A DNA stretch of 64,000 nucleotides from a virus (taxonomy: Duplodnaviria; Caudoviricetes). Location: IMG/VR virus record IMGVR_UViG_3300021256_000072, positions 1 to 64,000 of that record; one strand, written 5' to 3'. A program made the position numbers and the translations under genes. Positions 1 to 64,000 of the stretch are shown in pieces (within the stretch, counting starts at the first letter, position 1; every line of letters starts with the position of its first letter). The notes below the pieces were generated by a model. The model was not told the origin of the DNA, did no database searches, and saw only the letters and a list, made by a program, of their open reading frames with translations.

Positions 1-15
1 TTTAATAATTTTATT

Positions 16-783
16 ATGACAGAAAAAGAAGCAGAGGATTTATGTAAAATGGTAAGAATAGGAGTAGATTTAAGTAAGCCTAAATATAATAAATATAATT
101 ATCATCCAAAAACAGATACTGAGTTAAGGTATATAGTTGTGAAGCTAATTGAAGAAAGGGGAAATGAGGCAGATTTGAATGATGTTGATGTTTTCCGAAT
201 TACGAATATGAGCCATTTGTTTGCTTGGTCTGAATTTAATGGGGATATTTCAGAATGGAATGTTAGTAAGGTGAAAAATATGGAGGGAATATTTAATGGA
301 TCTAAATTCAATGGTGATATATCTAAATGGGATGTTAGGAGAGTTGAGGACATGAGTTGGATGTTTACTAATTCTCAATTCAACGGTGATATTTCTAGCT
401 GGGATGTTAGGAAGGTGAAGAGGATGAGTGGAATGTTTTGGTGTTCTAAATTTAATGGGGATATTTCAAAATGGGACGTTAGTAAAGTTGAGTGGATGGA
501 TATGATGTTTGCCTATTCTCAATTCAATGGGAATATCTCGAATTGGGATGTTAGTAAGGTGGAGAGTATGAATATGATGTTCGCTTATTCTCAATTTAAT
601 GAAGATATTTCTAGTTGGGATGTTAGGAGAGTGAAGAATATGAGGCATATGTTTGAAGGTTCTCAATTTAGTGGGAATATTTCAAATTGGAATGTTGATA
701 ATGTGAAGTATATGGAAGATATGTTTAAAGGCTCTACTAATAATAGTAATATTCCTAAATGGTGGAGTGCTGCTAGTAAGTGA
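16..783 (+). CDS. DUF285/BspA-type repeat protein (8 repeat units)
   Basis: 24-aa repeats FNGDISxWDVSxVxxMxxMFxxS, N-cap YHPKT..EL..LIEERGNEADLNDVDV and MTEKEAEDLC leader; divergent C-terminus. Confidence 0.9.
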   Translation: MTEKEAEDLCKMVRIGVDLSKPKYNKYNYHPKTDTELRYIVVKLIEERGNEADLNDVDVFRITNMSHLFAWSEFNGDISEWNVSKVKNMEGIFNGSKFNGDISKWDVRRVEDMSWMFTNSQFNGDISSWDVRKVKRMSGMFWCSKFNGDISKWDVSKVEWMDMMFAYSQFNGNISNWDVSKVESMNMMFAYSQFNEDISSWDVRRVKNMRHMFEGSQFSGNISNWNVDNVKYMEDMFKGSTNNSNIPKWWSAASK

Positions 784-850
784 GAGAAGTGGCATAAAAT
801 ATTACTTCACTTAAAATTCTTGTAATTTTCTGTCTATTAGCGTTTGACTC

Positions 851-860
851 CTTATATTTG
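851..860 (+). promoter_or_regulatory. Putative promoter CTTATATTTG
   Basis: Matches the recurring CTTAWWWWTG motif and the Bacteroidota -7 box TAnnTTTG; 30 nt before ATG 891. Confidence 0.55.
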
Positions 861-890
861 TAGAAATTGTAATAAAAATTCTTATAAAAG

Positions 891-1505
891 ATGGCAGAGT
901 CTCTTAAACAGTACGTAGATTATTTGTTAGAAAACAAAATTGATGAAGTTACAGGATCTAAGTTGATAAATGACTGTAAAGATCTTAGTTCCTTTGATAA
1001 AAAATTAATTTATGCTTACGTATATCCCAGACTATTGAGAGATGGTGAGCTTCCTTCTAGAGTACAAAACTTTAGAAAAGAGAATAATCTTCCTTTAGTT
1101 GGACAATTGCAGGCATCTGAAGAATCTATTTTGTTAGTCGAGGCCGAAAGAACTGGGCAATATTGTAAATTCATTCATCACCTAGTCTACTCATTCTCTA
1201 ATCCAAAGAATATATTTCCAGTAGAGGGAAGCGAGAAATCATCTTGCCCTATTTGTGGAAAAATCCTATATGAGAAAGATTTGTGGGATGAATTAATTAA
1301 GCAGAATCCAAACTCTCCTGAAGTAAATAGAAGAGAGTATTTAGCATTTGGAAGCCCTAATTCTAGTGTTTCTCTTTGTGCAGACTGTTTAGCACAATTA
1401 ATTTATGCCGATGAATTATTAGAAAGCATCAATCCGGATTATTTGTATTATAGAAAACGAAGTAATAACAATAATCAGGTTGTGTGGAACGAATTAAAAC
1501 TTTAA
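891..1505 (+). CDS. Hypothetical protein with CxxC...CxxC putative zinc finger
   Basis: CPICG and CADC motifs. Confidence 0.7.
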   Translation: MAESLKQYVDYLLENKIDEVTGSKLINDCKDLSSFDKKLIYAYVYPRLLRDGELPSRVQNFRKENNLPLVGQLQASEESILLVEAERTGQYCKFIHHLVYSFSNPKNIFPVEGSEKSSCPICGKILYEKDLWDELIKQNPNSPEVNRREYLAFGSPNSSVSLCADCLAQLIYADELLESINPDYLYYRKRSNNNNQVVWNELKL

Positions 1506-1518
1506 TATTAATATTAAT

Positions 1519-2037
1519 ATGATCTATCAAACCGAGACAGGCGGAACCGTAACCGCTATTGAAACTAATACATTAAATGAAAGTAATCTTGGAACTGATG
1601 TTTTAACTCAGTGTCCTATTCATCATCAGGAGATTAAAGTTGAAGATAAGAAAATTTATGATGATGTTGAACACGAACCTACAGCCTTTACTTTAGATGT
1701 AGAGGAGCTTACTATTGTAGTTGGTGATTCACATAAATTTATTATAACTCAGCAGGATCTTACTAAGAATCTTCCAGTACTTGTTTGGGAGTGTACTAAG
1801 GATACTGACGCTGAGACTGGTAAAAGTTTCGATGTTTGCTTTGTAAATAATAATATTTTAAGAGCTATGAATATCGGAACTTCTACTGTAACCGCTTATG
1901 ATGTTACTGATCCAGAAAATCTTAAAACTGCTACCGTTACTGTTACTGTAGTAGATCGACTCCCAGAAGCAGAAGTAGAGGAAGGGAATGATTTAGAGGG
2001 CGGTGACAACGGTAACGACAACGGTAGTAACAGCTAA
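1519..2037 (+). CDS. Ig-like (Big_2-type) domain protein with acidic tail
   Basis: FTLDVEELTIVVGDS...VW...LRAMNIGTSTVTA...ATVTVTV pattern. Confidence 0.6.
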   Translation: MIYQTETGGTVTAIETNTLNESNLGTDVLTQCPIHHQEIKVEDKKIYDDVEHEPTAFTLDVEELTIVVGDSHKFIITQQDLTKNLPVLVWECTKDTDAETGKSFDVCFVNNNILRAMNIGTSTVTAYDVTDPENLKTATVTVTVVDRLPEAEVEEGNDLEGGDNGNDNGSNS

Positions 2038-2047
2038 TAAATAAAGA

Positions 2048-2094
2048 ATTAAAGAGTTATATATAAGACAATTATTATAGCTCTTTAATTTTTT
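2048..2094 (+). terminator. AT-rich hairpin with T tract
   Basis: aattaaagagttata...tatagctctttaatt followed by T run after the 2037 stop. Confidence 0.5.
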
Positions 2095-2188
2095 AAGTGT
2101 AATAAGTGAAAATAATTCCGTGCTCTCATTCAGGCTGGATTACTTATAAATGTATAGTATAAATTGTAAAACTTAATTTTATCATTTA

Positions 2189-2800
2189 ATGAGAGTAATT
2201 ATTAAGCTATCATCAACTATGCCATTAGCAGTTTCGATGAATGTTAAGTCGAATTTGATGAAAAAATATTCTAAAAATTTTAAAGGAGTAATGTTAAATT
2301 ATTTTCCTGATTGTAAAATTGATCAGTCTGAGGAAGATTCGGTTGACGTTTATTATCAACTATCTGGCTCTGATGGTTTTTCTGTAGATAGCCAAGGTTG
2401 TGACGAATTTCCTAGCAATCTTCAGAATAAATTTGAACTTATGAATGATGTTATTAATAAGTTCACGGAGTTGGCTATTAAGGAAGAGGTAAAAACTACT
2501 GAATTTATTCCGCTTAATGGATATTCATTTGATTCTTTGAAAGAGGAGGTCGTTAAAGCTGTACAAGGTCATAGAGATTTGTTACTCATTGATGATTACA
2601 GTGAGTATAAGAGACAGTTTTGTAATCCTAATGAAAAGCCCGACTCTTCTAAAAAATCTAACGGAATTTTCTTTAATCAGTATAGAATAGAATACGGAAC
2701 ACGTGAGTATATAGATGCTGTTATTATGCTATGGAAAAAAGATTCAGCCAAACTCAGAAGCATGTATAATGGAAAACTAGAGTACACTGAATGGTATTGA
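2189..2800 (+). CDS. Hypothetical protein
   Basis: 203-aa ORF, preceded by CTTATAAATG (2143-2152). Confidence 0.7.
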   Translation: MRVIIKLSSTMPLAVSMNVKSNLMKKYSKNFKGVMLNYFPDCKIDQSEEDSVDVYYQLSGSDGFSVDSQGCDEFPSNLQNKFELMNDVINKFTELAIKEEVKTTEFIPLNGYSFDSLKEEVVKAVQGHRDLLLIDDYSEYKRQFCNPNEKPDSSKKSNGIFFNQYRIEYGTREYIDAVIMLWKKDSAKLRSMYNGKLEYTEWY

Positions 2801-2887
2801 TAAAATATTAAAATAAAATATAAAATAGACAAAAATAGTGAGAAATCCTCTTTTGTCTATTTTATTTTTAATAATTTAACTTAAAAT

Positions 2888-3463
2888 ATGCAACAACTTA
2901 GCGATAGAGTAGTAGTAATTTATCCAGGCGATGAAGTTCCTCAATTAACTGGAGATGCTATTAAATTATATCTTGGAGGAACTATGGATTTCGCTAGTTC
3001 AGCAAATGATTGGCAGTCAAAATTTTGTCAAGCACTTGTTGAATTAACCAATCCATTTAAAGGACTATTAATGTACAAGAATACTAATTGGTTGATTTTT
3101 AATCCCCATGTACTTCCTAGAACTTCAAATCCACCAGATCTACAAAACCCAGAATTTGTTCAAACTATGCAATGGAGAATGAATGGTCAAGATATGGCAG
3201 ATATTATCTTTTTGAATATCTTGAATAAATCTGTATCTCAGTCTCCTATTTTAGAGTTTGGAAGTAATCTACAATCTAAGAAATTAATTGTAAGATGCGG
3301 AGATGTTCATCCAATGTATAGTCAAATCAGGTTATATTGTGAAAAATATAACGTTCCATTACTTACTGGGAAAACTAGTGTAAAGGATGTTCTTTTAAGT
3401 GCTGGAGGATTCTTACAAAAATTTCAGGAGACTCAAATTACTAATCAGAGTTTGCCTTTATAA
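2888..3463 (+). CDS. Nucleoside 2-deoxyribosyltransferase-like protein
   Basis: LYLGGT...DWQ...IFNP...ADIIFL...SPILEFG...KLIVRC pattern typical of the Nuc_deoxyri_tr2-like fold. Confidence 0.6.
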   Translation: MQQLSDRVVVIYPGDEVPQLTGDAIKLYLGGTMDFASSANDWQSKFCQALVELTNPFKGLLMYKNTNWLIFNPHVLPRTSNPPDLQNPEFVQTMQWRMNGQDMADIIFLNILNKSVSQSPILEFGSNLQSKKLIVRCGDVHPMYSQIRLYCEKYNVPLLTGKTSVKDVLLSAGGFLQKFQETQITNQSLPL

Positions 3464-3483
3464 GAGATATTAAATAGAAAATT

Positions 3484-4047
3484 ATGAAAAGAAGAATAAT
3501 AATTAAAGCGGATTCTGCATCTGCAAGTCAAATATTAGAAAGTTTAGGACAGAATGAAGTTGAGTTTTCAGTTGATTTAGAAGATTGTGGGGCTACTTAC
3601 AAAAAACTATCAACTATTGACGGAATTTTAGATTGGGAGTTTGAAGATGAAAGAACTGAAAATAGTGAAAGCGAAGAAGAGTATATTGAAGCAGAAAGTA
3701 ATGGTAGTGGCGATGGTATAAGCGGTGAATGCTCTCGTAATAATGCTGCTATATTATTTCAAGCTCTTTTTGCATTAAAGTTAAATTACCCAACCAAATC
3801 ATTCGACTCATTAACGGAACATGATTTAAAAGAACAAGTTGATCATATTCTTTGTCAACCAGCGAGTATTAATCTTCTAATCATTAAAGAGGCTCTGGAA
3901 AAAGAATATTCAAGTGCAGAAGAGGCAAAAGAGAAAGTGGTTGAGATCTATAAAACACAATGGGACAATATTTTAAGCTATGGTACTAGTTTGGGTTTTC
4001 TAGCATTTCTTTGTAACAAAAAGAAGAAAGCTAACGATAATAAATAA
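3484..4047 (+). CDS. Hypothetical protein
   Basis: 187-aa ORF with acidic central linker. Confidence 0.7.
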   Translation: MKRRIIIKADSASASQILESLGQNEVEFSVDLEDCGATYKKLSTIDGILDWEFEDERTENSESEEEYIEAESNGSGDGISGECSRNNAAILFQALFALKLNYPTKSFDSLTEHDLKEQVDHILCQPASINLLIIKEALEKEYSSAEEAKEKVVEIYKTQWDNILSYGTSLGFLAFLCNKKKKANDNK

Positions 4048-4057
4048 GATATTGAGG

Positions 4058-4099
4058 TAAAAGAGAGGAGTCAAATTTCTCTCTTTTATTTTTTTTTTT
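4058..4099 (+). terminator. Intrinsic terminator-like hairpin
   Basis: taaaagagagga-gtcaaa-tttctctctttta followed by long T run. Confidence 0.6.
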
Positions 4100-4151
4100 A
4101 CTTGACAATAATGCCTTATATATGAAAATAATTAAGAAAAATTTATATATT

Positions 4152-5069
4152 ATGACAAAGTACAATTATCAACCAAAAACAAAAGAAGAATTAAAAAATC
4201 TTATTAAGAAGTTAATTAAAGAAAGGGGAAACGAAGCAGATTTGAATGATATAGACGTTTCTCTGATCACGGATATGAGTTGGTTATTTTATGACGTGCA
4301 GGGATTTAAAGGAGATATTTCTGACTTGGGTTCGTTATTATTTAGAGATATGGAATCGCCCAACTTAGGTGAATTCAATGGAAATATCTCTAAGTGGAAC
4401 GTATCTAATGTTAAGGATATGCGGGGTATGTTCAGTCATACTAAGTTCAAGGGGGATATATCTAAATGGGACGTATCTAAAGTTGAGAATATGAAATTTA
4501 TGTTCAGTCACTCTAGATTCAATGGTGACATTTCAAACTGGAATGTATCTAGAGTTGAGGATATGGAAGAGATGTTCAGTAACTCTAGGTTCAGTGGGGA
4601 TATCTCCAAATGGAACGTATCTAGAGTTAAGAGTATGGAGAATATGTTCTGTAATACTAAGTTCAACGGTGATTTATCCAAGTGGGATGTATCCAATGTT
4701 GAGAATATGAGAGGAATGTTTAGGGAATCCATGTTCAATGGAGATATCTCTAAGTGGAATGTATCTAAGGTTAAGATTATGGACAGTATGTTCTGTTATT
4801 CTAAATTTAATAGAGATATCTCAAAGTGGGATGTATCTAACGTTAAAGATATGAAATACATGTTCTTCCTATCTAAGTTTAACAGTGATATATCTAAATG
4901 GAATGTATCTAATGTTGAGGATATGAGTAGAATGTTTAAAGAATCTGAGTTTGAAGGATATATATCAAACTGGGATACACGCAACGTTAAGGATAAGACT
5001 GAAATGTTCTTCAAATCTCCATTAGAGCCTAAGAAGCCTAAGAAACCTATGATAGTCGTAATAATGTGA
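4152..5069 (+). CDS. Divergent DUF285/BspA-type repeat protein (about 9 units)
   Basis: Same repeats; start moved to ATG 4152 (MTKYNYQPK) because ATG 4122 lies inside the promoter motif CTTATATATG (4115-4124). Confidence 0.85.
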   Translation: MTKYNYQPKTKEELKNLIKKLIKERGNEADLNDIDVSLITDMSWLFYDVQGFKGDISDLGSLLFRDMESPNLGEFNGNISKWNVSNVKDMRGMFSHTKFKGDISKWDVSKVENMKFMFSHSRFNGDISNWNVSRVEDMEEMFSNSRFSGDISKWNVSRVKSMENMFCNTKFNGDLSKWDVSNVENMRGMFRESMFNGDISKWNVSKVKIMDSMFCYSKFNRDISKWDVSNVKDMKYMFFLSKFNSDISKWNVSNVEDMSRMFKESEFEGYISNWDTRNVKDKTEMFFKSPLEPKKPKKPMIVVIM

Positions 5070-5188
5070 AGCTCATTAGCATTAGAAAATTAAATAATAA
5101 TCAAGGGCCTTGTCAGTATCAGTAAATGACAACGAGGCGCAGTATGTTAGAACCATATGGTATTTCTTTAGGATAAAGCAGAATTAAG

Positions 5189-5233
5189 AAAAATAAAAGA
5201 GAGAAAATTTAACTCCTCTCTTTTATTTTTTTT
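5189..5233. terminator. Bidirectional terminator between convergent genes
   Basis: aaaataaaagagag...ctctcttttatttttt. Confidence 0.6.
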
Positions 5234-5451
5234 TATTTTAAATCATCAATAATTTTTCCTGCATTACAAAATTTAGATCTCAGAATTTTTGTACCTCGTT
5301 TTCCTTTATAGATTATTAATTCGTAATCTTCTATATCTTTACTGATAAATCCTAAATTCAGAATTGTCATATTATCGAGTGTAGTTTTTTCACAATCACA
5401 ATCTAAGTCAGTATCATTAACAATTAGGGTTTTTACTATTCGTCTTTCCAT
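5233..5451 (-). CDS. Small hypothetical protein
   Basis: ORF; probable start MERRIVK at 5451 overlapping the upstream stop. Confidence 0.6.
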   Translation of the reverse strand: MERRIVKTLIVNDTDLDCDCEKTTLDNMTILNLGFISKDIEDYELIIYKGKRGTKILRSKFCNAGKIIDDLK

Positions 5452-6062
5452 ACTATTTCGCTTATGCAATTTTCACTTTCATCAAATCTCAGACCACTTC
5501 CTTCTAAAGGTTCTTTCTTTACAGTTCTTTCTTCTTCAATATAGATCTCATACGTAGCACACTTTCCTACCCATCCCATTCTCATATAATAATCTATAGA
5601 AGATGTGAGGATGGGTAAAAGCATTTTTTTAGCATTATTTCTAATATTGTTATAAAGTTTTTCTACTATTTTTTGTATTCTTTCTGCTCTGTTTTCTTTG
5701 TCCTCTTTTCGTAAAATATCTATCAATTTATGTAATAAAACTATGACAGCATCTGCTTTTGACAAATGCTTCGCACATAGTTTTTTAAAATCTTTAATTA
5801 ATAGTGGTTTAAATAGATATAGAATTTTTCCATAAATTTCAATGTTTTCTAATTTCACACTTTCATTAAATTTTTCTATATCCTCGGCCACTTCTCGTTC
5901 ATACGTTGGAATAATACCAAAATACCTATTCTCCTCTTTCATGAATTTCCATAACTCTAAGAATAGGTAACTGGTAATATCTAACACTCCTTCAAAGTAA
6001 ACTGACTTGTCCACTGTTTGTTTCTTATCGGCTCTTTTTGCTAAATAGTCTAATATATTCAT
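5436..6062 (-). CDS. Hypothetical protein
   Basis: 208-aa ORF; promoter-like ATTATATATG on - strand at about 6087-6096. Confidence 0.7.
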   Translation of the reverse strand: MNILDYLAKRADKKQTVDKSVYFEGVLDITSYLFLELWKFMKEENRYFGIIPTYEREVAEDIEKFNESVKLENIEIYGKILYLFKPLLIKDFKKLCAKHLSKADAVIVLLHKLIDILRKEDKENRAERIQKIVEKLYNNIRNNAKKMLLPILTSSIDYYMRMGWVGKCATYEIYIEEERTVKKEPLEGSGLRFDESENCISEIVWKDE

Positions 6063-6180
6063 AATATTTAATTTTTTTTATTCTTTCATATATAATGAAT
6101 TTAGTTAAAATTTAGTGAAATTTTTAGTAATATTAAACTCCTCTCAAAATCTTATTTATGAAACCTTTAATAATTTTATT

Positions 6181-6642
6181 ATGACAATTGAGGAAGCAGA
6201 GGAGTTGTGTAGGATGGTTAATACCTATCATCCAGAAACAAGAGAAGAATTAAGAGATCTTATTAAGGAACTAATTAAAGAAAGGGGAAATGAGGCAGAT
6301 TTGAATGATATAGACGTTTCTCGAATTACGGATATGGATTGGATGTTTTCTGATTCTAAATTTAATGGAGATATTTCAGAATGGAATGTTAGTAGGGTTG
6401 AGAGTATGGAAGGAATGTTTTATAATTCTCAATTTAATGGTGATATTTCAAATTGGGATATTAGTAGTGTGAAAAGATTGGATAATATGTTTAATGATTC
6501 TGAATTTAATGGTGATATCTCTAAATGGGATGTTAGTAATGTTGAGAGTATGAGTTTTATGTTTTATAGGTCTCAATTCAATGGAGATATCTCTAAATGG
6601 GCTAAGAAACCAAAGAAACCATTAGACTATTATGACAATTAA
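6181..6642 (+). CDS. DUF285/BspA-type repeat protein (4 units, shortened leader)
   Basis: ATG 6181 follows the conserved aaacctttaataattttatt leader; GTG 6115 lies upstream of the promoter motif. Confidence 0.85.
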   Translation: MTIEEAEELCRMVNTYHPETREELRDLIKELIKERGNEADLNDIDVSRITDMDWMFSDSKFNGDISEWNVSRVESMEGMFYNSQFNGDISNWDISSVKRLDNMFNDSEFNGDISKWDVSNVESMSFMFYRSQFNGDISKWAKKPKKPLDYYDN

Positions 6643-7187
6643 GAAAGCTGAAGATTTATGTAGGTAGGATGATAAGAATAGGAGTAGATTTAAGTAGGAC
6701 TAAGTACAATTATCATCCAAAAACAAAAGAGGAGTTAATAGATCTCATTAAGGAACTGATTGGAATAAGGGGAAATGAAGCGGATTTGAATGATATAGAC
6801 GTTTCTCAAATTACGAGCATGAGTTGGTTATTTGTTCATTCTGAATTTAATGGAGATATTTCAAAATGGGATGTTGGGAAGGTTGAGAATATGGAAGGAA
6901 TGTTTCGGTGTTCTCAATTTAATGGTGATATTTCAAAATGGAATGTTAGTAAGGTGAAGTATATGGTGGACATGTTTGCTTATTCCAAATTTAACAAAGA
7001 TATTTCAAAGTGGGATGTTAGTGGAGTGAAGGATATGGAAGTGATGTTTAGAAATTCTCAATTTAACGGTGATATTTCAAAATGGGATGTTAGTAATGTT
7101 GAGGATATGGGTTGGATGTTTCTGGGATCTCAATTCAATGGGGATATCTCAAAATGGGCTAAGAAACCAACAGGCTATTACTATTAA
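6632..7187 (+). CDS. DUF285/BspA-type repeat protein (5 units) with frameshifted leader; intact ORF from 6669
   Basis: ATG 6632 gives MTIKKAEDLCR then TAG because of a TAGG duplication at 6661-6668; the rest is open from ATG 6669. Confidence 0.8.
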
Positions 7188-7207
7188 AAACCTTTAATAA
7201 TTTTATT

Positions 7208-7759
7208 ATGACAGAAAAAGAAGCTGAAGATCTATGTAGGATGGTAAGAATAGGAGTAGATTTGAGTAGGCCTAAGTATAATTATCATCCAAAAACAAAA
7301 GAGGAGTTAATGGTTATTGTTAATGAACTAATTAAAGAAAGGGGAAATGAGGCGGATTTGAATGATGTTGATGTTTCCCAAATTACGGATATGAAGTGGA
7401 TATTTGCTCATTCTGAATTTAATGGAAATATTTCAAAATGGGATGTTAGTAAGGTGAAAAATATGAAAGGGATGTTTTGGGGATCTAAATTTAATGGGAA
7501 TATCTCAAAATGGGATGTTAGTGGAGTTGAGGATATGCAAAGTATGTTCGCTCATTCCGAATTTAATGGCGATATTTCTAATTGGGATGTTAGTGGAGTT
7601 GAGGATATGAGTTGGATGTTTGCTTCTTCTGGATTTAACGGGGATATTCCAAATTGGAATGTTAGTGGAGTTGAGGATATGAAAGAGGTGTTTACTTTTT
7701 CTCGATTCAACGGAGATATTTCAAAATGGGCTAAGAAACCAACGGGCTATTACTATTAA
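7208..7759 (+). CDS. DUF285/BspA-type repeat protein (5 units)
   Basis: Leader, N-cap, repeats, KWAKKP end. Confidence 0.9.
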   Translation: MTEKEAEDLCRMVRIGVDLSRPKYNYHPKTKEELMVIVNELIKERGNEADLNDVDVSQITDMKWIFAHSEFNGNISKWDVSKVKNMKGMFWGSKFNGNISKWDVSGVEDMQSMFAHSEFNGDISNWDVSGVEDMSWMFASSGFNGDIPNWNVSGVEDMKEVFTFSRFNGDISKWAKKPTGYYY

Positions 7760-7778
7760 AACCTTTAATAATTTTATT

Positions 7779-8243
7779 ATGACAGAAAAAGAAGCCAAAG
7801 ATTTGTGTAAGATGATAAGATTGGGAGTAGATCTAAGTAGGAAATATCATCCAAAAACAACAAAAGAATTAAGAGATCTTATTAAGGAACTAATTGAAGA
7901 AAGGGGAAATGAAGCGGATTTGAATGATATAGACGTTTCCCAAATTACGGATATGAGTTGGGTGTTTGCTCATTCCGAATTTAATGGAAATATTTCTAAT
8001 TGGGATGTTAGTAAGGTGAAAAATATGAAAGGGATGTTTTGGGGTTCTGAATTTAACGGAGATATTTCAAACTGGGATGTTAGTGGAGTTGAGAATATGG
8101 GTGGAATGTTTTGTTGTTCTCAATTTAATGGAGATATTTCTAATTGGAACGTTAGTAAGGTAAAAAATATGAATCTTATGTTTTCTTGCTCTGGATTTAA
8201 TGGAGACATTTCTAATTGGGCTAAGAAACCAACTTTATTTTAA
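7779..8243 (+). CDS. DUF285/BspA-type repeat protein (4 units)
   Basis: Leader, N-cap, repeats; shares FAHSEFNGNISxWDVSKVKNMKGMFWGS with 7208..7759. Confidence 0.9.
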   Translation: MTEKEAKDLCKMIRLGVDLSRKYHPKTTKELRDLIKELIEERGNEADLNDIDVSQITDMSWVFAHSEFNGNISNWDVSKVKNMKGMFWGSEFNGDISNWDVSGVENMGGMFCCSQFNGDISNWNVSKVKNMNLMFSCSGFNGDISNWAKKPTLF

Positions 8244-8305
8244 AAGAAAAGACCTAGATAATTTTAGTCTAGGTTTTTATTTTCTCCTCAAAATCTTATT
8301 ATTGA
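8244..8305 (+). repeat. Cassette spacer: hairpin plus promoter motif
   Basis: gacctagat...gtctaggttttt then ctcctcaaaatcttattattg. Confidence 0.8.
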
Positions 8306-8368
8306 GAATAATTTATAAAAAATAATAAATGAAAAAAGTTAAATATAATATAAATAAATATAAGTTAA

Positions 8369-9016
8369 ATGGAAAAAGAAATAAGAAGAGTGCCTTTTGA
8401 TATTGAAAAGGCAAAAGCAGGTGCTAAAGTCGTTACTGGATATGGTTATCCTGTAAGAGTATGTCTTTTTGATTTAAAAAACAAATATACTCCAATTGTC
8501 GCTGCTGTAGAAATACACGGAGTAGAAACTCCATTTACATTTACAAAAGAAGGAAGACTTTTAGTTGACACAGGAGTTGATGATAATCTTGGCCTTTTTA
8601 TCGAGGAAGAGGTTGTCCATCCTAAGTTCAAAGTAGACGACGTGATGAGATTATTGGTTGAAGCAGAAGATGACATTACAGAAGGCTTGCCAGTAGTTGT
8701 GTCTATTGATGATAAATATTATCACTGCAATAATGAAACAATTGCAATTAAAGATCAGGATGATTATGAGTTTCCACCAATGAATGCGAAGCAGAAATCT
8801 TCTAATGAAGTAAAACCTAATAGTAGGCTCATGACCCTCCAGGAGCTTTCTGATTGGCTTAGGGACAGTCCCGAAGAACACCGGGAATATAAGTATGTGG
8901 ATAGTAGTACAGTTCGAAATAGTTATGCTTACCGTGAAGAAGACACAAGTAAGCTGGCCGATGATATATTGGTCAGACGAAATCACGGGGAATGGGAGGA
9001 GCCGTTAATTAAATAA
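8369..9016 (+). CDS. Modular phage hypothetical protein (paralog of 10577..11830)
   Basis: Shared N-terminal VPFDIEKAKAGAKVVT and C-terminal QELSxWLRDxPEEHREY...GEWEEPLI modules. Confidence 0.75.
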   Translation: MEKEIRRVPFDIEKAKAGAKVVTGYGYPVRVCLFDLKNKYTPIVAAVEIHGVETPFTFTKEGRLLVDTGVDDNLGLFIEEEVVHPKFKVDDVMRLLVEAEDDITEGLPVVVSIDDKYYHCNNETIAIKDQDDYEFPPMNAKQKSSNEVKPNSRLMTLQELSDWLRDSPEEHREYKYVDSSTVRNSYAYREEDTSKLADDILVRRNHGEWEEPLIK

Positions 9017-9135
9017 ACTGAACTTTTAAGTGATTGTCGACCGGATTGTAGATTATACGCAAAAGATTGATGAACGATTTCTATTAATATACGATAAAAA
9101 TAATTAATTGTAAAATATAAATAAATCAAGAAATT

Positions 9136-9786
9136 ATGGGATGTGATATTCATTTAGTAGTAGAAAAGAGAAGACAAAAACCGAAATTAGTGGTTACTAA
9201 AAGAGACGATCAAAAAGTTGTTACAGAAATACCACCAAAAGACAATGGATGGGAACATTGCGAAATCACGCCTTTAGGATTAGGAGAATGGGGTGACAGG
9301 GTTTATGGAATGTTCGCTAAACTAGCAAACGTCAGAAACCAATGGGGCTTTGAACCTATTGAACTTCGAGGGTTTCCAGAAGATGCTAGCTATGACACTT
9401 TACAGAAGTACGCATACCTTGTTATTCCTGATGAGAAATTTGAGGAATGGTTTCCTGAGGATAAGGCAGAAATGATTCACTACAGCGATTATTCTGGAAC
9501 TTACATTAGTGAGTCTAAGGCTCAATATTATATCAATACATATGGCGCAAAGATACTTAAAGGAGGGCATAATAATAAAGCTGAGTTTGTCACAGAACCA
9601 GAAAATCATAGCGCAAACTGGTGTACTCTCTCCGAGCTAGAGAAATGCGTTAATGAGATATTCTTTGATGAAGAGATCAAAAAATATACAGGTGATGGTG
9701 GTGAATGGATAGCCCTTGTTTACTACATGAAAGGGTTAGAAGTTGCAGGTTATGAGACTCGTTGTGTGTTCTGGTTTGATAACTAA
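9136..9786 (+). CDS. Phage hypothetical protein (MGCDIH...VFWFDN type)
   Basis: Characteristic termini and RGFPEDAS motif. Confidence 0.75.
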   Translation: MGCDIHLVVEKRRQKPKLVVTKRDDQKVVTEIPPKDNGWEHCEITPLGLGEWGDRVYGMFAKLANVRNQWGFEPIELRGFPEDASYDTLQKYAYLVIPDEKFEEWFPEDKAEMIHYSDYSGTYISESKAQYYINTYGAKILKGGHNNKAEFVTEPENHSANWCTLSELEKCVNEIFFDEEIKKYTGDGGEWIALVYYMKGLEVAGYETRCVFWFDN

Positions 9787-9815
9787 CAAAAGTAGTATAA
9801 AAAGGAGAAAGAAAA

Positions 9816-10106
9816 ATGAAACCAAAAAATCCATATAAAGATTGCGAACAATATTCTCGCATGCAAGGCTGGGACGAAGGGTATGAAGCCTGTGCTAACC
9901 AACCTATCTCAGAACAAGAAGGATGGATTGATTTTAATTCTCAACATCCAACAGAAGACGGATATTACCTTGTAGAAACACCAGATTTTTACAAGAACTG
10001 CGAATTCATAGTTGCAGAGTGGAATAATCGTGCAGAATGTTTTTACGAAGAAGCGTTTGATAATCCGATTGAAGTAAGAAAATACAAACTAATATACACA
10101 ACCTAA
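9816..10106 (+). CDS. Small hypothetical protein (DUF551-like)
   Basis: WIDFNSQHPTEDGYYLV...W pattern. Confidence 0.6.
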   Translation: MKPKNPYKDCEQYSRMQGWDEGYEACANQPISEQEGWIDFNSQHPTEDGYYLVETPDFYKNCEFIVAEWNNRAECFYEEAFDNPIEVRKYKLIYTT

Positions 10107-10111
10107 AAAAG

Positions 10112-10555
10112 ATGATGAAACAAGAGGATAAACAATTATTATTGAAAGACCTTTGTTCAAGGTTGTCTTATGGGGTTAAAGTTCAAGTCTGTAATGCAAC
10201 GGAGTACACACCAATATTAAAAGGAATATTGGGTGATGATTTGTTTCTACAATTTGATTATATTACAAAACCAATAAAAAATGGAGATAGTACATATAAT
10301 CTCATTGAAGATAATATCAAACCCTATCTCCGTCCAATGTCAAGTATGACGGAGAAAGAAAGAGGTGAATATAATCGGTTCATCTTTGATTATGAATATG
10401 ATGATTATTGGAATCCTGGAAAATACAGGGATGCTGTAGAAATATATATGATGGACGAACTTATTGATTGGCTTAATGCTCATCACTTTGATTACCGCAA
10501 CCTCATAGAGCAAGGATTGGCATTACCTGCGCCAGAAGGCATGTACAAATTTTAA
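10112..10555 (+). CDS. Phage hypothetical protein
   Basis: LLLKDLCSRL.YGV...KPYLRPMSSMTE...DWLNAHHFDYR.LI motifs recalled from Bacteroidales phage proteins. Confidence 0.75.
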   Translation: MMKQEDKQLLLKDLCSRLSYGVKVQVCNATEYTPILKGILGDDLFLQFDYITKPIKNGDSTYNLIEDNIKPYLRPMSSMTEKERGEYNRFIFDYEYDDYWNPGKYRDAVEIYMMDELIDWLNAHHFDYRNLIEQGLALPAPEGMYKF

Positions 10556-10576
10556 ATCGTTAAAGTAAAAAAAAAG

Positions 10577-11830
10577 ATGAAACAAGAAGATAAAATGAGT
10601 AAAACAAAATTAGTGCCTTTTGATATTGAAAGAGCAAAGAACGGGGCCAAAGTGGTTACCCGAAAAGGACTACCTGCGAGAATAGTGGATTATCCTATAA
10701 AAAACGAGATTTACCCAATTTTAGGTCTTATACTAGTTGATGGTAAAGAATTTCCTTTGCTTTTCACAAAGACTGGAAATCAGTATAAAAATTGTACAGA
10801 AAGCCGTTATGACCTCTTTATAGAAGAAGAGGGTGTTGAAAGCCAAAAGAACTCACTCAACTTAAAAAGCAAGAAGAACAAGAAGCCTATCAATAATATT
10901 AAGCCTAAATTCAAGGTAGGCGACTATATTGTTAATGACTCTGTTAATATGAAGGGGAGAATAGTCAAAATTACCGATCATTCTTATCAATTCAGCACTG
11001 GGCAGGGCATTCCTTTTGAAGATAATAGGACTCGTTTATGGGAGGTCGCTAAAGATGCGAAGCCCGGAGATGTCCTTGCCTCAGAGTATTGGGACGACAT
11101 TCTTATTTTTAAGCAAATAGATGATCGGGTCGGGTTCTCATCCTATTATAACATAAACCAGAAAAGAGACAATAGTTGGGTTAATGACTATTTTCAACCA
11201 GCTACTAAAAAACAGCGTAAACAGTTATTCCAAAAAATGAAAGAAGAAGGGTATGAATGGGATCCTGTCAAGAAAGAGTTAAAGAAGATCGAGAATGAAG
11301 CTGTTACCAAGACTGAAACCCGTTCTTCTTGGACTCTTCTAGACGCAAAGCCTGGAGATGTCCTTGCTTCAAAGGATGGGTACGATATTCTTATTTTTAA
11401 AGAAATAAATAATAGTATGTCTTTTTCATCTTATTATAACATACTACAGAAACCAAACAAGAATTGGGTTAAGAATAATGAATCATTTCAACCAGCTACT
11501 AAAGAACAGCGTGACTTTTTATTCCGAAGAATGAAAGAAGCAGGTTATCAATGGGATAAAGAGAAGAAAGAGTTGAAGAAGATTAAAATTGGTAACGTTA
11601 AAAAGGGAGTCAAAAAACGTAGAATGACTAACCAAGAGTTGTCCTGGTGGTTACGAGACTGTCCTGAAGAACACAGAGAATATTCTATTAAAGGGGTATA
11701 TCATATCCATTCCTCCCATGATTATTTTAACGGTGATGATTTTTCTAATAATGCTGATAGGAAAGTTGATGACGACATTCTCATCCGAAGAAATGGAGGG
11801 GAATGGGAAGAACCGTTAATAGAAGAGTGA
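10577..11830 (+). CDS. Modular phage hypothetical protein with internal duplication
   Basis: Two copies of DAKPGDVLAS...DILIFK...SSYYNI...FQPATKxQR..LF..MKExGYxWD..KKELKKI. Confidence 0.8.
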   Translation: MKQEDKMSKTKLVPFDIERAKNGAKVVTRKGLPARIVDYPIKNEIYPILGLILVDGKEFPLLFTKTGNQYKNCTESRYDLFIEEEGVESQKNSLNLKSKKNKKPINNIKPKFKVGDYIVNDSVNMKGRIVKITDHSYQFSTGQGIPFEDNRTRLWEVAKDAKPGDVLASEYWDDILIFKQIDDRVGFSSYYNINQKRDNSWVNDYFQPATKKQRKQLFQKMKEEGYEWDPVKKELKKIENEAVTKTETRSSWTLLDAKPGDVLASKDGYDILIFKEINNSMSFSSYYNILQKPNKNWVKNNESFQPATKEQRDFLFRRMKEAGYQWDKEKKELKKIKIGNVKKGVKKRRMTNQELSWWLRDCPEEHREYSIKGVYHIHSSHDYFNGDDFSNNADRKVDDDILIRRNGGEWEEPLIEE

Positions 11831-11884
11831 ATAGAAAAAACAAATTTATAGAGAATATTTCGGAGATTAAAACAATGAAAAATC

Positions 11885-12061
11885 ATGGCAGTAAAATACC
11901 ACATTAACATAGACATCTACGATGATGGCGACACAACTATCTTTGTAGAGAAAACTAACTTTAGTAGTTATAACTCTCAAATCCCTTTAGAACATTTCAG
12001 CGCAAAGACTCAAGAGTACATAAAGAAAAAAGTACAAGAAGCCCTTGAAGAACAAGAATAA
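11885..12061 (+). CDS. 58-aa hypothetical protein (not in ORF track)
   Basis: Manual translation MAVKYHINIDIYDDGDTTIFVE...EALEEQE*; fills the gap between co-oriented genes. Confidence 0.55.
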   Translation: MAVKYHINIDIYDDGDTTIFVEKTNFSSYNSQIPLEHFSAKTQEYIKKKVQEALEEQE

Positions 12062-12080
12062 CAACTAATTTATATAAAAT

Positions 12081-12455
12081 ATGAAAGTAAAAGAATTTAT
12101 TGAATTTGTTAATAACGCAATTGACACTGCAACAGCTAAAATAGAAAGCGATGAAGATTACTATTATGAATCTGGAGGATTGTATACTTTAGATGATTTT
12201 GAAGAGCTTATTGAAAATTCTACCGAATGCAATGGTGTTGAAAAAGTTGCCAGTGAGCTTGAAATTGAAATCGAAGAATTTCACAGCTGTGCAACGGATG
12301 TTTATAAGTGTGAGGATGGCTATGTGGGTATACATGCTGGACTGACAATAGATGAATTGGCGTATTGGGACAGAATAAATCCTGATATTACAGTTTCAGA
12401 ATATGAAGAGGTACAAATAGTAACTTATAAACCAAAGAAATGCCAATCTTTATAG
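12081..12455 (+). CDS. Acidic hypothetical protein
   Basis: 124-aa ORF, strongly D/E-rich. Confidence 0.7.
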   Translation: MKVKEFIEFVNNAIDTATAKIESDEDYYYESGGLYTLDDFEELIENSTECNGVEKVASELEIEIEEFHSCATDVYKCEDGYVGIHAGLTIDELAYWDRINPDITVSEYEEVQIVTYKPKKCQSL

Positions 12456-12559
12456 TAGCCATACTGTGGTTTATATGTACGTTCTATGGAGTATCACTTC
12501 ATACAGCAGTAATTATAGCAATCTCCCTTGTAGTACTTGCAGCTATTTTGGGAGTGTAG
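12440..12559 (+). CDS. 39-aa hydrophobic membrane peptide (not in ORF track)
   Basis: Manual translation MPIFIVAILWFICTFYGVSLHTAVIIAISLVVLAAILGV*. Confidence 0.5.
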   Translation: MPIFIVAILWFICTFYGVSLHTAVIIAISLVVLAAILGV

Positions 12560-12601
12560 ACTAATAAAAGATGAAAATTTAATAACTAATTAGGAAGAGT
12601 T

Positions 12602-12979
12602 ATGAAAACAATTTTAATTATTCTAATAGCTATAATAGCTTTAATTATTCCATTCATTATAGTCTATCTTGCAACCCACTGGAAGAGATTAATTTGGGAA
12701 AGGGAAAACAAGAAAAGAATTTTTCGTATAAGAACGGATGGAAACCATTGGTCAAAAGACAAACCTTTGTGGGTAGTTGAAAAACGATTTCTTTGGTTCT
12801 TTGTTGATTGCTCTGAGATTCTTAACAAAAGCCACTTCTTTACATATGAAGAAGCTATAAAAGCTCTTTCTGAGTATCAGCAAAAACTTGACAAAAAGCA
12901 AAATCCTGAGAGAGTTACATTGTCAATTATGCACAATTTATCTCAGACTCAACAAGACAGATCGAAAGCAAAAATTTAG
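12602..12979 (+). CDS. Membrane-anchored hypothetical protein
   Basis: N-terminal hydrophobic helix; VEKRFLWFF motif. Confidence 0.7.
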   Translation: MKTILIILIAIIALIIPFIIVYLATHWKRLIWERENKKRIFRIRTDGNHWSKDKPLWVVEKRFLWFFVDCSEILNKSHFFTYEEAIKALSEYQQKLDKKQNPERVTLSIMHNLSQTQQDRSKAKI

Positions 12980-13001
12980 AAACTAAAAGAATCAAACAAA
13001 T

Positions 13002-13307
13002 ATGAAGATACTTTACCTGCCACTTAAAAAGGAGTGGTACCTCATGATCGAAAGCGGAGAGAAAACAGAAGAATATAGAGAAGTCAAAGCTTATTGGGCG
13101 AAGAGACTTTTTGCCCCAGGTTTACAAGACTCTTCTAAAGGCTTTAATTTTAAAACTTTTGATGCAGTCACTTTTTCTTATGGATATACAAAGCGTACAA
13201 TGACGTTTGAATGTAAGGGAATTGAGATTGGCAAAGGTAAACCAGAATGGGGAGCACCTGAAGAAGCAGAAGTTTTCATCATAAAATTAGGAAAGAGAAT
13301 AGGATGA
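13002..13307 (+). CDS. ASCH domain protein
   Basis: LPLKKEWYLMIESGEKTEEYRE (GxKxxExR) and GKPEWGA motifs. Confidence 0.8.
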   Translation: MKILYLPLKKEWYLMIESGEKTEEYREVKAYWAKRLFAPGLQDSSKGFNFKTFDAVTFSYGYTKRTMTFECKGIEIGKGKPEWGAPEEAEVFIIKLGKRIG

Positions 13308-13624
13308 AAAAACGACAAATGATTAAGATAGTCGGCCCACAAGGTGAAGACCGTGTTGACACCCCGTATAAGTGCAAGCAATTTAATTGTTATGCTCAAG
13401 CTCTAAAGTGTCCAACATTCTATAATATGATGCGAATACATCTAAAATTAGTAAACCTTTGTTGTAGCACATCTTTCAGGATGACATACAGACTATTCAA
13501 GAAGGAGCGTAGAAAACGACGTGAACTTCAAAAGAGTCTAAAGAAGGTCATAAATTACTTAGTTAAGGATTATGTTGAACAGAATAACGATATGATAGGA
13601 GGGAAGAAATGTGGGATAAATTAG
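13304..13624 (+). CDS. Basic hypothetical protein
   Basis: ATGA overlap with the upstream gene. Confidence 0.55.
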   Translation: MKKRQMIKIVGPQGEDRVDTPYKCKQFNCYAQALKCPTFYNMMRIHLKLVNLCCSTSFRMTYRLFKKERRKRRELQKSLKKVINYLVKDYVEQNNDMIGGKKCGIN

Positions 13625-13857
13625 GCAATGTTTTAAATATTGGGGATTATGTAGCTTTTACGTGGTTGCATACAGATAATGATGGATGTGTGCGACCAAT
13701 GATAGATATTGCTCCAATTAAAGAAATTTGCGATGTACTATTGTTAGTATCATTAGACGTTACCGATCTAAATATTGACGAAATCGGTTATACTAATTGG
13801 TTTAGTGATAACGAAATTATTTTAGTCAGAAGAAAAGAAAAGGAGGTCGAGGTATGA
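13609..13857 (+). CDS. Small hypothetical protein
   Basis: DKLGNVLNIGDYVAF start typical of small SH3-like phage proteins. Confidence 0.6.
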   Translation: MWDKLGNVLNIGDYVAFTWLHTDNDGCVRPMIDIAPIKEICDVLLLVSLDVTDLNIDEIGYTNWFSDNEIILVRRKEKEVEV

Positions 13858-14684
13858 TTTTTATAAAGAACGCATTAGTTGTAATATTTGTAATACTTGG
13901 AGTAGTTTTCTTACTTCTTTGTCTTTATACGTTTTTAGAAGAGTATATGGCTCCACCTAAAAGGAGTTATAAGTTTAAGATTGAATACGATGAGAAAGCA
14001 AAAAGGTTTATACTATTACAAAAGCGCAGATTAATTGGATGGTATACGTATAAAGATACATTCAAAACAAAAGAAGACACTGAATATTACATGTACCAAA
14101 TCGTAAGGCGATACGCTGAGGAAGACGAGATGAAAAGACAAGAGCAGTTTTACGACATTAATCCGATTAAAGATAGCTCACGACTTATTGAAAACAAATC
14201 AAATTATAATTATCATCCAAAAACAACAAGAGAATTAAAAGATCTAATCGAAAAGCTAATTGAAGAAAGGGGAATTGGGGCGGATTTGAATGATGTTGAC
14301 GTTTCCCAAATTAAAGATATGAGAAAATTATTTTATGGGTCTAAGTTTAGTGGAGATATCTCTAATTGGGATGTTAGTAGGGTTGAGAATATGGGAGGAA
14401 TGTTTGAAGGTTCTAAATTTAATGGGGATATCTCTAAATGGGATGTTAGTGAAGTGAAGAATATGAGGAGTATGTTTTATAATTCTCAATTCAATGGAGA
14501 TATCTCAAAATGGAATGTTAGGAAAGTGGAGGATATGTATGGGATGTTCCAATATTCTCAATTTAATGGAGATATCTCTAATTGGAATGTTAGTAATGTG
14601 AAGAATATGGAAATGATATTTCAGCATTCTAAATTCAATGGGGATATTTCTAAATGGGCTAATAAACCGTTTTATTTACCTTAA
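13854..14684 (+). CDS. Membrane-anchored fusion: TM domain plus DUF285 repeats (5 units)
   Basis: First ~115 aa are paralogous to 14771..15139; NYNYHPKT N-cap and repeats follow. Confidence 0.85.
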   Translation: MIFIKNALVVIFVILGVVFLLLCLYTFLEEYMAPPKRSYKFKIEYDEKAKRFILLQKRRLIGWYTYKDTFKTKEDTEYYMYQIVRRYAEEDEMKRQEQFYDINPIKDSSRLIENKSNYNYHPKTTRELKDLIEKLIEERGIGADLNDVDVSQIKDMRKLFYGSKFSGDISNWDVSRVENMGGMFEGSKFNGDISKWDVSEVKNMRSMFYNSQFNGDISKWNVRKVEDMYGMFQYSQFNGDISNWNVSNVKNMEMIFQHSKFNGDISKWANKPFYLP

Positions 14685-14770
14685 AAGAAAAGACCCAGAT
14701 GTTGAACATAAACAGCACAATGAAAAATGGTATCATACAAACAATGTAACAGAGAAGAGGAGGTCGGGGT

Positions 14771-15139
14771 ATGATTTTTGTTATTGCATTTTTCCACGCA
14801 TTATTTATAGTACTTGGAGTAGTTTTCTTATTTCTTTTGATTTGGTGGTTTTTAGGAGATTGGGTTACAGCTCCACCTAAAAGGAGTTATAAGTTTAAGA
14901 TTGAATACGATGAAGAATTGGGGAAGTATGTACTATTGCAAAAACGTATGCTTGGATGGTGGTATACGTATAAAGATAAATTTGAGACGAAAGAGAGAGC
15001 CGAACGTTACATGCACCAAATCCTAATACGATATGCTGAGGATGACGAGAAGAAAGGAAAGGAGCAGTTTTACGAATTTACTCCGATCAAAGATAGATCA
15101 CGGCTTCTTGAAAACAAACCGAACGACAAAGCTGATTAA
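14771..15139 (+). CDS. Membrane-anchored hypothetical protein
   Basis: N-terminal TM helix; APPKRSYKFKIEYDE shared with 13854. Confidence 0.75.
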   Translation: MIFVIAFFHALFIVLGVVFLFLLIWWFLGDWVTAPPKRSYKFKIEYDEELGKYVLLQKRMLGWWYTYKDKFETKERAERYMHQILIRYAEDDEKKGKEQFYEFTPIKDRSRLLENKPNDKAD

Positions 15140-15200
15140 GGAGATGTTCTGTTTAAAATGAAGGTACATAAAGATTGTATAATTTTTGTTAAAAGAGAAA

Positions 15201-15419
15201 ATGAAGAAACGATTAAGAAAGAAAGCACAGAATTCTATGTGTTCTTACAGTTACCTAATTGAAAATGAATGCTCTGGTACTGAAGAATATTGCAGATTCA
15301 CAGGGAAATTATGCCGTTCATATGTATGCAAGAGATTCAAAGTGCCGCCCAAAGATATCACTGAATCACAGATAATTAGAGAGGCTTTTAAAGCACTTGA
15401 AAGAAGGAGAGAAATATAA
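15201..15419 (+). CDS. Small Cys-rich basic protein
   Basis: Five Cys; ATG 15201 preferred over TTG 15186. Confidence 0.55.
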   Translation: MKKRLRKKAQNSMCSYSYLIENECSGTEEYCRFTGKLCRSYVCKRFKVPPKDITESQIIREAFKALERRREI

Positions 15420-15430
15420 AAATTCTTATT

Positions 15431-15829
15431 ATGACAGAAAAAGAAGCAGAGGATTTATGTAGAATGGTAAGGATAGGGGTAGATTTGAGTCCTAAGTATA
15501 ATTATCATCCAAAAACAAAAGAGGAATTAAAAGATCTAATTGAGGAACTGATTGAAAAAAGAGGAAATGAAGCAGATTTGAATGATGTTGATGTTTCCCA
15601 AATTAAAGATATGAGTTATTTATTCTGGTATTCTCAATTTAACGGGAATATTTCAAGATGGAATGTTAGTAGAGTGAAGAGCATGGAAGGAATGTTTGCC
15701 AATTCTCAATTTAATGGGGATATTTCTAATTGGGATGTTAGGAATGTTGAGAATATGTTTGATATGTTTTTTAATTCCAAATTTGAAAGAGGTATCTCTA
15801 AATGGGCCAAGAAACCAACTTTATTTTAA
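15431..15829 (+). CDS. DUF285/BspA-type repeat protein (3 units)
   Basis: Leader, N-cap, repeats, KWAKKPTLF end. Confidence 0.9.
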   Translation: MTEKEAEDLCRMVRIGVDLSPKYNYHPKTKEELKDLIEELIEKRGNEADLNDVDVSQIKDMSYLFWYSQFNGNISRWNVSRVKSMEGMFANSQFNGDISNWDVRNVENMFDMFFNSKFERGISKWAKKPTLF

Positions 15830-15916
15830 AAGAAAAGACCTGGATTAATTTTAGTCTAGGTTTTTCTTTTCTCCTCAAACTCTTATTATTGAATATAAAC
15901 CTTAAATTAAACTTAT

Positions 15917-16465
15917 ATGACGTACAATTATCAACCAAAAACAAAAGAAGAATTAAAAGGCTTAATCGAAAAATTGATTAAAGAAAGAGGAAATGAAGCA
16001 GATTTGAATGATATAGATGTTTCTCAAATTACAGATATGGATGATTTATTTGCTAATTCCAAATTTAATGGAAATATCTCAGAATGGGATGTTAGTGGAG
16101 TTGAGAATATGGGTGGAATGTTTCGGGATTCTAAATTTAACGGAGATATATCTAATTGGGATGTTAGGAAAGTGTGGAATATGATTGGGATGTTTAGTTG
16201 TTCTCAATTTAATGGGGATATTTCAAATTGGGATGTTAGTAATGTGAGGAATATGAGTGGGATGTTTTCTTATTCTAAATTCAATGGGAATATCTCTAAT
16301 TGGAATGTAAATAAGGTGTTGGATACAGAATTGATGTTTCTTATGTCTCAATTTAATGGAGATATCTCTAATTGGGACGTTAGTGGGGTTGAGAAGATGA
16401 ATCATATGTTTACTAATTCTGAATTTAAAGGCGATATCTCTAAATGGGCTAAGAAACCAGAGTAA
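15917..16465 (+). CDS. DUF285/BspA-type repeat protein (6 units, no MTEKEAEDLC leader)
   Basis: Starts directly at MTYNYQPKT. Confidence 0.9.
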   Translation: MTYNYQPKTKEELKGLIEKLIKERGNEADLNDIDVSQITDMDDLFANSKFNGNISEWDVSGVENMGGMFRDSKFNGDISNWDVRKVWNMIGMFSCSQFNGDISNWDVSNVRNMSGMFSYSKFNGNISNWNVNKVLDTELMFLMSQFNGDISNWDVSGVEKMNHMFTNSEFKGDISKWAKKPE

Positions 16466-16542
16466 GAAAGAAAACCTGGATTAATTTCTGGGTTTTATTT
16501 TCTCCTCAAACTCTTATTTATGAAACCTTTAATAATTTTATT

Positions 16543-17160
16543 ATGACAATTGAGGAAGCTGAAGAGTTGTGTAAAATGGTAAAAATAGGGATGGATTTAG
16601 ATAAACCTAAGTATAATTATCATCCAAAAACAAGAGATGAATTAAAAGACCTAATCGAAGAACTAATTAAAGAAAGGGGAAATGAAGCGAATTTGAATGA
16701 TGTTGATGTTTCCCAAATTACAGATATGAGAGAATTGTTTTATGAATCTAAATTTAATGGGGACATTTCAAATTGGGACGTTAGAAAGGTGAAGATAATG
16801 AGTTATATGTTTTACGATTCCCTATTTAGTGGTGATATTTCGAAATGGAATGTTAGTAATGTTGAGGATATGGGTTTTATGTTTTACCGTTCTAAATTCA
16901 ACGGGGATATCTCAAAATGGGACGTTAGTAAAGTTGAGAGTATGTACTATATGTTTTCTCGTTCTCAATTTAATGGCGATATCTCTAATTGGGATGTTAG
17001 TGGAGTTGTAGATATGAGAGGAATGTTTGAATGTTCTCTATTTAATGGTGATATCTCAGAATGGGATGTTAGTGGGGTTAAGGAGATGAATTGGATGTTT
17101 TGGTGCTCTGAATTTAGTGGGGATATCTCAAAATGGGCTAAGAAACCGGCTCCATTTTAA
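16543..17160 (+). CDS. DUF285/BspA-type repeat protein (6 units)
   Basis: Leader, N-cap, repeats. Confidence 0.9.
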   Translation: MTIEEAEELCKMVKIGMDLDKPKYNYHPKTRDELKDLIEELIKERGNEANLNDVDVSQITDMRELFYESKFNGDISNWDVRKVKIMSYMFYDSLFSGDISKWNVSNVEDMGFMFYRSKFNGDISKWDVSKVESMYYMFSRSQFNGDISNWDVSGVVDMRGMFECSLFNGDISEWDVSGVKEMNWMFWCSEFSGDISKWAKKPAPF

Positions 17161-17242
17161 AAGAATAAACCTGGATTAATTTTAGTCTAGGTTTTTATTT
17201 TCTCCTCAAACTCTTATTTATGAAACCTTTAATAATTTTATT

Positions 17243-18355
17243 ATGACGGAAAAAGAAGCTGAAGACTTGTGTAGAATGATAAGAATAGGAGTAGATTTAA
17301 GTAAGCCTAAATATAATTATTATTCAAAAACAAAAGAGGAATTAAAAGATCTCGTTAAGGAATTAATTAAAGAGAGGGGAAATGAGGCAGATTTGAATGA
17401 TATAAACGTTTCCCAGGTTAAAGATATGAGTGGATTATTCTGGGATTCTCAATTCAATGGAAATATTTCAAAGTGGGACGTTAGTAAAGTTGAGAATATG
17501 GATTGTATGTTTGAAAATTCTAACTTTAATGGAGATATTTCAAAATGGGACGTTAGTGGAGTTGTGAATATGGAAGATATGTTTTACAATTCTGAATTTA
17601 ATGGCGATATCTCTAAATGGAATGTTAGTAGAGTGAAAAGGATGAGTGGGATGTTCCGAGAGTCTCAATTCGATGGTGATATCTCGAAATGGGACGTTAG
17701 CAGAGTTGAGTGTATGGGTGTGATGTTTTGTGAATCTCAGTTTAATGGAGATATCTCTAATTGGGTTGTTAGTAAGGTGAAGAACATGGGGTGTATGTTT
17801 TATTATTCTAAATTCAGTGGGAATATTTCTAATTGGGATGTTAGGGGAGTTGTGAATATGAATAACATGTTTGAAGGTTCTAAATTTAATGGGGATATTT
17901 CGAATTGGGATGTTAGTAGGGTGGAGAGTATGTTCGGAATGTTTCAAAGTTCTAAATTCAATGGGGATATCTCTAAATGGAATGTTAGTAAGGTTGAGAA
18001 TATGAGTTATATGTTTTGTGAGTCTGAATTCAACGGAGATATTTCAAAATGGGATGTTAGTAAGGTGAAGGATATGAGTGAAATGTTCAAATACTCTAAA
18101 TTTAATGGAGATATCTCGAAGTGGAATGTTAGTAAGGTTGTAACTATGGGAGAAATGTTTTATGGCTCTCAATTTAATGGCGATATCTCAAAATGGGACG
18201 TTAGTAATGTGAAAGATATGAAGTGGATGTTTGCTCTTTCCCAATTTAATGGTGATGTTTCTAAATGGGATGTTAGTAAGGTGAAGAATATGATCCGTAT
18301 GTTTTATGGCTCTCAATTTAATGGAGATATCTCTAAATGGGCTAGGAAACCATAA
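17243..18355 (+). CDS. DUF285/BspA-type repeat protein (13 units)
   Basis: Leader, N-cap, repeats. Confidence 0.9.
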   Translation: MTEKEAEDLCRMIRIGVDLSKPKYNYYSKTKEELKDLVKELIKERGNEADLNDINVSQVKDMSGLFWDSQFNGNISKWDVSKVENMDCMFENSNFNGDISKWDVSGVVNMEDMFYNSEFNGDISKWNVSRVKRMSGMFRESQFDGDISKWDVSRVECMGVMFCESQFNGDISNWVVSKVKNMGCMFYYSKFSGNISNWDVRGVVNMNNMFEGSKFNGDISNWDVSRVESMFGMFQSSKFNGDISKWNVSKVENMSYMFCESEFNGDISKWDVSKVKDMSEMFKYSKFNGDISKWNVSKVVTMGEMFYGSQFNGDISKWDVSNVKDMKWMFALSQFNGDVSKWDVSKVKNMIRMFYGSQFNGDISKWARKP

Positions 18356-18435
18356 TAAAAAGAAAGCCTGGATTAATTTCCGGGTTTTTATTTTCTCCTC
18401 AAAATCTTATTTATGAAACCTTTAATAATTTTATT

Positions 18436-19275
18436 ATGACAGAAAAAGAAGCAGAGGATTTATGTAAAATGGTAAGAATAGGAGTAGATTTAAGTAAGCC
18501 TAAATATAATAAATATAATTATCATCCAAAAACAAGAGAGGAATTAAAAGATCTAATCAACAAACTAATTGAAGAAAGGGGAAATGAGGCGGATTTGAAT
18601 GATGTTGATGTTTCCAAAATTACGAATATGAGAGAAATGTTTGCTAGATCTTATTTTAATGGAGACATTTCAGAATGGAATGTTAGTAAGGTTAAGGAGA
18701 TGGGATGGATGTTTCATGAATCTCAATTCAATGGTGATATTTCTAAGTGGAACGTTAGGAAAGTTAAAAACATGAGAGGAATGTTTTCTAGATCTCAATT
18801 TAACAGTGATATTTCAAAATGGGATGTTAGTAATGTTGAGGATATGGCAGGAGTGTTTTATAATTCCCAATTTAATGGTGATATTTCTAATTGGGATGTT
18901 AGTAGTGTTGGGGAGATGGGAGAGATGTTTCGAGGTTCTGAATTTAATGGGAATATCTCAAATTGGAATGTTAGTAAGGTGTGGAATATGGAAGGAATGT
19001 TTGCTTTTTCTGAATTTAATGGAAATATTTCGAATTGGGATGTTAGTAATGTTGAGAATATGTATGGAATGTTTTGGTATTCTAAATTCAATGGTAATAT
19101 TTCTAGCTGGGATGTTAGTAGGGTGAAGGATATGGGTGGGATGTTTGGTTATTCTAAATTCAATAGTGATATTTCTAATTGGGATGTTAGTGGAGTGAAG
19201 GATATGAGAGGAATGTTTTATTGTTCTAAATTCAACGGAGATATTTCTAAATGGGCCAAGAAACCGACAGAATAA
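18436..19275 (+). CDS. DUF285/BspA-type repeat protein (9 units)
   Basis: Leader, N-cap, repeats. Confidence 0.9.
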   Translation: MTEKEAEDLCKMVRIGVDLSKPKYNKYNYHPKTREELKDLINKLIEERGNEADLNDVDVSKITNMREMFARSYFNGDISEWNVSKVKEMGWMFHESQFNGDISKWNVRKVKNMRGMFSRSQFNSDISKWDVSNVEDMAGVFYNSQFNGDISNWDVSSVGEMGEMFRGSEFNGNISNWNVSKVWNMEGMFAFSEFNGNISNWDVSNVENMYGMFWYSKFNGNISSWDVSRVKDMGGMFGYSKFNSDISNWDVSGVKDMRGMFYCSKFNGDISKWAKKPTE

Positions 19276-19360
19276 AAAAAAGAATAAGCCTAGATTAATT
19301 TTAGTCTAGGTTTTTATTTCCCCTCAAAATCTTATTTATGAAACCTTTAATAATTTTATT

Positions 19361-20281
19361 ATGACAGAAAAAGAAGCTGAAGATTTGTGTAAAATGATAA
19401 GAGTAGGAGTGGATTTAAGTAAGCCCAAGTACAATTATCATCCAAAAACAAGAGTGGAATTAAAAGATCTAATTGAGGAACTGATTGAAAAAAGAGGAAA
19501 TAAAGCAGATTTAAATGATGTTGATGTTTCTCAAATTACAGATATGAATCATTTATTTCTTAAATCTAAATTCAATGGAGATATCTCAAAATGGGATGTT
19601 AGTAATGTGAGGGATATGAGTTGGATGTTTTGGTGTTCTAAATTCAATGGGAATATTTCTAGTTGGAATGTTAGTAAGGTTGAGAAGATGGAACGTATGT
19701 TTTGTGGTTCCCAATTCAATGAAAATATTTCAAATTGGAATGTTAGTGAAGTGAAGGATATGAGTGAGATGTTTCTTGAATCTCAATTTAACGAAGATAT
19801 CTCAAATTGGGATGTTAGGAAGGTTGAGAATATGAGTTGGATGTTTTGTGGTTCTCAATTCAATGAAAATATCTCAAATTGGAACGTTAGTGGAGTAAAG
19901 AATATGGACGGAATGTTTTGTAGATCTAAGTTTAATGGAGATATTTCAAAATGGGACGTTAGTGGAGTGAAGGAGATGGAAAGGATGTTTCTGAGATCTC
20001 AATTCAACGGAGATATCTCAAATTGGAATGTTAGTAATGTTGAGAACATGGAAGAGATGTTTGCTTATTCTCAATTTAACGGTGATATTTCTAGTTGGGA
20101 TGTTAGTGGAGTTGAGAATATGAAATTTATGTTTTTCGAGTCTCAATTCAATAGTGATATCTCTAAATGGGACGTTAGGAAGGTGAAGAGTATGGAAAGG
20201 ATGTTTAAGAAGTCTCAATTCAATGGAGATATTTCTAAATGGCCTAAGAAACCAAAAGGATATAAAAAATACTCGGATTAA
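19361..20281 (+). CDS. DUF285/BspA-type repeat protein (10 units)
   Basis: Leader, N-cap, repeats; C-terminus reads into the hairpin. Confidence 0.9.
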   Translation: MTEKEAEDLCKMIRVGVDLSKPKYNYHPKTRVELKDLIEELIEKRGNKADLNDVDVSQITDMNHLFLKSKFNGDISKWDVSNVRDMSWMFWCSKFNGNISSWNVSKVEKMERMFCGSQFNENISNWNVSEVKDMSEMFLESQFNEDISNWDVRKVENMSWMFCGSQFNENISNWNVSGVKNMDGMFCRSKFNGDISKWDVSGVKEMERMFLRSQFNGDISNWNVSNVENMEEMFAYSQFNGDISSWDVSGVENMKFMFFESQFNSDISKWDVRKVKSMERMFKKSQFNGDISKWPKKPKGYKKYSD

Positions 20282-20342
20282 TTTCCGGGTTTTTATTTTC
20301 TCCTCAAAATCTTATTTATGAAACTTTTAATAGTTTATTATT

Positions 20343-21317
20343 ATGACAGAAAAAGAAGCAGAGGATTTATGTAGAATGATAAGAGTGGGAGTAGACTTGG
20401 GTAAACCTAAATATAATTATCATCCAAAGACAAGAGAAAAATTAAAATATTTAGTCGAAAAACTAATTGAAAAAAGGGGAAATGAAGCGGATTTGAATGA
20501 TATTGATGTTTCCCAAATTACGGACATGAACGGTTTGTTCGCTTGGTCTAAATTCAACGGAAATATTTCAAAGTGGAACGTTAGTAATGTGAAGAATATG
20601 GGAGGAATGTTTGGTCATTCTAAATTCAACGGAAACATTTCAAATTGGAATGTTAGTAAGGTTGAGAGTATGAGTTATATGTTTATTTCTTCTGAATTTA
20701 ATGGAGACATTTCAAGTTGGGATGTTAGTGGGGTGGAGAGGATGAAAAATATGTTTGCTTGGTCTGAATTTAATGGTGATATTTCAAATTGGGATGTTAG
20801 GAGAGTTGAGAGTATGGAGCGCACGTTTTATCGTTCCAAAAAATTCAATGGGGATATTTCAAAATGGGATGTTAGTAGAGTGAAGAATATGAGTAATATG
20901 TTTTATGGTTCTCAGTTTAATGGAGATATCTCAAAATGGGATGTTAGTGGAGTTGTAAATATGAGTGGAATGTTTGCTTGGTCTGAATTTAATGGAGACA
21001 TTTCAAGCTGGAATGTTAGTGGAGTGAGAGGGATGGGTTGTATGTTTGCTAACTCTCAATTTAACGGCGATATTTCAAAGTGGGATGTTGGAAGAGTTGA
21101 AAATATGAGTTATATGTTTTGTGAGTCTAAATTTAATGGAGATATCTCAAAATGGGACGTTAGTGGGGTGAAAAATATGTCTTGGATGTTTTATGATTCT
21201 CAATTTGATGGAGATATCTCAAAATGGGATGTTAGTGGAGTTGAGGATATGGGAGGAATGTTTCAGGGATCTCGATTCAACAGAGATATTTCAAAATGGG
21301 CTAAGAAACCAGAATAA
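20343..21317 (+). CDS. DUF285/BspA-type repeat protein (11 units)
   Basis: Leader, N-cap, repeats. Confidence 0.9.
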   Translation: MTEKEAEDLCRMIRVGVDLGKPKYNYHPKTREKLKYLVEKLIEKRGNEADLNDIDVSQITDMNGLFAWSKFNGNISKWNVSNVKNMGGMFGHSKFNGNISNWNVSKVESMSYMFISSEFNGDISSWDVSGVERMKNMFAWSEFNGDISNWDVRRVESMERTFYRSKKFNGDISKWDVSRVKNMSNMFYGSQFNGDISKWDVSGVVNMSGMFAWSEFNGDISSWNVSGVRGMGCMFANSQFNGDISKWDVGRVENMSYMFCESKFNGDISKWDVSGVKNMSWMFYDSQFDGDISKWDVSGVEDMGGMFQGSRFNRDISKWAKKPE

Positions 21318-21398
21318 AAAAGAAAGACCTAGATAAATTTATCTAGGTTTTTATTTTCTCCTCAAAATCTTATTTATGAAACCTTTAATAATTTTATT

Positions 21399-22295
21399 AT
21401 GACAGAAAAAGAAGCTGAAGATTTGTGTAGAATGATAAGAATAGGAGTAGATTTAAGTAAGCCTGAATACACTTATCATCCAAAAACAAGAAGGGAATTA
21501 AAATATTTAGTCGAAAAACTAATTGAAAAAAGAGGAGATGAAGCAGATTTAAATGATGTTGATGTATCCCAAATTACGGATATGAGTGAATTGTTTGCTT
21601 ATTCTCGATTCAATGGGAATATTTCAAAGTGGGACGTTAGTAAAGTTGAAGATATGGGAGGAATGTTTGGAAACTCTAAATTTAATGGTGATATCTCAAG
21701 TTGGGACGTTAGTAAAGTTGAAGATATGGCGTGTATGTTTGTTGATACTAAATTCAATGGGGACATTTCTAATTGGAACGTTAGTAAGGTTGAAAGAATG
21801 AGTTATATGTTTGCTTGGTCTCAATTTAATGGAGATATTTCGAAATGGAATGTTAGTAAGGTTGAGGATATGAATAATATGTTCTATAATTCTAAATTCA
21901 ATGGTGATATCTCAAAATGGGATGTTAGTAGGGTGTGGGATATGCAGAATATGTTTTATGGTTCTCAATTTAATGGGGATATCTCAGAATGGAATGTGAG
22001 TAGGGTGAAGGAGATGATTGGTATGTTTGCTCATTCTCAATTCAATGGAGATATTTCAAATTGGGATGTTAGTGAAGTTGTGAATATGGGTAGTATGTTT
22101 CAGGATTCTAAATTTAATGGTGATATTTCTAATTGGGATGTTAGTAGGGTTGTGAATATGAGTTATATGTTTGATGAGTCTGAATTTAATGGAGATATCT
22201 CAAAATGGAATGTTAGTAATGTTAGGTATATGAGTTGTATGTTTATTAATTCTGAATTTAAAGGCGATATTTCTAAATGGGTTAAGAAACCATAA
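21399..22295 (+). CDS. DUF285/BspA-type repeat protein (10 units)
   Basis: Leader, N-cap, repeats. Confidence 0.9.
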   Translation: MTEKEAEDLCRMIRIGVDLSKPEYTYHPKTRRELKYLVEKLIEKRGDEADLNDVDVSQITDMSELFAYSRFNGNISKWDVSKVEDMGGMFGNSKFNGDISSWDVSKVEDMACMFVDTKFNGDISNWNVSKVERMSYMFAWSQFNGDISKWNVSKVEDMNNMFYNSKFNGDISKWDVSRVWDMQNMFYGSQFNGDISEWNVSRVKEMIGMFAHSQFNGDISNWDVSEVVNMGSMFQDSKFNGDISNWDVSRVVNMSYMFDESEFNGDISKWNVSNVRYMSCMFINSEFKGDISKWVKKP

Positions 22296-22391
22296 TAAAA
22301 AAAACAATAAAAGACCTAGATTAGTTTAATTTTAATCTAGGTTTTATTTTCTCCTCAAAATCTTATTCATGAAACTTTTAATAATTTTATT

Positions 22392-23078
22392 ATGACAGAA
22401 AAAGATGCTGAAGAGTTGTGTAAAATGGTAAGAATAGGTGTAGATTTAGGTAAACCTAAATATAATCATCATCCAAAAACAAAAGAAAAGTTAAAAGATC
22501 TCATTGAGGAACTAATTAAAGAGAGGGGAAATGAGGCAGATTTGAATGATGTTGACGTTTCCCAAATTACGGATATGAGTTATTTATTTTATAAATCTAA
22601 CTTTAATGGGAATATTTCTAATTGGAATGTGAGTAAGGTGAAGAATATGAGTTGGATGTTTCGGGAATCCCGATTTAATGGAGATATTTCAAAATGGGAT
22701 GTGAGTAAGGTCAAGAGTATGGGCTGGATGTTTCTAGGATCTCAATTTAATGGTGATATTTCTAAGTGGAATGTTAGTAGTGTAAAGGATATGAGGTGGA
22801 TGTTTCGGGAATCCCAATTTAACGGCGATATCTCAAAATGGGACGTTAGTGGAGTGAAATGGATGTACTATATGTTTTCTAGATCTCAATTTAACAGTGA
22901 TATCTCAAAATGGGATGTTAGTGGAGTGAAGAATATGATAAAGATGTTTGCTAATTCTCAATTCAATGGAGATATTTCAAATTGGGATGTTAGTGGGGTT
23001 GAGGAGATGGGTATGTGGTGTATGTTTGAAGATTCTCAATTCAATGGGAATATTTCTAAATGGGTTAAGAAACCGTAA
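22392..23078 (+). CDS. DUF285/BspA-type repeat protein (7 units)
   Basis: Leader, N-cap, repeats. Confidence 0.9.
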   Translation: MTEKDAEELCKMVRIGVDLGKPKYNHHPKTKEKLKDLIEELIKERGNEADLNDVDVSQITDMSYLFYKSNFNGNISNWNVSKVKNMSWMFRESRFNGDISKWDVSKVKSMGWMFLGSQFNGDISKWNVSSVKDMRWMFRESQFNGDISKWDVSGVKWMYYMFSRSQFNSDISKWDVSGVKNMIKMFANSQFNGDISNWDVSGVEEMGMWCMFEDSQFNGNISKWVKKP

Positions 23079-23174
23079 TAAAAAAAAATAATAAAAGACC
23101 TAGATTAGTTAATTTTAGTCCGGGTTTTCTTTTCTCCTCAAAATCTTATTTATGAAACCTTTAATAATTTTATT

Positions 23175-23945
23175 ATGACAGAAAAAGAGGTAGAGGATTT
23201 ATGTAGAATGGTAAGATTGGGAGTAGATTTAAGTAGACCTAAGTACAATTATCATCCAAAAACAAAGGAGGAGTTAAAAAATCTAGTCGAAAAGTTAATT
23301 GAAGAAAGAGGAAGAAAAGCAAACTTAAATGATATAGACGTTTCTCAAATTGAAGACATGAGTTTGATGTTTGGTTGGTCTAACTTTAATGGAGATATTT
23401 CTAAATGGAACGTTAGTAGAGTAAAGAGAATGGACAGGATGTTTACTTATTCTCAATTTAATGGAGATATTTCAAATTGGGATGTTAGTGGAGTGAAGAG
23501 TATGGAAGGAATGTTTGAAGGTTCTAGATTTAATGGAGATATCTCTAATTGGAATGTTAGTGGAGTTGAGGACATGAGTTATGCGTTCTATGGCTCTTCT
23601 CGATTTAATAAGGATATTTCAAAGTGGAATGTTAGTAGAGTTATGGATATGAGAGGAATGTTCGCTTATTCTCAATTTAATGAAGATATTTCTAGTTGGG
23701 ATGTTAGTGGAGTGAAGGATATGAGGCATATGTTTGAAGGTTCTCAATTCAATGGAGATATTTCAAATTGGGATGTTAGTAGGGTTGAGTGGATGGAATG
23801 GATGTTTCGATGTTCTAAATTTAACAGTGATATTTCTAGATGGAATGTTAGTAGTGTGAAGAATATGAACTGGATGTTTCTGGGATCTCAATTCAATGGG
23901 GATATCTCAAAATGGGCTAAGAAACCAACAGACTATTACTATTAA
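23175..23945 (+). CDS. DUF285/BspA-type repeat protein (8 units)
   Basis: Leader, N-cap, repeats. Confidence 0.9.
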   Translation: MTEKEVEDLCRMVRLGVDLSRPKYNYHPKTKEELKNLVEKLIEERGRKANLNDIDVSQIEDMSLMFGWSNFNGDISKWNVSRVKRMDRMFTYSQFNGDISNWDVSGVKSMEGMFEGSRFNGDISNWNVSGVEDMSYAFYGSSRFNKDISKWNVSRVMDMRGMFAYSQFNEDISSWDVSGVKDMRHMFEGSQFNGDISNWDVSRVEWMEWMFRCSKFNSDISRWNVSSVKNMNWMFLGSQFNGDISKWAKKPTDYYY

Positions 23946-23948
23946 AAA

Positions 23949-23983
23949 GTGATATTTCAAAATGGGCTAAGAAACCAGAATAA
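23949..23983 (+). pseudogene. Orphan 3' end of a DUF285 gene (DISKWAKKPE*)
   Basis: gatatttcaaaatgggctaagaaaccagaataa matches the end of 20343..21317. Confidence 0.8.
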
Positions 23984-24031
23984 AAAAAATAAACCTAGAT
24001 TAATTTATCTAATCCGGGTTTATTTTTTTTT
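23984..24031. terminator. Bidirectional hairpin closing the array
   Basis: A-run, aataaacc...ggtttatt, T-run. Confidence 0.65.
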
Positions 24032-24082
24032 ACGAAGCCCCACCGATTTAAGCATTGTAAAGAGGCTTGGCGGGATCTGTTA
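24031..24082 (-). ncRNA. Candidate small RNA resembling the abiF RNA motif
   Basis: - strand ACAGATCCCGCCAAGCCTCTTTACAATGCTTAAATCGGTGGGGCTTCGTA; CCCGCC/GGTGGG and AAGC/GCTT stems; GC-rich island with its own promoter. Family assignment is from recall and not searched. Confidence 0.55.
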
Positions 24083-24085
24083 ATG

Positions 24086-24093
24086 CAAAGATA
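24086..24093 (-). promoter_or_regulatory. Bacteroidota primary-sigma -7 box TATCTTTG
   Basis: - strand ...tatggaatatataagaaattttttgTATCTTTGcattaac; exact TAnnTTTG with an imperfect -33 element. Confidence 0.7.
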
Positions 24094-24127
24094 CAAAAAA
24101 TTTCTTATATATTCCATAAAATTAGAA

Positions 24128-24167
24128 AAAATATAGAGTAAGGTTTTATTTTCCCTACTCTATATTT
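24128..24167 (-). terminator. Hairpin ending the structural operon
   Basis: aaatatagagta...tactctatattt just past the 24177 stop, with a T run on the - strand. Confidence 0.55.
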
Positions 24168-24176
24168 AATAATTTA

Positions 24177-27100
24177 TTACGTTGGAACTGGGTAGAATGT
24201 AACATTATCATAACAAGCTCTGTACGTGTTATAATCTGCTTCATCATAACCCAGTAAACTTTCCGTATTGATACCATTTCCTAACGGATCACCAGCTGTA
24301 GCAATCAAGTATTGGCTATTACTAGTTAATGGTGGGGCTATTTTAGCAGCGTAAGAAAGACCACCATAATCAGAATATCCAATGCGCATGAAATAACTAC
24401 TAGAATTGCTAAGAAGAGTTGATTTATTCCAAGAAATTAATGTACCCTCTTTTATCACATTACCATATATAAACAAATTTATTGCATTATTGTATATATT
24501 GTCAAGTTTTAAATTAGGATAAGACATTAAATCTAATCCCCATTCCATTCCAGTAAATTCAGTTTCTCCTGTATCTACTTGATTGCCCTGACCATCATCT
24601 TCATAAATAGGAGATAATATCGGAGTTCCCATTACAGAATACCGAATTCCAGAGTCTGCAGTGTAATACTTAGGGAAACCTGCACTAGCATCTACTAACC
24701 CAATAGGAACTTCAGCACCTCCAGCAGAGTTTGAACCACCTGGCAATGCATTAGCTAAGGTTATTGTAGAAGTAGGGATAGATTTTCTTGTAGAATCATT
24801 CAAGAATACTACATAATAAACCTTCTCATAATCAGATACTGGAGGAACTATCAACTTGAAATTAAAGGCGTTAGCTAATGAAGTAGCATCCGTAAAGTTA
24901 ACTGGAACATAGTAATAGTATTTATGGTAAACTTGAACAGGATCACCATTACCGTCTACAGTATTCTCTATGTAAGTATCATACAATTTTGGGGTAATGT
25001 ATAAGCCATAGAAGGTGTACGTAATACTAGCACTTTTACAGTTTTTCAATAAATTATCAGGTAGAACTCCAGTGAATGTTACTATTGATCCATTGTAATT
25101 TGCAAAACAAGCATAAATAGAACATCCTGAAGTGCTTGACCCATAAAATATATCAGGGGCTACAAAACATCCATTAGATCTAACATTACTATAATTAGAC
25201 AAATTCTTTACTTCTTGAGCGGTTGTTCCAAGAGGATATGTAGTTATTCTCTGTGTAAAGTGACTTTGTATATTTTCAGTATCTGTTATCTCCGTAGGCT
25301 GTTGAATCGTGTGCTTAGTTGAAGACGTTTCTGATTCATAATATTCAGTTCCTTCATCTATTTCAGCCCCACCAGCTCCGTATGTAACTAGTCTAACTCT
25401 TTTGAAGCTTCCTTTATTATATTCTCCTTGAGGATCAAAACATTGTGGAGTTTCTAGGATAATATTTCTAAAACATCCTTCCAATGATTCAACCGTTCTA
25501 TCATACTCGTAAGTAATCAATTTAACCGGTTTTCTTCCTGATCCACCTGTGCTTACAAATACCGTTGATACCACTTCTCTTCTCTTTCTAAGAAAATCGA
25601 AAGGTATAGGATTCTTCCATCGAGTAGAATAGAATGTTTCGTACAAACTTGTAAGATTAGGTAAATACTTAAAGAAATCGTGGGTTATAGTTAAATACTG
25701 ATTCTGAGATTGTAAATCTGTTCTAAAATAACAATTAGAGAACAAGTAATCAATCGTAGTAATAGAAGTATTTTGTTCACCCGTATAAGTTCCCTCATCT
25801 ACTAAAGAAAATTCAGAAGGAAGAGTACCAGTAATAATGCAATTGTAAAACAGTCTATACAAACCTGTCAAATTAACGGCATACTTTAACACATTAGCCC
25901 ACAATGCTTGAAAATCAGCATACGTTATAGTCTTCGGAAATCCTATACTAGTATCTACTGTTTGGCTAAATAGCATCTTCAGCTTTTCTAATTTTCTTCT
26001 TATTACATTCTGATTAGTTTCACCAATACCCCAATTCAAGAAAGTAGCGATATCAACTCTTCCTTTGCCGTTATTGGTATTTGGATTTAATGAAATATTT
26101 CTAAATGATTTTACAATGGATTTAACCTCTACATTATAGAAAAGATTCTCCATTCCTTTTACTCCGGAATAAGTAACCCTTTCGAATACTTCATCCATAT
26201 CCAACCCATAATCAATTCCGGTACCAGGCTGAATTGAAACATAATCTGTAGTAAACCAATTAGTACAATTTATAATCTGTTCTGGATAAATCTCAATTCC
26301 TCTGAGTATTCTCATTACTCTAGGAGGATTTGATCCACCTCCATAAAATAAGTCATGCATAGAAACTTCAGATAAAGGAGAATAATCCTCAACTTCTGTA
26401 ACGGTGTCTGTAATCCCTGCGTCGTATTCTATAAAGTAAAGACAAGTATCGTCTGAGTTTCTAGTTCTAAATCGGATCTGTGTAATCTTACTAGAAATAA
26501 ACTCAAGAACATCAATGGTAGTATACAACACGTGATACCAAGTATTGCTAAACTGTCTCCACATTCCACGGGTTTCTTCACTAGTTCTAGGATTATTAGC
26601 CGTTCTTTCTCCAACCATAGCAGTATCCGAGAATGAAAGCCAGGTAGATTGAGATGCAAATCCTTGGAACATATATTTATTCATGAAGTCTATTGGATTG
26701 TCATATAATATACCATTACAAATATTTATTTTAGAAAATCCAGACAATGATAATGAGCTTTCCCCATTTAAATACTCTTCCCAACCTTGGGCTAGACTAT
26801 ATGTTATGGATTGATTTCTAAACAAGTTACTTGCAGTAGTGACATTTCCAGCACTTATGGTAGGATTATTACTACTCTTTATACACTCATCTAAGAAATA
26901 CTTAGCTGCAAGATAATCAATAGAACCCTTGATATTAGTATTAGTAATATAGAAGGTATTATTTAGATTAGTACAAGTATTCTTAACAAAAACCCTTGCG
27001 AATACAGGATCTTCTCCAGGAACATCTTCGCACTGTCTATAGGTCCATTCACTACAATTAGTAAAGGTATCATTAGAGATTATATAATAATTTCCGCTAC

Positions 27101-30100
27101 CTTCAATATACTTTAATCTAGAACATCCATAAAAAGCTCTATAAGGAAAATCTACATTCTTATTTGGCAATTTAAGCACTTCTAGTCTAGTATTCATCAA
27201 ATAAACACTAGTCAATGCAGTTTGATTAGAAAGATCTACTACACCAGCTACTGGACCAGATTTAAGAGTAGTTGCAGTTGCATTACTTGGACTTGGAGCC
27301 TCAATTTTAAGAACTTTTAATACGTCAGAGTTAGGGTCATTTATACTAAAGGTTTCTAATTTCGGACAATTATACACATATACGTTTTCAAATCCGGTAA
27401 CACTCAACGAAGTCATTGTAGTATTATTTCGAATTGTCAAAGTATTATGTGGATATTTTTTAGTATCATTTACTACAGTTACGCTATTACATGCCCAGTT
27501 TGCAGAAGTATTATTACTAGACCAAGTTGTAGGCAATATTATATTATTTTGCCAAGATGGAATATTCAACGAAGATAAGGTTCCTGAAATAGACACCTTA
27601 GATAGTGTTCCAACATTCGTAATATCTATCTTACTACCAGCTTTCATATTAGTTGCAGCTAGTGTAGTAAAGGATTCATTAGATACTCTCAATGCTATCT
27701 TGGTTCCAGTAATATTAATGGTTTTCAAGTTAGGGAAATTATCTGTAGTTCCAGTAGACTCAAATGCCAAATCTCCTGAATACCCATCATTATTAGTCAA
27801 TGATATGGTCTTCAAGCTTGGAGTATTAATTGTCCAAAGGCTACAAATACCAGAGGTTCCTATCAATGAAGTAAAGTAATCTGATTTAACCGTAAGCGTT
27901 CCTTTTGTTGTAATGAATGGATTTATTGAACTAAGATAAGTCCAAAGAGAAGATCCACCTAACAATGAGAACTGGTTACTATCGGTTTTTATTGATAGAT
28001 TACATACTCTTCCGTCATAAGGCAAAATATATCTAGCACTCTGATTGGTTCCTTTCAAAATCAATGGAGCATAAGGCTTAGCTTGAACTGAAACAGCAGC
28101 TGACAAATTTATATACTGATTACCAGCTGAAGTATCAGAGAAGATATCTTTTAATACATAGATATCTTTATTATTACTATCAATAAATTGCGTATCTGGG
28201 ATAGGAGAAGATATATCCTCTAAAGCATTCAAAGTATCTCCAAGTCTATTCAAATTGAAGTAAGCATCCAATATATGGAAACGTCCCTGTAACCAATCTG
28301 CGGTATAGGCTTGTTTTCTTCCATAAAACTTAGGGAAATTCGTAGTATCAAAAGCAGTTGAATTTTCTGGGAATACAAAATATTTATACTTATAATTATA
28401 ATTGAATGCACTTAATGGAACATCCTTTAAGTGATCATTATAGTAAGTATTCATAAAGTATTCTGCATTAGACAAACAACCCCTCTGCTTTTCACTTTGA
28501 GTATTCCAAGCATCATTTCTAGAAGAGTTTCTCCATAATGCCCATAGATTCGAAGGGTGCATTATCAAGTCTACCTCTTTCAAAATTGGATATGCATACT
28601 TAGCAATTGCAAATAGATAAGATGAAGGAACATCAAAGAATGCTGAATTAGGATCGCCATCTTTATTTTCTTCTACTTGTCCATTTGTGGTATCACTTTC
28701 CTCTTTAGGTGAATAATCCCTCCATACATTAGCCTCATTCAAGAATCCTTTATCATTAACTGAGCTTTCCCAATAATCAGAGAACGCAAAGTATGAAATT
28801 CTAGAACCGGAATTGGAAACACCTAAACACGTATCCATATCATAGAAAGCTGGATAGAAAGATGTTCCAGAATTCCAAGACTTGATATTTAAATTCTTTT
28901 GTACAGAGTCAACCAAACCGAAGGCCATACAAATAGTATAATACTCACAAACTGCTGTATAATCAAGACCAACTTCTACATTAGATTCTCCAGTTTCATC
29001 ATGTAGTAAAAGCTCTTTAAGGTCTCTTTCAGTAGCTGGATCTTGGAGCATTGTGAAATTATAAATATTGGTAGTGCCTACTTTAGATCTAGTGGCTTGA
29101 TACAAATAGTTTGGTACTTGATTCTTAGGAACTCCATTTTCGTCTGTTGCTGAATATTTGTCATTATATCCGTAGTAATCTGATGGACTTGTAGAGAAAG
29201 TTTTTCCTATAGCCTCAAACGCATAACCGCCTGCTCTAGCTACTCTTCTTACAAAAGCTGCTATCTTACTCTTAGCATTAGCATATTTACCTGAAGAACC
29301 TGATACACCGTCAACGAAGTCTCCGAACATAACAGTCTCATCACCAGTACCTATATCATACAGAATCGTTTCGCTGTATTGTGAAAAGTCAAAGAATTTA
29401 TTATTACCTTGAATTTCTGCTGCTGCTACTGAGTTCAAAATACCATTATCTTCAGGAGCTATGTCATAAATATGGAATCCTGAAGTTAAACCTAAAGACT
29501 CCAATTTAGTAAGGTCTTTATAACCAAGATTGAAGTATGAATTTCTACCTAAATTGAAATTATAAACGCCAAAGAAGTAATAATTTTCTATATTAACATC
29601 CGCTGCATTCTTATCCTGCTTATATCTGGTATGTATAAACAACAGAATTGGGAAACCCGTAAGACAGTTTTTGATAAAGTTACCATACACAGCCTTATTT
29701 TGTCTAGCTAATGCAAATGGAGTAGTAATATCATTAATAAACTTACCCATTGCATTATTATTAGTATGGCTTGAGTCTACAACGTCTGCTTTAAGCGTGA
29801 ATGACTCCTCTGGCAAAAACGTTTCTGGATTATTAGGATCGAAATTAGGAGAGAATAGACACTTGCTTTCATCATTAGATTCTGGCGCAATCAATTCGAA
29901 ATTCTTACACCGATAACTTCTTGTAGATGAACCTTGTAGCGTTAATTCAAAGTTAGCTGGAGCACTAGAACCTTGCTTAGTAATAGTAGTAAGTTCGGTT
30001 CCTTTACCATCAGCCCATTGAACAGTTACGCTAACATTTTCAATTTCATCCATTTCAGTATATTCAGCGCTAACCCATCCTCTAAAGTTATCTACATTAT

Positions 30101-32333
30101 ATCCATTGTAGGTATCATTTATTCTACCAGCAGTATCAGTAAATGACAATACCATCACTGGAATTTTCGACAACTTAGCAATATTGTCAATAGCGGTAGA
30201 ATTGGTTTTTACAAAATTATCGCTATCACAAGTAAATCCGGAGAAAGCATCGAACAAGGCCTTATCACTATCATCAACTGCACCTCCTAATAATTTTTCA
30301 TAATAAGTATAGTAATACCCGATGAAATCATTATCAGTTAACCAAGTTGTTGAAGAACTTTGATCTGAGTGTTGGAAGCAGTGATATTCTACTTCATTGA
30401 CATAGTAGTTTCCTGGATAGAATACAACATCAGTATACTCTTGATGGACGGTTACGAAATTCTTCATAGCAGCCTCAAGTACTCCATCCAAATACACATA
30501 AACGCCTTTCCAGTAGTTATTACCCTCTCTTCTTTCAAACTTTTTATAAATACTAAGCTGGTGGTAATTGGTTGAAACAGAGTCATCGAGATTATCAGTC
30601 ATTGGAAGGAATATTTCACAAGACTCTCCCTCGATCCCTATAATCTTTCCATCCTCATTTATAGTTATATCATCAGCAGTACTTATTACAATCTTACTTT
30701 GATATACGAAGATATTCCACTTATTAGTTCCTCCTGCTGCTGAAAATGAGAAGATAGGGTATTCTGTTTCATTAATGCTAGAATATTGGATACCTACTGT
30801 TAGTAACTGGTCAAGGTCATTATACGTTGATGCTACTTGTTGATCAAAGGTACAAACAATATTCTCAGTATTATTAATGTTACTAGAAATAGCTGAGGTA
30901 TATGGTATACTTACATTGTTACTCTCAGAATATCTTCTATAATAACTAGAGAGAACTGGAGTAATATCTTTTGGTATCCAATCAAAATTAGATGTAGATT
31001 CCTTAACGAAGAAGTAATATCCAGTAGTATAACTTGTTCCTTCTGCAGAAATGGTGAAAGATATATAATGTTCTCCACTTGATGTAATAGGAACACTAGG
31101 AGCCTGTTGAGTTTGGTCAGAAAGCTGTGTAATACTTTGTTCTACATCTTCCAAATCTTCTGGTGAGGTTCCAAGTTGTATTAAGAGGTTATATTTTCTG
31201 GTGGTATCTAAACTTCCGTAATATGGAGTAAGTACAAAGACTGCTGAACCTAAACTAAATCTTCCGTTTACTGGATAGTTTATTACATTATCTCCATTTA
31301 ATTGTCTATGTTCATAAAGGGTTCCTGCTGATGTGGTTAATTTCAAGAACATACCGGCTGGAATCAAATTATCCTTTAATGACATTTCAGCAATATCTTC
31401 TGGATGTGGATTTCCCTCTAATGTAATATTAACGTTCAGAATAAACTGAGTATATTTAGCATTTTCATTATCATCTAAAAAATCCAAAATATCAGTCTCA
31501 GTACACAAGTCCAAGTAGATGGTATTAGTGGATTTTTCCTGAATAAGTTTATCTGTTGGAACTTCTCCTGCTGGAACAATAGTCGTAGTAACACCTTGAG
31601 GAGTAGTTTTTGTTATACCATTAAGTTGAGATACTTTCCAATAGTTACCCTCCCAATCCGAATATGAATACTCAGCACTTAAAAGCCCTACCGAAACTGT
31701 ATAAGTAAGAGCAGCCTGAATACCGCTAGTTTTAACATCGTTCATGAAGATAGTATTATTAGAAGGAGTAAAATCCATCTTAGAATCTGCATAAACGTAT
31801 TTTAAAGTAAAGGTATGAGAAACTACAATATATGGAATAACGAAAGTACTAACCTCTTGTGTATCTTGGTTAACTACTGTCAAAGATATATTACCATTAA
31901 GATCCAAGTACATAGCTTTTTGCCACAAGAATCCATCTCCAGCAGTAATAACATTAGACGAGGCTTGGGTTCCTTTTGAATTTACATAAGAAGAGGAAAC
32001 TCTAAAAGAACTTTGACCGCCACCATAAATTTGAATACAAAAGGTGTAATTTCCAACTCCACTAAGATTGACTGGAACATTATTAGTTAAAACGTCTCCG
32101 CTAGGTCCACCTTTGGTTACTACAATTTTCCAAGAAGTAGAAGAAGAACCGGATCCTCCTCCAGACCCGGTCCCAATTCCTCCATTCTTATAAATCCACT
32201 TAATATTACTTTCGAGTGTATTGATTTTCTCTCCATAATTAGCTAAAACGGATGAAAGGTCTCTACCAGAGTCATTATTATTTGTAATGGTTATGTCTTG
32301 GTCAGTTACTATATTTTTTCCGTTTTTCTTCAT
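24177..32333 (-). CDS. Giant (2718 aa) probable virion protein with CotH-kinase-like domain and LRR-like C-terminal region
   Basis: LQGSST, LKADVVDSSHTNN, GFPILLF, GVYNFNLGR, GLVDSVQKNL and FYDMDT motifs; later FPNLKTINIT / AFYGCSRLKYI LRR-like repeats. Confidence 0.7.
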   Translation of the reverse strand: MKKNGKNIVTDQDITITNNNDSGRDLSSVLANYGEKINTLESNIKWIYKNGGIGTGSGGGSGSSSTSWKIVVTKGGPSGDVLTNNVPVNLSGVGNYTFCIQIYGGGQSSFRVSSSYVNSKGTQASSNVITAGDGFLWQKAMYLDLNGNISLTVVNQDTQEVSTFVIPYIVVSHTFTLKYVYADSKMDFTPSNNTIFMNDVKTSGIQAALTYTVSVGLLSAEYSYSDWEGNYWKVSQLNGITKTTPQGVTTTIVPAGEVPTDKLIQEKSTNTIYLDLCTETDILDFLDDNENAKYTQFILNVNITLEGNPHPEDIAEMSLKDNLIPAGMFLKLTTSAGTLYEHRQLNGDNVINYPVNGRFSLGSAVFVLTPYYGSLDTTRKYNLLIQLGTSPEDLEDVEQSITQLSDQTQQAPSVPITSSGEHYISFTISAEGTSYTTGYYFFVKESTSNFDWIPKDITPVLSSYYRRYSESNNVSIPYTSAISSNINNTENIVCTFDQQVASTYNDLDQLLTVGIQYSSINETEYPIFSFSAAGGTNKWNIFVYQSKIVISTADDITINEDGKIIGIEGESCEIFLPMTDNLDDSVSTNYHQLSIYKKFERREGNNYWKGVYVYLDGVLEAAMKNFVTVHQEYTDVVFYPGNYYVNEVEYHCFQHSDQSSSTTWLTDNDFIGYYYTYYEKLLGGAVDDSDKALFDAFSGFTCDSDNFVKTNSTAIDNIAKLSKIPVMVLSFTDTAGRINDTYNGYNVDNFRGWVSAEYTEMDEIENVSVTVQWADGKGTELTTITKQGSSAPANFELTLQGSSTRSYRCKNFELIAPESNDESKCLFSPNFDPNNPETFLPEESFTLKADVVDSSHTNNNAMGKFINDITTPFALARQNKAVYGNFIKNCLTGFPILLFIHTRYKQDKNAADVNIENYYFFGVYNFNLGRNSYFNLGYKDLTKLESLGLTSGFHIYDIAPEDNGILNSVAAAEIQGNNKFFDFSQYSETILYDIGTGDETVMFGDFVDGVSGSSGKYANAKSKIAAFVRRVARAGGYAFEAIGKTFSTSPSDYYGYNDKYSATDENGVPKNQVPNYLYQATRSKVGTTNIYNFTMLQDPATERDLKELLLHDETGESNVEVGLDYTAVCEYYTICMAFGLVDSVQKNLNIKSWNSGTSFYPAFYDMDTCLGVSNSGSRISYFAFSDYWESSVNDKGFLNEANVWRDYSPKEESDTTNGQVEENKDGDPNSAFFDVPSSYLFAIAKYAYPILKEVDLIMHPSNLWALWRNSSRNDAWNTQSEKQRGCLSNAEYFMNTYYNDHLKDVPLSAFNYNYKYKYFVFPENSTAFDTTNFPKFYGRKQAYTADWLQGRFHILDAYFNLNRLGDTLNALEDISSPIPDTQFIDSNNKDIYVLKDIFSDTSAGNQYINLSAAVSVQAKPYAPLILKGTNQSARYILPYDGRVCNLSIKTDSNQFSLLGGSSLWTYLSSINPFITTKGTLTVKSDYFTSLIGTSGICSLWTINTPSLKTISLTNNDGYSGDLAFESTGTTDNFPNLKTINITGTKIALRVSNESFTTLAATNMKAGSKIDITNVGTLSKVSISGTLSSLNIPSWQNNIILPTTWSSNNTSANWACNSVTVVNDTKKYPHNTLTIRNNTTMTSLSVTGFENVYVYNCPKLETFSINDPNSDVLKVLKIEAPSPSNATATTLKSGPVAGVVDLSNQTALTSVYLMNTRLEVLKLPNKNVDFPYRAFYGCSRLKYIEGSGNYYIISNDTFTNCSEWTYRQCEDVPGEDPVFARVFVKNTCTNLNNTFYITNTNIKGSIDYLAAKYFLDECIKSSNNPTISAGNVTTASNLFRNQSITYSLAQGWEEYLNGESSLSLSGFSKINICNGILYDNPIDFMNKYMFQGFASQSTWLSFSDTAMVGERTANNPRTSEETRGMWRQFSNTWYHVLYTTIDVLEFISSKITQIRFRTRNSDDTCLYFIEYDAGITDTVTEVEDYSPLSEVSMHDLFYGGGSNPPRVMRILRGIEIYPEQIINCTNWFTTDYVSIQPGTGIDYGLDMDEVFERVTYSGVKGMENLFYNVEVKSIVKSFRNISLNPNTNNGKGRVDIATFLNWGIGETNQNVIRRKLEKLKMLFSQTVDTSIGFPKTITYADFQALWANVLKYAVNLTGLYRLFYNCIITGTLPSEFSLVDEGTYTGEQNTSITTIDYLFSNCYFRTDLQSQNQYLTITHDFFKYLPNLTSLYETFYSTRWKNPIPFDFLRKRREVVSTVFVSTGGSGRKPVKLITYEYDRTVESLEGCFRNIILETPQCFDPQGEYNKGSFKRVRLVTYGAGGAEIDEGTEYYESETSSTKHTIQQPTEITDTENIQSHFTQRITTYPLGTTAQEVKNLSNYSNVRSNGCFVAPDIFYGSSTSGCSIYACFANYNGSIVTFTGVLPDNLLKNCKSASITYTFYGLYITPKLYDTYIENTVDGNGDPVQVYHKYYYYVPVNFTDATSLANAFNFKLIVPPVSDYEKVYYVVFLNDSTRKSIPTSTITLANALPGGSNSAGGAEVPIGLVDASAGFPKYYTADSGIRYSVMGTPILSPIYEDDGQGNQVDTGETEFTGMEWGLDLMSYPNLKLDNIYNNAINLFIYGNVIKEGTLISWNKSTLLSNSSSYFMRIGYSDYGGLSYAAKIAPPLTSNSQYLIATAGDPLGNGINTESLLGYDEADYNTYRACYDNVTFYPVPT

Positions 32334-32367
32334 AAGAATAATTATATTTTTAATTTATAATTTGCAC

Positions 32368-35300
32368 TTAACTTACTACAATTAATGGTGTTTTAACATT
32401 ATATCCCCAGTTTCCATAAATTGCTGGAGTACCATCAGCAGGGCTAGCCTCATTACCCTTAAGGAAGCTATAAGAAGCATTGTTCTTAGAGTAATTAGTC
32501 TGAGAGAAAAGTTTAGTGCCGCTCATTATATTTTCAATTCTATACAAATAAACTGTATAGGTTCCTCCACTTAATTCAACTTCAGCAAACATAGGTCTCT
32601 GCTGATTTGCATTAGGAGTGTCTGAAGATGCTCCTACAGTAGTCTTTGGAATAACATATGCAAATCGTTGATCTGGAGAAGGAAGTTCTTTATTAGACTT
32701 AAGCTTAAATCCAGTTGCTTGACACATAAAGTAAACAACCCCACCTGTCAAATTATTAACGCCATAATAAGGATAGTATAGCGCAGAAGTTTTAGTAATA
32801 CCCAAACTGTCACTTCTCATCAATGGGAACTTAGTCGTATTGATAGTTATTGGATTTGACCCTGCTTTTTCTAGAGAGAAATTATAAGTAGCATTTGAAT
32901 CACCAGCGGATACAACATCAGTAGTTCCAACAGTAGTAGTCCAAGTTACATTATCATTCTCTAGGGTTCTTGTCATAGTCATTGGGCCAGACTCCAAAGA
33001 ACTAGTTAAAGTATTGTTATCAGTATAGTAATAAAACTCTCTTACTGGATTTGTACAAGCGTAAGTATGTTTATGACCTCCAAGAACTAATTTTATTCTA
33101 AAATGTTCCAATAATCTAGAGAACCAATAAATAGCCTTAGTATCTGTATAATTCAATCTATTACCATGACAACCTACTAATGATCCAGTGGCTTTTTCTT
33201 TAAGAGATCTATCTATATTCTCTTTACCATGTACCAAGTTAGCATTAGTTACAACCGTGAATGGCATCTCATGACAAATTACAATAGTATTTACACCATT
33301 TCCTGCATTTAACATGTCATAAGTCATAGTGTAAACAGTAGTAAATGAATTATCATAAGTTGCATTATTAGCTGTAGTGATAGGCCAACCAGTATAGACA
33401 TTTATAGCTGTTCCATCTTGTGCTAACTGCTTATACCACTCTTGACAAGTTGTAGCAGTAATCTCAGAATTGAACATTACAAATCTATATGGGTTAGTTC
33501 CCTTGCTTTCAAAATAATACAACGAAGGTATATAATGAGTAGCATTACTATTACTAATAATTGGAACTATATCAGGATCTATTTCATAGCAGTAGAATAT
33601 ATGGAAATAGTGAGCATTAGATTTACCAGGATCATCTCCAGTTCCTAATCTTTCATAGGAAATTGTAGTAACATTGCCCTCTGAATCTACTTCATCTATA
33701 GAGTTACACAAATCATTATTACCAACAACATTCATTTGTTCAAGGTGATCAAACAAACACTGTCCTCCATTATAATAATCCAACCACTCATTTACTCTAG
33801 TACCATTCTGAGTCATATCACCAGTATTTATAAAGATTGGTATGATATTTCCAGAATAGTTATAAGAATCTACTGTATAACCGTCATCCTTAAAGGTACA
33901 ACCTATGGCCTGATTTATTGTTTTATTTACCTCCTTAGCAGCTCCAGCCCAACATTGATATTCAATCCAATGGAATCCTTGCTGGTCAGTAGTTTGGAAT
34001 ACTCTAGGAACGAATGTAGTAGGGTAGATGGTAAAGGTCTGAATCTTAGATATATGTTCTTGATCTGGATTATTATTTATATCAGCTCGACCTACTATAT
34101 ACTCATAAACTACAGGAGCTCCACTAGTCGCTGCAGCAGCTCTAAGATCTACAATACATTTGTGAGAAGTATAAAATGTTCCATCAGCAGGGAAGTGACC
34201 TGTCAATCTGTCATATATTACTGACTGAATTGTGGCAGTTGGATTATTAGTAGTTAGATTATTGAAAGTTCCAAAGGTTTTCTTAACAAATCCACTACTT
34301 CCTGCATTATCATTAGACAGCCCTGGTTTATAGGATTCAAATCTAGCTTCCCAATCAGTTTGGCCTTTTCTTCTAATCCAAATATATTCATCGAAGTATC
34401 CACAAGAAATCCAGTTAAAGCATCTTGTAGTATGGATATTTATGCCAAAACTACAAGTCACCATATTAGGATGCTCTTTGTCTAACTTTGATTTATCTGT
34501 ACAAACATTTTTATGCTCATAAGAAGCCTTTGGAGTATAGAAACTAACCTCTCTAGTTTCACTTGTCTTAGGGAAACTTATGTATTTATTATCTATAGCC
34601 AAACATTGATAATCATCTACAGACTGATTTCTCTTTCTGCTACTATCATAAGTATTACAACTTTGGAAAGCTTGTTTTGCTGGATCTAATTCGAAAGTAT
34701 TCTTAAAGATCCTATCCCGATAAACATTAGTAACCGTTTTAGGAATCAAATCTCTAGTAATGCACTTCATCTTATTATGTGTCCAGGTAGAAGAAGTCTT
34801 GTAAGTTACTGGAGCTATGATAGATACTGTATCAATATAATTTGGGTGATAAGTCCAAGGAGCATTAGTTGTATCTTCAGTACCATTACCGAATAATACA
34901 GTCTGGAAAGAGAAGTTAGAATTAGGATCTACATCTTTTCCTGGAAGTCCATATGTAAGAAGGAAGGTATTATTTTCTGATAGTCTAAAATCTATCAACT
35001 CACCATCTACATACCATTCCTGATCATACGTGGCAACTTTAATAAAACAGTCAGCTTGGTCAAAACTAGTATACTGCTTTCCACGAATTAAATACGTACC
35101 ACCTGCAGGAACTACTCCAGTCAAAGCTAAGCTATATTCAGTTACTTCATCATTTCCATTACTTTCAGCTGCACAAACGCCAGTAGCATAATGTAAATAA
35201 CAGCCATCTAACTGAAAATCTTTATCTGAAGTATTCTCGAGTTCTACAAAAGCGTGAGAACAGTTATATATTTTCTGATCTGCTTCTGGAATATAAATAC

Positions 35301-37167
35301 TTCCGATTTTAATACGGTCAGCATAAAGACCAATATCTTTATTCATTGCGATCGCTTTATTAGGATTTTCAGCATTCTGTTCTTTATGACCTAACATCCC
35401 AACAAAGCCTCTATAGTTAGTAAGTGAAGAAGTATTTGTAGATAAAGTAAATTCTACATTTTCCATTCGATCTTCCAAGGTGGTAGAGCCTAATTCAGTA
35501 CCTTTTAACTCACCCTCAGAATTAACTTCAAATTTAAACTTCTTCCCAGTAGCTTGATGAACAAAAGTAATATCACCAATTTTATTAAGCTCAACATTAC
35601 CAGAACCATTTTCAGTTGTGACGATTCCATTTTGAGCTAACCAAGAAATTATTTCAGCTTTCTCCATACCTGAATCAATATCATCGGCACCTCCTCCGGC
35701 ACCTAATTTTATCATTTTATATGCCCCTTTGATATAAAGAGAGTTATTACTTTCATTAAAGACCAATTCATTTTTAGGCAACTGATCTTTAATTTTATTA
35801 AGCATTTCTGTATTAACTACTGATCTGACTGTAATATGAGCACATCTATATTTATAATCATCATCAGTAGTAGGATTCATCGGCTCTACTGTATTTGCAA
35901 AACTTTGATATTTAGAGTAACAATTAAATTTATAGATAGTACAATCAGTAAATGAAACTGAAGAAATGTAATACCTATTGTCTTCTAAATTAGATGAATT
36001 TCCAAAATAAGTAGCACTTGATTTTATTTTATTTCCTGTAGACCAATATCCAGATTCTGATTCTAATGTCGCAAAATCAGCAACAGAAATCCAAGCGAAA
36101 TTATATCCATAAAATTCCTCTTCAAATTCATGAGCTCTAGATAATATAAATAGAATATTATATCTATTAGACGTAGACTTACTAAATCCACAACTATTTA
36201 GATCAATATTTATAGTATTAGTATCATCTGCACAATTCTTTAGGGTTATTCTAATGTCTAAAGAATCGGTCGTCATAAATAAATAGATTTTAGGGTCTAC
36301 TACGGTCTTGTATCCTAGATCTTCATCATCATTCCAAGTTGCAGTGCCATTAACCTCTAACAATCCATCTCCAACACTTACATTTTCTTTTGGTGTCAGA
36401 GAGTGTTGTTTTGATAAAAGTAAGTAAGCTCCTTCAATACTTGATAAATCCTCTTCATCTGTTGCCCATAATGGTTCTTCCTCAGTCTCAGCTTTATTAT
36501 CAGCTAAGACTTTAGACATTGCAGTATCTTCATTGTTGTATGAATAAATACCGTAATTAAATGAATTCTTTAATTTATTAACCTCGGCTTGAAGAGATCT
36601 AATTGCTGAGAAAAGGATATCTATATAAGTACCATTTCCAACATTAGTGAACGAAGTTGTTTTAGGAGTTGCAGCTACGTCATTAACATCAGGAATCGTT
36701 ATATAATCATCAGGCAAACAATTATTATCCGCCATTGATTGATACATAGTGTTATTAAGAATTGGAATACCCGAAGTAAACATTTTCCAAGTTCCATTCT
36801 CATAATATCTATGCGTACCGTCCTCTTCTACATAAACAATAGTGCCTTCATCTACTTCTAATTCTGCAAGATCTGACAAAGAACTTACTGACCCTAATCC
36901 ACCACCTGCTTTAAATACACTCCATTCTTCAGTAGACGCACTATATTTATAATAAGTATCCCCAGGATGATTATCTTGAGTGTCTCTTACATAAACTAGC
37001 ATACCTTCTTCTGCTAGTTTATTCTTTTCTATAATATTTACAAGATCAGAGTATTTTTCGACGGAATGAAGACCCCCCTTTACATTTTCAGCTTCTACTA
37101 TTGGAAACTGACCGGAAGGATAAAGGGTTTGAGGATATGTTATTTTTATACTATTCGTCGTTTTCAT
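32368..37167 (-). CDS. Large protein with lamin-tail-like domain and calcineurin-like metallophosphoesterase domain
   Basis: HAFVELENTSDKDFQLDGCYLHY; TDQQ, TGDMTQNG, VGNNDL, CHEMP, GGHKHTY. Confidence 0.75.
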   Translation of the reverse strand: MKTTNSIKITYPQTLYPSGQFPIVEAENVKGGLHSVEKYSDLVNIIEKNKLAEEGMLVYVRDTQDNHPGDTYYKYSASTEEWSVFKAGGGLGSVSSLSDLAELEVDEGTIVYVEEDGTHRYYENGTWKMFTSGIPILNNTMYQSMADNNCLPDDYITIPDVNDVAATPKTTSFTNVGNGTYIDILFSAIRSLQAEVNKLKNSFNYGIYSYNNEDTAMSKVLADNKAETEEEPLWATDEEDLSSIEGAYLLLSKQHSLTPKENVSVGDGLLEVNGTATWNDDEDLGYKTVVDPKIYLFMTTDSLDIRITLKNCADDTNTINIDLNSCGFSKSTSNRYNILFILSRAHEFEEEFYGYNFAWISVADFATLESESGYWSTGNKIKSSATYFGNSSNLEDNRYYISSVSFTDCTIYKFNCYSKYQSFANTVEPMNPTTDDDYKYRCAHITVRSVVNTEMLNKIKDQLPKNELVFNESNNSLYIKGAYKMIKLGAGGGADDIDSGMEKAEIISWLAQNGIVTTENGSGNVELNKIGDITFVHQATGKKFKFEVNSEGELKGTELGSTTLEDRMENVEFTLSTNTSSLTNYRGFVGMLGHKEQNAENPNKAIAMNKDIGLYADRIKIGSIYIPEADQKIYNCSHAFVELENTSDKDFQLDGCYLHYATGVCAAESNGNDEVTEYSLALTGVVPAGGTYLIRGKQYTSFDQADCFIKVATYDQEWYVDGELIDFRLSENNTFLLTYGLPGKDVDPNSNFSFQTVLFGNGTEDTTNAPWTYHPNYIDTVSIIAPVTYKTSSTWTHNKMKCITRDLIPKTVTNVYRDRIFKNTFELDPAKQAFQSCNTYDSSRKRNQSVDDYQCLAIDNKYISFPKTSETREVSFYTPKASYEHKNVCTDKSKLDKEHPNMVTCSFGINIHTTRCFNWISCGYFDEYIWIRRKGQTDWEARFESYKPGLSNDNAGSSGFVKKTFGTFNNLTTNNPTATIQSVIYDRLTGHFPADGTFYTSHKCIVDLRAAAATSGAPVVYEYIVGRADINNNPDQEHISKIQTFTIYPTTFVPRVFQTTDQQGFHWIEYQCWAGAAKEVNKTINQAIGCTFKDDGYTVDSYNYSGNIIPIFINTGDMTQNGTRVNEWLDYYNGGQCLFDHLEQMNVVGNNDLCNSIDEVDSEGNVTTISYERLGTGDDPGKSNAHYFHIFYCYEIDPDIVPIISNSNATHYIPSLYYFESKGTNPYRFVMFNSEITATTCQEWYKQLAQDGTAINVYTGWPITTANNATYDNSFTTVYTMTYDMLNAGNGVNTIVICHEMPFTVVTNANLVHGKENIDRSLKEKATGSLVGCHGNRLNYTDTKAIYWFSRLLEHFRIKLVLGGHKHTYACTNPVREFYYYTDNNTLTSSLESGPMTMTRTLENDNVTWTTTVGTTDVVSAGDSNATYNFSLEKAGSNPITINTTKFPLMRSDSLGITKTSALYYPYYGVNNLTGGVVYFMCQATGFKLKSNKELPSPDQRFAYVIPKTTVGASSDTPNANQQRPMFAEVELSGGTYTVYLYRIENIMSGTKLFSQTNYSKNNASYSFLKGNEASPADGTPAIYGNWGYNVKTPLIVVS

Positions 37168-37169
37168 AT

Positions 37170-38441
37170 TTATTGCAATTTAATAGTCTGTCCTAAAACA
37201 ATATTCTCAACAGATCTATAAAGATTGTATCCAGTTAATGCTACCGCCTGAGTTTTTCCTGTGATATCCCAAGTACCAGCAGGAATCTGAATATTACTTC
37301 CTACTTTAGTTGTTAGTTCAGCATAATAAGCATCAAGTGAACCAATAAGCTTAGTCATATAAACATTATTAGCCCCTCTACTTACTATATACAAAAACCA
37401 TCCAGTACTATCACTTGGAGTATAGTTACTGCCTGATGTAAATTTATATATTCTAGTTCCAGCAGGGATTGATGTTAGGTTATTAGATTTATGCCAGAAA
37501 TAGAAAGATTCATAAGCAAAATTGATTGTATATGATTGAGTTCTAGGTTCTGGTAAATTTCCCTTAACGTCACCATTTCCTCCAGGCGTAGCTTTTAAAG
37601 TAAATGTTGTAGTATTGGTAACTGTAACTGTTCTTTCTCCTGAATTTGCCTGTACTTCCTCACTACCACTCCCAACTTTTAATGTAACTGGAATAGTAGA
37701 AACTTGGGTAATAGATTCTCCTGAGCTATTTCTCTCTTCTTTACTTATACTACCTTGAACATCCCAAGACAAAGTAACCGGAACACTTTCGCCCATAACT
37801 CTATTTGATACTGGAGATGTATTAAAGCTAAAAGAATAAGTGCTCCAAGGGATATACTGGCCTTTACTAACTTTAAAAGGAATAGTTATAGGAGAAGAAT
37901 TGACTGTCATAGTATCTCCAGTTTCAACATGTTCCAAAGTTAAGACTAAAGTTACATCATTAACAGTTTTATTAACTTCATTATCTCCATAGGTATAAAC
38001 TATAGGATTAGAAGTGTCAATCAATCCTAAATTAACATCAACATTTCCAGAAGTTGAATTTCCTAGATTAATTGGAATTTCAGTATTACCTCTTTTCAGT
38101 ACTAATGAGCTAATTGAGTACATATCAGAGTTTCCAGGAGCTATTGAAAATCCTACGCTTCCAATAATGGTACTTCCAGAATATGTTTGAGCAACCCCAT
38201 AATAGTACGTTATATTCTCTAAATTTTTGGATTCAGTAATAGAAGGTGTATAATTAACCGTTTCGAAACTCCAATAAGTAGCTGGGAAAAGAGCATTAAT
38301 TATTCTGTCTAGAGCATCTTTTACATTATCTACTCCACTTAATTCTGCTCTTCCCATGGCATCAACATACTCAGCTTGTACGGAATCAATGATCTTATTA
38401 TCTGTAGCTGTACTATGAAATTTATCTGGTATATTTATCAT
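37170..38441 (-). CDS. Probable tail-associated beta-rich protein
   Basis: DNVKDALD motif; S/T/V-rich Ig-like segments; operon context. Confidence 0.6.
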   Translation of the reverse strand: MINIPDKFHSTATDNKIIDSVQAEYVDAMGRAELSGVDNVKDALDRIINALFPATYWSFETVNYTPSITESKNLENITYYYGVAQTYSGSTIIGSVGFSIAPGNSDMYSISSLVLKRGNTEIPINLGNSTSGNVDVNLGLIDTSNPIVYTYGDNEVNKTVNDVTLVLTLEHVETGDTMTVNSSPITIPFKVSKGQYIPWSTYSFSFNTSPVSNRVMGESVPVTLSWDVQGSISKEERNSSGESITQVSTIPVTLKVGSGSEEVQANSGERTVTVTNTTTFTLKATPGGNGDVKGNLPEPRTQSYTINFAYESFYFWHKSNNLTSIPAGTRIYKFTSGSNYTPSDSTGWFLYIVSRGANNVYMTKLIGSLDAYYAELTTKVGSNIQIPAGTWDITGKTQAVALTGYNLYRSVENIVLGQTIKLQ

Positions 38442-38442
38442 A

Positions 38443-39660
38443 CTATTCTAATCTTATTTTATAGGTTCCAGGGACTTGCTGTTTTGCTGATCTATAATAA
38501 GTAAACCCATCATTAGTTCCAGAATTTACTACTTCGAATTCAATAGAGCTCATTAAAAATCTGCCACTAAATTGAACTTCGTCAGGTATTGCAAACCATA
38601 AATATCCATTCTCAATTCCAGTTATAGTAACTTCTCCTGGATATGAAAATAGTGAAGCGTTAGTTGTCCATTCATTAATTTGATTATATGAACTTTCACT
38701 AGACATAACGGCTTTAGTAGGAGGATACATATACAAATCTACCTTCTGCTCTAAAGTTTGTTCTTCAGTAGTAGTAAGTACTGTAACATCTAAAACTGCC
38801 CTTAAAGTTATAGTAGTCTTTCCTCTTTTATTAACTGGGATTGTGATATTATTTTCAGCGATTGGAGTACTGTAAACTAAATCTGAGTCTTTAAGAATAT
38901 TAAGGCTCTTTGGCACAATATTTTCTCCCATAAAAGTAAAGGCAAATGAAGCGGTTATCTCAACATCTTCCCCTGTGTATAAGAGAGTAGTTGGAAAAAC
39001 AGAGAACACACACTTTACTAAATTATTACTTCCAATAACTACAGTCGTTTCTCCACCTTGTTGACCTCCTCCACCTTGTTGACCTTGGCCTTGCTCTCCT
39101 TGACCCCCACCTTGATTTCCGTTTCCGCCTCCATTATCTCCTCCTCCGGTAGATATGTTAGCGATAAGGGTCATTACTCTATCGAAACTGGCCTTGACTT
39201 CACTTGCTGTCATGAAATCGTCGGCTCTTTTCAATACATCTGTCTCTGCATTGTAATACCAATTGAAACCATCAGCTCCATTATAAAATACTGTATCAGT
39301 AGTGATTTCGTAAAGTCTTTTCATTACTCCATCATCACACTGACAGAAATAAAGCTTTCCATCATACCTACATACGGCTACTTCTTGATGAATTAGTTGA
39401 GATATATCTTCCAATCTGTCCGGATAAATTTTATTAACTGGAACTACCTCACCATTTGATATAATTCTATAGCTATCTCTTCCAGTTCCATCATTAATAC
39501 CAATGGCGGTAATTGCATTAACCTTATTTCCCGTAGTATAATATCTTACTACTACTGGTTGTCCAACAGCATGCTGAAATTCATTCAATCTAATAAGGGC
39601 TACATCATAGGATTGTTCTATGAAACCACTTCGTGAAAACTTAATAGTAGTATTATTCAT
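38443..39660 (-). CDS. Probable tail-associated protein; N-terminal paralog of 40405..44760; G/Q linker
   Basis: IEQSYDVALIRLNEFQHAVGQPVVVRYY; GGGDNGGGNGNQGGGQGEQGQG. Confidence 0.65.
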   Translation of the reverse strand: MNNTTIKFSRSGFIEQSYDVALIRLNEFQHAVGQPVVVRYYTTGNKVNAITAIGINDGTGRDSYRIISNGEVVPVNKIYPDRLEDISQLIHQEVAVCRYDGKLYFCQCDDGVMKRLYEITTDTVFYNGADGFNWYYNAETDVLKRADDFMTASEVKASFDRVMTLIANISTGGGDNGGGNGNQGGGQGEQGQGQQGGGGQQGGETTVVIGSNNLVKCVFSVFPTTLLYTGEDVEITASFAFTFMGENIVPKSLNILKDSDLVYSTPIAENNITIPVNKRGKTTITLRAVLDVTVLTTTEEQTLEQKVDLYMYPPTKAVMSSESSYNQINEWTTNASLFSYPGEVTITGIENGYLWFAIPDEVQFSGRFLMSSIEFEVVNSGTNDGFTYYRSAKQQVPGTYKIRLE

Positions 39661-39675
39661 ATCTTTATTAAAATT

Positions 39676-39733
39676 TGGGTCGCTGGAAGGGTACGATTCC
39701 TTCTTACAGCTAGAATATCTCTAACTCAGCGAC
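39676..39733 (-). ncRNA. tRNA-like three-way junction ending in CCA (no anticodon arm)
   Basis: GTCGCTG/CAGCGAC stem, AGTTAGA/TCTAGCT hairpin, GAAGG/CCTTC arm, then CCA. Confidence 0.4.
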
Positions 39734-39739
39734 GATTTT

Positions 39740-40399
39740 CTACCAGAGTACGTTTTTAAGTTGACTACGCATCTCTAGTCTTTTTTTAAACACATTAATA
39801 TTATCGAGCTCTCTTTTTTCAAAGGTCCCTCGCAATCGAATTGAAGTATTTAAACAACAAGAAAGTCCTAGATTATAACAGACATCACCTAGGTAAGTAT
39901 CTTCTATACCCCACTCTGATTGAGCTTTGGTAGAAAATAACTCACCTCCTTGAAATTCGCATACTTCTTTAATAGCATGTTTCTTCATATAAATGCCACA
40001 AGAATAGAAGAAATTAGTTATTTTTCCATAAAACTTATTATAATCTTCTCCTCCTCGTTCTATCCTGAAATCATCCTCTAAGGATAGGAGTGTTATGTCT
40101 GTCTTAGAGTCTGTTATTGAAGTAATATCCCCTTTTACAGGATACCTATCTCCATCTAAAAACAGTACATCATCCTCCCCTGGAACACCTAGCCCCAAAT
40201 TCCTTGAAAAGCTAGTTTGTCGTCCATCTAAACTTGAAGGAGTTGTAATAACAGTTTCTCCTAAGGATCTTAATAGGCTTACAGAATTATCACTGCACCT
40301 ATCACAAACCCAAACTCTCTTAGCATCTAATTGAAGAAGGGAATTTAGCATAGGTATTATATGAATCCCTTCGTTCCTTCCAATAATGACTACTTTCAT
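39740..40399 (-). CDS. Glycosyltransferase family 2-like protein
   Basis: VVIIGRNE, VCDRCSDNS, SRNLG, LFLDGD (DxD), WGIEDT motifs. Confidence 0.8.
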   Translation of the reverse strand: MKVVIIGRNEGIHIIPMLNSLLQLDAKRVWVCDRCSDNSVSLLRSLGETVITTPSSLDGRQTSFSRNLGLGVPGEDDVLFLDGDRYPVKGDITSITDSKTDITLLSLEDDFRIERGGEDYNKFYGKITNFFYSCGIYMKKHAIKEVCEFQGGELFSTKAQSEWGIEDTYLGDVCYNLGLSCCLNTSIRLRGTFEKRELDNINVFKKRLEMRSQLKNVLW

Positions 40400-40404
40400 A
40401 CTAA

Positions 40405-43400
40405 TTAATATCCATAAGGATTATACCAATATCCATCCCAATGAACGTACTCAAGATACCTATATCTAAATGTATTTAAGCCATAATAATTGCAATGGCC
40501 GATAAGATATTTATGACTGTACAAATCTTTCCGAGATAAAGACAGACCCATACTCTTAAATGAGTAACCATTGTTAAACTGAGTAATGCCATTTACAACA
40601 CCGGGAGGTCTAGATGAAGCTCCTACCCTAATAGATTGAATTATACCACAAGGCACAATGAATCTTATGATCGGGTAAATTGTCGTTCCTCCGCTAGTGA
40701 TTGAAAGAGCTGATGTACTTCCTAAACCAAAATTAGGACCTGCTGTACTATCTCCAGGAGTAGGTGGATATTCTGCAACAATAGTAGAATACTCTTTATC
40801 CAAAATTAACACATATTCATCTGAATCAAAAGTATAATTAGTGGTCATTACTATATCAGGAATGAAATTACAATCATTTACTGGATACAGTCTGACACCT
40901 ATATCTGCAGAAGTTAAGACTAAGGTAGAAGGAATTGTCATACCTAGTAATGCATCATAGACAGCTCCTGAACTAATCGCATTGGTAGAATTCTTAATAG
41001 GGGCTGGATCATAAACTAGTCTTGGCTGTTTACTTGCAATAGAATCCAATACTGAAGGTGCGACATCTATCTTCCACTGATTCTTACTCTTTTCCGCTTT
41101 TATTGTTTTATCCGGACTATATATTTCTTGAAGTGATATATCGTAAGTAAACATATTGGACTCTGCAACCCAAGCCAATGTTACGTCTGCTCCTGCTTGA
41201 ACATTATTAATATTTACATTAATAGTATTATTGTTGCTATTTTTCCCTTCTATAAATAAATTAGAAATATTCTCTCCAGTAGAATTTACAATGTGATATA
41301 TTTTATCTTCATTAGGTAAATTCGTGCCTTTGACAATGATATTATTTCCAGGGGCTAGGGCAATAACTGTATCATATTCACTAAAATCTAAGTTGGTAAC
41401 AGAGGTTGAAGATAAATTATAAATACTATCTCCAGTAAGCTCTAAATTTTGACCAACAAACGTAGCTGGAATTGCTGAAGAAGTGAATGATACTGTTGTT
41501 AACTCAGTACACGTTCCTGTTGAATTACTTTCCATTGGGATTGGAGCTGAGAAATGATAAGTTATTGTGCTACTAGTACTTGATCTCTTAGCCGGAATAC
41601 ATACATAGAAATCTCCCCCAATATATTTAATAGAGAATACTCCTAGTTCATTATGGCATCTAATATTGTATGTACTAGCCTTTCCTGGTTTTCCATTAAT
41701 ATATAAAGTGTCCGCATGAGTTCCAGAATTAGTTACCCAATAAACATCAACTACTGCTGGCGTAACTACTTTAAAGGCAAGCTGATAATTATAACCATTA
41801 GAACTATCAAATGCACTACTTACACTAAATCTTTGCCCTACTTTCAAATCATACACACATTTAGCTGAAGGATACTGATCATGTGTACAATTTTCAGTGA
41901 GATGGGTTACTTTATTACTTATAGCTTCAACACTTATACCCAAATCAGATACTACTAGAGGATAAGAAAGGTCTGATTTAATGGTATAGATTAACTCGTC
42001 TTGCTTATAAGTTATAGTATAGATTAACCCTGTATACGTATATAGATCACTTAATTCAAGCGTTTTTACTGGATTAGATGCATTACCTAAGAACAATCTA
42101 ACACTTAAAGTCTTACTAAGATTATCTTTAAAAATAACATCAAAGGTAAAACAATCACAACTAGGGTCTGTTTTCTGTACTCTAATAATTGGGATAGTTC
42201 CATTACTAACGATGAAAGTCTTTGGTATAGAGCTTTCAACAGTAACTTCAGAGACTCCACCAGCATTACTAAGTGACTGAACATCCGTTAAATTAATTGT
42301 AGAGGTTTTTAAGGTAATTACATCTACATCCGTCGGTACTGAATTTCCAATAAGATCAAAAGAAGAACCACTAAAATCTTCTATCTCAACAGTAAACGGA
42401 TGAATTTGTGAACCTCTGATATATAGATTCTTTCTACTATACTTAATATATCCAGCTAAAGTTTCATTATCAGTATATAAAATTGGTGAAGCTTCTGTAG
42501 CCCCAGTGCCATAACTGTATATATTACCAGTTATAGTTGTCATTTTACTACCTGATACTGTCACTTTAATTACTCCATACTCATTGATTGAACCTAAGCA
42601 CCACCAAGATAAACTATCAGCAATAACCTTATGGAAAACTGATTTAGAGCTTAATGATAATATAGATTCAGTTCCAGATACCGGATCAGTGTAAATTAAA
42701 GAACCGCGTTTTGCTATTACTCCTCCAATTAATTCCTCGCTATTTAAAACTCTAGTATTCGTTGGACAATATAACTTTCCTAAATTAACCTGTCCTGAAG
42801 TTGGAGTTAAAACCTCTCCATTAATTCCTACAGAGCTAATGTAATTTCCCTCTATATCTCCAACCCTATTGCTTAAAGAAGTCAGATCTATTGAAGAAAT
42901 CTGGTTCTGCAATTCTTGAACGGCTGAGTATAAAGCTGATGAAGTAACTAATTTAGAAGTATTTTCAACGATATTTGTAGTATACTCAGCTTGGATAGTT
43001 ATAGGACTAAGATAAGAGTTTTTTATTCTATAAGGGTTTGTATTAGTCTGATCATATTTTTCTGACGAATAAGACCAGAGTAAAGGAGATGACAAAACTT
43101 TAAATTCAGTCGTTTCTAAAGAATTCTCAGTTTTTGGCCTAAAATAAAGCGCATATCCATTCCCACTAACAGATTCAATTGCAAACTCAAAATTATTCTT
43201 TAAAGTTTCAGAGAATATTTGAGATCCAAAAGAGTAGATAGTATCTGTTAACCCAATACTTATTACTCCTTCAAGATTTAGCGCCCTACATTTAACTTCT
43301 ATTGTAGTGAGGCAGTTCTGTTGATATAAAGTTTCTATATTATCTGGGGTTGAAAAATCTAATAATCTAATCCAGCTATATTGTCTAACTGAACTATGTA

Positions 43401-44760
43401 AAAATGTAGGAAGCTCAGAAATATCGCTAAACCATACAAATTCTTTATTATCATTTTCAACAGTAAGATTCTTCAAACCATCTTCAGTATTTTCTATATT
43501 AACACTGCCATCTTTTGAAATTATTTCTGGTGGTTGAATGTTATATACCCAATCGTTACCTACTTTTGTAATTGAAATAATGCTTCCAGAATATACAGTA
43601 GCCTCAATATCGACTAATTCTTGCTGGTTAATATCAACTACTTTAAATCCAGAAATATTAGAATCGACTACAAAATTGTATGAAGCATTATCTCCAGGGA
43701 TATTTTCGAAAGTAGTAGTTAACTTCTTTTTCTTACAATATTTAGTTATAGTAATGAAGTTGTTGCTATTAGAAGCATCAATACTAGCTTCTCCAACCTG
43801 ATGATAATTAACACTAACGTAATTACTAAACTTTTTATCAGAACCTATAACTGTTAACTCTTCCACTGATCCTGAGAATCCAACGCCAGAAAACCATTGA
43901 ATCTCGTCTTCCCTACATGTAGAACCAAGTACTATAAATTTATAAACAGAAGTAAATCTAGCTGAAGGAGAAGTAGATCGTCTTACAATACCTACGGGAA
44001 CTGTACCATTAACATTGCCTTCAAAGAAATCTTTTGATCTAGTAGTTAGATTTACTCTAGAATTTCCTAAACAATTAGAATAAGTAATAATATCTATAGT
44101 ATTATTTCCGAAGGACCCCACAGTAGCAACAGCCATTACAACTGAAGTTCCAAGAGGTATATTAAAAACTCTTGCATATTCACCAGAGTTAACAATACCA
44201 TCAGGATTATCCGACCAAGTATATATGTTCTTTGAAGAATTTACAGTAATATCTCCACTATTTAATATTCCTTGTAAAAGTTCAGTCAAAGAGTCTTCAT
44301 CAACGAATCTATCTGATCTTCTAATTCTATCCCCAGTAACATACCAGAAAAACCCATCTAATGCAGAGTAGAAAGTTTTATCTTCTGTTATTCTAGTAAA
44401 AACTTTCGTCTCATTATCACTACCTATAGTACAGTAAGATGGTTTATTATTTTCTGGATTATAGCAAACATATACCTCATTGTTTACTAAGCTTGATACA
44501 TCAGGAATTCTTGTGTCATAAACTCCTGTAACTGGTTCAATAGCTCCATTAGAGACTATTACATAATTATCTTTACCTGGACCATCAAGAACTCCTATTG
44601 CCAATATTGAGTTAATATTATGTTGACTATCATAATACCTAACTGTAACTGGTTGACCAGGAACATGAGAAAATTCATTAAGTTTTATTATGGCTACATC
44701 ATATGAACTTTCAATGAGGATATCTCTAGATAGTAATATGGTTGTATTCTTTTCACTCAT
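40405..44760 (-). CDS. Large tail fibre-like protein
   Basis: Fibre-type motifs (SKLVTSSALYSA, QYPSAKCVYD, STNAISSGAVYDAL); ATG at 44760 preferred over TTG 44793. Confidence 0.6.
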   Translation of the reverse strand: MSEKNTTILLSRDILIESSYDVAIIKLNEFSHVPGQPVTVRYYDSQHNINSILAIGVLDGPGKDNYVIVSNGAIEPVTGVYDTRIPDVSSLVNNEVYVCYNPENNKPSYCTIGSDNETKVFTRITEDKTFYSALDGFFWYVTGDRIRRSDRFVDEDSLTELLQGILNSGDITVNSSKNIYTWSDNPDGIVNSGEYARVFNIPLGTSVVMAVATVGSFGNNTIDIITYSNCLGNSRVNLTTRSKDFFEGNVNGTVPVGIVRRSTSPSARFTSVYKFIVLGSTCREDEIQWFSGVGFSGSVEELTVIGSDKKFSNYVSVNYHQVGEASIDASNSNNFITITKYCKKKKLTTTFENIPGDNASYNFVVDSNISGFKVVDINQQELVDIEATVYSGSIISITKVGNDWVYNIQPPEIISKDGSVNIENTEDGLKNLTVENDNKEFVWFSDISELPTFLHSSVRQYSWIRLLDFSTPDNIETLYQQNCLTTIEVKCRALNLEGVISIGLTDTIYSFGSQIFSETLKNNFEFAIESVSGNGYALYFRPKTENSLETTEFKVLSSPLLWSYSSEKYDQTNTNPYRIKNSYLSPITIQAEYTTNIVENTSKLVTSSALYSAVQELQNQISSIDLTSLSNRVGDIEGNYISSVGINGEVLTPTSGQVNLGKLYCPTNTRVLNSEELIGGVIAKRGSLIYTDPVSGTESILSLSSKSVFHKVIADSLSWWCLGSINEYGVIKVTVSGSKMTTITGNIYSYGTGATEASPILYTDNETLAGYIKYSRKNLYIRGSQIHPFTVEIEDFSGSSFDLIGNSVPTDVDVITLKTSTINLTDVQSLSNAGGVSEVTVESSIPKTFIVSNGTIPIIRVQKTDPSCDCFTFDVIFKDNLSKTLSVRLFLGNASNPVKTLELSDLYTYTGLIYTITYKQDELIYTIKSDLSYPLVVSDLGISVEAISNKVTHLTENCTHDQYPSAKCVYDLKVGQRFSVSSAFDSSNGYNYQLAFKVVTPAVVDVYWVTNSGTHADTLYINGKPGKASTYNIRCHNELGVFSIKYIGGDFYVCIPAKRSSTSSTITYHFSAPIPMESNSTGTCTELTTVSFTSSAIPATFVGQNLELTGDSIYNLSSTSVTNLDFSEYDTVIALAPGNNIIVKGTNLPNEDKIYHIVNSTGENISNLFIEGKNSNNNTINVNINNVQAGADVTLAWVAESNMFTYDISLQEIYSPDKTIKAEKSKNQWKIDVAPSVLDSIASKQPRLVYDPAPIKNSTNAISSGAVYDALLGMTIPSTLVLTSADIGVRLYPVNDCNFIPDIVMTTNYTFDSDEYVLILDKEYSTIVAEYPPTPGDSTAGPNFGLGSTSALSITSGGTTIYPIIRFIVPCGIIQSIRVGASSRPPGVVNGITQFNNGYSFKSMGLSLSRKDLYSHKYLIGHCNYYGLNTFRYRYLEYVHWDGYWYNPYGY

Positions 44761-44845
44761 TTTACTTAAATCTTTTAAATAAAAAAGACTCAAGGACTTT
44801 AAGGATCATTTCCTCAGTATTTGTCCAAGAGTCTTTTATTTTCAA

Positions 44846-45358
44846 TTAGCGTTTACCTACAACTCGGAAAGACTCTACAACATCTCCAGCCCAGTGTATG
44901 TCGATAAAGTGATCTCTCTGCATATCGAAAACAAAGTCATTATCTAATTTCTTAAGATCATATTCCTTTCCATCGATAGTAACGAGTGCATATGGGTAAG
45001 TCTCAGCAAGAGATGCATTTGGAGTAACTCTAACAGTAACAACTCCAACTGCTTTTCCATATTTATTGCCCTCGAAATTAGAGTAAGAATTAACTTTATC
45101 AATTTCAGCCTGTTCTTCTTCAGTTGCTAACTCACCTGCAGGTTCTGGCGCTACAAATTCAATAGTAGAATTAAGAAGATTCCCACTTCCATCACGAAGA
45201 TCAAAGACATTATAGAGACTTTCATCATCTACGCCAGCCCAATTAGTCAAAAAACGTGCTTGATAAGGTGCAGATACGACTATGTCTGGGTCTGCCTTGA
45301 AATCATTAGAATAAACCGTAGAATATCTTCCTTCTACCTCATTAACAATAACAGCCAT
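44846..45358 (-). CDS. Hypothetical protein in structural module
   Basis: 170-aa ORF. Confidence 0.7.
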   Translation of the reverse strand: MAVIVNEVEGRYSTVYSNDFKADPDIVVSAPYQARFLTNWAGVDDESLYNVFDLRDGSGNLLNSTIEFVAPEPAGELATEEEQAEIDKVNSYSNFEGNKYGKAVGVVTVRVTPNASLAETYPYALVTIDGKEYDLKKLDNDFVFDMQRDHFIDIHWAGDVVESFRVVGKR

Positions 45359-45377
45359 AAATCTTATTTTTTATAAA

Positions 45378-48300
45378 TTAATCCATTACATAATTAAAGT
45401 ACAAGTTGAAAGAGAACTCTAATGAATTTCCATAGTATTTATAATTATATGTATTTTTATGGAATATTTCATCTCTTAATGTAATTTTAAGATCTCTCAT
45501 ACAGAAATTAACCTCTCCACTAGATGCCGCTGATACAGTTAATATCAATGTTGGTTTATAAATTGCAGTGGTTAATTCTTCAAGAGTATATTCTGAAAAG
45601 ATTTCATCAAAATTAACACCAAAAGATTCAGTTCCTTCCGAGTCACAGATAAAATAACTAGGATTTGTCCAATAGTTATTTATGGTTTCTGGAAGATTGA
45701 CATTAGTAGTTTGTAATGTCCATTGATTCAACGAATATACATACTCTTTTCTTTCTGCTACTAAAGCCATGTTGTAACTACTAGCACTCGAAGAACCTAT
45801 CGAAATCATTGAAGACGGAGTAAATTCATTAGTCGTCTTATTATTAATCAATACGGTATAATATCCTTGTGAGTAATTTATAGTAATAGAATTAGAGTCG
45901 TCTTCAGTTGATATAATCAATGTTCCATCTCTTTTTGCTCTTGTATTATTAAATGGGAGTTGAACATCTATAACGAAGTGATATAATACGTCGTTATTAG
46001 CAGATACACCTTCCTCGTATAAGTCGCCTGTATAATTTCCATCTAAATAAAGCGTTCCTTGAGGATCTGAGGCTTTTAATTTGCTTACATTTGAAACAAT
46101 ATCTATCGAAGTGGTAACCAGAGGATCAAATACCCCGTGAGTAGCTATACAAGTTCCATCAGACAAGAAAGGAATCAAGTTACCATTAGCTGCACTATCA
46201 ACCCAAGTAATCGTAGGAACTATAGCACCTTGATTAATAACAAATGTAACTTCATCCGTAATGCCATCTTCATTTTGATAGATAACAGTACAATTCATTA
46301 CATTTACTATAGGCGAACTATTTTTTGGGAAAGAGAATACCAGGCTTGAATCTCCAATAGTGTAACTAATATTGGAGTCACATAATACTTCTAATCCAGA
46401 TATAGTCTCTAAGTTAGGCAGTGTTACAGCTTTACAATTCACTTCTACACTCTCATCACCTGAACTAACTGTAATTTGAACATGATTATTATTTCCTACT
46501 TCTTTTCCAACATACAGATTATCATTAACTACAATTCCTGTATTATGACCTTTCTGTACACCTTTTACAACAAACTCATACCCTGGTTCTGGAGTAGAGC
46601 TGCCTTGTTTCATTACAGATATTGTGTAAGGAGCAGACCATTCCAAATCTTCTGAAACAGCACTTACTTGATCTGGGTTTGATAAGTAGTCCGAAATAAC
46701 ACAAGATCTATCAGTGCAACTAATCTTAACAGCATTATCGATCTTATTGGATATTAAATTAACCCCAATGCTCTCTGCTATACAATTAACAGCTTCATCT
46801 GGATTATTAGCTACTGTGTCTCCAACTAATGATGAGGAGTAGTTTATTACAGGCTTGATATTACCACCAACAAAAGGTATATCATCCACGTCTGTCATAT
46901 AAACTATATCCTTGACATAACGCAATTGTAGTGATATTGAAGAGGATAATAAATCTCTTGTAAATTCCACAAGTTCAATTCTATTATTATCATTCCAACC
47001 AATACCGGAACTAAATGCGCCATACCCTGCTTCATTCCCTTCATCCCATATCCAATCTATACTTAATAGATGAACGAAATCAGGGTAATTATTCGATACA
47101 GCTGTTTCAGTATCTTGAGACCATGTTCCTTTATCATTAGGATATGGTTGAGGAGCTAATGTCGAATCAGATTCAGCGTTTCCTCCATCAAAAACTAAGT
47201 ACGGTTCTTGTTTTTGTATAGAACCAGTAATATCCGGCCTGAAATATAAGTACAAGGTTCCTAACGAAGTTGAGTCCAGATCACTATCACTATTATAAGA
47301 ATTGCTACTAATTAAGCTAAAGTATACCCCCTTGTGTAGTCCTGCATTGGCGTCTTGCTTGATAACATACTTAGCACTAGCAGGAGGTGAAGTAACATAA
47401 GGATTATTACTAATTTTAACTCCTGCAGCAAATTCTGTAATGGCTAATGTCTCTACAAACTGTTCTGAATTAGGATACATCAGTGCCGTAGGAATATTAC
47501 CTTCTTCACCTCCTGGATATTCAACCATGTCCAGAGGTATTACTACTTTAGCAAAATAATTAGAAGGGTAGTAATCATTTTGATCACTATAGATAAGCTG
47601 TCCTCCTAGTTGTACTGTAGGCATTTTCTCCTTAACTTCTGAATAAGTTATAGTAGCAGAATACCCAGACTCGTCTCCTATATTCTTAACAATATTCCAA
47701 GGTTCATTGAAATAAGTATTATTAGTTCCAAGCCCTAAATTATTATTTAATAAAGCCGCCGTCCTATAATTAGTATAACCTACCCATTTAGGAGCAAGAG
47801 GCTGTGGCAGTTTGAAGAAATAATATGCATTATATTTCAACTCAGGATCAAAATAGATCTCTAAATTAGTTATAAACAGTTTTGTAGGAAGCTGAGGATA
47901 ACGTGAATACCCACTAGGATTTATACATTCAAAAGTAAACCCTCTAAGTACTCCTTCTTCGTATGTAGGGAAAATAATTTTAACGGATCGATTAAAGTAC
48001 GATAAAGCCGAATCGTCTGGGGTTGAAGGCGCACTGATTGAAATTTTTGATTGAAGATTGTATTTATTAGCGAGATTAACCAGGGTAGCAACATTAACTG
48101 GACTAGTATCACTTATCGTGTAAAACAAAGAGTAATTACAGTTGAAATTTACATACAGCGGACTATCGTGAGGAACGAAGAAGTACTGATTGAAGAGTAC
48201 CTTTTTATCTATTGAGGTTAAATAGCCAGAATATCTTAAATGACCGTCATTAATCTCATCATCGACATCAGGACTAAAGTCAATCTCATAGCCTAAAGAA

Positions 48301-50561
48301 TCATTCTTCACAATATTAATAACTACTTTTCCTTCAATCTTCAAAAAATCTGGTGTATATGAAAATTCTACAGATCCAAATTCGGTATTATCATTGAAGC
48401 ACATTGCATCGAAAAACATAGTTTCGAATACTAATGGAACTTCTACAGAATCTCCTGAAGTATTGGATATATAGTATAAATTCTTGCCAACATTAGTTAT
48501 CTCATCGGTCTGTCCAGTAACATAAACCTTCATATTATATTCCGGATTATTGGACAGCAGATGAATTAATTGATTAGCAGAATAAATTGATGAATTACTT
48601 CCCAACCAAAATCTAGACTCATTGCCAGGAACAAATCTACAGTAAAAACTCATATTACTGCTTACGTTTACTGGCATTGCTTTAATCTTCTCTAATTCCA
48701 AAGGCTCAGCAGGAACAGTTAAGTAAGGCGGCTTTCCTTTCTTAATCACTTTAACGTATGCAGTAGAGACTGATAAATTCATTCTCCAATCTGAGTTATC
48801 TGTAATTAAAGGGTTAGTTAGGTATCTTGTAAATTGAAGAACTCCATAGACTGTATCCTTTAAATTTTGAGGAACGTCATTTACTTCTACTGCTATCTGA
48901 TTTGCCGTTAAAAAATTTCCCTGCCCCGTACTTTCATCATAATAACAGTTAATTTCACCTATTTCTGGAGTTATAATTACACCATCTACAGGAGAAGTTA
49001 ATTTCCAATAATCTCCCTCAGATTGAACATTAGTACCAAGTGCAATAAATCCCATAGTTTGATTATTCTCAAGAACTATAGTATCTATTTCCGGTCCTAC
49101 TCCTGAATATACCTTAAGCTTTTGGGTTTTTGGTTTCTGTACTAAGTAGAAAACTCCAGGCTTATAAGTAATGTCTGTATCTACTAAACCTATATTAAGT
49201 GGGATTAACTTAAATTCATTGTTAACCATACAAGGAATAGGAATAGATTCAGACTCATTTATCTGATTGGTAGAAAGGCTTACTTCGAATTTAATCTTAT
49301 CTCCTTCAAATATTGGATCACTATATTCTATAGTAAATTTAGAACACATATAATCCAATTCCTCTTTTGTTCCAGCAGAGATATTAATATTATTTTTATC
49401 AATAACCTCTTCTGTAGCAATCTCTAAAGTGAATTTATGTACAGTAGTTCCATCTGCTTCGAATAAGAACAAGTAATTATTCAGTTCTGTATATGGAGTT
49501 GTTGGATCTATTATTTTAACATAAGATTCAAAACTTCCCTGTACTAGTTTAAAACTATTTGAAGTAATAGTTTTTACATTCTTATTCTCATCAAGGAAAG
49601 ATAATTCAAGATGGAAAATTCCCCAAGGTGCAGTATCAAAACTAGTCTGCATAGCATAGATTACTCGATTCCAAGTATTATCTACAATACAAACAAATGT
49701 AGGAGACTTTTCTTCTTCTACAATAGTAACACCATCTACACCAGAAATTTCAGTAATACCGCTTCCAATTCTTTCTATTACTCCATCCTTTCCTACTTTG
49801 AACTCTTCATACTCAACAGTTCCCCTAACTTGAACATAACCTCCTTCAGCTCGTAAACGATACTTTGTCATAATTGCTGATCCTGAAGAGTCAAACAATA
49901 CAGGCTTTAATGTTCCAGGTTTGTAAGTTTTGAATGTATAGTAAGAATTCTGATAACCTCCATCTACATCTATACATCTTCCCTCTTTACATCCCTCTTC
50001 TGCAGATTGTTTTCTAAGAAATCGGTAATAACTGTCTTTACTAACTAGAACTTCATCACTTTCATCTATAACTAGGATATTCTTAACTCCACTCCAGACA
50101 CCTTCTAAGAAATCAAAGTCGTTAATTACATCCTTTCTATAATTTACGAATTCCGCTCTAGTACTCTCTAAAAATTGAAGGTTAATTATGTTATTCCCAG
50201 TAAGACACAACTCATCATCACTTTCAGGAACTAATACAAATGCAAGTTTTACTATTTCTTCATATCCATAATAAAAGAATAAAGCTTTAATATATCCTGC
50301 AGTAGCGGTTAGATAATCTCCAGAAGGTATTGTTACTTTAATATTATCTATATTGATTTGTAGTGTCTTAGTTGAAGTATCCCATAGACATCTACTCTCA
50401 GTGTGCTCTATATTCTCTAAAGATTTACTTACGCCAGAGGCACAAAGAGCAATAATCGAACTTTCTGAAAGAGCATCAGTTTTCTCTTCCCAAGCTGATA
50501 AATAAATCTCAGTTGGAATATTCAGCTCTTTCTTAAATTCGTCGCTAAAAAATACTTTCAT
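45378..50561 (-). CDS. Large (1727 aa) probable structural protein
   Basis: Long beta-rich ORF with BACON-like segments (NNTRAKRDGTLIIS...ITINYSQ). Confidence 0.65.
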   Translation of the reverse strand: MKVFFSDEFKKELNIPTEIYLSAWEEKTDALSESSIIALCASGVSKSLENIEHTESRCLWDTSTKTLQINIDNIKVTIPSGDYLTATAGYIKALFFYYGYEEIVKLAFVLVPESDDELCLTGNNIINLQFLESTRAEFVNYRKDVINDFDFLEGVWSGVKNILVIDESDEVLVSKDSYYRFLRKQSAEEGCKEGRCIDVDGGYQNSYYTFKTYKPGTLKPVLFDSSGSAIMTKYRLRAEGGYVQVRGTVEYEEFKVGKDGVIERIGSGITEISGVDGVTIVEEEKSPTFVCIVDNTWNRVIYAMQTSFDTAPWGIFHLELSFLDENKNVKTITSNSFKLVQGSFESYVKIIDPTTPYTELNNYLFLFEADGTTVHKFTLEIATEEVIDKNNINISAGTKEELDYMCSKFTIEYSDPIFEGDKIKFEVSLSTNQINESESIPIPCMVNNEFKLIPLNIGLVDTDITYKPGVFYLVQKPKTQKLKVYSGVGPEIDTIVLENNQTMGFIALGTNVQSEGDYWKLTSPVDGVIITPEIGEINCYYDESTGQGNFLTANQIAVEVNDVPQNLKDTVYGVLQFTRYLTNPLITDNSDWRMNLSVSTAYVKVIKKGKPPYLTVPAEPLELEKIKAMPVNVSSNMSFYCRFVPGNESRFWLGSNSSIYSANQLIHLLSNNPEYNMKVYVTGQTDEITNVGKNLYYISNTSGDSVEVPLVFETMFFDAMCFNDNTEFGSVEFSYTPDFLKIEGKVVINIVKNDSLGYEIDFSPDVDDEINDGHLRYSGYLTSIDKKVLFNQYFFVPHDSPLYVNFNCNYSLFYTISDTSPVNVATLVNLANKYNLQSKISISAPSTPDDSALSYFNRSVKIIFPTYEEGVLRGFTFECINPSGYSRYPQLPTKLFITNLEIYFDPELKYNAYYFFKLPQPLAPKWVGYTNYRTAALLNNNLGLGTNNTYFNEPWNIVKNIGDESGYSATITYSEVKEKMPTVQLGGQLIYSDQNDYYPSNYFAKVVIPLDMVEYPGGEEGNIPTALMYPNSEQFVETLAITEFAAGVKISNNPYVTSPPASAKYVIKQDANAGLHKGVYFSLISSNSYNSDSDLDSTSLGTLYLYFRPDITGSIQKQEPYLVFDGGNAESDSTLAPQPYPNDKGTWSQDTETAVSNNYPDFVHLLSIDWIWDEGNEAGYGAFSSGIGWNDNNRIELVEFTRDLLSSSISLQLRYVKDIVYMTDVDDIPFVGGNIKPVINYSSSLVGDTVANNPDEAVNCIAESIGVNLISNKIDNAVKISCTDRSCVISDYLSNPDQVSAVSEDLEWSAPYTISVMKQGSSTPEPGYEFVVKGVQKGHNTGIVVNDNLYVGKEVGNNNHVQITVSSGDESVEVNCKAVTLPNLETISGLEVLCDSNISYTIGDSSLVFSFPKNSSPIVNVMNCTVIYQNEDGITDEVTFVINQGAIVPTITWVDSAANGNLIPFLSDGTCIATHGVFDPLVTTSIDIVSNVSKLKASDPQGTLYLDGNYTGDLYEEGVSANNDVLYHFVIDVQLPFNNTRAKRDGTLIISTEDDSNSITINYSQGYYTVLINNKTTNEFTPSSMISIGSSSASSYNMALVAERKEYVYSLNQWTLQTTNVNLPETINNYWTNPSYFICDSEGTESFGVNFDEIFSEYTLEELTTAIYKPTLILTVSAASSGEVNFCMRDLKITLRDEIFHKNTYNYKYYGNSLEFSFNLYFNYVMD

Positions 50562-50567
50562 ATAATT

Positions 50568-52172
50568 TTATAAATAATTAATTGTTTTTCCATTTTTATA
50601 AAAAAGCAAACCTTCACATCCACCTATAATATCCGGAATCCCAATAATATCTACTGGGTAACTATTCTTTCTAAATTTATTAAAAATGGTAGTGAATAGT
50701 TCTTCTTTCTTTTCTATTATTAAAATGTTTCCTTCTTCATAATATTCTCTGTAAAGATCATCATAAGATCCATTACTGTTAAATAGGATGATCTTTCCAT
50801 TTATTTCATCTTTGCTTAAATTTCCACTTTCTACAATATTTCTAGCCCTCTCTGAATAATAAGTCTTTTCATAACCGTAATACATAACGTAATAATTATC
50901 TTCTTTAAGAAGAATTACATTATCATTAAGGATTATTAATTTATCCAGATCATCCTTAGTTAAATAAATTGATGAAGTAGGAGAAGCGCATATATATAAA
51001 TCAGAACTAGTGCTGTAATTATATTGTAAAATAAACCAAGATCCAATTCTTCTATATATTTTTAGATTCTTTACAAACAGCTGAGAAACGTCAATATATA
51101 GATTTAACAATTCTGGACAAGCTAGAACGAAATTATCCCAACCAGCTTCTAATCTAGTAAGCCCAGTTTTAAAAGATCTCTCATTTACTACTAACTCTCC
51201 TTCAGACTCTATAAATCTATCATTAATTACATCATAAATTCTAGATTCTCCATTTACATCTACTAGAATATACCTACCAGAACATGAAATTATTTTCTGA
51301 GTTGTATTTTCTGAAAAAGCCGGAACTACACAGAAACCAGCACTTTTAGTATGAATATCTTGTCCACTAGTTGATCCAATTGGAGTAACTTTACCTTTTG
51401 TGCTAATATCTAAATTATCTCTAGTATAAGCTCTAGGATTTCCAAATAAATTAGCCATCGTCATAGAATAGATTGAATATTTATCATCAACCCACTCTAA
51501 TAATACGATATCAGATCCATTCTTACAGAAAGAATAGTTAGTAAATCCAATTCCATGGGGATCATAATTCTTATTTTTCAGTACATTACAGTGATAAAAC
51601 CCAGAACTAATAATTCCATTAGAAGATGTAACTATGGTCTTATTTCGTTCCAGATCTTCTACGTGTACAGTATAACTAGTCTTTGGTGCAGGAATATTAG
51701 CAAACACTTTTTTACTTGATGTGTACTCGTAATCCTCTTCTCCTAATAAAATTAAGGAAAGATTTGTTACTTTAAGTTGAGAAAGATTACATCCATCAAT
51801 AACAGCACCCAAAGAATTATTTGATGTTGTAGTAATTTTAATTTGGATAGAAATATTCCTAGATAATCCTTGAACATTATTAAATTCAGTGAAACCTATT
51901 GGAGTATTATCTGCCTGTAAATATATTATTAGGTCAAATCCGTTTATTTTTCCATTCTTAAAATTATACTCGAACGTATCTTTTTCAGTTCTTACTAAAT
52001 CAAGATGAGGGCTGCTTAAAATTACCGTACTATAGTAATTTTTCATTCCATACAGAGAGATTTTAGTGCTTAGAAGGGACTGATTAAACAACACTATTTT
52101 TTTACTACTAGAAGCTGTTGCGGCTGACCCTAAAAGCTGAGTCTGAGATCCGCCTGTATTAGGACTTAGCAT
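50568..52172 (-). CDS. Hypothetical protein in baseplate module
   Basis: 534-aa ORF, tightly packed. Confidence 0.65.
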   Translation of the reverse strand: MLSPNTGGSQTQLLGSAATASSSKKIVLFNQSLLSTKISLYGMKNYYSTVILSSPHLDLVRTEKDTFEYNFKNGKINGFDLIIYLQADNTPIGFTEFNNVQGLSRNISIQIKITTTSNNSLGAVIDGCNLSQLKVTNLSLILLGEEDYEYTSSKKVFANIPAPKTSYTVHVEDLERNKTIVTSSNGIISSGFYHCNVLKNKNYDPHGIGFTNYSFCKNGSDIVLLEWVDDKYSIYSMTMANLFGNPRAYTRDNLDISTKGKVTPIGSTSGQDIHTKSAGFCVVPAFSENTTQKIISCSGRYILVDVNGESRIYDVINDRFIESEGELVVNERSFKTGLTRLEAGWDNFVLACPELLNLYIDVSQLFVKNLKIYRRIGSWFILQYNYSTSSDLYICASPTSSIYLTKDDLDKLIILNDNVILLKEDNYYVMYYGYEKTYYSERARNIVESGNLSKDEINGKIILFNSNGSYDDLYREYYEEGNILIIEKKEELFTTIFNKFRKNSYPVDIIGIPDIIGGCEGLLFYKNGKTINYL

Positions 52173-53016
52173 AAGTTAATATACAATTATTTATGATGCA
52201 TTCAGTTACATTAGGGTCCATTGGATAAATTTTAAAAACTCCATCAATAAATTCAGCCTGAACTTTTGAATTAATATCTTGAATGAAGTTTTTACTTTCT
52301 AATGTTAAATTTTGATCATAGTTAAATACAGAAAACGCTATATTTCCAGAATAAATTTTTCCGGAATTCATAGAGTATCTTACATCTAAATTTACACTTC
52401 CACTTAAACCCTGACCGACACTATGCCGAATTATACCGTTAAAATTTATAGTATCTGTATAAACGTCAGATTCTCCAGATATTAAAGTAATGGTAAAAGG
52501 GCGATTATTAACTAGATCCACCCCATTATTTGCAGATGAGATCATAAAGTCAAATCCCACTCTATCATTACTCTCATACAATGAACTATATCGTGCATCT
52601 ATTGAAATTACATCTGCGGTTGATAATGTTTGTTCATCCGTAAACTCAATACCATCAGAGAACTTGGATACATCCTGAGAAATAGGGTGAATTATAGTAG
52701 GTACTTCTCCACCTCCTAATGCTTTCGGATTTAATTTTATTTTAAAAGTATTGTCATTCTCTGCATAACTAAGGCCCTCTCTAAAATAAGACTTAGCAGA
52801 AAGGGCCCGAGTTAGTTCAGAGCATTTTATCGATCTGAACTGAGATGAATTATTTAATAAAGTAACAATTTCATCGTCAGTCTCTTTATCGTATGGAAGG
52901 TAAACAAATCCATTCTCTGTTATACTTATTTCACCGGGATTAGGTCTTTGATCAGTTATTATTCCCAAGTGATCAATATATCCAGGAACAGTATTAGTGT
53001 CAAGTTTACTGCTCAT
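52159..53016 (-). CDS. Hypothetical protein in baseplate module
   Basis: 285-aa ORF overlapping its neighbours. Confidence 0.65.
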   Translation of the reverse strand: MSSKLDTNTVPGYIDHLGIITDQRPNPGEISITENGFVYLPYDKETDDEIVTLLNNSSQFRSIKCSELTRALSAKSYFREGLSYAENDNTFKIKLNPKALGGGEVPTIIHPISQDVSKFSDGIEFTDEQTLSTADVISIDARYSSLYESNDRVGFDFMISSANNGVDLVNNRPFTITLISGESDVYTDTINFNGIIRHSVGQGLSGSVNLDVRYSMNSGKIYSGNIAFSVFNYDQNLTLESKNFIQDINSKVQAEFIDGVFKIYPMDPNVTECIINNCILTYAKS

Positions 53017-54229
53017 TATTTTTCTTGTAATAAATGTTTGTAATTACTGACCCAAGAACATCATTATTATCCGTTACTGAAAACAAAATTCCAACATTTT
53101 CATCAGTAGTTTTCGTTGCAGTAATATAGGTTGAATCAGAAAGATAATAAGACTTAGGCCCGTTATTAATTTCAAGAGCTTCTATTGTGACATTATAATT
53201 TCTATAAAGACCTGTTCGAAGCTGAGAAGAAACAACTACCGTATAAAGACATCCTCCCAAATTATTACTATCTCCAGTTCCAGATTGATCATTAATCCAC
53301 ACATTAGATAGTGGATAATAATTAGGATCTGGGATAAGTGTAGATAATGGATAAATAGTTTTAAAAGTAGACCCTTCAACTGACAAAATTTTAACATAGT
53401 TATCATACATTTCTTGATAACTATTATGAAGTGCAGTTAGAGTAGTTTTTACAGCTCCATTACCTATAGACACTCTTTTCCAAGCTGAAGCTATAGGAAA
53501 AACGTAAGTCCCATCTTCATCAGAAACGCCGTTTGAGTATCTAATGAAAATATCTCCATAAACAGGGTCAATTAATTCTTGGGTTCTTCTTCTGACTGTT
53601 GATCCATTTGATGAAGTGTAGTCATAAGTATACTGTCTTAATATAACTACAGTATTATCTACATTATCTGACGAATAATAATTCTTTGAAGACTCTATAG
53701 TATCAGGATCAGTAACAAAAAGGCCTGGAAAAAAATCTCTAGAAACTTTTAAAACACCATTATTTAAAGCAGGTTCTTGAAGTATTACATTAACAGGATC
53801 ATTCGCTTTATCCAAATCTTTAATCCCATTGACAAGATAATCTATTCCTGTCTCAGTCTTTAAAATATAATTATCTACAATGCCATTAGTCGATACCCCA
53901 AAATACAGTCTTTGGAGAATATCATAAAGGGCGTGCATCGATATAAATTTATCCTCAAGCTGACTATCGTCCTCGTTATTCTTCATCTTTTCTGCAAATT
54001 CGAAATACTCATCTGCAGTCGATATCATTTCCCCCGGATAAACTTTAAAATTCTCTTTATCTGTTTCAGGATCCCTTCCCATAACAGTAAAGTTTTCTTT
54101 GTTTGTTGGATTTCCTGCAGTACAACGATAAATACAGTCACCTTTTGCTATTAAATCCCCTTTTTCATATTCTGCAGAAGCTGACCAGATAAAAAATGAG
54201 ATCAAGCTTCTTCCATTATTCATTAACAT
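53006..54229 (-). CDS. Hypothetical protein with N-terminal CBM5/12-like motif
   Basis: WSASAEYEKGDLIAKGDCIYRC. Confidence 0.6.
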   Translation of the reverse strand: MLMNNGRSLISFFIWSASAEYEKGDLIAKGDCIYRCTAGNPTNKENFTVMGRDPETDKENFKVYPGEMISTADEYFEFAEKMKNNEDDSQLEDKFISMHALYDILQRLYFGVSTNGIVDNYILKTETGIDYLVNGIKDLDKANDPVNVILQEPALNNGVLKVSRDFFPGLFVTDPDTIESSKNYYSSDNVDNTVVILRQYTYDYTSSNGSTVRRRTQELIDPVYGDIFIRYSNGVSDEDGTYVFPIASAWKRVSIGNGAVKTTLTALHNSYQEMYDNYVKILSVEGSTFKTIYPLSTLIPDPNYYPLSNVWINDQSGTGDSNNLGGCLYTVVVSSQLRTGLYRNYNVTIEALEINNGPKSYYLSDSTYITATKTTDENVGILFSVTDNNDVLGSVITNIYYKKNNEQ

Positions 54230-54233
54230 AAAA

Positions 54234-56303
54234 TTAATCTACAATAAATATTTTTAGATTTTCTACTATGCTTGGAATAGTAATAGAATACATTCCATTT
54301 TCATCCAGCACTATACTAGTATTATTTATAGAATAGTTATATAACAAATTCTCTCCAGTTTCATCATAAACAGTTATTCTCTTTAATGGAGCTGAAGGAT
54401 TTATGGAGTAAAATCTAATAGTTAGAGGCTTGTTATAATAACCAATAGGACAAGTATCTTCAACCTCCCAATTCTCCGTATTATAGAAGACTCTACAATT
54501 GTAATTTCTATCTTCCACAATAATAGTGTAAATAACTTCAGATGATATTTCTCTATCTATGAAATCATCATCTTGTTTCTCTAAAGCTACCTCTTTTGTT
54601 GTTAAGTCAGAATAAGTATAGGTTGCATTGATACCTTTAACGTCCAAAGCTTTCGTATTAATTCCAGAAACCCCAATATTAGTTAATGAGCTAATTGCTG
54701 ATAAATTATTTAATATCTCTGGATCTGATATAATTTTACCATTTAATACTACATCCGCTCCTGATATAAAATCATTTCCAGGATATTTCTGTAATCTAGG
54801 CGTATCAAATAAACTATAATATTTATCTCTATACAAAACTCGGATAATACACTTCTTACTTTTGACCTCAGGAGAGATAATTATTTTCCCAGTTTCTAGA
54901 ATTTTTTCCCAATCGATGATTTTTATTTTTCTAGTCACTTTTCCACTAGTAGATAAAGTTTCCTGGTATTCAAAATCAGTATCCTTTATCAAATTAGCTT
55001 TACCGGTTCTTAATACATCTGGCTTATTATTAAATGTGTATTGGTTCAGTTCAAAGCCATACTCAGGAATAAATTCAAAAGAGATAGGAGAGCCAGAATC
55101 ATAAACCAGATAACTTTTTGATGTGTGTCCTGAAATAATAGGAGTAATAACTAAGTCAATAGTTTTAGTAAATGAATTATCAAACTCCGTCTTTAACATC
55201 CATAATGGCGAGACAAGTGGCTGATTACCTTTATTATTATCAGACAAACTAACGTACTCTAATTTTCCAACTAAAGTAACATCGCCTTTTGAATAGGTAT
55301 GATCTTGAGAATACTGAGTCTTAATTCTAGCTAAGTCCTTTTTTAAATCTAATAATGGCGTATTAGTCATTTTTTGATTTCCTAAAAGAGTTCCAGTAGT
55401 TAAATCATATAAATTACCATCCCTTACGCTTACTTGATTTATGCTATTCACACTTCCGTACCATTCATCATTCCTAAGTGCAATCGTATTTAAATTTCTC
55501 AAAGGGTCTTTTGATTCATAAAAACAAGATTGTGGAATATCAACAGAAAAATTCTCTACATTACCAAGAGAAGATACGAGAGTTACTATTTTGGTACAAG
55601 TTATTTCCTCGATTAATTCTCTATATTCTTGTGCTGTAGTAAGAACCTTCATTTCTTCAGGCTTAGAGTTATTTCCGTAGTAAAACTTATCTGGATTCAA
55701 TATATTATCATCAGTAGGCCCTAAATAAATAGAAATGATAGGTCTCTTGATAAAATTTACAGCACACTTATTTTCGAAATCAGCATCTAAAATACTATGA
55801 CCGTTTTTACTATTTCCTTCTCCTTGTGATAAAGAGAGAATGCTATCATACAATTCTATCTTATAACAATTTTCTGGAGCGTGAAACTGATAAACTACTC
55901 TTCCTCCTGATAAAATCTTAGACTTAAAATAACCTATAGTATCTGTATCTTCAGTTTTATCAACATAAATGGTAGAGATAGCATATTTAGAAATTTTCTC
56001 TATATCTCCTGGATCATTTCCTATAATTTCTCTAGTCTTGTCTCCATAGAGATCCATTATGTTATAGTCTGAATATTTTCCTTTATCTGGAGATAGCTTA
56101 TAGTTATACTCTTTAAAATCTTTTAAATCTATCGAACTGCTAGAAGATTTGTATTGAATGATCTCAGCCTGTGGAACTAAATCTTCTGGAACAAAATATC
56201 CAGAGGTTACATCCCACTTAGGAGGGAATAGTAAATTTCCTTTCCAGGTATAGTATATAGCAGTAACAACATTATCTAGGTTTCCTAATACTTCTATTCT
56301 CAT
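54234..56303 (-). CDS. Probable baseplate protein with internal CBM5/12-like motif
   Basis: YSQDHTYSKGDVTLVGKLEYVSLSDNNKGNQP....W. Confidence 0.6.
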   Translation of the reverse strand: MRIEVLGNLDNVVTAIYYTWKGNLLFPPKWDVTSGYFVPEDLVPQAEIIQYKSSSSSIDLKDFKEYNYKLSPDKGKYSDYNIMDLYGDKTREIIGNDPGDIEKISKYAISTIYVDKTEDTDTIGYFKSKILSGGRVVYQFHAPENCYKIELYDSILSLSQGEGNSKNGHSILDADFENKCAVNFIKRPIISIYLGPTDDNILNPDKFYYGNNSKPEEMKVLTTAQEYRELIEEITCTKIVTLVSSLGNVENFSVDIPQSCFYESKDPLRNLNTIALRNDEWYGSVNSINQVSVRDGNLYDLTTGTLLGNQKMTNTPLLDLKKDLARIKTQYSQDHTYSKGDVTLVGKLEYVSLSDNNKGNQPLVSPLWMLKTEFDNSFTKTIDLVITPIISGHTSKSYLVYDSGSPISFEFIPEYGFELNQYTFNNKPDVLRTGKANLIKDTDFEYQETLSTSGKVTRKIKIIDWEKILETGKIIISPEVKSKKCIIRVLYRDKYYSLFDTPRLQKYPGNDFISGADVVLNGKIISDPEILNNLSAISSLTNIGVSGINTKALDVKGINATYTYSDLTTKEVALEKQDDDFIDREISSEVIYTIIVEDRNYNCRVFYNTENWEVEDTCPIGYYNKPLTIRFYSINPSAPLKRITVYDETGENLLYNYSINNTSIVLDENGMYSITIPSIVENLKIFIVD

Positions 56304-56842
56304 ACTTGCTTAATTGTTATTGTTTTATAATGATGTATGTCACTACCAGCATGAACTTTAGTACTAACCTTGTGATCTATTACTAAGTTAACTGAACCAA
56401 GATCTGTTTTAAAATCTTCAAAGTACAATAATTCTTCTAAAAACAACAATAAAGAATTATAGTAAAGGGTTTCATCTACTAAAGTATCTTCAGAAGGAAA
56501 AATTGATATCGTTTTGGCATCATAAATAATCTCCTTCTCATTAAAACCTAGATACTTTATCATATATTCTAAAACTCTCTGGGTTCCTTTCACTGAATAA
56601 AACAATGCAGTTAAGTAATTTACTACATCTGCATAATTCTGTATACCAGTAGCAAACATTTCTGCTTCAGAGTCTAGTCTCATGTAGATAAATTTCTTAA
56701 CAGGATCAGTACATTTATCTTGATTTATGCCATCAGAAGACAGTTTTTCCTCGACCTTTTCTGAATTATAGGCAGATAATAACTTCGCTAATTGATCTAC
56801 TACAGTCAGGTTACGAAGGTGTTTTGGAATAAATATTTTCAT
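56300..56842 (-). CDS. Baseplate wedge protein (gpI/gp7-like)
   Basis: LFYSVKGTQRVLEY motif; position right after the large wedge gene. Confidence 0.55.
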   Translation of the reverse strand: MKIFIPKHLRNLTVVDQLAKLLSAYNSEKVEEKLSSDGINQDKCTDPVKKFIYMRLDSEAEMFATGIQNYADVVNYLTALFYSVKGTQRVLEYMIKYLGFNEKEIIYDAKTISIFPSEDTLVDETLYYNSLLLFLEELLYFEDFKTDLGSVNLVIDHKVSTKVHAGSDIHHYKTITIKQV

Positions 56843-56844
56843 TT

Positions 56845-58326
56845 TTATTTTTCAGATGAAGTTATAATTGAACTTATATTGAAATAAGTTTTTGATAGAT
56901 CTTTATTTACAGTCTCTTCACTAACTTCTTCGCCATTCTCAAGGTAAGTTATTGAGATACTTGATACCTCTCGAATATTTGAAATTTTGTCTAAAGTACT
57001 CCTTATTAAAGATAAACTAGTAGCCAAATTTATATTAAACTCTTTAGAATATTCGTCTAAGATATTATTAACTTCTTCATCAACAGGATCAGAAATATCT
57101 ACAAGACTCAGCTTTATATTAAACACTGCATCATAGCTCTTTCCTTCCCTAACTAGAATATTATCGGTTACAAAATATCCCTTTCTATTTTCTCTAAAGT
57201 TATTCACATCAGAAGTAGTTAATTTTGTTTCACCTCTAGGAATATAGAATATTGTAAATTCAGTAGTAGAGTTATTATATTCATAGTAAGTACTTTTCAC
57301 TTTCTCTGGATATAACTCTTTTAAAAGTGCTCCTAAATCTGAATTACTACGAATAATAGAATTTAGATATCTTTCCTTATTTGCATTATAATGAGTAGAT
57401 ACTACCGATTCTCTATTCTTCCCATCGATAAATAATATACCTGGATAAATCTCAGAATCAGAACCGTATCCTCTCGACTCTAACCAACTAGTACCATCAG
57501 AAGTAGTTAATTCAGAGAAAGAGATTAGCTCAGTTCCTTTAAGTCGAACCTTCTTTAATTCAGACTCATTATATTCACTTAATGTAGTGTACTTAAAATA
57601 TCTTGCACTAAGTTTTGTACTGGCGCTATCATCTATAACTCCTGAAAAATATAACCTAGAACCGAAGTCAGGTAAAGTTAGATCGAATATTCTTTTATAC
57701 TCTATATGATCAGAAAAATGTCTAGTTACTGGTACATATCCAGCCTCCCCATCAATCTTTACATACATATCATTACTTAAGTCAGAACTAGTATTGCAAT
57801 TTACGTAATAAGGATTTGAAGATGTAATCACCCAATCTTTATCTACAACCTCTTTAGCTAGAAGTCCTATAATGATAAAAGTTTCCTCATTAGCTATGTC
57901 TGAAACGTTGATTGATAAAGGGGCATAAGTAAATCCTTCTTCAATAGACACAGCCTCAGAACCAGCTTTAGATTCGCCGACGTTTTCATTATAGTATCCT
58001 AAATAATATATTTTAAAATTATTAGATACTACTATTTCGTCAAATAAGTTAAAGGATTGGATTCTATCTGGCTTGAATCTCATTATTACTCTAGGGCAGG
58101 TTCCCCTAAAGACTGAATACATCTGATTTATACAATGAACTATTTTCGAATTCATAAAAGTAGCTGTCTCCAAACTAGCTTCTCTTGCATAAGTTATATT
58201 CTGAACTTCTTCAATATAGGAAGCATTGGCAAGTAACTGTACAAGGAGTTCTACACTATCTCCCTGTAAATTCAAATCAGACGCAATTTGTCTATATAAT
58301 GTTTTGTATTCTAACAGTGATTTCAT
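56845..58326 (-). CDS. Baseplate wedge subunit (gpJ/gp6-like)
   Basis: LLVQLLA...REASLETATFMNS...MYS N-terminal pattern; follows the gp25-like gene. Confidence 0.6.
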   Translation of the reverse strand: MKSLLEYKTLYRQIASDLNLQGDSVELLVQLLANASYIEEVQNITYAREASLETATFMNSKIVHCINQMYSVFRGTCPRVIMRFKPDRIQSFNLFDEIVVSNNFKIYYLGYYNENVGESKAGSEAVSIEEGFTYAPLSINVSDIANEETFIIIGLLAKEVVDKDWVITSSNPYYVNCNTSSDLSNDMYVKIDGEAGYVPVTRHFSDHIEYKRIFDLTLPDFGSRLYFSGVIDDSASTKLSARYFKYTTLSEYNESELKKVRLKGTELISFSELTTSDGTSWLESRGYGSDSEIYPGILFIDGKNRESVVSTHYNANKERYLNSIIRSNSDLGALLKELYPEKVKSTYYEYNNSTTEFTIFYIPRGETKLTTSDVNNFRENRKGYFVTDNILVREGKSYDAVFNIKLSLVDISDPVDEEVNNILDEYSKEFNINLATSLSLIRSTLDKISNIREVSSISITYLENGEEVSEETVNKDLSKTYFNISSIITSSEK

Positions 58327-58331
58327 CTTAC

Positions 58332-58676
58332 TTAATTAAATAAAGTTAGATTAATATTATCAGTTACAGTTCCACCAGCAGTTACTGTAATTACTAAATT
58401 AGCAGTTTCTTCATTAATAATATCTAAAGAATTTACTGAAATGTCTATATCATTTCCGTGCTTAGATCTTATCTTTTGAATTAATGAAGACACTCTTTTA
58501 TTCAACTCTGACCTTAAATCTGACTTCATTACATTAGTTAAAGTAAAATCAAATCCAAGTGAAGAATTACCAGGAATATCTCCCGGATTTACAGTAAGAT
58601 ATATCTTAAATTGATCTAATATATACAACTCTAATTTATAGGTGGACTTTCCTGTAGATAATAAGTATTTTTCCAT
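58332..58676 (-). CDS. gp25-like baseplate/sheath initiator protein
   Basis: 114 aa, LTVNPGDIPGNSSLGFD motif, first gene of the wedge cluster. Confidence 0.55.
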   Translation of the reverse strand: MEKYLLSTGKSTYKLELYILDQFKIYLTVNPGDIPGNSSLGFDFTLTNVMKSDLRSELNKRVSSLIQKIRSKHGNDIDISVNSLDIINEETANLVITVTAGGTVTDNINLTLFN

Positions 58677-58826
58677 AATAAATTCAGTTTTCTTTATTTT
58701 CTATTATAAGGGTGAAGTATAAAATTTATTAAAGAGCAAAAGGCAGTCCCGTCGAACCGACAATAAGGAGCATTTCCTATATAATTTCAACATAAAACAA
58801 AATAAAGAAAAAAAAAGAATAAACTA

Positions 58827-58936
58827 TCATAAAGACCTCAACCCTCCACGCCATTTCAAAAATTTATTCGGCTATGCCTCAAAAATTTTTTAAAAGCCTT
58901 GAGGTCTTTATGAAGTACGAATATTTCATATTCGTA
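58827..58936. repeat. Nested inverted repeats upstream of the helicase-like gene
   Basis: 15-bp perfect IR tcataaagacctcaa (58827-58841) / ttgaggtctttatga (58899-58913); second IR tacgaatat-ttc-atattcgta (58916-58936). Confidence 0.8.
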
Positions 58937-59117
58937 TGAAACTTGAAGAAGATATTTAGATTTCTATTAAAGGAAAATAGGAAAAATTCTTTATTTTTTC
59001 ACTATTTTTATGTAAATATATAATATAGTATAATAAAAATAAAGAATGATTGATTATATCCTTTTATCTCTTTATATATGAAGAAATCAATTCGGAAATA
59101 CTCCCAATTGTCTTGTT

Positions 59118-61088
59118 ATGAAAAAGGTAAAAATTAATGTTCCATCTGGAATTAGGTTTATTAGTGAGTGGAATGGGTTTAAACTTCCTGAATCTCCTAG
59201 TATTATAAATAAACAAGTCACTGGATGTGGTTTTACAGAGTATTGTATCTTATCTCCGGATAACGTGATTTTATGTTCTCCAAGAAAGATTTTACTAGAG
59301 AACAAAGAAGATCAACATCCTGAGGTTCTCTATGTTAAAAATGATTTAGAAGTTCCAGTACCAGTTGACAAAGATCTAACTTGCGAAAAACCTACGTCTT
59401 CTGATGATGTAGCAATTTCTCAAAATGCCGAGATCTTGAAGAAAATTGAGATAATAAAACAACAGGTTCGACAATATGCTATGCAGAGAAAACTGGCAAA
59501 TGAACCTATAAAAATATTAGTTACTTACGATTCATTCAGGTACGTAAAAGATGCTATAGGAGACCTTTCAGACTTTTATGTAGTTGTTGATGAGTTTCAG
59601 AGTATATTCACTGATAGCAAGTTTAAGTCTACAACTGAGTTAGAGTTTCTTCGACACATAGGAAATATTCAAAAAGTCTGTTTCGCTTCGGCTACTCCAA
59701 TGATCGATAAATATCTAAATATGCTTGATGAATTTAAAGATCTTCCATACTACGAATTGGATTGGGGAAAAGAAGAGCCTGATAGAATAACTGAACCTTA
59801 TATAGAGCTGTATCCAAGTAGAAGTATTCTTCAAGAAGCTGTAGAAGTTGTTAAGTCTTATAAAGAAGGCCGATTTGATAAACACGTATTACCAGATCTT
59901 ACGGAAGTAGAAAGTAAGGAGTGTGTTATTTATGTCAATTCGGTTAAGAATATTTGTGATATAGTTAAAAAGGCTGGATTGACAATAGATGAGACTAATA
60001 TAATATGCTCAAGAACTCCAGAGAATGAAAAGAAACTAAGGACATTATTCGGGCTACCTAAAGATCAATCAGCTATAGGAAAAGTGCCATTAATGCACAT
60101 GCCAAGAAAAATGTTTACTTTATGTACTAGAACAGTTTATCTAGGAGCTGATTTTTATAGTCCTTGTGCTAAAACTTATATCTTCAGTGATGCTAATATA
60201 GATTGTCTTGCTGTGGATATTACGCTTGACCTCCCTCAAATAATGGGAAGACAGAGAATGAAAGAAAATCCGTGGAAAGATTGTGCTGATTTATATTTCC
60301 GTCCGATTAAGTCTACAGAAACCTGGGATGAGTTTTTAGCTAAGCTCAATAAAAAGGTAGAAAAAACTAACTCTCTTCTTAAATCGTATGAAGAAGTGAC
60401 AGATAAACATACTCTAGCTGAAACTTATCAATATGTAGCTAAAAGTGCAAACTATAAAGATAATTATATTGCAGTAAACAAACATGCTGGAAAAGATCTT
60501 GTTCCGGTATTTAATAATCTAGTAATGGTGTCTGAAATGAGATCATTCGAAATTCAACAAATAGATTATAAAGACAGGTTTACAGTTCTTTTAGCGGTTA
60601 AAGATCAAGGGTGTAGAGCAAGTAGCAATAGAATAAATGAATATGTAAGAAATTTTGATATTGCTAATAACTTTATAGATAAAATGAAGTATCTGTGTTC
60701 TCTGGATATTGATCAAGAAGAGTGGGTAAAATTAGAGAAACGAATCCCAATAGAGTATAGAAATTATATCAATGTTCTAGGAAGAGATAAAATAAAATCG
60801 TTAAGTTATCAAAAATCAAAACTAGAAGCTGAATACTGCAGATTGAAGTCAAATCAAAATATTCAGTGTATGTTAGAGAACTTAATATACTCGGCTTTTA
60901 TTGTCGGAGAAAGGTATCCTAAATCTTGGATTAAAGAAAAGTTAGGAGAAATTTATGAGCAAGTCGGATATAAATTAACTCCAAAAGCTACAGATCTCGA
61001 GCGGTATTTTAAAATAAAAGCTGTAAATTATATTGATAAAAAGACCAAGAAAAAAGAAAACGGATATAATATAATTAATAAATTATGA
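59118..61088 (+). CDS. SF2 (DExx-box) helicase-like protein
   Basis: Degenerate Walker A VTGCGFT, VVDEFQ, SAT, YLGADF, QIMGRQR. Confidence 0.75.
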   Translation: MKKVKINVPSGIRFISEWNGFKLPESPSIINKQVTGCGFTEYCILSPDNVILCSPRKILLENKEDQHPEVLYVKNDLEVPVPVDKDLTCEKPTSSDDVAISQNAEILKKIEIIKQQVRQYAMQRKLANEPIKILVTYDSFRYVKDAIGDLSDFYVVVDEFQSIFTDSKFKSTTELEFLRHIGNIQKVCFASATPMIDKYLNMLDEFKDLPYYELDWGKEEPDRITEPYIELYPSRSILQEAVEVVKSYKEGRFDKHVLPDLTEVESKECVIYVNSVKNICDIVKKAGLTIDETNIICSRTPENEKKLRTLFGLPKDQSAIGKVPLMHMPRKMFTLCTRTVYLGADFYSPCAKTYIFSDANIDCLAVDITLDLPQIMGRQRMKENPWKDCADLYFRPIKSTETWDEFLAKLNKKVEKTNSLLKSYEEVTDKHTLAETYQYVAKSANYKDNYIAVNKHAGKDLVPVFNNLVMVSEMRSFEIQQIDYKDRFTVLLAVKDQGCRASSNRINEYVRNFDIANNFIDKMKYLCSLDIDQEEWVKLEKRIPIEYRNYINVLGRDKIKSLSYQKSKLEAEYCRLKSNQNIQCMLENLIYSAFIVGERYPKSWIKEKLGEIYEQVGYKLTPKATDLERYFKIKAVNYIDKKTKKKENGYNIINKL

Positions 61089-61708
61089 GTAAATTATCAA
61101 TTTTTAAAGAATCCATCTTATCAGGTGCATTCATTGGTTTGGCAGGAATAACGTATCTTTCTGTTGGTGGAATCCCAGGAGCCGTAGGGTTTTCGTTAGG
61201 ATTAGTTCTAGTATGTTTTTACAGCTCTTTCCTATATACGGGAAAAGCAGGCTCCTATCCAACAAATGATGGGGTACTGAACTTTATTGGTACTGTGTTC
61301 GGATTAATACTGGTAGGAAATATTGTTGGATGTGCATTAATTGGTTATTGTGCATCTAATTGTGCCAGTCCTTTAGCATCAGATTCTCTTTCTAAAATCG
61401 TAGAGAATAGAGAATCTTCCCAAATTTTTACAACTCTTATTAAATCTATTATGTGTGGAATAATAATGGATAATATAGTAAGAGCATATAAATTAACAAA
61501 TAACCCAATTCCTATTTTACTTGGCGTTCCAGCTTTCATACTATGTGGGTTTTATCATAGTATAGCAGATAGTTTTTATTATTCATTTGCACTATTTTCT
61601 GGAATTCAAGTTGGAACCGGGTGTTTGATAACTTGGATTGTTTCTATTATTGGAAATTTTATTGGTTGTAATTTTAAAAGGATCTTAGATTATGGAGATA
61701 GTTACTAA
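61085..61708 (+). CDS. Formate/nitrite transporter (FNT) family channel
   Basis: About six hydrophobic segments; LYTG, GNIVG, IMCG, FILCGFYHSIAD, GNFIG. Confidence 0.8.
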   Translation: MSKLSIFKESILSGAFIGLAGITYLSVGGIPGAVGFSLGLVLVCFYSSFLYTGKAGSYPTNDGVLNFIGTVFGLILVGNIVGCALIGYCASNCASPLASDSLSKIVENRESSQIFTTLIKSIMCGIIMDNIVRAYKLTNNPIPILLGVPAFILCGFYHSIADSFYYSFALFSGIQVGTGCLITWIVSIIGNFIGCNFKRILDYGDSY

Positions 61709-61955
61709 ATTCAATGTCGGTGATAAAGTGTATTTTATGTATGACAATGGAATTTATGGAGGAACAGTACGATGCATAAAAGCGAGTATATTCCCCCAAG
61801 ACACAAAACTTAGTCCAGAACATGAAAATTATGGGGTAATTTTCAGAAAAGGCGGCCAGGATTTAGGTCTGGATTTCAATGTTCGTGAATTATTTGAAAC
61901 TCCTGATGACGTGGCTTGTGGATTATTAGTCGAGTATCAAGAGAGAACAAAATAA
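61692..61955 (+). CDS. Small hypothetical protein
   Basis: TKFNVGDKVYF SH3-like start. Confidence 0.7.
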   Translation: MEIVTKFNVGDKVYFMYDNGIYGGTVRCIKASIFPQDTKLSPEHENYGVIFRKGGQDLGLDFNVRELFETPDDVACGLLVEYQERTK

Positions 61956-61958
61956 ATT

Positions 61959-62000
61959 AAAAAAAAAATAAGAGGGAAATTAATCTCTCTTATTTTTTTT
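61959..62000. terminator. Bidirectional terminator
   Basis: A-run-taagaggg...ctctctta-T-run between convergent genes. Confidence 0.65.
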
Positions 62001-62002
62001 GT

Positions 62003-62575
62003 TTAGCTAAAGACAAATCCAGCTATAATATCAGTTCCTATTGCAGTTCCAGTAATAGTACTTGGATAACTAGGAATATAAGACATCTTCAAATCCGATA
62101 ATATACTATTTGCCATTGCATCAAATATACTACTATCAGAATTGTAAGCATTTAATAAAACCTCTCTTCCCCAAGTTAAAGTAAGCGAAGGAAATACAAC
62201 TATTGGAGCTATTGGAACTGTGACACTGGTATTTATTATTGTAGTCGTTTTTATTCCGGTATATATAGAATTCATCCAAGCTATCCATTCTATATTTCCA
62301 TCACCGCCTTTAGGATCAGAACATATAGTAGTAACCGATCTTAATCCTGTAGCAAGTAATTTACCATTAGCTACAGGGCTGGTAATTGGTGAGAATGGAG
62401 TTGCTATCAGGTTACCAGTAAAGTTGCCTGAAAAACTAACCTGTTGCTCTAAGTAATCCGCAATAGCATTAACTAAATTTATCATTAATGTAGTTGGAGT
62501 AGACTCAGTAACTTTGTCTAAATAACTGCAAGCTTCCTCTAATTTTATTCCAAGTACACTAGTGGCTTTTGTCAT
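62003..62575 (-). CDS. Hypothetical protein downstream of the spike gene
   Basis: 190-aa ORF overlapping the spike stop. Confidence 0.65.
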   Translation of the reverse strand: MTKATSVLGIKLEEACSYLDKVTESTPTTLMINLVNAIADYLEQQVSFSGNFTGNLIATPFSPITSPVANGKLLATGLRSVTTICSDPKGGDGNIEWIAWMNSIYTGIKTTTIINTSVTVPIAPIVVFPSLTLTWGREVLLNAYNSDSSIFDAMANSILSDLKMSYIPSYPSTITGTAIGTDIIAGFVFS

Positions 62576-63165
62576 AATATATTATTTATTGTTGAGGATA
62601 CATGAGGGGCACCAGTAAATGGACAAATTGGAATTCCACAAAACCCTCCTTGGCCATCTGCATTAGAAACTCCTCCATTAGTTTTAAAAGTAGCATTAGA
62701 AATAGCGATATTATTTCCTCCTCCATCGATTGAAATATCATCATCAGCTTTTATATCTATTTTACCAGCTGATTCTACACTTACATTTCCATCAGAGTCG
62801 ATTACTACCTTTGTTTTCATTTTAGGAGTTTCGTCATCCTTATATGCAGAATCTTTATCAAATACTCCAATTGTGATAGTATCAGGAGTTATAGATATAC
62901 ACTTTCCTGCTGCTCGAATTCCAATAAAATTGTTTTCCTTAAGCTTGTAGTAGGTGAAGTAAGATTTATACATTTGATCCAAGCATTCTAATATTACTGG
63001 ATCTCCGACTTTGGGCTCATCTAATTCACAACTTTTTGGATAAGCTAATATTCCTTCCATAACTCCAGGAACATCAACTATAACTTCTCTATGCTCTTTA
63101 GATTTTTTAAGCAACTTGTGATTATCTACTGCTACTACTATGCCTAAATAATAATTGTTATTCAT
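62572..63165 (-). CDS. Baseplate central spike (gpV/gp5-like)
   Basis: OB-fold-like YYLGIVVAVD...PKVGDPV, beta-helix-like repeats, C-terminal CPFTGAPH tip. Confidence 0.7.
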   Translation of the reverse strand: MNNNYYLGIVVAVDNHKLLKKSKEHREVIVDVPGVMEGILAYPKSCELDEPKVGDPVILECLDQMYKSYFTYYKLKENNFIGIRAAGKCISITPDTITIGVFDKDSAYKDDETPKMKTKVVIDSDGNVSVESAGKIDIKADDDISIDGGGNNIAISNATFKTNGGVSNADGQGGFCGIPICPFTGAPHVSSTINNIL

Positions 63166-63170
63166 TTTCT

Positions 63171-64000
63171 TTACATATTATTATCTTTGTCTAAACCATA
63201 AATTTCAGAAGTAACTGAAAAAGCAAGATGTTTATTATCAACAGCTCCTTCTGCTCCTTGGCCTGTCCAGAAGATCTTAAAACTTCCTATTAAATAATTC
63301 TTTGTTACTAATTCAGGAAGTGGCTCACTCTCTTTATCTGCCTTAGTAATACCTCCTCCTATTGTGGTTATTTCTACGACATCTCCTATTCTATAATCTG
63401 GGAATGTTAATGATTTGATTTCACCATTTGAATAGAATTTCGAAGCATAATATCTTGAATTATAACTAGAAGCTTCCATTAATGAAGAGAATCCTTTAGA
63501 AAATATATTATACGAATCCCTATAAATCCTAGAAGAAATATTTACTGGAGAATACTTTGAATAATCTTTTTTAGTAAGATTTTCAGGAAGGTCTTTACTT
63601 TCTTTTTCCCAAGGATCATAAGCGTCTAAATTTAATAGGGGTGATATGGTTCTTATTGGGAATCTAGTAAATACTCTCGTTTTTCCAATAAACACTTTCA
63701 ACTTATTACTATCTTCTAGAATAGAGCTTGATATATCTCTAATAAAAAGATTACCACTCATATTATAACCAAAGATAGTAGCTGGTCTCCATCCTAGTGC
63801 TAATTTATTACAAAACTCTTGACCGGTTTCATTAATTTGGTTTATAGGCAAAGACGTAAGATCAGATACTGGCTCTACATTAGTATCGTACTCAGGAAAA
63901 TAAGTTCCTATAGCGTCTTCTATATTTCCATAAGATTGAGATACTGGTTTTGTAATAAATTCATCATTTCCCTGTGCAGTGCATATAAAATTGATATCTA
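63171..64000 (-). CDS. Probable baseplate hub protein, 5'-truncated by the window edge
   Basis: Frame stays open from 63851 to the window end; position upstream of the spike; YRIGDVVEI motif. Confidence 0.5.
   Translation of the reverse strand, partial: DINFICTAQGNDEFITKPVSQSYGNIEDAIGTYFPEYDTNVEPVSDLTSLPINQINETGQEFCNKLALGWRPATIFGYNMSGNLFIRDISSSILEDSNKLKVFIGKTRVFTRFPIRTISPLLNLDAYDPWEKESKDLPENLTKKDYSKYSPVNISSRIYRDSYNIFSKGFSSLMEASSYNSRYYASKFYSNGEIKSLTFPDYRIGDVVEITTIGGGITKADKESEPLPELVTKNYLIGSFKIFWTGQGAEGAVDNKHLAFSVTSEIYGLDKDNNM

Follow-up and report, generated by a model that had tools for sequence, protein, structure and literature searches.

A large family of signal-less DUF285/PARCEL proteins in a phage, possibly an intracellular binding repertoire

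The window, which is the 64,000-nucleotide stretch of phage DNA analyzed here, contains an array of 17 DUF285 (PF03382) paralogs, all on the + strand, and the whole phage, a megaphage of ~312.5 kb, possesses 62 such ORFs. With a probability of about 0.45, these genes encode an inherited binding-protein repertoire of signal-less DUF285/PARCEL proteins, which expanded in this lineage and probably acts inside the cell.

All of the 17 paralogs reported by a sequence-only reading were found in their places, and its claim that the array is phage-encoded was supported. Three representatives (genes 2, 7, and 11) matched Pfam DUF285 with E values of 2e-45 to 1e-163. A six-frame scan of the 106-kb record for PF03382 returned 38 matches within window positions 1–24000 and 0 elsewhere. 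The TIGR02167 PARCEL repeat was also matched (103.6 bits versus a cut-off of 30). The array is cut by the window edge: base 1 falls inside a cassette, and 7 further paralogs lie immediately upstream. The genes and gene remnants are as follows.

16..783, +, DUF285 paralog 1; 255 aa, 7 repeat starts, leader present, atypical C-end KWWSAASK
4122..5069, +, DUF285 paralog 2; 315 aa, 9 repeat starts, no leader, atypical C-end
6181..6642, +, DUF285 paralog 3; 153 aa from ATG 6181
6669..7187, +, DUF285 paralog 4; 172 aa, leader shortened by a stop just upstream of the ATG
7208..7759, +, DUF285 paralog 5; 183 aa
7779..8243, +, DUF285 paralog 6; 154 aa
13854..14684, +, DUF285 paralog 7; 276 aa, with an N-terminal transmembrane segment, a domain of ~100 aa, and 5 repeat starts
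14771..15139, +, paralog of the front half of gene 7 (transmembrane segment plus 100 aa), without the DUF285 part
15431..15829, +, DUF285 paralog 8; 132 aa, 3 repeat starts, the smallest
15917..16465, +, DUF285 paralog 9; 182 aa, no leader
16543..17160, +, DUF285 paralog 10; 205 aa
17243..18355, +, DUF285 paralog 11; 370 aa, 13 repeat starts, the largest of the window
18436..19275, +, DUF285 paralog 12; 279 aa, chosen for folding
19361..20281, +, DUF285 paralog 13; 306 aa
20343..21317, +, DUF285 paralog 14; 324 aa
21399..22295, +, DUF285 paralog 15; 298 aa
22392..23078, +, DUF285 paralog 16; 228 aa
23175..23945, +, DUF285 paralog 17; 256 aa
23948..23983, +, orphan 3' end left by a lost paralog (SDISKWAKKPE, then a stop); it follows the gene 17 stop immediately and is out of frame

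The orphan 3' end is a footprint of unequal recombination or deletion. The translations of gene 7 and of 14771..15139 share the motifs APPKRSYKFKIEYDE, LLQKR, YTYKD, and RYAE. A GTG at 6115 was rejected as the start of gene 3 in favor of the ATG at 6181, the longer ORF running through the promoter cassette. Gene 11 is overlapped by a 135-aa ORF in antisense orientation.

Counted with the pattern F...[ILV][SP].W, the 17 genes contained 122 repeat starts (3–13 each), close to the ~120 units of 24 aa claimed earlier. The 24-aa period was strict except for three units (25, 25, and 26 aa), and no two of the 102 full units in these genes were identical. The proposed combination of a near-fixed framework with variable positions was borne out by the entropy per unit position: F1, W8, V13, and F20 were invariant; N2, I5, S6, V10, M16, M19, and S23 were near-invariant; positions 7, 12, 14, 15, and 24 were intermediate (1.7–2.5 bits); and positions 17, 18, 21, and 22 were hypervariable (3.2–3.8 bits). 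The C-cap, described as mostly of KWAKKP type, was found as [KN]W.[KRN]KP in 15 of the 17 window genes. The supposedly constant N-cap consisted of two parts. Its family-wide part, Y.PKT..EL..LI...RG..A.LNDIDVS.ITDM, was present in all 17 window genes as well as in database homologs, whereas the lineage-specific 22-aa leader MTEKEAEDLCRMVRIGVDLSKP was present in only 13. The proteins have a four-part layout, with an optional helical leader of 22 aa, the family N-cap, the 24-aa rungs, and a basic KWAKKP C-cap.

The AlphaFold2 model of paralog 12 was an LRR-like solenoid (pLDDT 93.8, pTM 0.85), in agreement with the fold suggested earlier. It aligned with LRR proteins at Z scores of 13–15.5 (VIA-align), including the FNIP protein of CroV (7zal; Z 15.0, rmsd 3.8, identity 19%). 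The proteins are thus predicted to be LRR-like solenoids of the known DUF285/PARCEL family, and the leader is an extra element not required for folding. Rung positions 12–22 varied both among rungs and among genes. As the variability falls at fixed positions, a regular solenoid must bring it together in a single stripe; the idea that the variable residues share one face stands to this extent. This stripe would lie on the concave face, as judged from the repeat period and from aligning the motif with that of the published FNIP structure.

The pN/pS of framework codons was 0.06–0.08 and that of hypervariable codons was 1.1–1.2, which also held in unit pairs at least 90% identical. The scaffold is under strong purifying selection. 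At the variable codons no clear excess of non-synonymous change was found, and relaxed constraint alone would give a pN/pS near 1. Given the residue bias and a scaffold pN/pS of ~0.07, however, the variable positions are not drifting freely. Compared with the other proteins of the phage, the hypervariable positions were enriched in W (6-fold), C (4.3-fold), H (2.7-fold), and G (2.4-fold) and depleted in L, I, V, T, and K; positions 17, 18, 21, and 22 were rich in Gly, Ser, Tyr, Trp, Cys, and Arg. This makeup resembles that of a binding site. The variability profile correlated with that of 559 database DUF285 units (r = 0.95), and the variable-position pattern of the DUF285/PARCEL family was published in 2010 (PMC2996958). 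The pattern is a trait of the whole family with nothing special to this phage, and so does not bear out the special diversification proposed earlier.

In the phage arrays most genes were preceded, in order, by a terminator hairpin, a 25-nt promoter-like box, and an AT-rich leader in which no Shine-Dalgarno sequence was present. The 25-mer occurred in 47 copies genome-wide, with a mean pairwise identity of 91% versus 72% for the coding units, and 8 terminators were found on the + strand versus 2.6 expected. The cassettes of the window are listed below.

15830..15916, +, terminator hairpin and T-run, then a diverged promoter-like element
16466..16542, +, terminator, then CTCCTCAAACTCTTATTTATGAAAC, then CCTTTAATAATTTTATT-ATG
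17161..17242, +, design as in 16466..16542
18356..18435, +, design as in 16466..16542; the 25-mer is the exact consensus
19276..19360, +, design as in 16466..16542
20282..20342, +, design as in 16466..16542; its hairpin extends back into the end of gene 13
21318..21398, +, design as in 16466..16542
22296..22391, +, design as in 16466..16542
23079..23174, +, design as in 16466..16542

The window was 100% identical to a 312,110-bp ENA contig, which was walked and joined to two IMG/VR fragments to give a circular map of ~312.5 kb. The 62 DUF285 ORFs on this map contained 539 repeat starts and occupied 55.1 kb (17.6% of the genome); the family is far larger than the 17 genes first noted and makes up about one sixth of the genome. 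The proteins ranged from 130 to 640 aa (~17,000 aa in total), with 3–21 rungs of 24 aa each and the basic KWAKKP C-cap, and the helical leader was found in 55 of the 62 genes. Several altered C-ends were found in arrays outside the window. Only 6% of units had their nearest relative within their own gene, only 2% of neighboring unit pairs were collinear with another gene, and no recent near-identical duplicates were found among the units compared within this set. The repertoire is therefore old and maintained. A related 410-kb phage (97% complete) had 44 DUF285 paralogs with the rung pattern kept, whereas the leader (MKKLNQFITEKFRLSKDNL) and the C-cap differ. The 62 genes form 3 arrays amid small accessory genes, two of them far from the structural block. 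Array A meets, head-to-head, a block of giant proteins whose crAss-like homolog belongs to a virion or tail module.

Inspection of the acidic N-termini revealed neither signal peptides nor lipoboxes. Such peptides are missing from phage virion proteins as well, and this absence is compatible with a virion role. Gene 7 (13854–14684) has an N-terminal transmembrane segment and is the single gene with a hydrophobic segment claimed earlier; another member of the family ends in a short hydrophobic tail. Unpaired surface Cys residues were frequent at exposed positions, which would fit a reducing compartment. In the reading that we favor, the proteins would be synthesized within the infected cell and remain cytoplasmic, with two members perhaps tethered to the inner membrane. 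The variable stripe of each protein would bind a different ligand, all of them would present one handle through their common leader, and the set together would be an inherited repertoire that serves in host takeover or counter-defence. The giant-virus DUF285 and FNIP families are intracellular, and some members are fused to an E3 ligase, kinase, or F-box (PMC9525666); by analogy, the phage proteins may have an intracellular role. If they are binders, candidate targets include host defence proteins or rival phages, as the sequence-only reading proposed.

The proteins could instead be virion-attached adhesins, whose leader plugs the solenoids into one site of the particle (tail, baseplate, or capsid) and whose interchangeable LRR heads form a cloud that binds host-surface glycans or gut mucus. 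Bacterial DUF285/PARCEL members are annotated as surface proteins and lipoproteins (PMC2996958), DUF285 of deposited jumbo phages is mostly found in giant, structural-looking ORFs (PMC7765460), the virions of Aureococcus anophagefferens virus (AaV) contain two of its DUF285 proteins (PMC7507832), and array A adjoins the giant-protein block related to crAss-like virion and tail proteins. Moreover, the 'fibre cloud' of the jumbo phage Goslar (bioRxiv 10.64898/2026.04.21.720040) comprises 10 proteins that combine a common N-module, DUF7941, with variable carbohydrate-binding, hydrolase, or LRR heads. The Goslar module, however, is folded and found in virions, whereas the shared part in the present phage is a 22-aa helix. 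Adhesins are a serious rival but less likely than the favored reading, given that the 62 proteins are different, small, and monomer-like, with no recognizable fibre, trimerization, or anchor domain beyond this helix, that 7 of them lack it, that exposed unpaired Cys is frequent, and that the arrays lie amid small accessory genes, two of the three being far from the structural block. The N-terminal anchor of one member and the hydrophobic tail of another are also unlike particle parts. Improbable, too, is that the leader is a capsid-targeting tag with which the solenoids are packaged, enter the cell with the DNA, and bind host proteins before phage expression. The leader is indeed dispensable for the fold, but by inspection MTEKEAEDLCRMVRIGVDLSKP contains neither a T4-type (L/I)-x-E site nor a [KR]-x-[FY]-S motif, the leader of the 410-kb phage differs, and 62 species totaling ~17,000 aa would burden the capsid heavily.

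PARCELs have been proposed as 'mobilome' elements of Mollicutes with dyad symmetry and antisense ORFs (PMC2996958), and the family could be a selfish or neutral expansion of coding repeats spread by recombination and merely tolerated by the phage, with unconstrained variable positions. Consistent with this are the pN/pS of ~1 at variable codons, the antisense ORF over gene 11, and decay products such as the orphan 3' end, the shortened leader of gene 4, and the altered C-ends. Such an expansion is nevertheless improbable, as nearly all 62 ORFs are intact with a constrained framework, cassettes are kept at about 91–98% identity with synonymous sites near saturation, recent near-identical duplicates are absent, and the choice of residues at variable sites departs strongly from neutrality, given that the genome is AT-rich. 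Moreover, a second phage lineage independently keeps 44 copies, and it is costly to give 17.6% of a packaged genome to one family. The fixed scaffold, hypervariable positions, and conserved 5' cassette, a possible recombination site, give the appearance of programmed diversification by a diversity-generating retroelement or VLR-like cassette assembly. This mechanism is largely refuted and very improbable: no reverse transcriptase (PF00078) was found in two IMG/VR fragments of the phage or in the 97%-complete related phage, no machinery for VLR-like assembly was found in the phage fragments examined, and two assemblies of the same population were 100% identical over 34 kb. Variable residues, judged by composition, are not confined to adenine-templated codons. 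The likeness to lamprey and hagfish VLRs drawn earlier holds for the 24-aa LRR modules between caps, the variable fixed positions, and the structural match (Z ~13), but not for the mechanism: VLRs are assembled somatically from cassettes into an incomplete gene, whereas the phage genes are all complete and inherited and have their own promoters and terminators.

The nearest precedent is the DUF285 family of AaV (Kratosvirus quantuckense). Similar to the phage, AaV has an expanded and clustered Pfam DUF285 family (38 genes, 13% of coding regions) with a conserved motif upstream of the genes, and its proteins match the phage model structurally in BFVD (E down to 1e-16). Different from the phage, AaV is a giant virus of a eukaryote that has ~90 copies in its own genome, and the AaV proteins are larger and some are fused (putative E3 ligase), whereas the 62 phage proteins are small and carry a lineage-specific leader and C-cap. 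The PARCEL proteins of Mollicutes and other bacteria (DUF285/TIGR02167; Roske et al., 2010, PMC2996958) share the repeat, the conserved amphipathic framework with variable hydrophilic positions, antisense ORFs, and large intragenomic families (42 ORFs and 226 domains in one mycoplasma). They are, however, mostly lipoproteins or membrane/surface proteins with export signals that the phage proteins lack, and the per-gene terminator-promoter cassette of the phage is not described for bacterial members. The FNIP/FGxxFN LRR proteins of CroV (Crov539 and Crov588; PDB 7zal; PMC9525666), the best non-generic structural match, also have a double aromatic spine and an F-N motif and belong to large viral paralog families for which host factor binding has been proposed, some with F-box fusions. 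They belong to another Pfam family, with a 22-aa FG..FN unit versus the 24-aa MF..S.FN unit of the phage, and their viruses infect eukaryotic hosts with a ubiquitin system.

Seventeen genes on the same strand, extending from position 16 to 23945 of the window, were found in the ORF listing to encode products of like construction (genes 1–17, numbered 5′ to 3′). Three representative members matched PF03382 (DUF285) with E values of 2e-45 to 1e-163 and scores of 154–536 bits, relative to a cut-off of 25, and a six-frame scan of the entire 106-kb record that contains the window placed all 38 PF03382 matches within window positions 1–24000. The listing and these matches bore out the array of 17 repeat paralogs proposed in the sequence-only reading. 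Two of three genes tested also scored 103.6 and 56 bits with TIGR02167 (PARCEL, NCBIfam; cut-off of 30), and the smallest gene scored 19.5 bits, under that cut-off. The Pfam scan of the three members returned only PF03382 and one sub-threshold unrelated match, with no match to the LRR_5 (BspA-type) profile and no FNIP match at E ≤ 0.01. The label "BspA family" in databases is an automatic name, and the four PHROG families that match the DUF285 proteins are each annotated "unknown function". The array runs past the window edge. The start of gene 3 was set at 6181, because the ORF from the GTG at 6115 runs through a regulatory cassette. Antisense ORFs of 135 and 106 amino acid residues lie over genes 11 and 12, respectively, and may or may not correspond to the dyad symmetry or antisense overlap known from PARCEL coding DNA.

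With the regular expression F...[ILV][SP].W as the anchor for repeat starts, 122 starts were counted in the window genes, 3–13 in each, in agreement with the earlier estimate of about 120 units of 24 residues. All but three repeat spacings were exactly 24 residues, the others being 25, 25, and 26, and no two of the 102 full units were alike. Per-position entropy over these units showed that F1, W8, V13, and F20 were invariant and that N2, I5, S6, V10, M16, M19, and S23 were almost so. Entropy reached 3.2–3.8 bits at positions 17, 18, 21, and 22 and was intermediate at positions 7, 12, 14, 15, and 24, which confirms the nearly fixed framework with freely varying positions noticed previously. 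The tandem repeats of ~24–26 residues, amphipathic framework and variable hydrophilic positions that characterize DUF285/PARCEL proteins were thus all present.

The family extends well beyond the window. ENA contig ERZ12302812 NODE_13 (312,110 bp), found by exact-protein look-ups, was 100% identical to window positions 1–33945, and it carries seven more DUF285 genes immediately 5′ of window base 1. A 138.5-kb IMG/VR record (G001) contained 38 DUF285 ORFs. Its candidacy as a related phage was rejected, as its start overlaps the end of the 106-kb record (G000) except for an (AT)n length and the ENA contig covers both; it is the continuation of the same genome, and its end maps to ENA contig position 21,101. 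Any comparison between G000 and G001 is therefore a comparison within one genome. The assembly broke at the (AT)n microsatellite (about 106,310–106,463 of G000; 1–150 of stretch L008), which is 2 nt longer in one record than in the other. The two ends of the ENA contig fall ~390 nt apart within one G001 array, so the map is circular and of ~312.5 kb; as joined, it comprises 312,501 bases, 2.9 kb of them without sequence. The 62 DUF285 ORFs on this map share one strand and are grouped into three arrays (24, 19, and 19 genes); among them are 539 repeat starts and 467 full units. Stop to stop, these ORFs span 55.1 kb, or 17.6% of the genome. The leader, a 22-residue N-terminal helix, was recognized in 55 of the 62 members and a KW.KKP end in 50. 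Arrays C and A are separated by a 58-kb replication and nucleotide-metabolism module without any DUF285 ORF; among its products are NrdD, an SbcC-like protein, an FtsH-like protease, a ClpB-like AAA+ protein, ThyA, PolA, and a topoisomerase. Logan contigs of SRR873596 were, like the ENA contig, 100% identical to the window and represent the same population; no independent strain of the phage was found among the ENA and Logan matches.

The DUF285 family, its variable-position design and its viral expansions are already known, and no published account of such arrays in huge phages was found in the literature. What is new is the size that the family reaches in a phage, with 62 genes on 17.6% of the genome, together with a small protein architecture of leader, cap, rungs and cap that has no signal, and a terminator-promoter cassette for each gene that is more conserved than the genes themselves.

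In this cassette, the intergenic DNA that precedes DUF285 genes, a hairpin with G+C and a T-run stands 3′ of every gene from 9 to 17 (the 3′ run), and terminator-like sites on the + strand numbered 8 versus 2.6 expected. The hairpin is followed by a promoter-like 25-mer, CTCCTCAAAATCTTATTTATGAAAC, with nine copies in the window versus zero in shuffles, and then by CCTTTAATAATTTTATT-ATG, with ten copies. No Shine-Dalgarno sequence was found in the cassettes. Genes 3–6 are spaced 19–26 nt apart without a hairpin, and window base 1 itself falls within a cassette. Genome-wide, the 25-mer occurs in 47 copies with a mean pairwise identity of 91%, and TTTAATAATTTTATTATGAC also occurs in 47 copies, 31 of them exact. 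The mean identity of the DUF285 coding units is 72%, with synonymous sites near saturation; the non-coding cassette is thus the best-conserved part of the family. Two further features accompany the genes:

Window 16520–16545 and every cassette (e.g., 18413–18438): conserved 8-codon upstream ORF ATGAAACCTTTAATAATTTTATTATGA (MKPLIILL-stop), with a stop codon that shares bases with the main ATG (ATGA)
Window 23948–23983: orphan 3′ gene end (SDISKWAKKPE-stop), out of frame, directly after gene 17

The orphan end is a recombination scar. Certain copies elsewhere on the map have a 1-nt indel that fuses the upstream ORF in frame (MKPFNSFIMTEK...), and this form is homologous to the leader of a 410-kb related phage (MKKLNQFITEK...). 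The box CTTAT(A/T)(A/T)AT(A/G)(G/A) also stands upstream of unrelated genes on both strands, including those of the structural region, and its use as an early/late marker was therefore rejected. By inspection, the box does not match the Bacteroidota −33/−7 consensus, and a scan for sigma-70 sites found them no more numerous than in shuffles.

That related phage (G002; 410 kb, 97% complete) possesses 44 paralogs in eight clusters on both strands. Similar to those of the 312-kb phage, their rungs follow the consensus FNGDISxWDVSNVxxMxxMFxxSx. However, their leader, MKKLNQFITEKFRLSKDNL, and their C-cap, NPPAWYKE, are both different, and they are packed as operons without hairpins, unlike the cassette genes of the 312-kb phage. 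The three ESM-Atlas clusters closest to gene 12 (18436–19275, 279 residues) have 390, 369, and 80 members, 89–100% of them viral. In a full HMMER search, the first 73 residues matched 1,877 representatives, of which only a handful began at residue 1; many small proteins matched from about residue 20 onward and therefore have their own short leader before a common cap. What the sequence-only reading took for one constant N-cap holds as a family-wide cap, and the 22 residues at its front are a separate, lineage-specific leader. DUF285 was also found in 108 deposited phage genome records, mostly of jumbo phages and usually within giant ORFs, all at < 60% identity. Among viruses of eukaryotes, AaV has 38 DUF285 genes, which share a conserved motif upstream and are expressed at a low but steady level (PMC10720644, PMC5917014).

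No PDB chain matched by sequence. The AlphaFold2 model of gene 12, built from a 40-sequence alignment (pLDDT 93.8, pTM 0.85), has a leader helix at residues 3–14 (pLDDT about 75), a cap helix at 34–48 and, following it, a solenoid in which each rung has a single beta-bridge, at position 15. VIA-align gave Z scores of 12–15.5 with > 50 LRR entries over ~210–230 residues, including 15.0 for the CroV FNIP protein 7zal (rmsd 3.8, 19% identity), and 13.7 for a Bacteroides BspA-like protein. Foldseek found no PDB match at E ≤ 0.001, its LRR matches being weak (best E of 4.7e-3), and the BFVD matches were DUF285 proteins of AaV, other Megaviridae and jumbo phages. The predicted curved stack of rungs is superposable on solved LRR proteins, and model and superposition together support the LRR-like fold suggested before. 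The FNIP/FGxxFN unit has 22 residues with FG..FN, whereas the unit here has 24 with MF..S.FN and no FG dipeptide; the proteins lack the sequence features of the FNIP family, and the structural similarity is real. On a solenoid of regular 24-residue rungs, equivalent positions stack into ladders, so positions 12–22 must form one contiguous stripe; the face that carries it is placed by inference.

The variable-position pattern is family-wide. The entropy profile correlated at r = 0.95 with that of 559 units from 120 database homologs and at 0.997 between two parts of the genome, and variable hydrophilic positions on a conserved framework have already been described for PARCEL (PMC2996958). Nei-Gojobori counts over all unit pairs were near saturation (dS about 1). 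At the four hypervariable codons, pN/pS was 1.16 among unit pairs ≥ 90% identical, 1.17 in the 85–90% band and 1.06 in the 80–85% band; the ≥ 90% pairs gave 1.30 at the five intermediate codons and 0.06 in the framework. Values of 1.06–1.17 across identity bands do not establish positive selection, and the non-synonymous excess sought for a diversified library was not clearly seen. Relative to the other proteins of the phage, the variable positions were enriched in Trp (6-fold), Cys (4.3-fold), His (2.7-fold), and Gly (2.4-fold), Tyr, Ser, and Arg were also raised, and Leu, Ile, Val, Thr, and Lys were strongly depleted (genome G+C of 33%). This composition is of the binding-site type, and the positions are not drifting freely.

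Given a scaffold and cassette under selection, a stripe of binding type, the lack of export signals, exposed cysteines and a shared leader, we read the family as binding proteins, inherited as a repertoire, that act in the cytoplasm in host takeover or counter-defense, with a probability of about 45%. The reading also draws on analogy with the DUF285 and FNIP families of giant viruses, which work intracellularly and in some cases carry a fused E3 ligase, kinase or F-box (PMC9525666). The main rival is that the proteins are adhesins attached to the virion, in the manner of the Goslar "fibre cloud"; bacterial DUF285 members have a surface role, and the array adjoins a block of giant virion-like proteins. 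Different from bacterial DUF285/PARCEL members, for which export, lipoprotein or membrane association is typical, the proteins here have acidic-helix N-termini in which no hydrophobic core or lipobox was seen by inspection. An N-terminal transmembrane-like segment occurs in one of the 62 members and a short hydrophobic C-terminal tail in one other, and unpaired Cys residues are common at predicted exposed positions. The Goslar family carries a folded N-terminal DUF7941 module, whereas the shared N-terminal part here has just 22 residues; the Pfam scan found no second domain beside DUF285, although its profile set may lack a DUF7941 model. Loading into the capsid and injection with the DNA is less likely than either. 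By inspection, the leader, MTEKEAEDLCRMVRIGVDLSKP, contains no T4-type prohead-protease site, (L/I)-x-E, which may not be the specificity of this phage's own protease. DNA mimicry was rejected, as pI ranged from 4.4 to 9.1 without a uniform acidic surface.

Two further explanations are also less likely. One is selfish expansion of the genes. For 6% of units, the nearest unit belonged to the same gene, and for 3% to a neighboring one; only 7 of 399 neighboring unit pairs were collinear with another gene. No recent duplicates were found in these comparisons over all units of the map; therefore, the repertoire is old, shuffled or saturated, and maintained, and is not a fresh "accordion". The other is programmed diversification. 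A diversity-generating retroelement was rejected, since no reverse transcriptase (PF00078) was found in G000 and G001, which cover the genome apart from its 60-kb ENA-only part, or in the 97%-complete G002. The likeness to lamprey VLRs drawn in the sequence-only reading also failed: VLRs combine an incomplete inherited gene with promoter-less donors, whereas every DUF285 ORF is complete, from its start through the caps to its stop, and the genes of the window 3′ run each have a terminator and a promoter-like box.

The leader is dispensable for the fold, because seven members begin at the cap, and it resembles a shared handle, because it is kept in 55 members nonetheless. A bolder version, which we consider improbable, is that the 62 solenoids are inherited, antibody-like intracellular binders, each directed at a different host immune or housekeeping protein, and that the leader is a handle to one phage machine. 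The handle would bring bound targets to, e.g., the FtsH-like protease or the ClpB/ClpA-like AAA+ enzyme, both encoded by the phage at record positions ~36–50 kb. Such a system would do for a phage what substrate adaptors of the F-box-LRR and ankyrin-F-box types do for giant viruses and poxviruses. As binders of host proteins, the members would constitute the largest paralog family that we found described for a phage; in a 2021 survey, ~35 zinc ribbon copies in Bacillus phage G were called "unprecedented" (PMC7824862). In that case, they would likewise form a natural library of LRR scaffolds that are small, stable and cysteine-tolerant and whose surfaces are all different; work on their targets could reveal the host functions that a megaphage must neutralize and yield new scaffolds for binders. 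Since 2010, the very large DUF285/PARCEL family has had neither a known function nor a solved structure, and the small phage members, which are easy to express, may be the easiest entry to it. The parallel with the repeat families of AaV, CroV and mimivirus suggests a general rule that very large viruses, whether of bacteria or of eukaryotes, expand families of solenoid binders.

In addition, several other features of the genome were noted. An abiF RNA motif (Rfam RF03085) was matched at full length on the − strand (window 24038–24074; 52.2 bits relative to a gathering score of 37), in the gap where the DUF285 array and a gene for a 2718-residue protein converge. It has no adjoining abiF-like gene and agrees weakly with a counter-defense neighborhood. 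Giant ORFs of 2718, 1599, 1462, and 1727 residues follow on the − strand (window 24177–58676), with no significant Pfam or PHROG match. The 2718-residue protein shares ~30% identity with proteins of Lak megaphages of Prevotella and with a "spore coat protein-like / CotH kinase" protein from crAss-like phages, which hints at a Bacteroidota host. The FtsH-like protease (Peptidase_M41, 710 residues; 15987–18119), a separate AAA protein (413 residues; 18924–20165), and an IF-1-like protein (14944–15189) are encoded in stretch L029, and the ClpB/ClpA-like double-AAA protein (896 residues; 16962–19652) in stretch L030. The FtsH-like, AAA and ClpB/ClpA-like proteins are a protein-quality-control set unusual for a phage. 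Two paralogous proteins of ~657 residues (window 59118–61088 and G000 103539–105518) are both preceded by the box CTTAT..AT.G, and a third paralog, at 61.7–63.7 kb of G001, shares 61 and 49% identity with them. Within the array region, a second small paralog family (window 8369–9016 and 10577–11830) shares an N-terminal VPFDIEKAK.GAKVVT and a C-terminal LS.WLRD.PEEHREY ... RRN.GEWEEPLI; the longer gene, at 10577–11830, has an internal duplication, and precomputed Pfam results gave the family a weak Phage_HP1_YO09 match. Finally, a nucleoside 2-deoxyribosyltransferase-like protein (PF15891, E of 1e-11) is encoded among the array genes at window 2888–3463 and may have a role in nucleotide salvage or DNA modification.

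Follow-up and report, generated by a model that had tools for sequence, protein, structure and literature searches.

We found a full-length abiF RNA, a hairpin of the AbiFr antitoxin type, on the minus strand of the genome of a large, rumen-type phage, behind a Bacteroidota-type promoter box and with no AbiF toxin gene detected in the 106-kb contig that carries it. Judged by its sequence, the element belongs genuinely to the abiF RNA family, yet it is not part of a toxin-antitoxin (TA) system as found. The explanation that we favour, with a confidence somewhat above even, is that of a stand-alone RNA gene which was captured from a host AbiF-AbiFr type III TA locus and which would be used, by analogy with other phage RNAs, as a decoy that disarms AbiF.

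Identity and Fold of the RNA

The original prediction described an orphan abiF-like RNA that follows an exact -7 box, folds on one strand only and runs into a bidirectional hairpin, and all the elements of that description are present where it had placed them. An all-family Rfam cmscan of the window (the whole 64-kb stretch of DNA that was analysed) matched positions 24074-24038 on the minus strand to the abiF RNA family, RF03085, at 52.2 bits against a gathering score of 37 (E 8.4e-7), with model positions 1-37 of 37 aligned. The family proposed in the original prediction is thus borne out by a covariance-model match above threshold, and it is the sole Rfam family to reach threshold within the window. 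The same match was the single one in a one-family scan of the whole 106,463-bp viral record (E 3.2e-10), and it was recovered in a permissive local scan of 20000-28000 (E 1e-7), in which no second abiF copy was seen. Its score falls within the range of toxin-linked copies (42-63 bits). The RNA and the features around it are listed below.

24038..24074, minus strand: abiF RNA motif (AbiFr-type antitoxin hairpin), full length; RF03085, 52.2 bits
24086..24093, minus strand: Bacteroidota-type -7 promoter box TATCTTTG (consensus TAnnTTTG), recognised from the sequence
23982..24030, both strands: bidirectional intrinsic terminator (A9, 21-nt arms, T8), from inverted repeat and fold
24123..24167, minus strand: intrinsic terminator with 15-nt arms and then a T-run, belonging to the 2718-aa gene upstream
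24177..32333, minus strand: gene of a 2718-aa protein, the upstream context, with no informative family match
23175..23945, plus strand: converging DUF285 repeat-protein gene, last of an array at about 1-23945 and not an AbiF; Pfam PF03382, E 9e-108

The outer stem of the phage RNA, CCCGCC/GGUGGG, has 6 bp of which one is a G.U pair, so that it can pair on the minus strand only. The inner stem, (A)AGC/GCU(U), closes the loop CUCUUUACAAU, and the bulge is UAAAUC. This fold, which agrees with the one predicted (CCCGCC/GGUGGG plus AAGC/GCUU around CUCUUUACAAU, minus strand only), is both the MFE and the centroid structure in a 121-nt context (z = -3.8), and none of 200 shuffles was equally stable. 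The conserved bases of the family loop (CCUCU..A.AAUGCU) and bulge (.AAAUC) are all intact, and every position fixed in our search pattern and seen across 140 loci is also present in the phage RNA.

Promoter, Terminators and Layout

The anticipated exact -7 box, TATCTTTG at 24093-24086 (-), stands exactly 11 nt 5' of the motif, and the RNA is predicted to start at about 24080-24078. The TAnnTTTG box is rare in this phage, where only 5 of 92 ORFs have it within 150 nt upstream and where it shows no genome-wide enrichment; this rarity of host-type promoters counts against the decoy reading. A consensus scan for sigma-70 promoters and terminators was set aside, since Bacteroidota promoters lie outside its model and its G+C rule misses AT-rich terminators.

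On the upstream side, the terminator of the 2718-aa gene is an inverted repeat with arms at 24129-24143 and 24153-24167 (93% complementary). It is kept in all strain contigs and is predicted to insulate the RNA unit against read-through from that gene. Downstream, the abiF stem is followed by the 7 nt GCUUCGU and then by A9 and a separate hairpin terminator; a U-tract directly 3' of the hairpin is absent, whereas canonical loci have UCGUUUU there. The bidirectional hairpin at 23982-24030, with its 21-nt arms flanked by an A-run and a T-run as had been described, is common to the RNA unit (-) and to the last DUF285 gene (+), and its stem occurs as CCCGG, CCTGG or CCTAG in different strains. No ORF follows the RNA on the minus strand, again as claimed from the sequence: of the frames of at least 40 aa on that side, one (40 aa) overlaps the RNA itself and the others run antisense within the converging DUF285 gene. 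The whole should therefore be read, as a prediction, as an insulated promoter-RNA-terminator cassette whose transcript would measure about 95-105 nt, with its 3' end predicted at about 23985.

The unit sits where two transcription units converge, and the DUF285 genes beside it are mosaic and recombining. This position would also suit some other RNA or DNA role, such as that of an insulator of transcription, of a hairpin that stabilises RNA, or of a site for recombination or integration that looks like a small-RNA gene of the host. Phage integration into small-RNA genes is frequent, which lends the last variant some appeal. We nevertheless hold such a role to be very improbable: two dedicated terminators already flank the unit, an attachment site is normally the 3' part of a gene and not a promoter at functional spacing, and the bases conserved in the unit are characteristic of the AbiF-binding RNA family. 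No tyrosine integrase was found in the contig, and the integration-site variant was rejected on this ground.

Strains, Relatives and Candidate Host

At 90% identity, the 2718-aa neighbour clusters into a group of 26 sequences. At least nine contigs, assembled independently from different samples and with different assemblers, have the same promoter, RNA and spacer to the letter; they show small differences at the end of the upstream gene and in the stem of the terminator, and they differ in the adjoining DUF285 genes. An assembly chimera of host and phage reads, for which the only argument is that the element is nearly identical to host sequences, was rejected and has in our view a practically negligible probability, as the same junctions recur on these contigs from different samples and pipelines and the element is internal to the 106-kb contig. 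The strains are nearly identical throughout, so conservation among them is weak evidence of selection and is not statistically meaningful. This near-identity, together with the incompleteness of the genome, counts against the decoy reading.

Relatives of the phage came from a protein database; the C-terminus of the 2718-aa protein retrieved none from IMG/VR. Where the orthologous gene region of a relative shows 74%, 48% or about 32% identity, there is no abiF RNA within 6 kb and the corresponding spot is taken by other genes. The absence of the unit from these sister lineages points to a lineage-specific acquisition. Searches at the DNA level gave no match to 23000-26000 among INPHARED phages, and a metagenome scan for the motif joined to the phage-specific 3' flank found no match either. 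Among nine to ten neighbouring large proteins, there were no informative PHROGs or Pfam matches.

Positions 1-23945 (+) hold a long array of DUF285 (PF03382) repeat-protein paralogues, and the genes that adjoin the RNA unit differ between near-identical strains (L150 versus L152-L157). At 23951-23983 (+), behind the true stop of the 256-aa gene at 23945 and ahead of the terminator, lies a second copy, 33 nt long, of the 3' end of a DUF285 gene (DISKWAKKPE, then stop); strains L152-L157 have this segment as the real gene end. The last gene of the array has thus been remodelled by recombination, with the RNA unit left untouched.

As to the host, Shine-Dalgarno motifs are not enriched in the phage (9.8% of ORFs against a background of 10.2%). 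Such a lack of enrichment is typical for Bacteroidota and their phages, and it fits a Bacteroidota host, which is itself a presumed one. In a distant relative (L146:17402-18103), a sigma-70 family protein (Sigma70_r2/r4) is encoded beside a tRNA and a terminase-like gene, a hint that phages of this group may redirect transcription.

Bacterial abiF Loci

For comparison, species-representative bacterial genomes were scanned with an exact pattern of the conserved core, which gave at least 120 loci. Nearly all the bacterial loci among the matches listed are from Bacteroidales (Prevotella, Bacteroides, Alistipes, Muribaculaceae and others). An AbiF HMM was built from three downstream ORFs that Pfam confirmed as Abi_2 (E 1e-51 to 1e-57). 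The prediction that the motif precedes Abi-family genes in Bacteroidota was correct: among the matches listed, an AbiF ORF lies directly downstream on the same strand in 83 of 114 assessable bacterial instances, Prevotella and other Bacteroidales copies being directly upstream of Abi_2, with nine further instances too close to a contig end to be counted in the 114. In all 83 linked cases listed, the toxin is within 250 nt of the RNA and on the same strand, and none of them has a trans-encoded toxin arrangement. The canonical order is the TAnnTTTG box, an 11-nt spacer, the hairpin, UCGUUUU and the AbiF start some 20-25 nt further on. Of the 123 bacterial loci listed, 55 have the box at a distance of exactly 11 nt, and 108 have TAnnTTT[G/A] no more than 24 nt from the motif. 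The phage unit has this same 11-nt spacing and is absent from its sister lineages, which supports the view, also taken in the original prediction, that the promoter was captured along with the RNA.

The remaining 31 of 114 instances (about 27%, among the matches listed) have no AbiF despite at least 900 nt of room. These motifs (31 loci within L022-L141, e.g., L122, L141, L026, L125, L028 and L047) have a canonical promoter and U-tract, which are followed by unrelated genes or by nothing; they may be toxin-deleted remnants or chromosomal 'immunity' copies. At one locus at least, L099, a 50-aa fragment is all that is left of a decayed AbiF beside the RNA. This fragment and the share of toxin-less copies indicate that loss of the toxin with retention of the RNA is common, and with 31 of 114 bacterial copies toxin-less, the absence of a toxin alone does not prove a counter-defence role.

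Abi_2 was found in 58 of 151 (38%) and the abiF RNA in 44 of 151 species genomes of the family to which the Prevotella genome of L091 belongs, so the putative target is very common in the candidate host family. Eight of the 44 RNA-positive genomes in this sample have no Abi_2 match at all. The Segatella copri MSK.21.95 genome (G003, the genome of L084) has four above-threshold abiF RNA matches on four contigs, which suggests that a single host may carry several AbiF systems.

Search for a Toxin in the Phage Genome

The absence of an AbiF ORF, expected for an orphan RNA, was observed across the contig. A Pfam search of the 106,463-bp record gave no match to Abi_2 (PF07751), and the lineage-specific HMM, run with --max on six-frame ORFs of at least 50 aa over the 106 kb, found nothing better than E 0.14. 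A hidden divergent AbiF within the contig was rejected on the strength of this unfiltered search. These searches covered a 106-kb contig of a genome of at least 312 kb: CheckV estimates the record to be 29% complete, and a 312-kb strain contig exists (ENA ERZ12302812, NODE_13).

That incompleteness leaves room for an AbiF-like toxin elsewhere in the phage genome, of which the RNA would be the cognate antitoxin in a split TA system for superinfection exclusion or addiction, like the AbiF of the C. difficile prophage; phage-encoded AbiF systems are indeed known (PMC12373285). Such an arrangement seems improbable to us, given that the toxin is never more than 250 nt from its RNA, on the same strand, in the 83 linked bacterial cases listed and that no Abi_2/AbiF-like ORF appeared in 106 kb even at E up to 10 without filters.

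Nearness to Cognate Antitoxin RNAs

The 37 nt of the phage motif are identical at 35 of 37 positions to a dozen bacterial copies among the matches listed, and the closest of those listed come from ruminant-gut Prevotellaceae and Bacteroidaceae MAGs. Copies with 35/37 identity stand upstream of intact AbiF ORFs in L091 (Prevotella sp. RUG063), L063, L092 and L117; the RNA of L057 is as close, and its AbiF ORF is split. One difference is a C-to-U change that turns a G-C pair into G.U, and the other is U37G, which is seen too in the toxin-linked loci L037 and L132. Both differences are structure-neutral on the predicted fold. The antitoxin nucleotides that contact AbiF include C32 and U38. Outside the hairpin, every bacterial locus listed departs from the 11-nt spacer of the phage at 3 or more positions out of 11, and the sequence 3' of the stem is unrelated to the bacterial loci beyond CUUCGU. 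A 3' end unlike that of cognate RNAs is a point against the decoy reading, in which binding to AbiF is a prediction.

PbAbiF (PDB 8VZ6) matches the AbiF proteins of L091 and L063 over the whole of their length (E 2.4e-124 and 1.7e-122). PbAbiF is blocked by its upstream ncRNA (PMC12737573, PMC13064643), and RCd22 neutralises the AbiF of C. difficile in trans (PMC12373285). The statement of the original prediction that AbiF toxins are inhibited by their cognate RNA is accordingly found in the literature, where AbiF/AbiFr and RCd22 are described as type III TA pairs whose RNA acts in trans (PMC12373285, PMC12737573, PMC13064643).

Toxin-Less abiF RNAs in Other Viral Contigs

The core pattern also matched 20 IMG/VR contigs. 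An AbiF adjoins the motif in 5 of these, directly downstream in 4, the exception being L002; 11 have room but no AbiF, and 4 could not be assessed. In the exceptional contig, the motif (L002:8546-8582) has its own promoter and lies 81 nt past the end of the AbiF ORF on the same strand; it may be a second copy that brackets the toxin. Toxin-less copies are more frequent in the viral than in the bacterial set (11/16 versus 31/114, the bacterial count being among the matches listed; Fisher p = 0.003), a comparison to be read with the biased, pattern-based sampling in mind and with some of the viral contigs being prophages. The viral toxin-less copies keep the outer stem through compensatory changes, e.g., CCAGCC/GGCTGG and CCCTCC/GGAGGG.

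Many of these copies lie in tRNA arrays (L005:856-892, L014:10348-10384, L003:3180-3211, L009:3624-3655, L016:6242-6273, L012:673-709 and L015:4120-4151). About 30 tRNAs surround the motif in L005; one 193-kb contig has about 30 tRNAs around the motif. The copies in arrays have no promoter and would presumably be released by tRNA processing. A truncated 3' half of the outer stem, with the match confined to model positions 3-34, is seen in L003, L009, L016, L006, L020 and L015, where it is succeeded by a conserved extension. In a viral contig of 9 kb (L017:5300-5618), an abiF motif of 56 bits precedes a permuted tmRNA gene (RF04321, 107 bits) by 6 nt.

The strongest competitor to the decoy reading is that recombination, illegitimate or homologous, brought a fragment of a host AbiF locus, promoter and RNA, into the phage as a neutral hitch-hiker or relic, recent and harmless and with no part in infection. 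About 27% of the bacterial copies listed are toxin-less, and a decayed AbiF is seen at L099; the element is restricted to one species-level lineage, and the strains are too alike to demonstrate purifying selection. All of this is what a passive fragment would look like, and we still think this explanation unlikely. The 37 nt have only two structure-neutral changes, whereas the spacer is changed at 3 or more of 11 positions against all the sampled hosts listed; the promoter and terminators are intact and neatly insulate the unit; and toxin-less copies with compensatory stem changes, many of them in tRNA arrays, are found independently in several unrelated phage lineages.

Proposed Role of the Phage RNA

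In the decoy reading, which we prefer by a modest degree of belief, the donor of the unit would be a rumen Prevotella-type AbiF locus of which the promoter and the antitoxin hairpin were kept, with no toxin gene beside them. The host RNA polymerase would read the TAnnTTTG promoter and produce an RNA of about 95-105 nt in which a short leader precedes the 37-nt abiF hairpin and the terminator hairpin comes last. Where the host possesses AbiF, infection would otherwise cause the host's labile antitoxin RNA to be depleted or displaced, which would free the HEPN RNase. The RNA made by the phage would then bind AbiF in trans, the active site would stay blocked and abortive infection would fail. We infer transcription, its timing, binding, neutralisation and the identity of the host. 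A decoy function is the most likely one by analogy with phiTE pseudo-ToxI and the RNA anti-CRISPRs. Within the reach of sequence analysis, the interpretation given in the original prediction is supported, with suppression of host AbiF early in infection as the putative purpose.

The toxin-less abiF RNA phenomenon appears to be widespread. We see an even chance that many unrelated phage lineages have repeatedly captured an AbiF antitoxin RNA as a trans-acting RNA anti-defence, the present phage being the freshest stage with host promoter, hairpin and spacing intact. AbiF/Abi_2 is among the commonest abortive-infection toxins in gut and rumen Bacteroidales, and a 37-nt RNA that switches AbiF off in trans would, if the reading is right, explain how large Bacteroidales phages cope with this defence. 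An RF03085 match without Abi_2 would then be a simple marker for counter-defence loci and for guesses at the host, and the toxin-less abiF RNAs would make up a widespread natural 'anti-AbiF' class, a counterpart of the RNA anti-CRISPRs for the proposed ancestor of Cas13. The present instance is especially clean, in that donor-type locus, promoter and boundaries can each be recognised.

Comparison with Known Systems

In the literature searched, we found no description of a phage with a true copy of an AbiF antitoxin RNA. The phage RNA is of the same family as the abiF RNA/AbiFr of the Prevotellaceae AbiF (8VZ6) and RCd22, with the two-stem hairpin, the loop and bulge, and the Bacteroidota promoter geometry. 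The promoter at about 11 nt is shared with the AbiF-AbiFr TA loci; the HEPN toxin gene (PF07751) and the U-tract are not. Unlike AbiFr and RCd22, the phage RNA has no AbiF gene after it, and in place of the U-tract there is a spacer, followed by a separate terminator that works in both directions. The phage RNA also differs from AbiFr in its setting, a lytic-looking large phage, between the gene of a giant protein and a DUF285 array.

The tRNA-array copies (L005, L014, L003, L009, L016, L012 and L015) and the copy beside the tmRNA (L017) belong to the same family and invite the same decoy reading. Those in the arrays lack a promoter of their own, whereas the present copy keeps a host promoter and would be its own transcription unit. 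A hairpin in the cos region of phage sk1 inhibits AbiF though it is unlike the ncRNA of that toxin (PMC13064643).

The evasion of ToxIN by phage phiTE by means of pseudo-ToxI, to which the original prediction appealed, is documented (PMC3594212). Pseudo-ToxI is likewise a phage RNA that resembles the antitoxin of a host type III TA system and comes without the toxin, and the action proposed is direct inhibition of the toxin in trans. The phage abiF RNA shares these traits, being phage-encoded and like a host antitoxin (35/37) with no toxin found in 106 kb. Pseudo-ToxI targets ToxN and consists of tandem pseudoknot repeats that had to be expanded before they worked, whereas the abiF RNA would target the HEPN toxin AbiF as a single hairpin with a host-type promoter. 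The RNA anti-CRISPRs (Racrs), solitary repeat units in viruses (PMC10651486), are likewise small phage RNAs that mimic the protein-binding handle of a defence effector. AbiF/AbiFr has been proposed as the ancestor of Cas13/crRNA (PMC12737573), which makes this parallel a close one. Racrs mimic CRISPR repeats and subvert Cas complexes, whereas the phage abiF RNA mimics a TA antitoxin and would keep the toxin inhibited.
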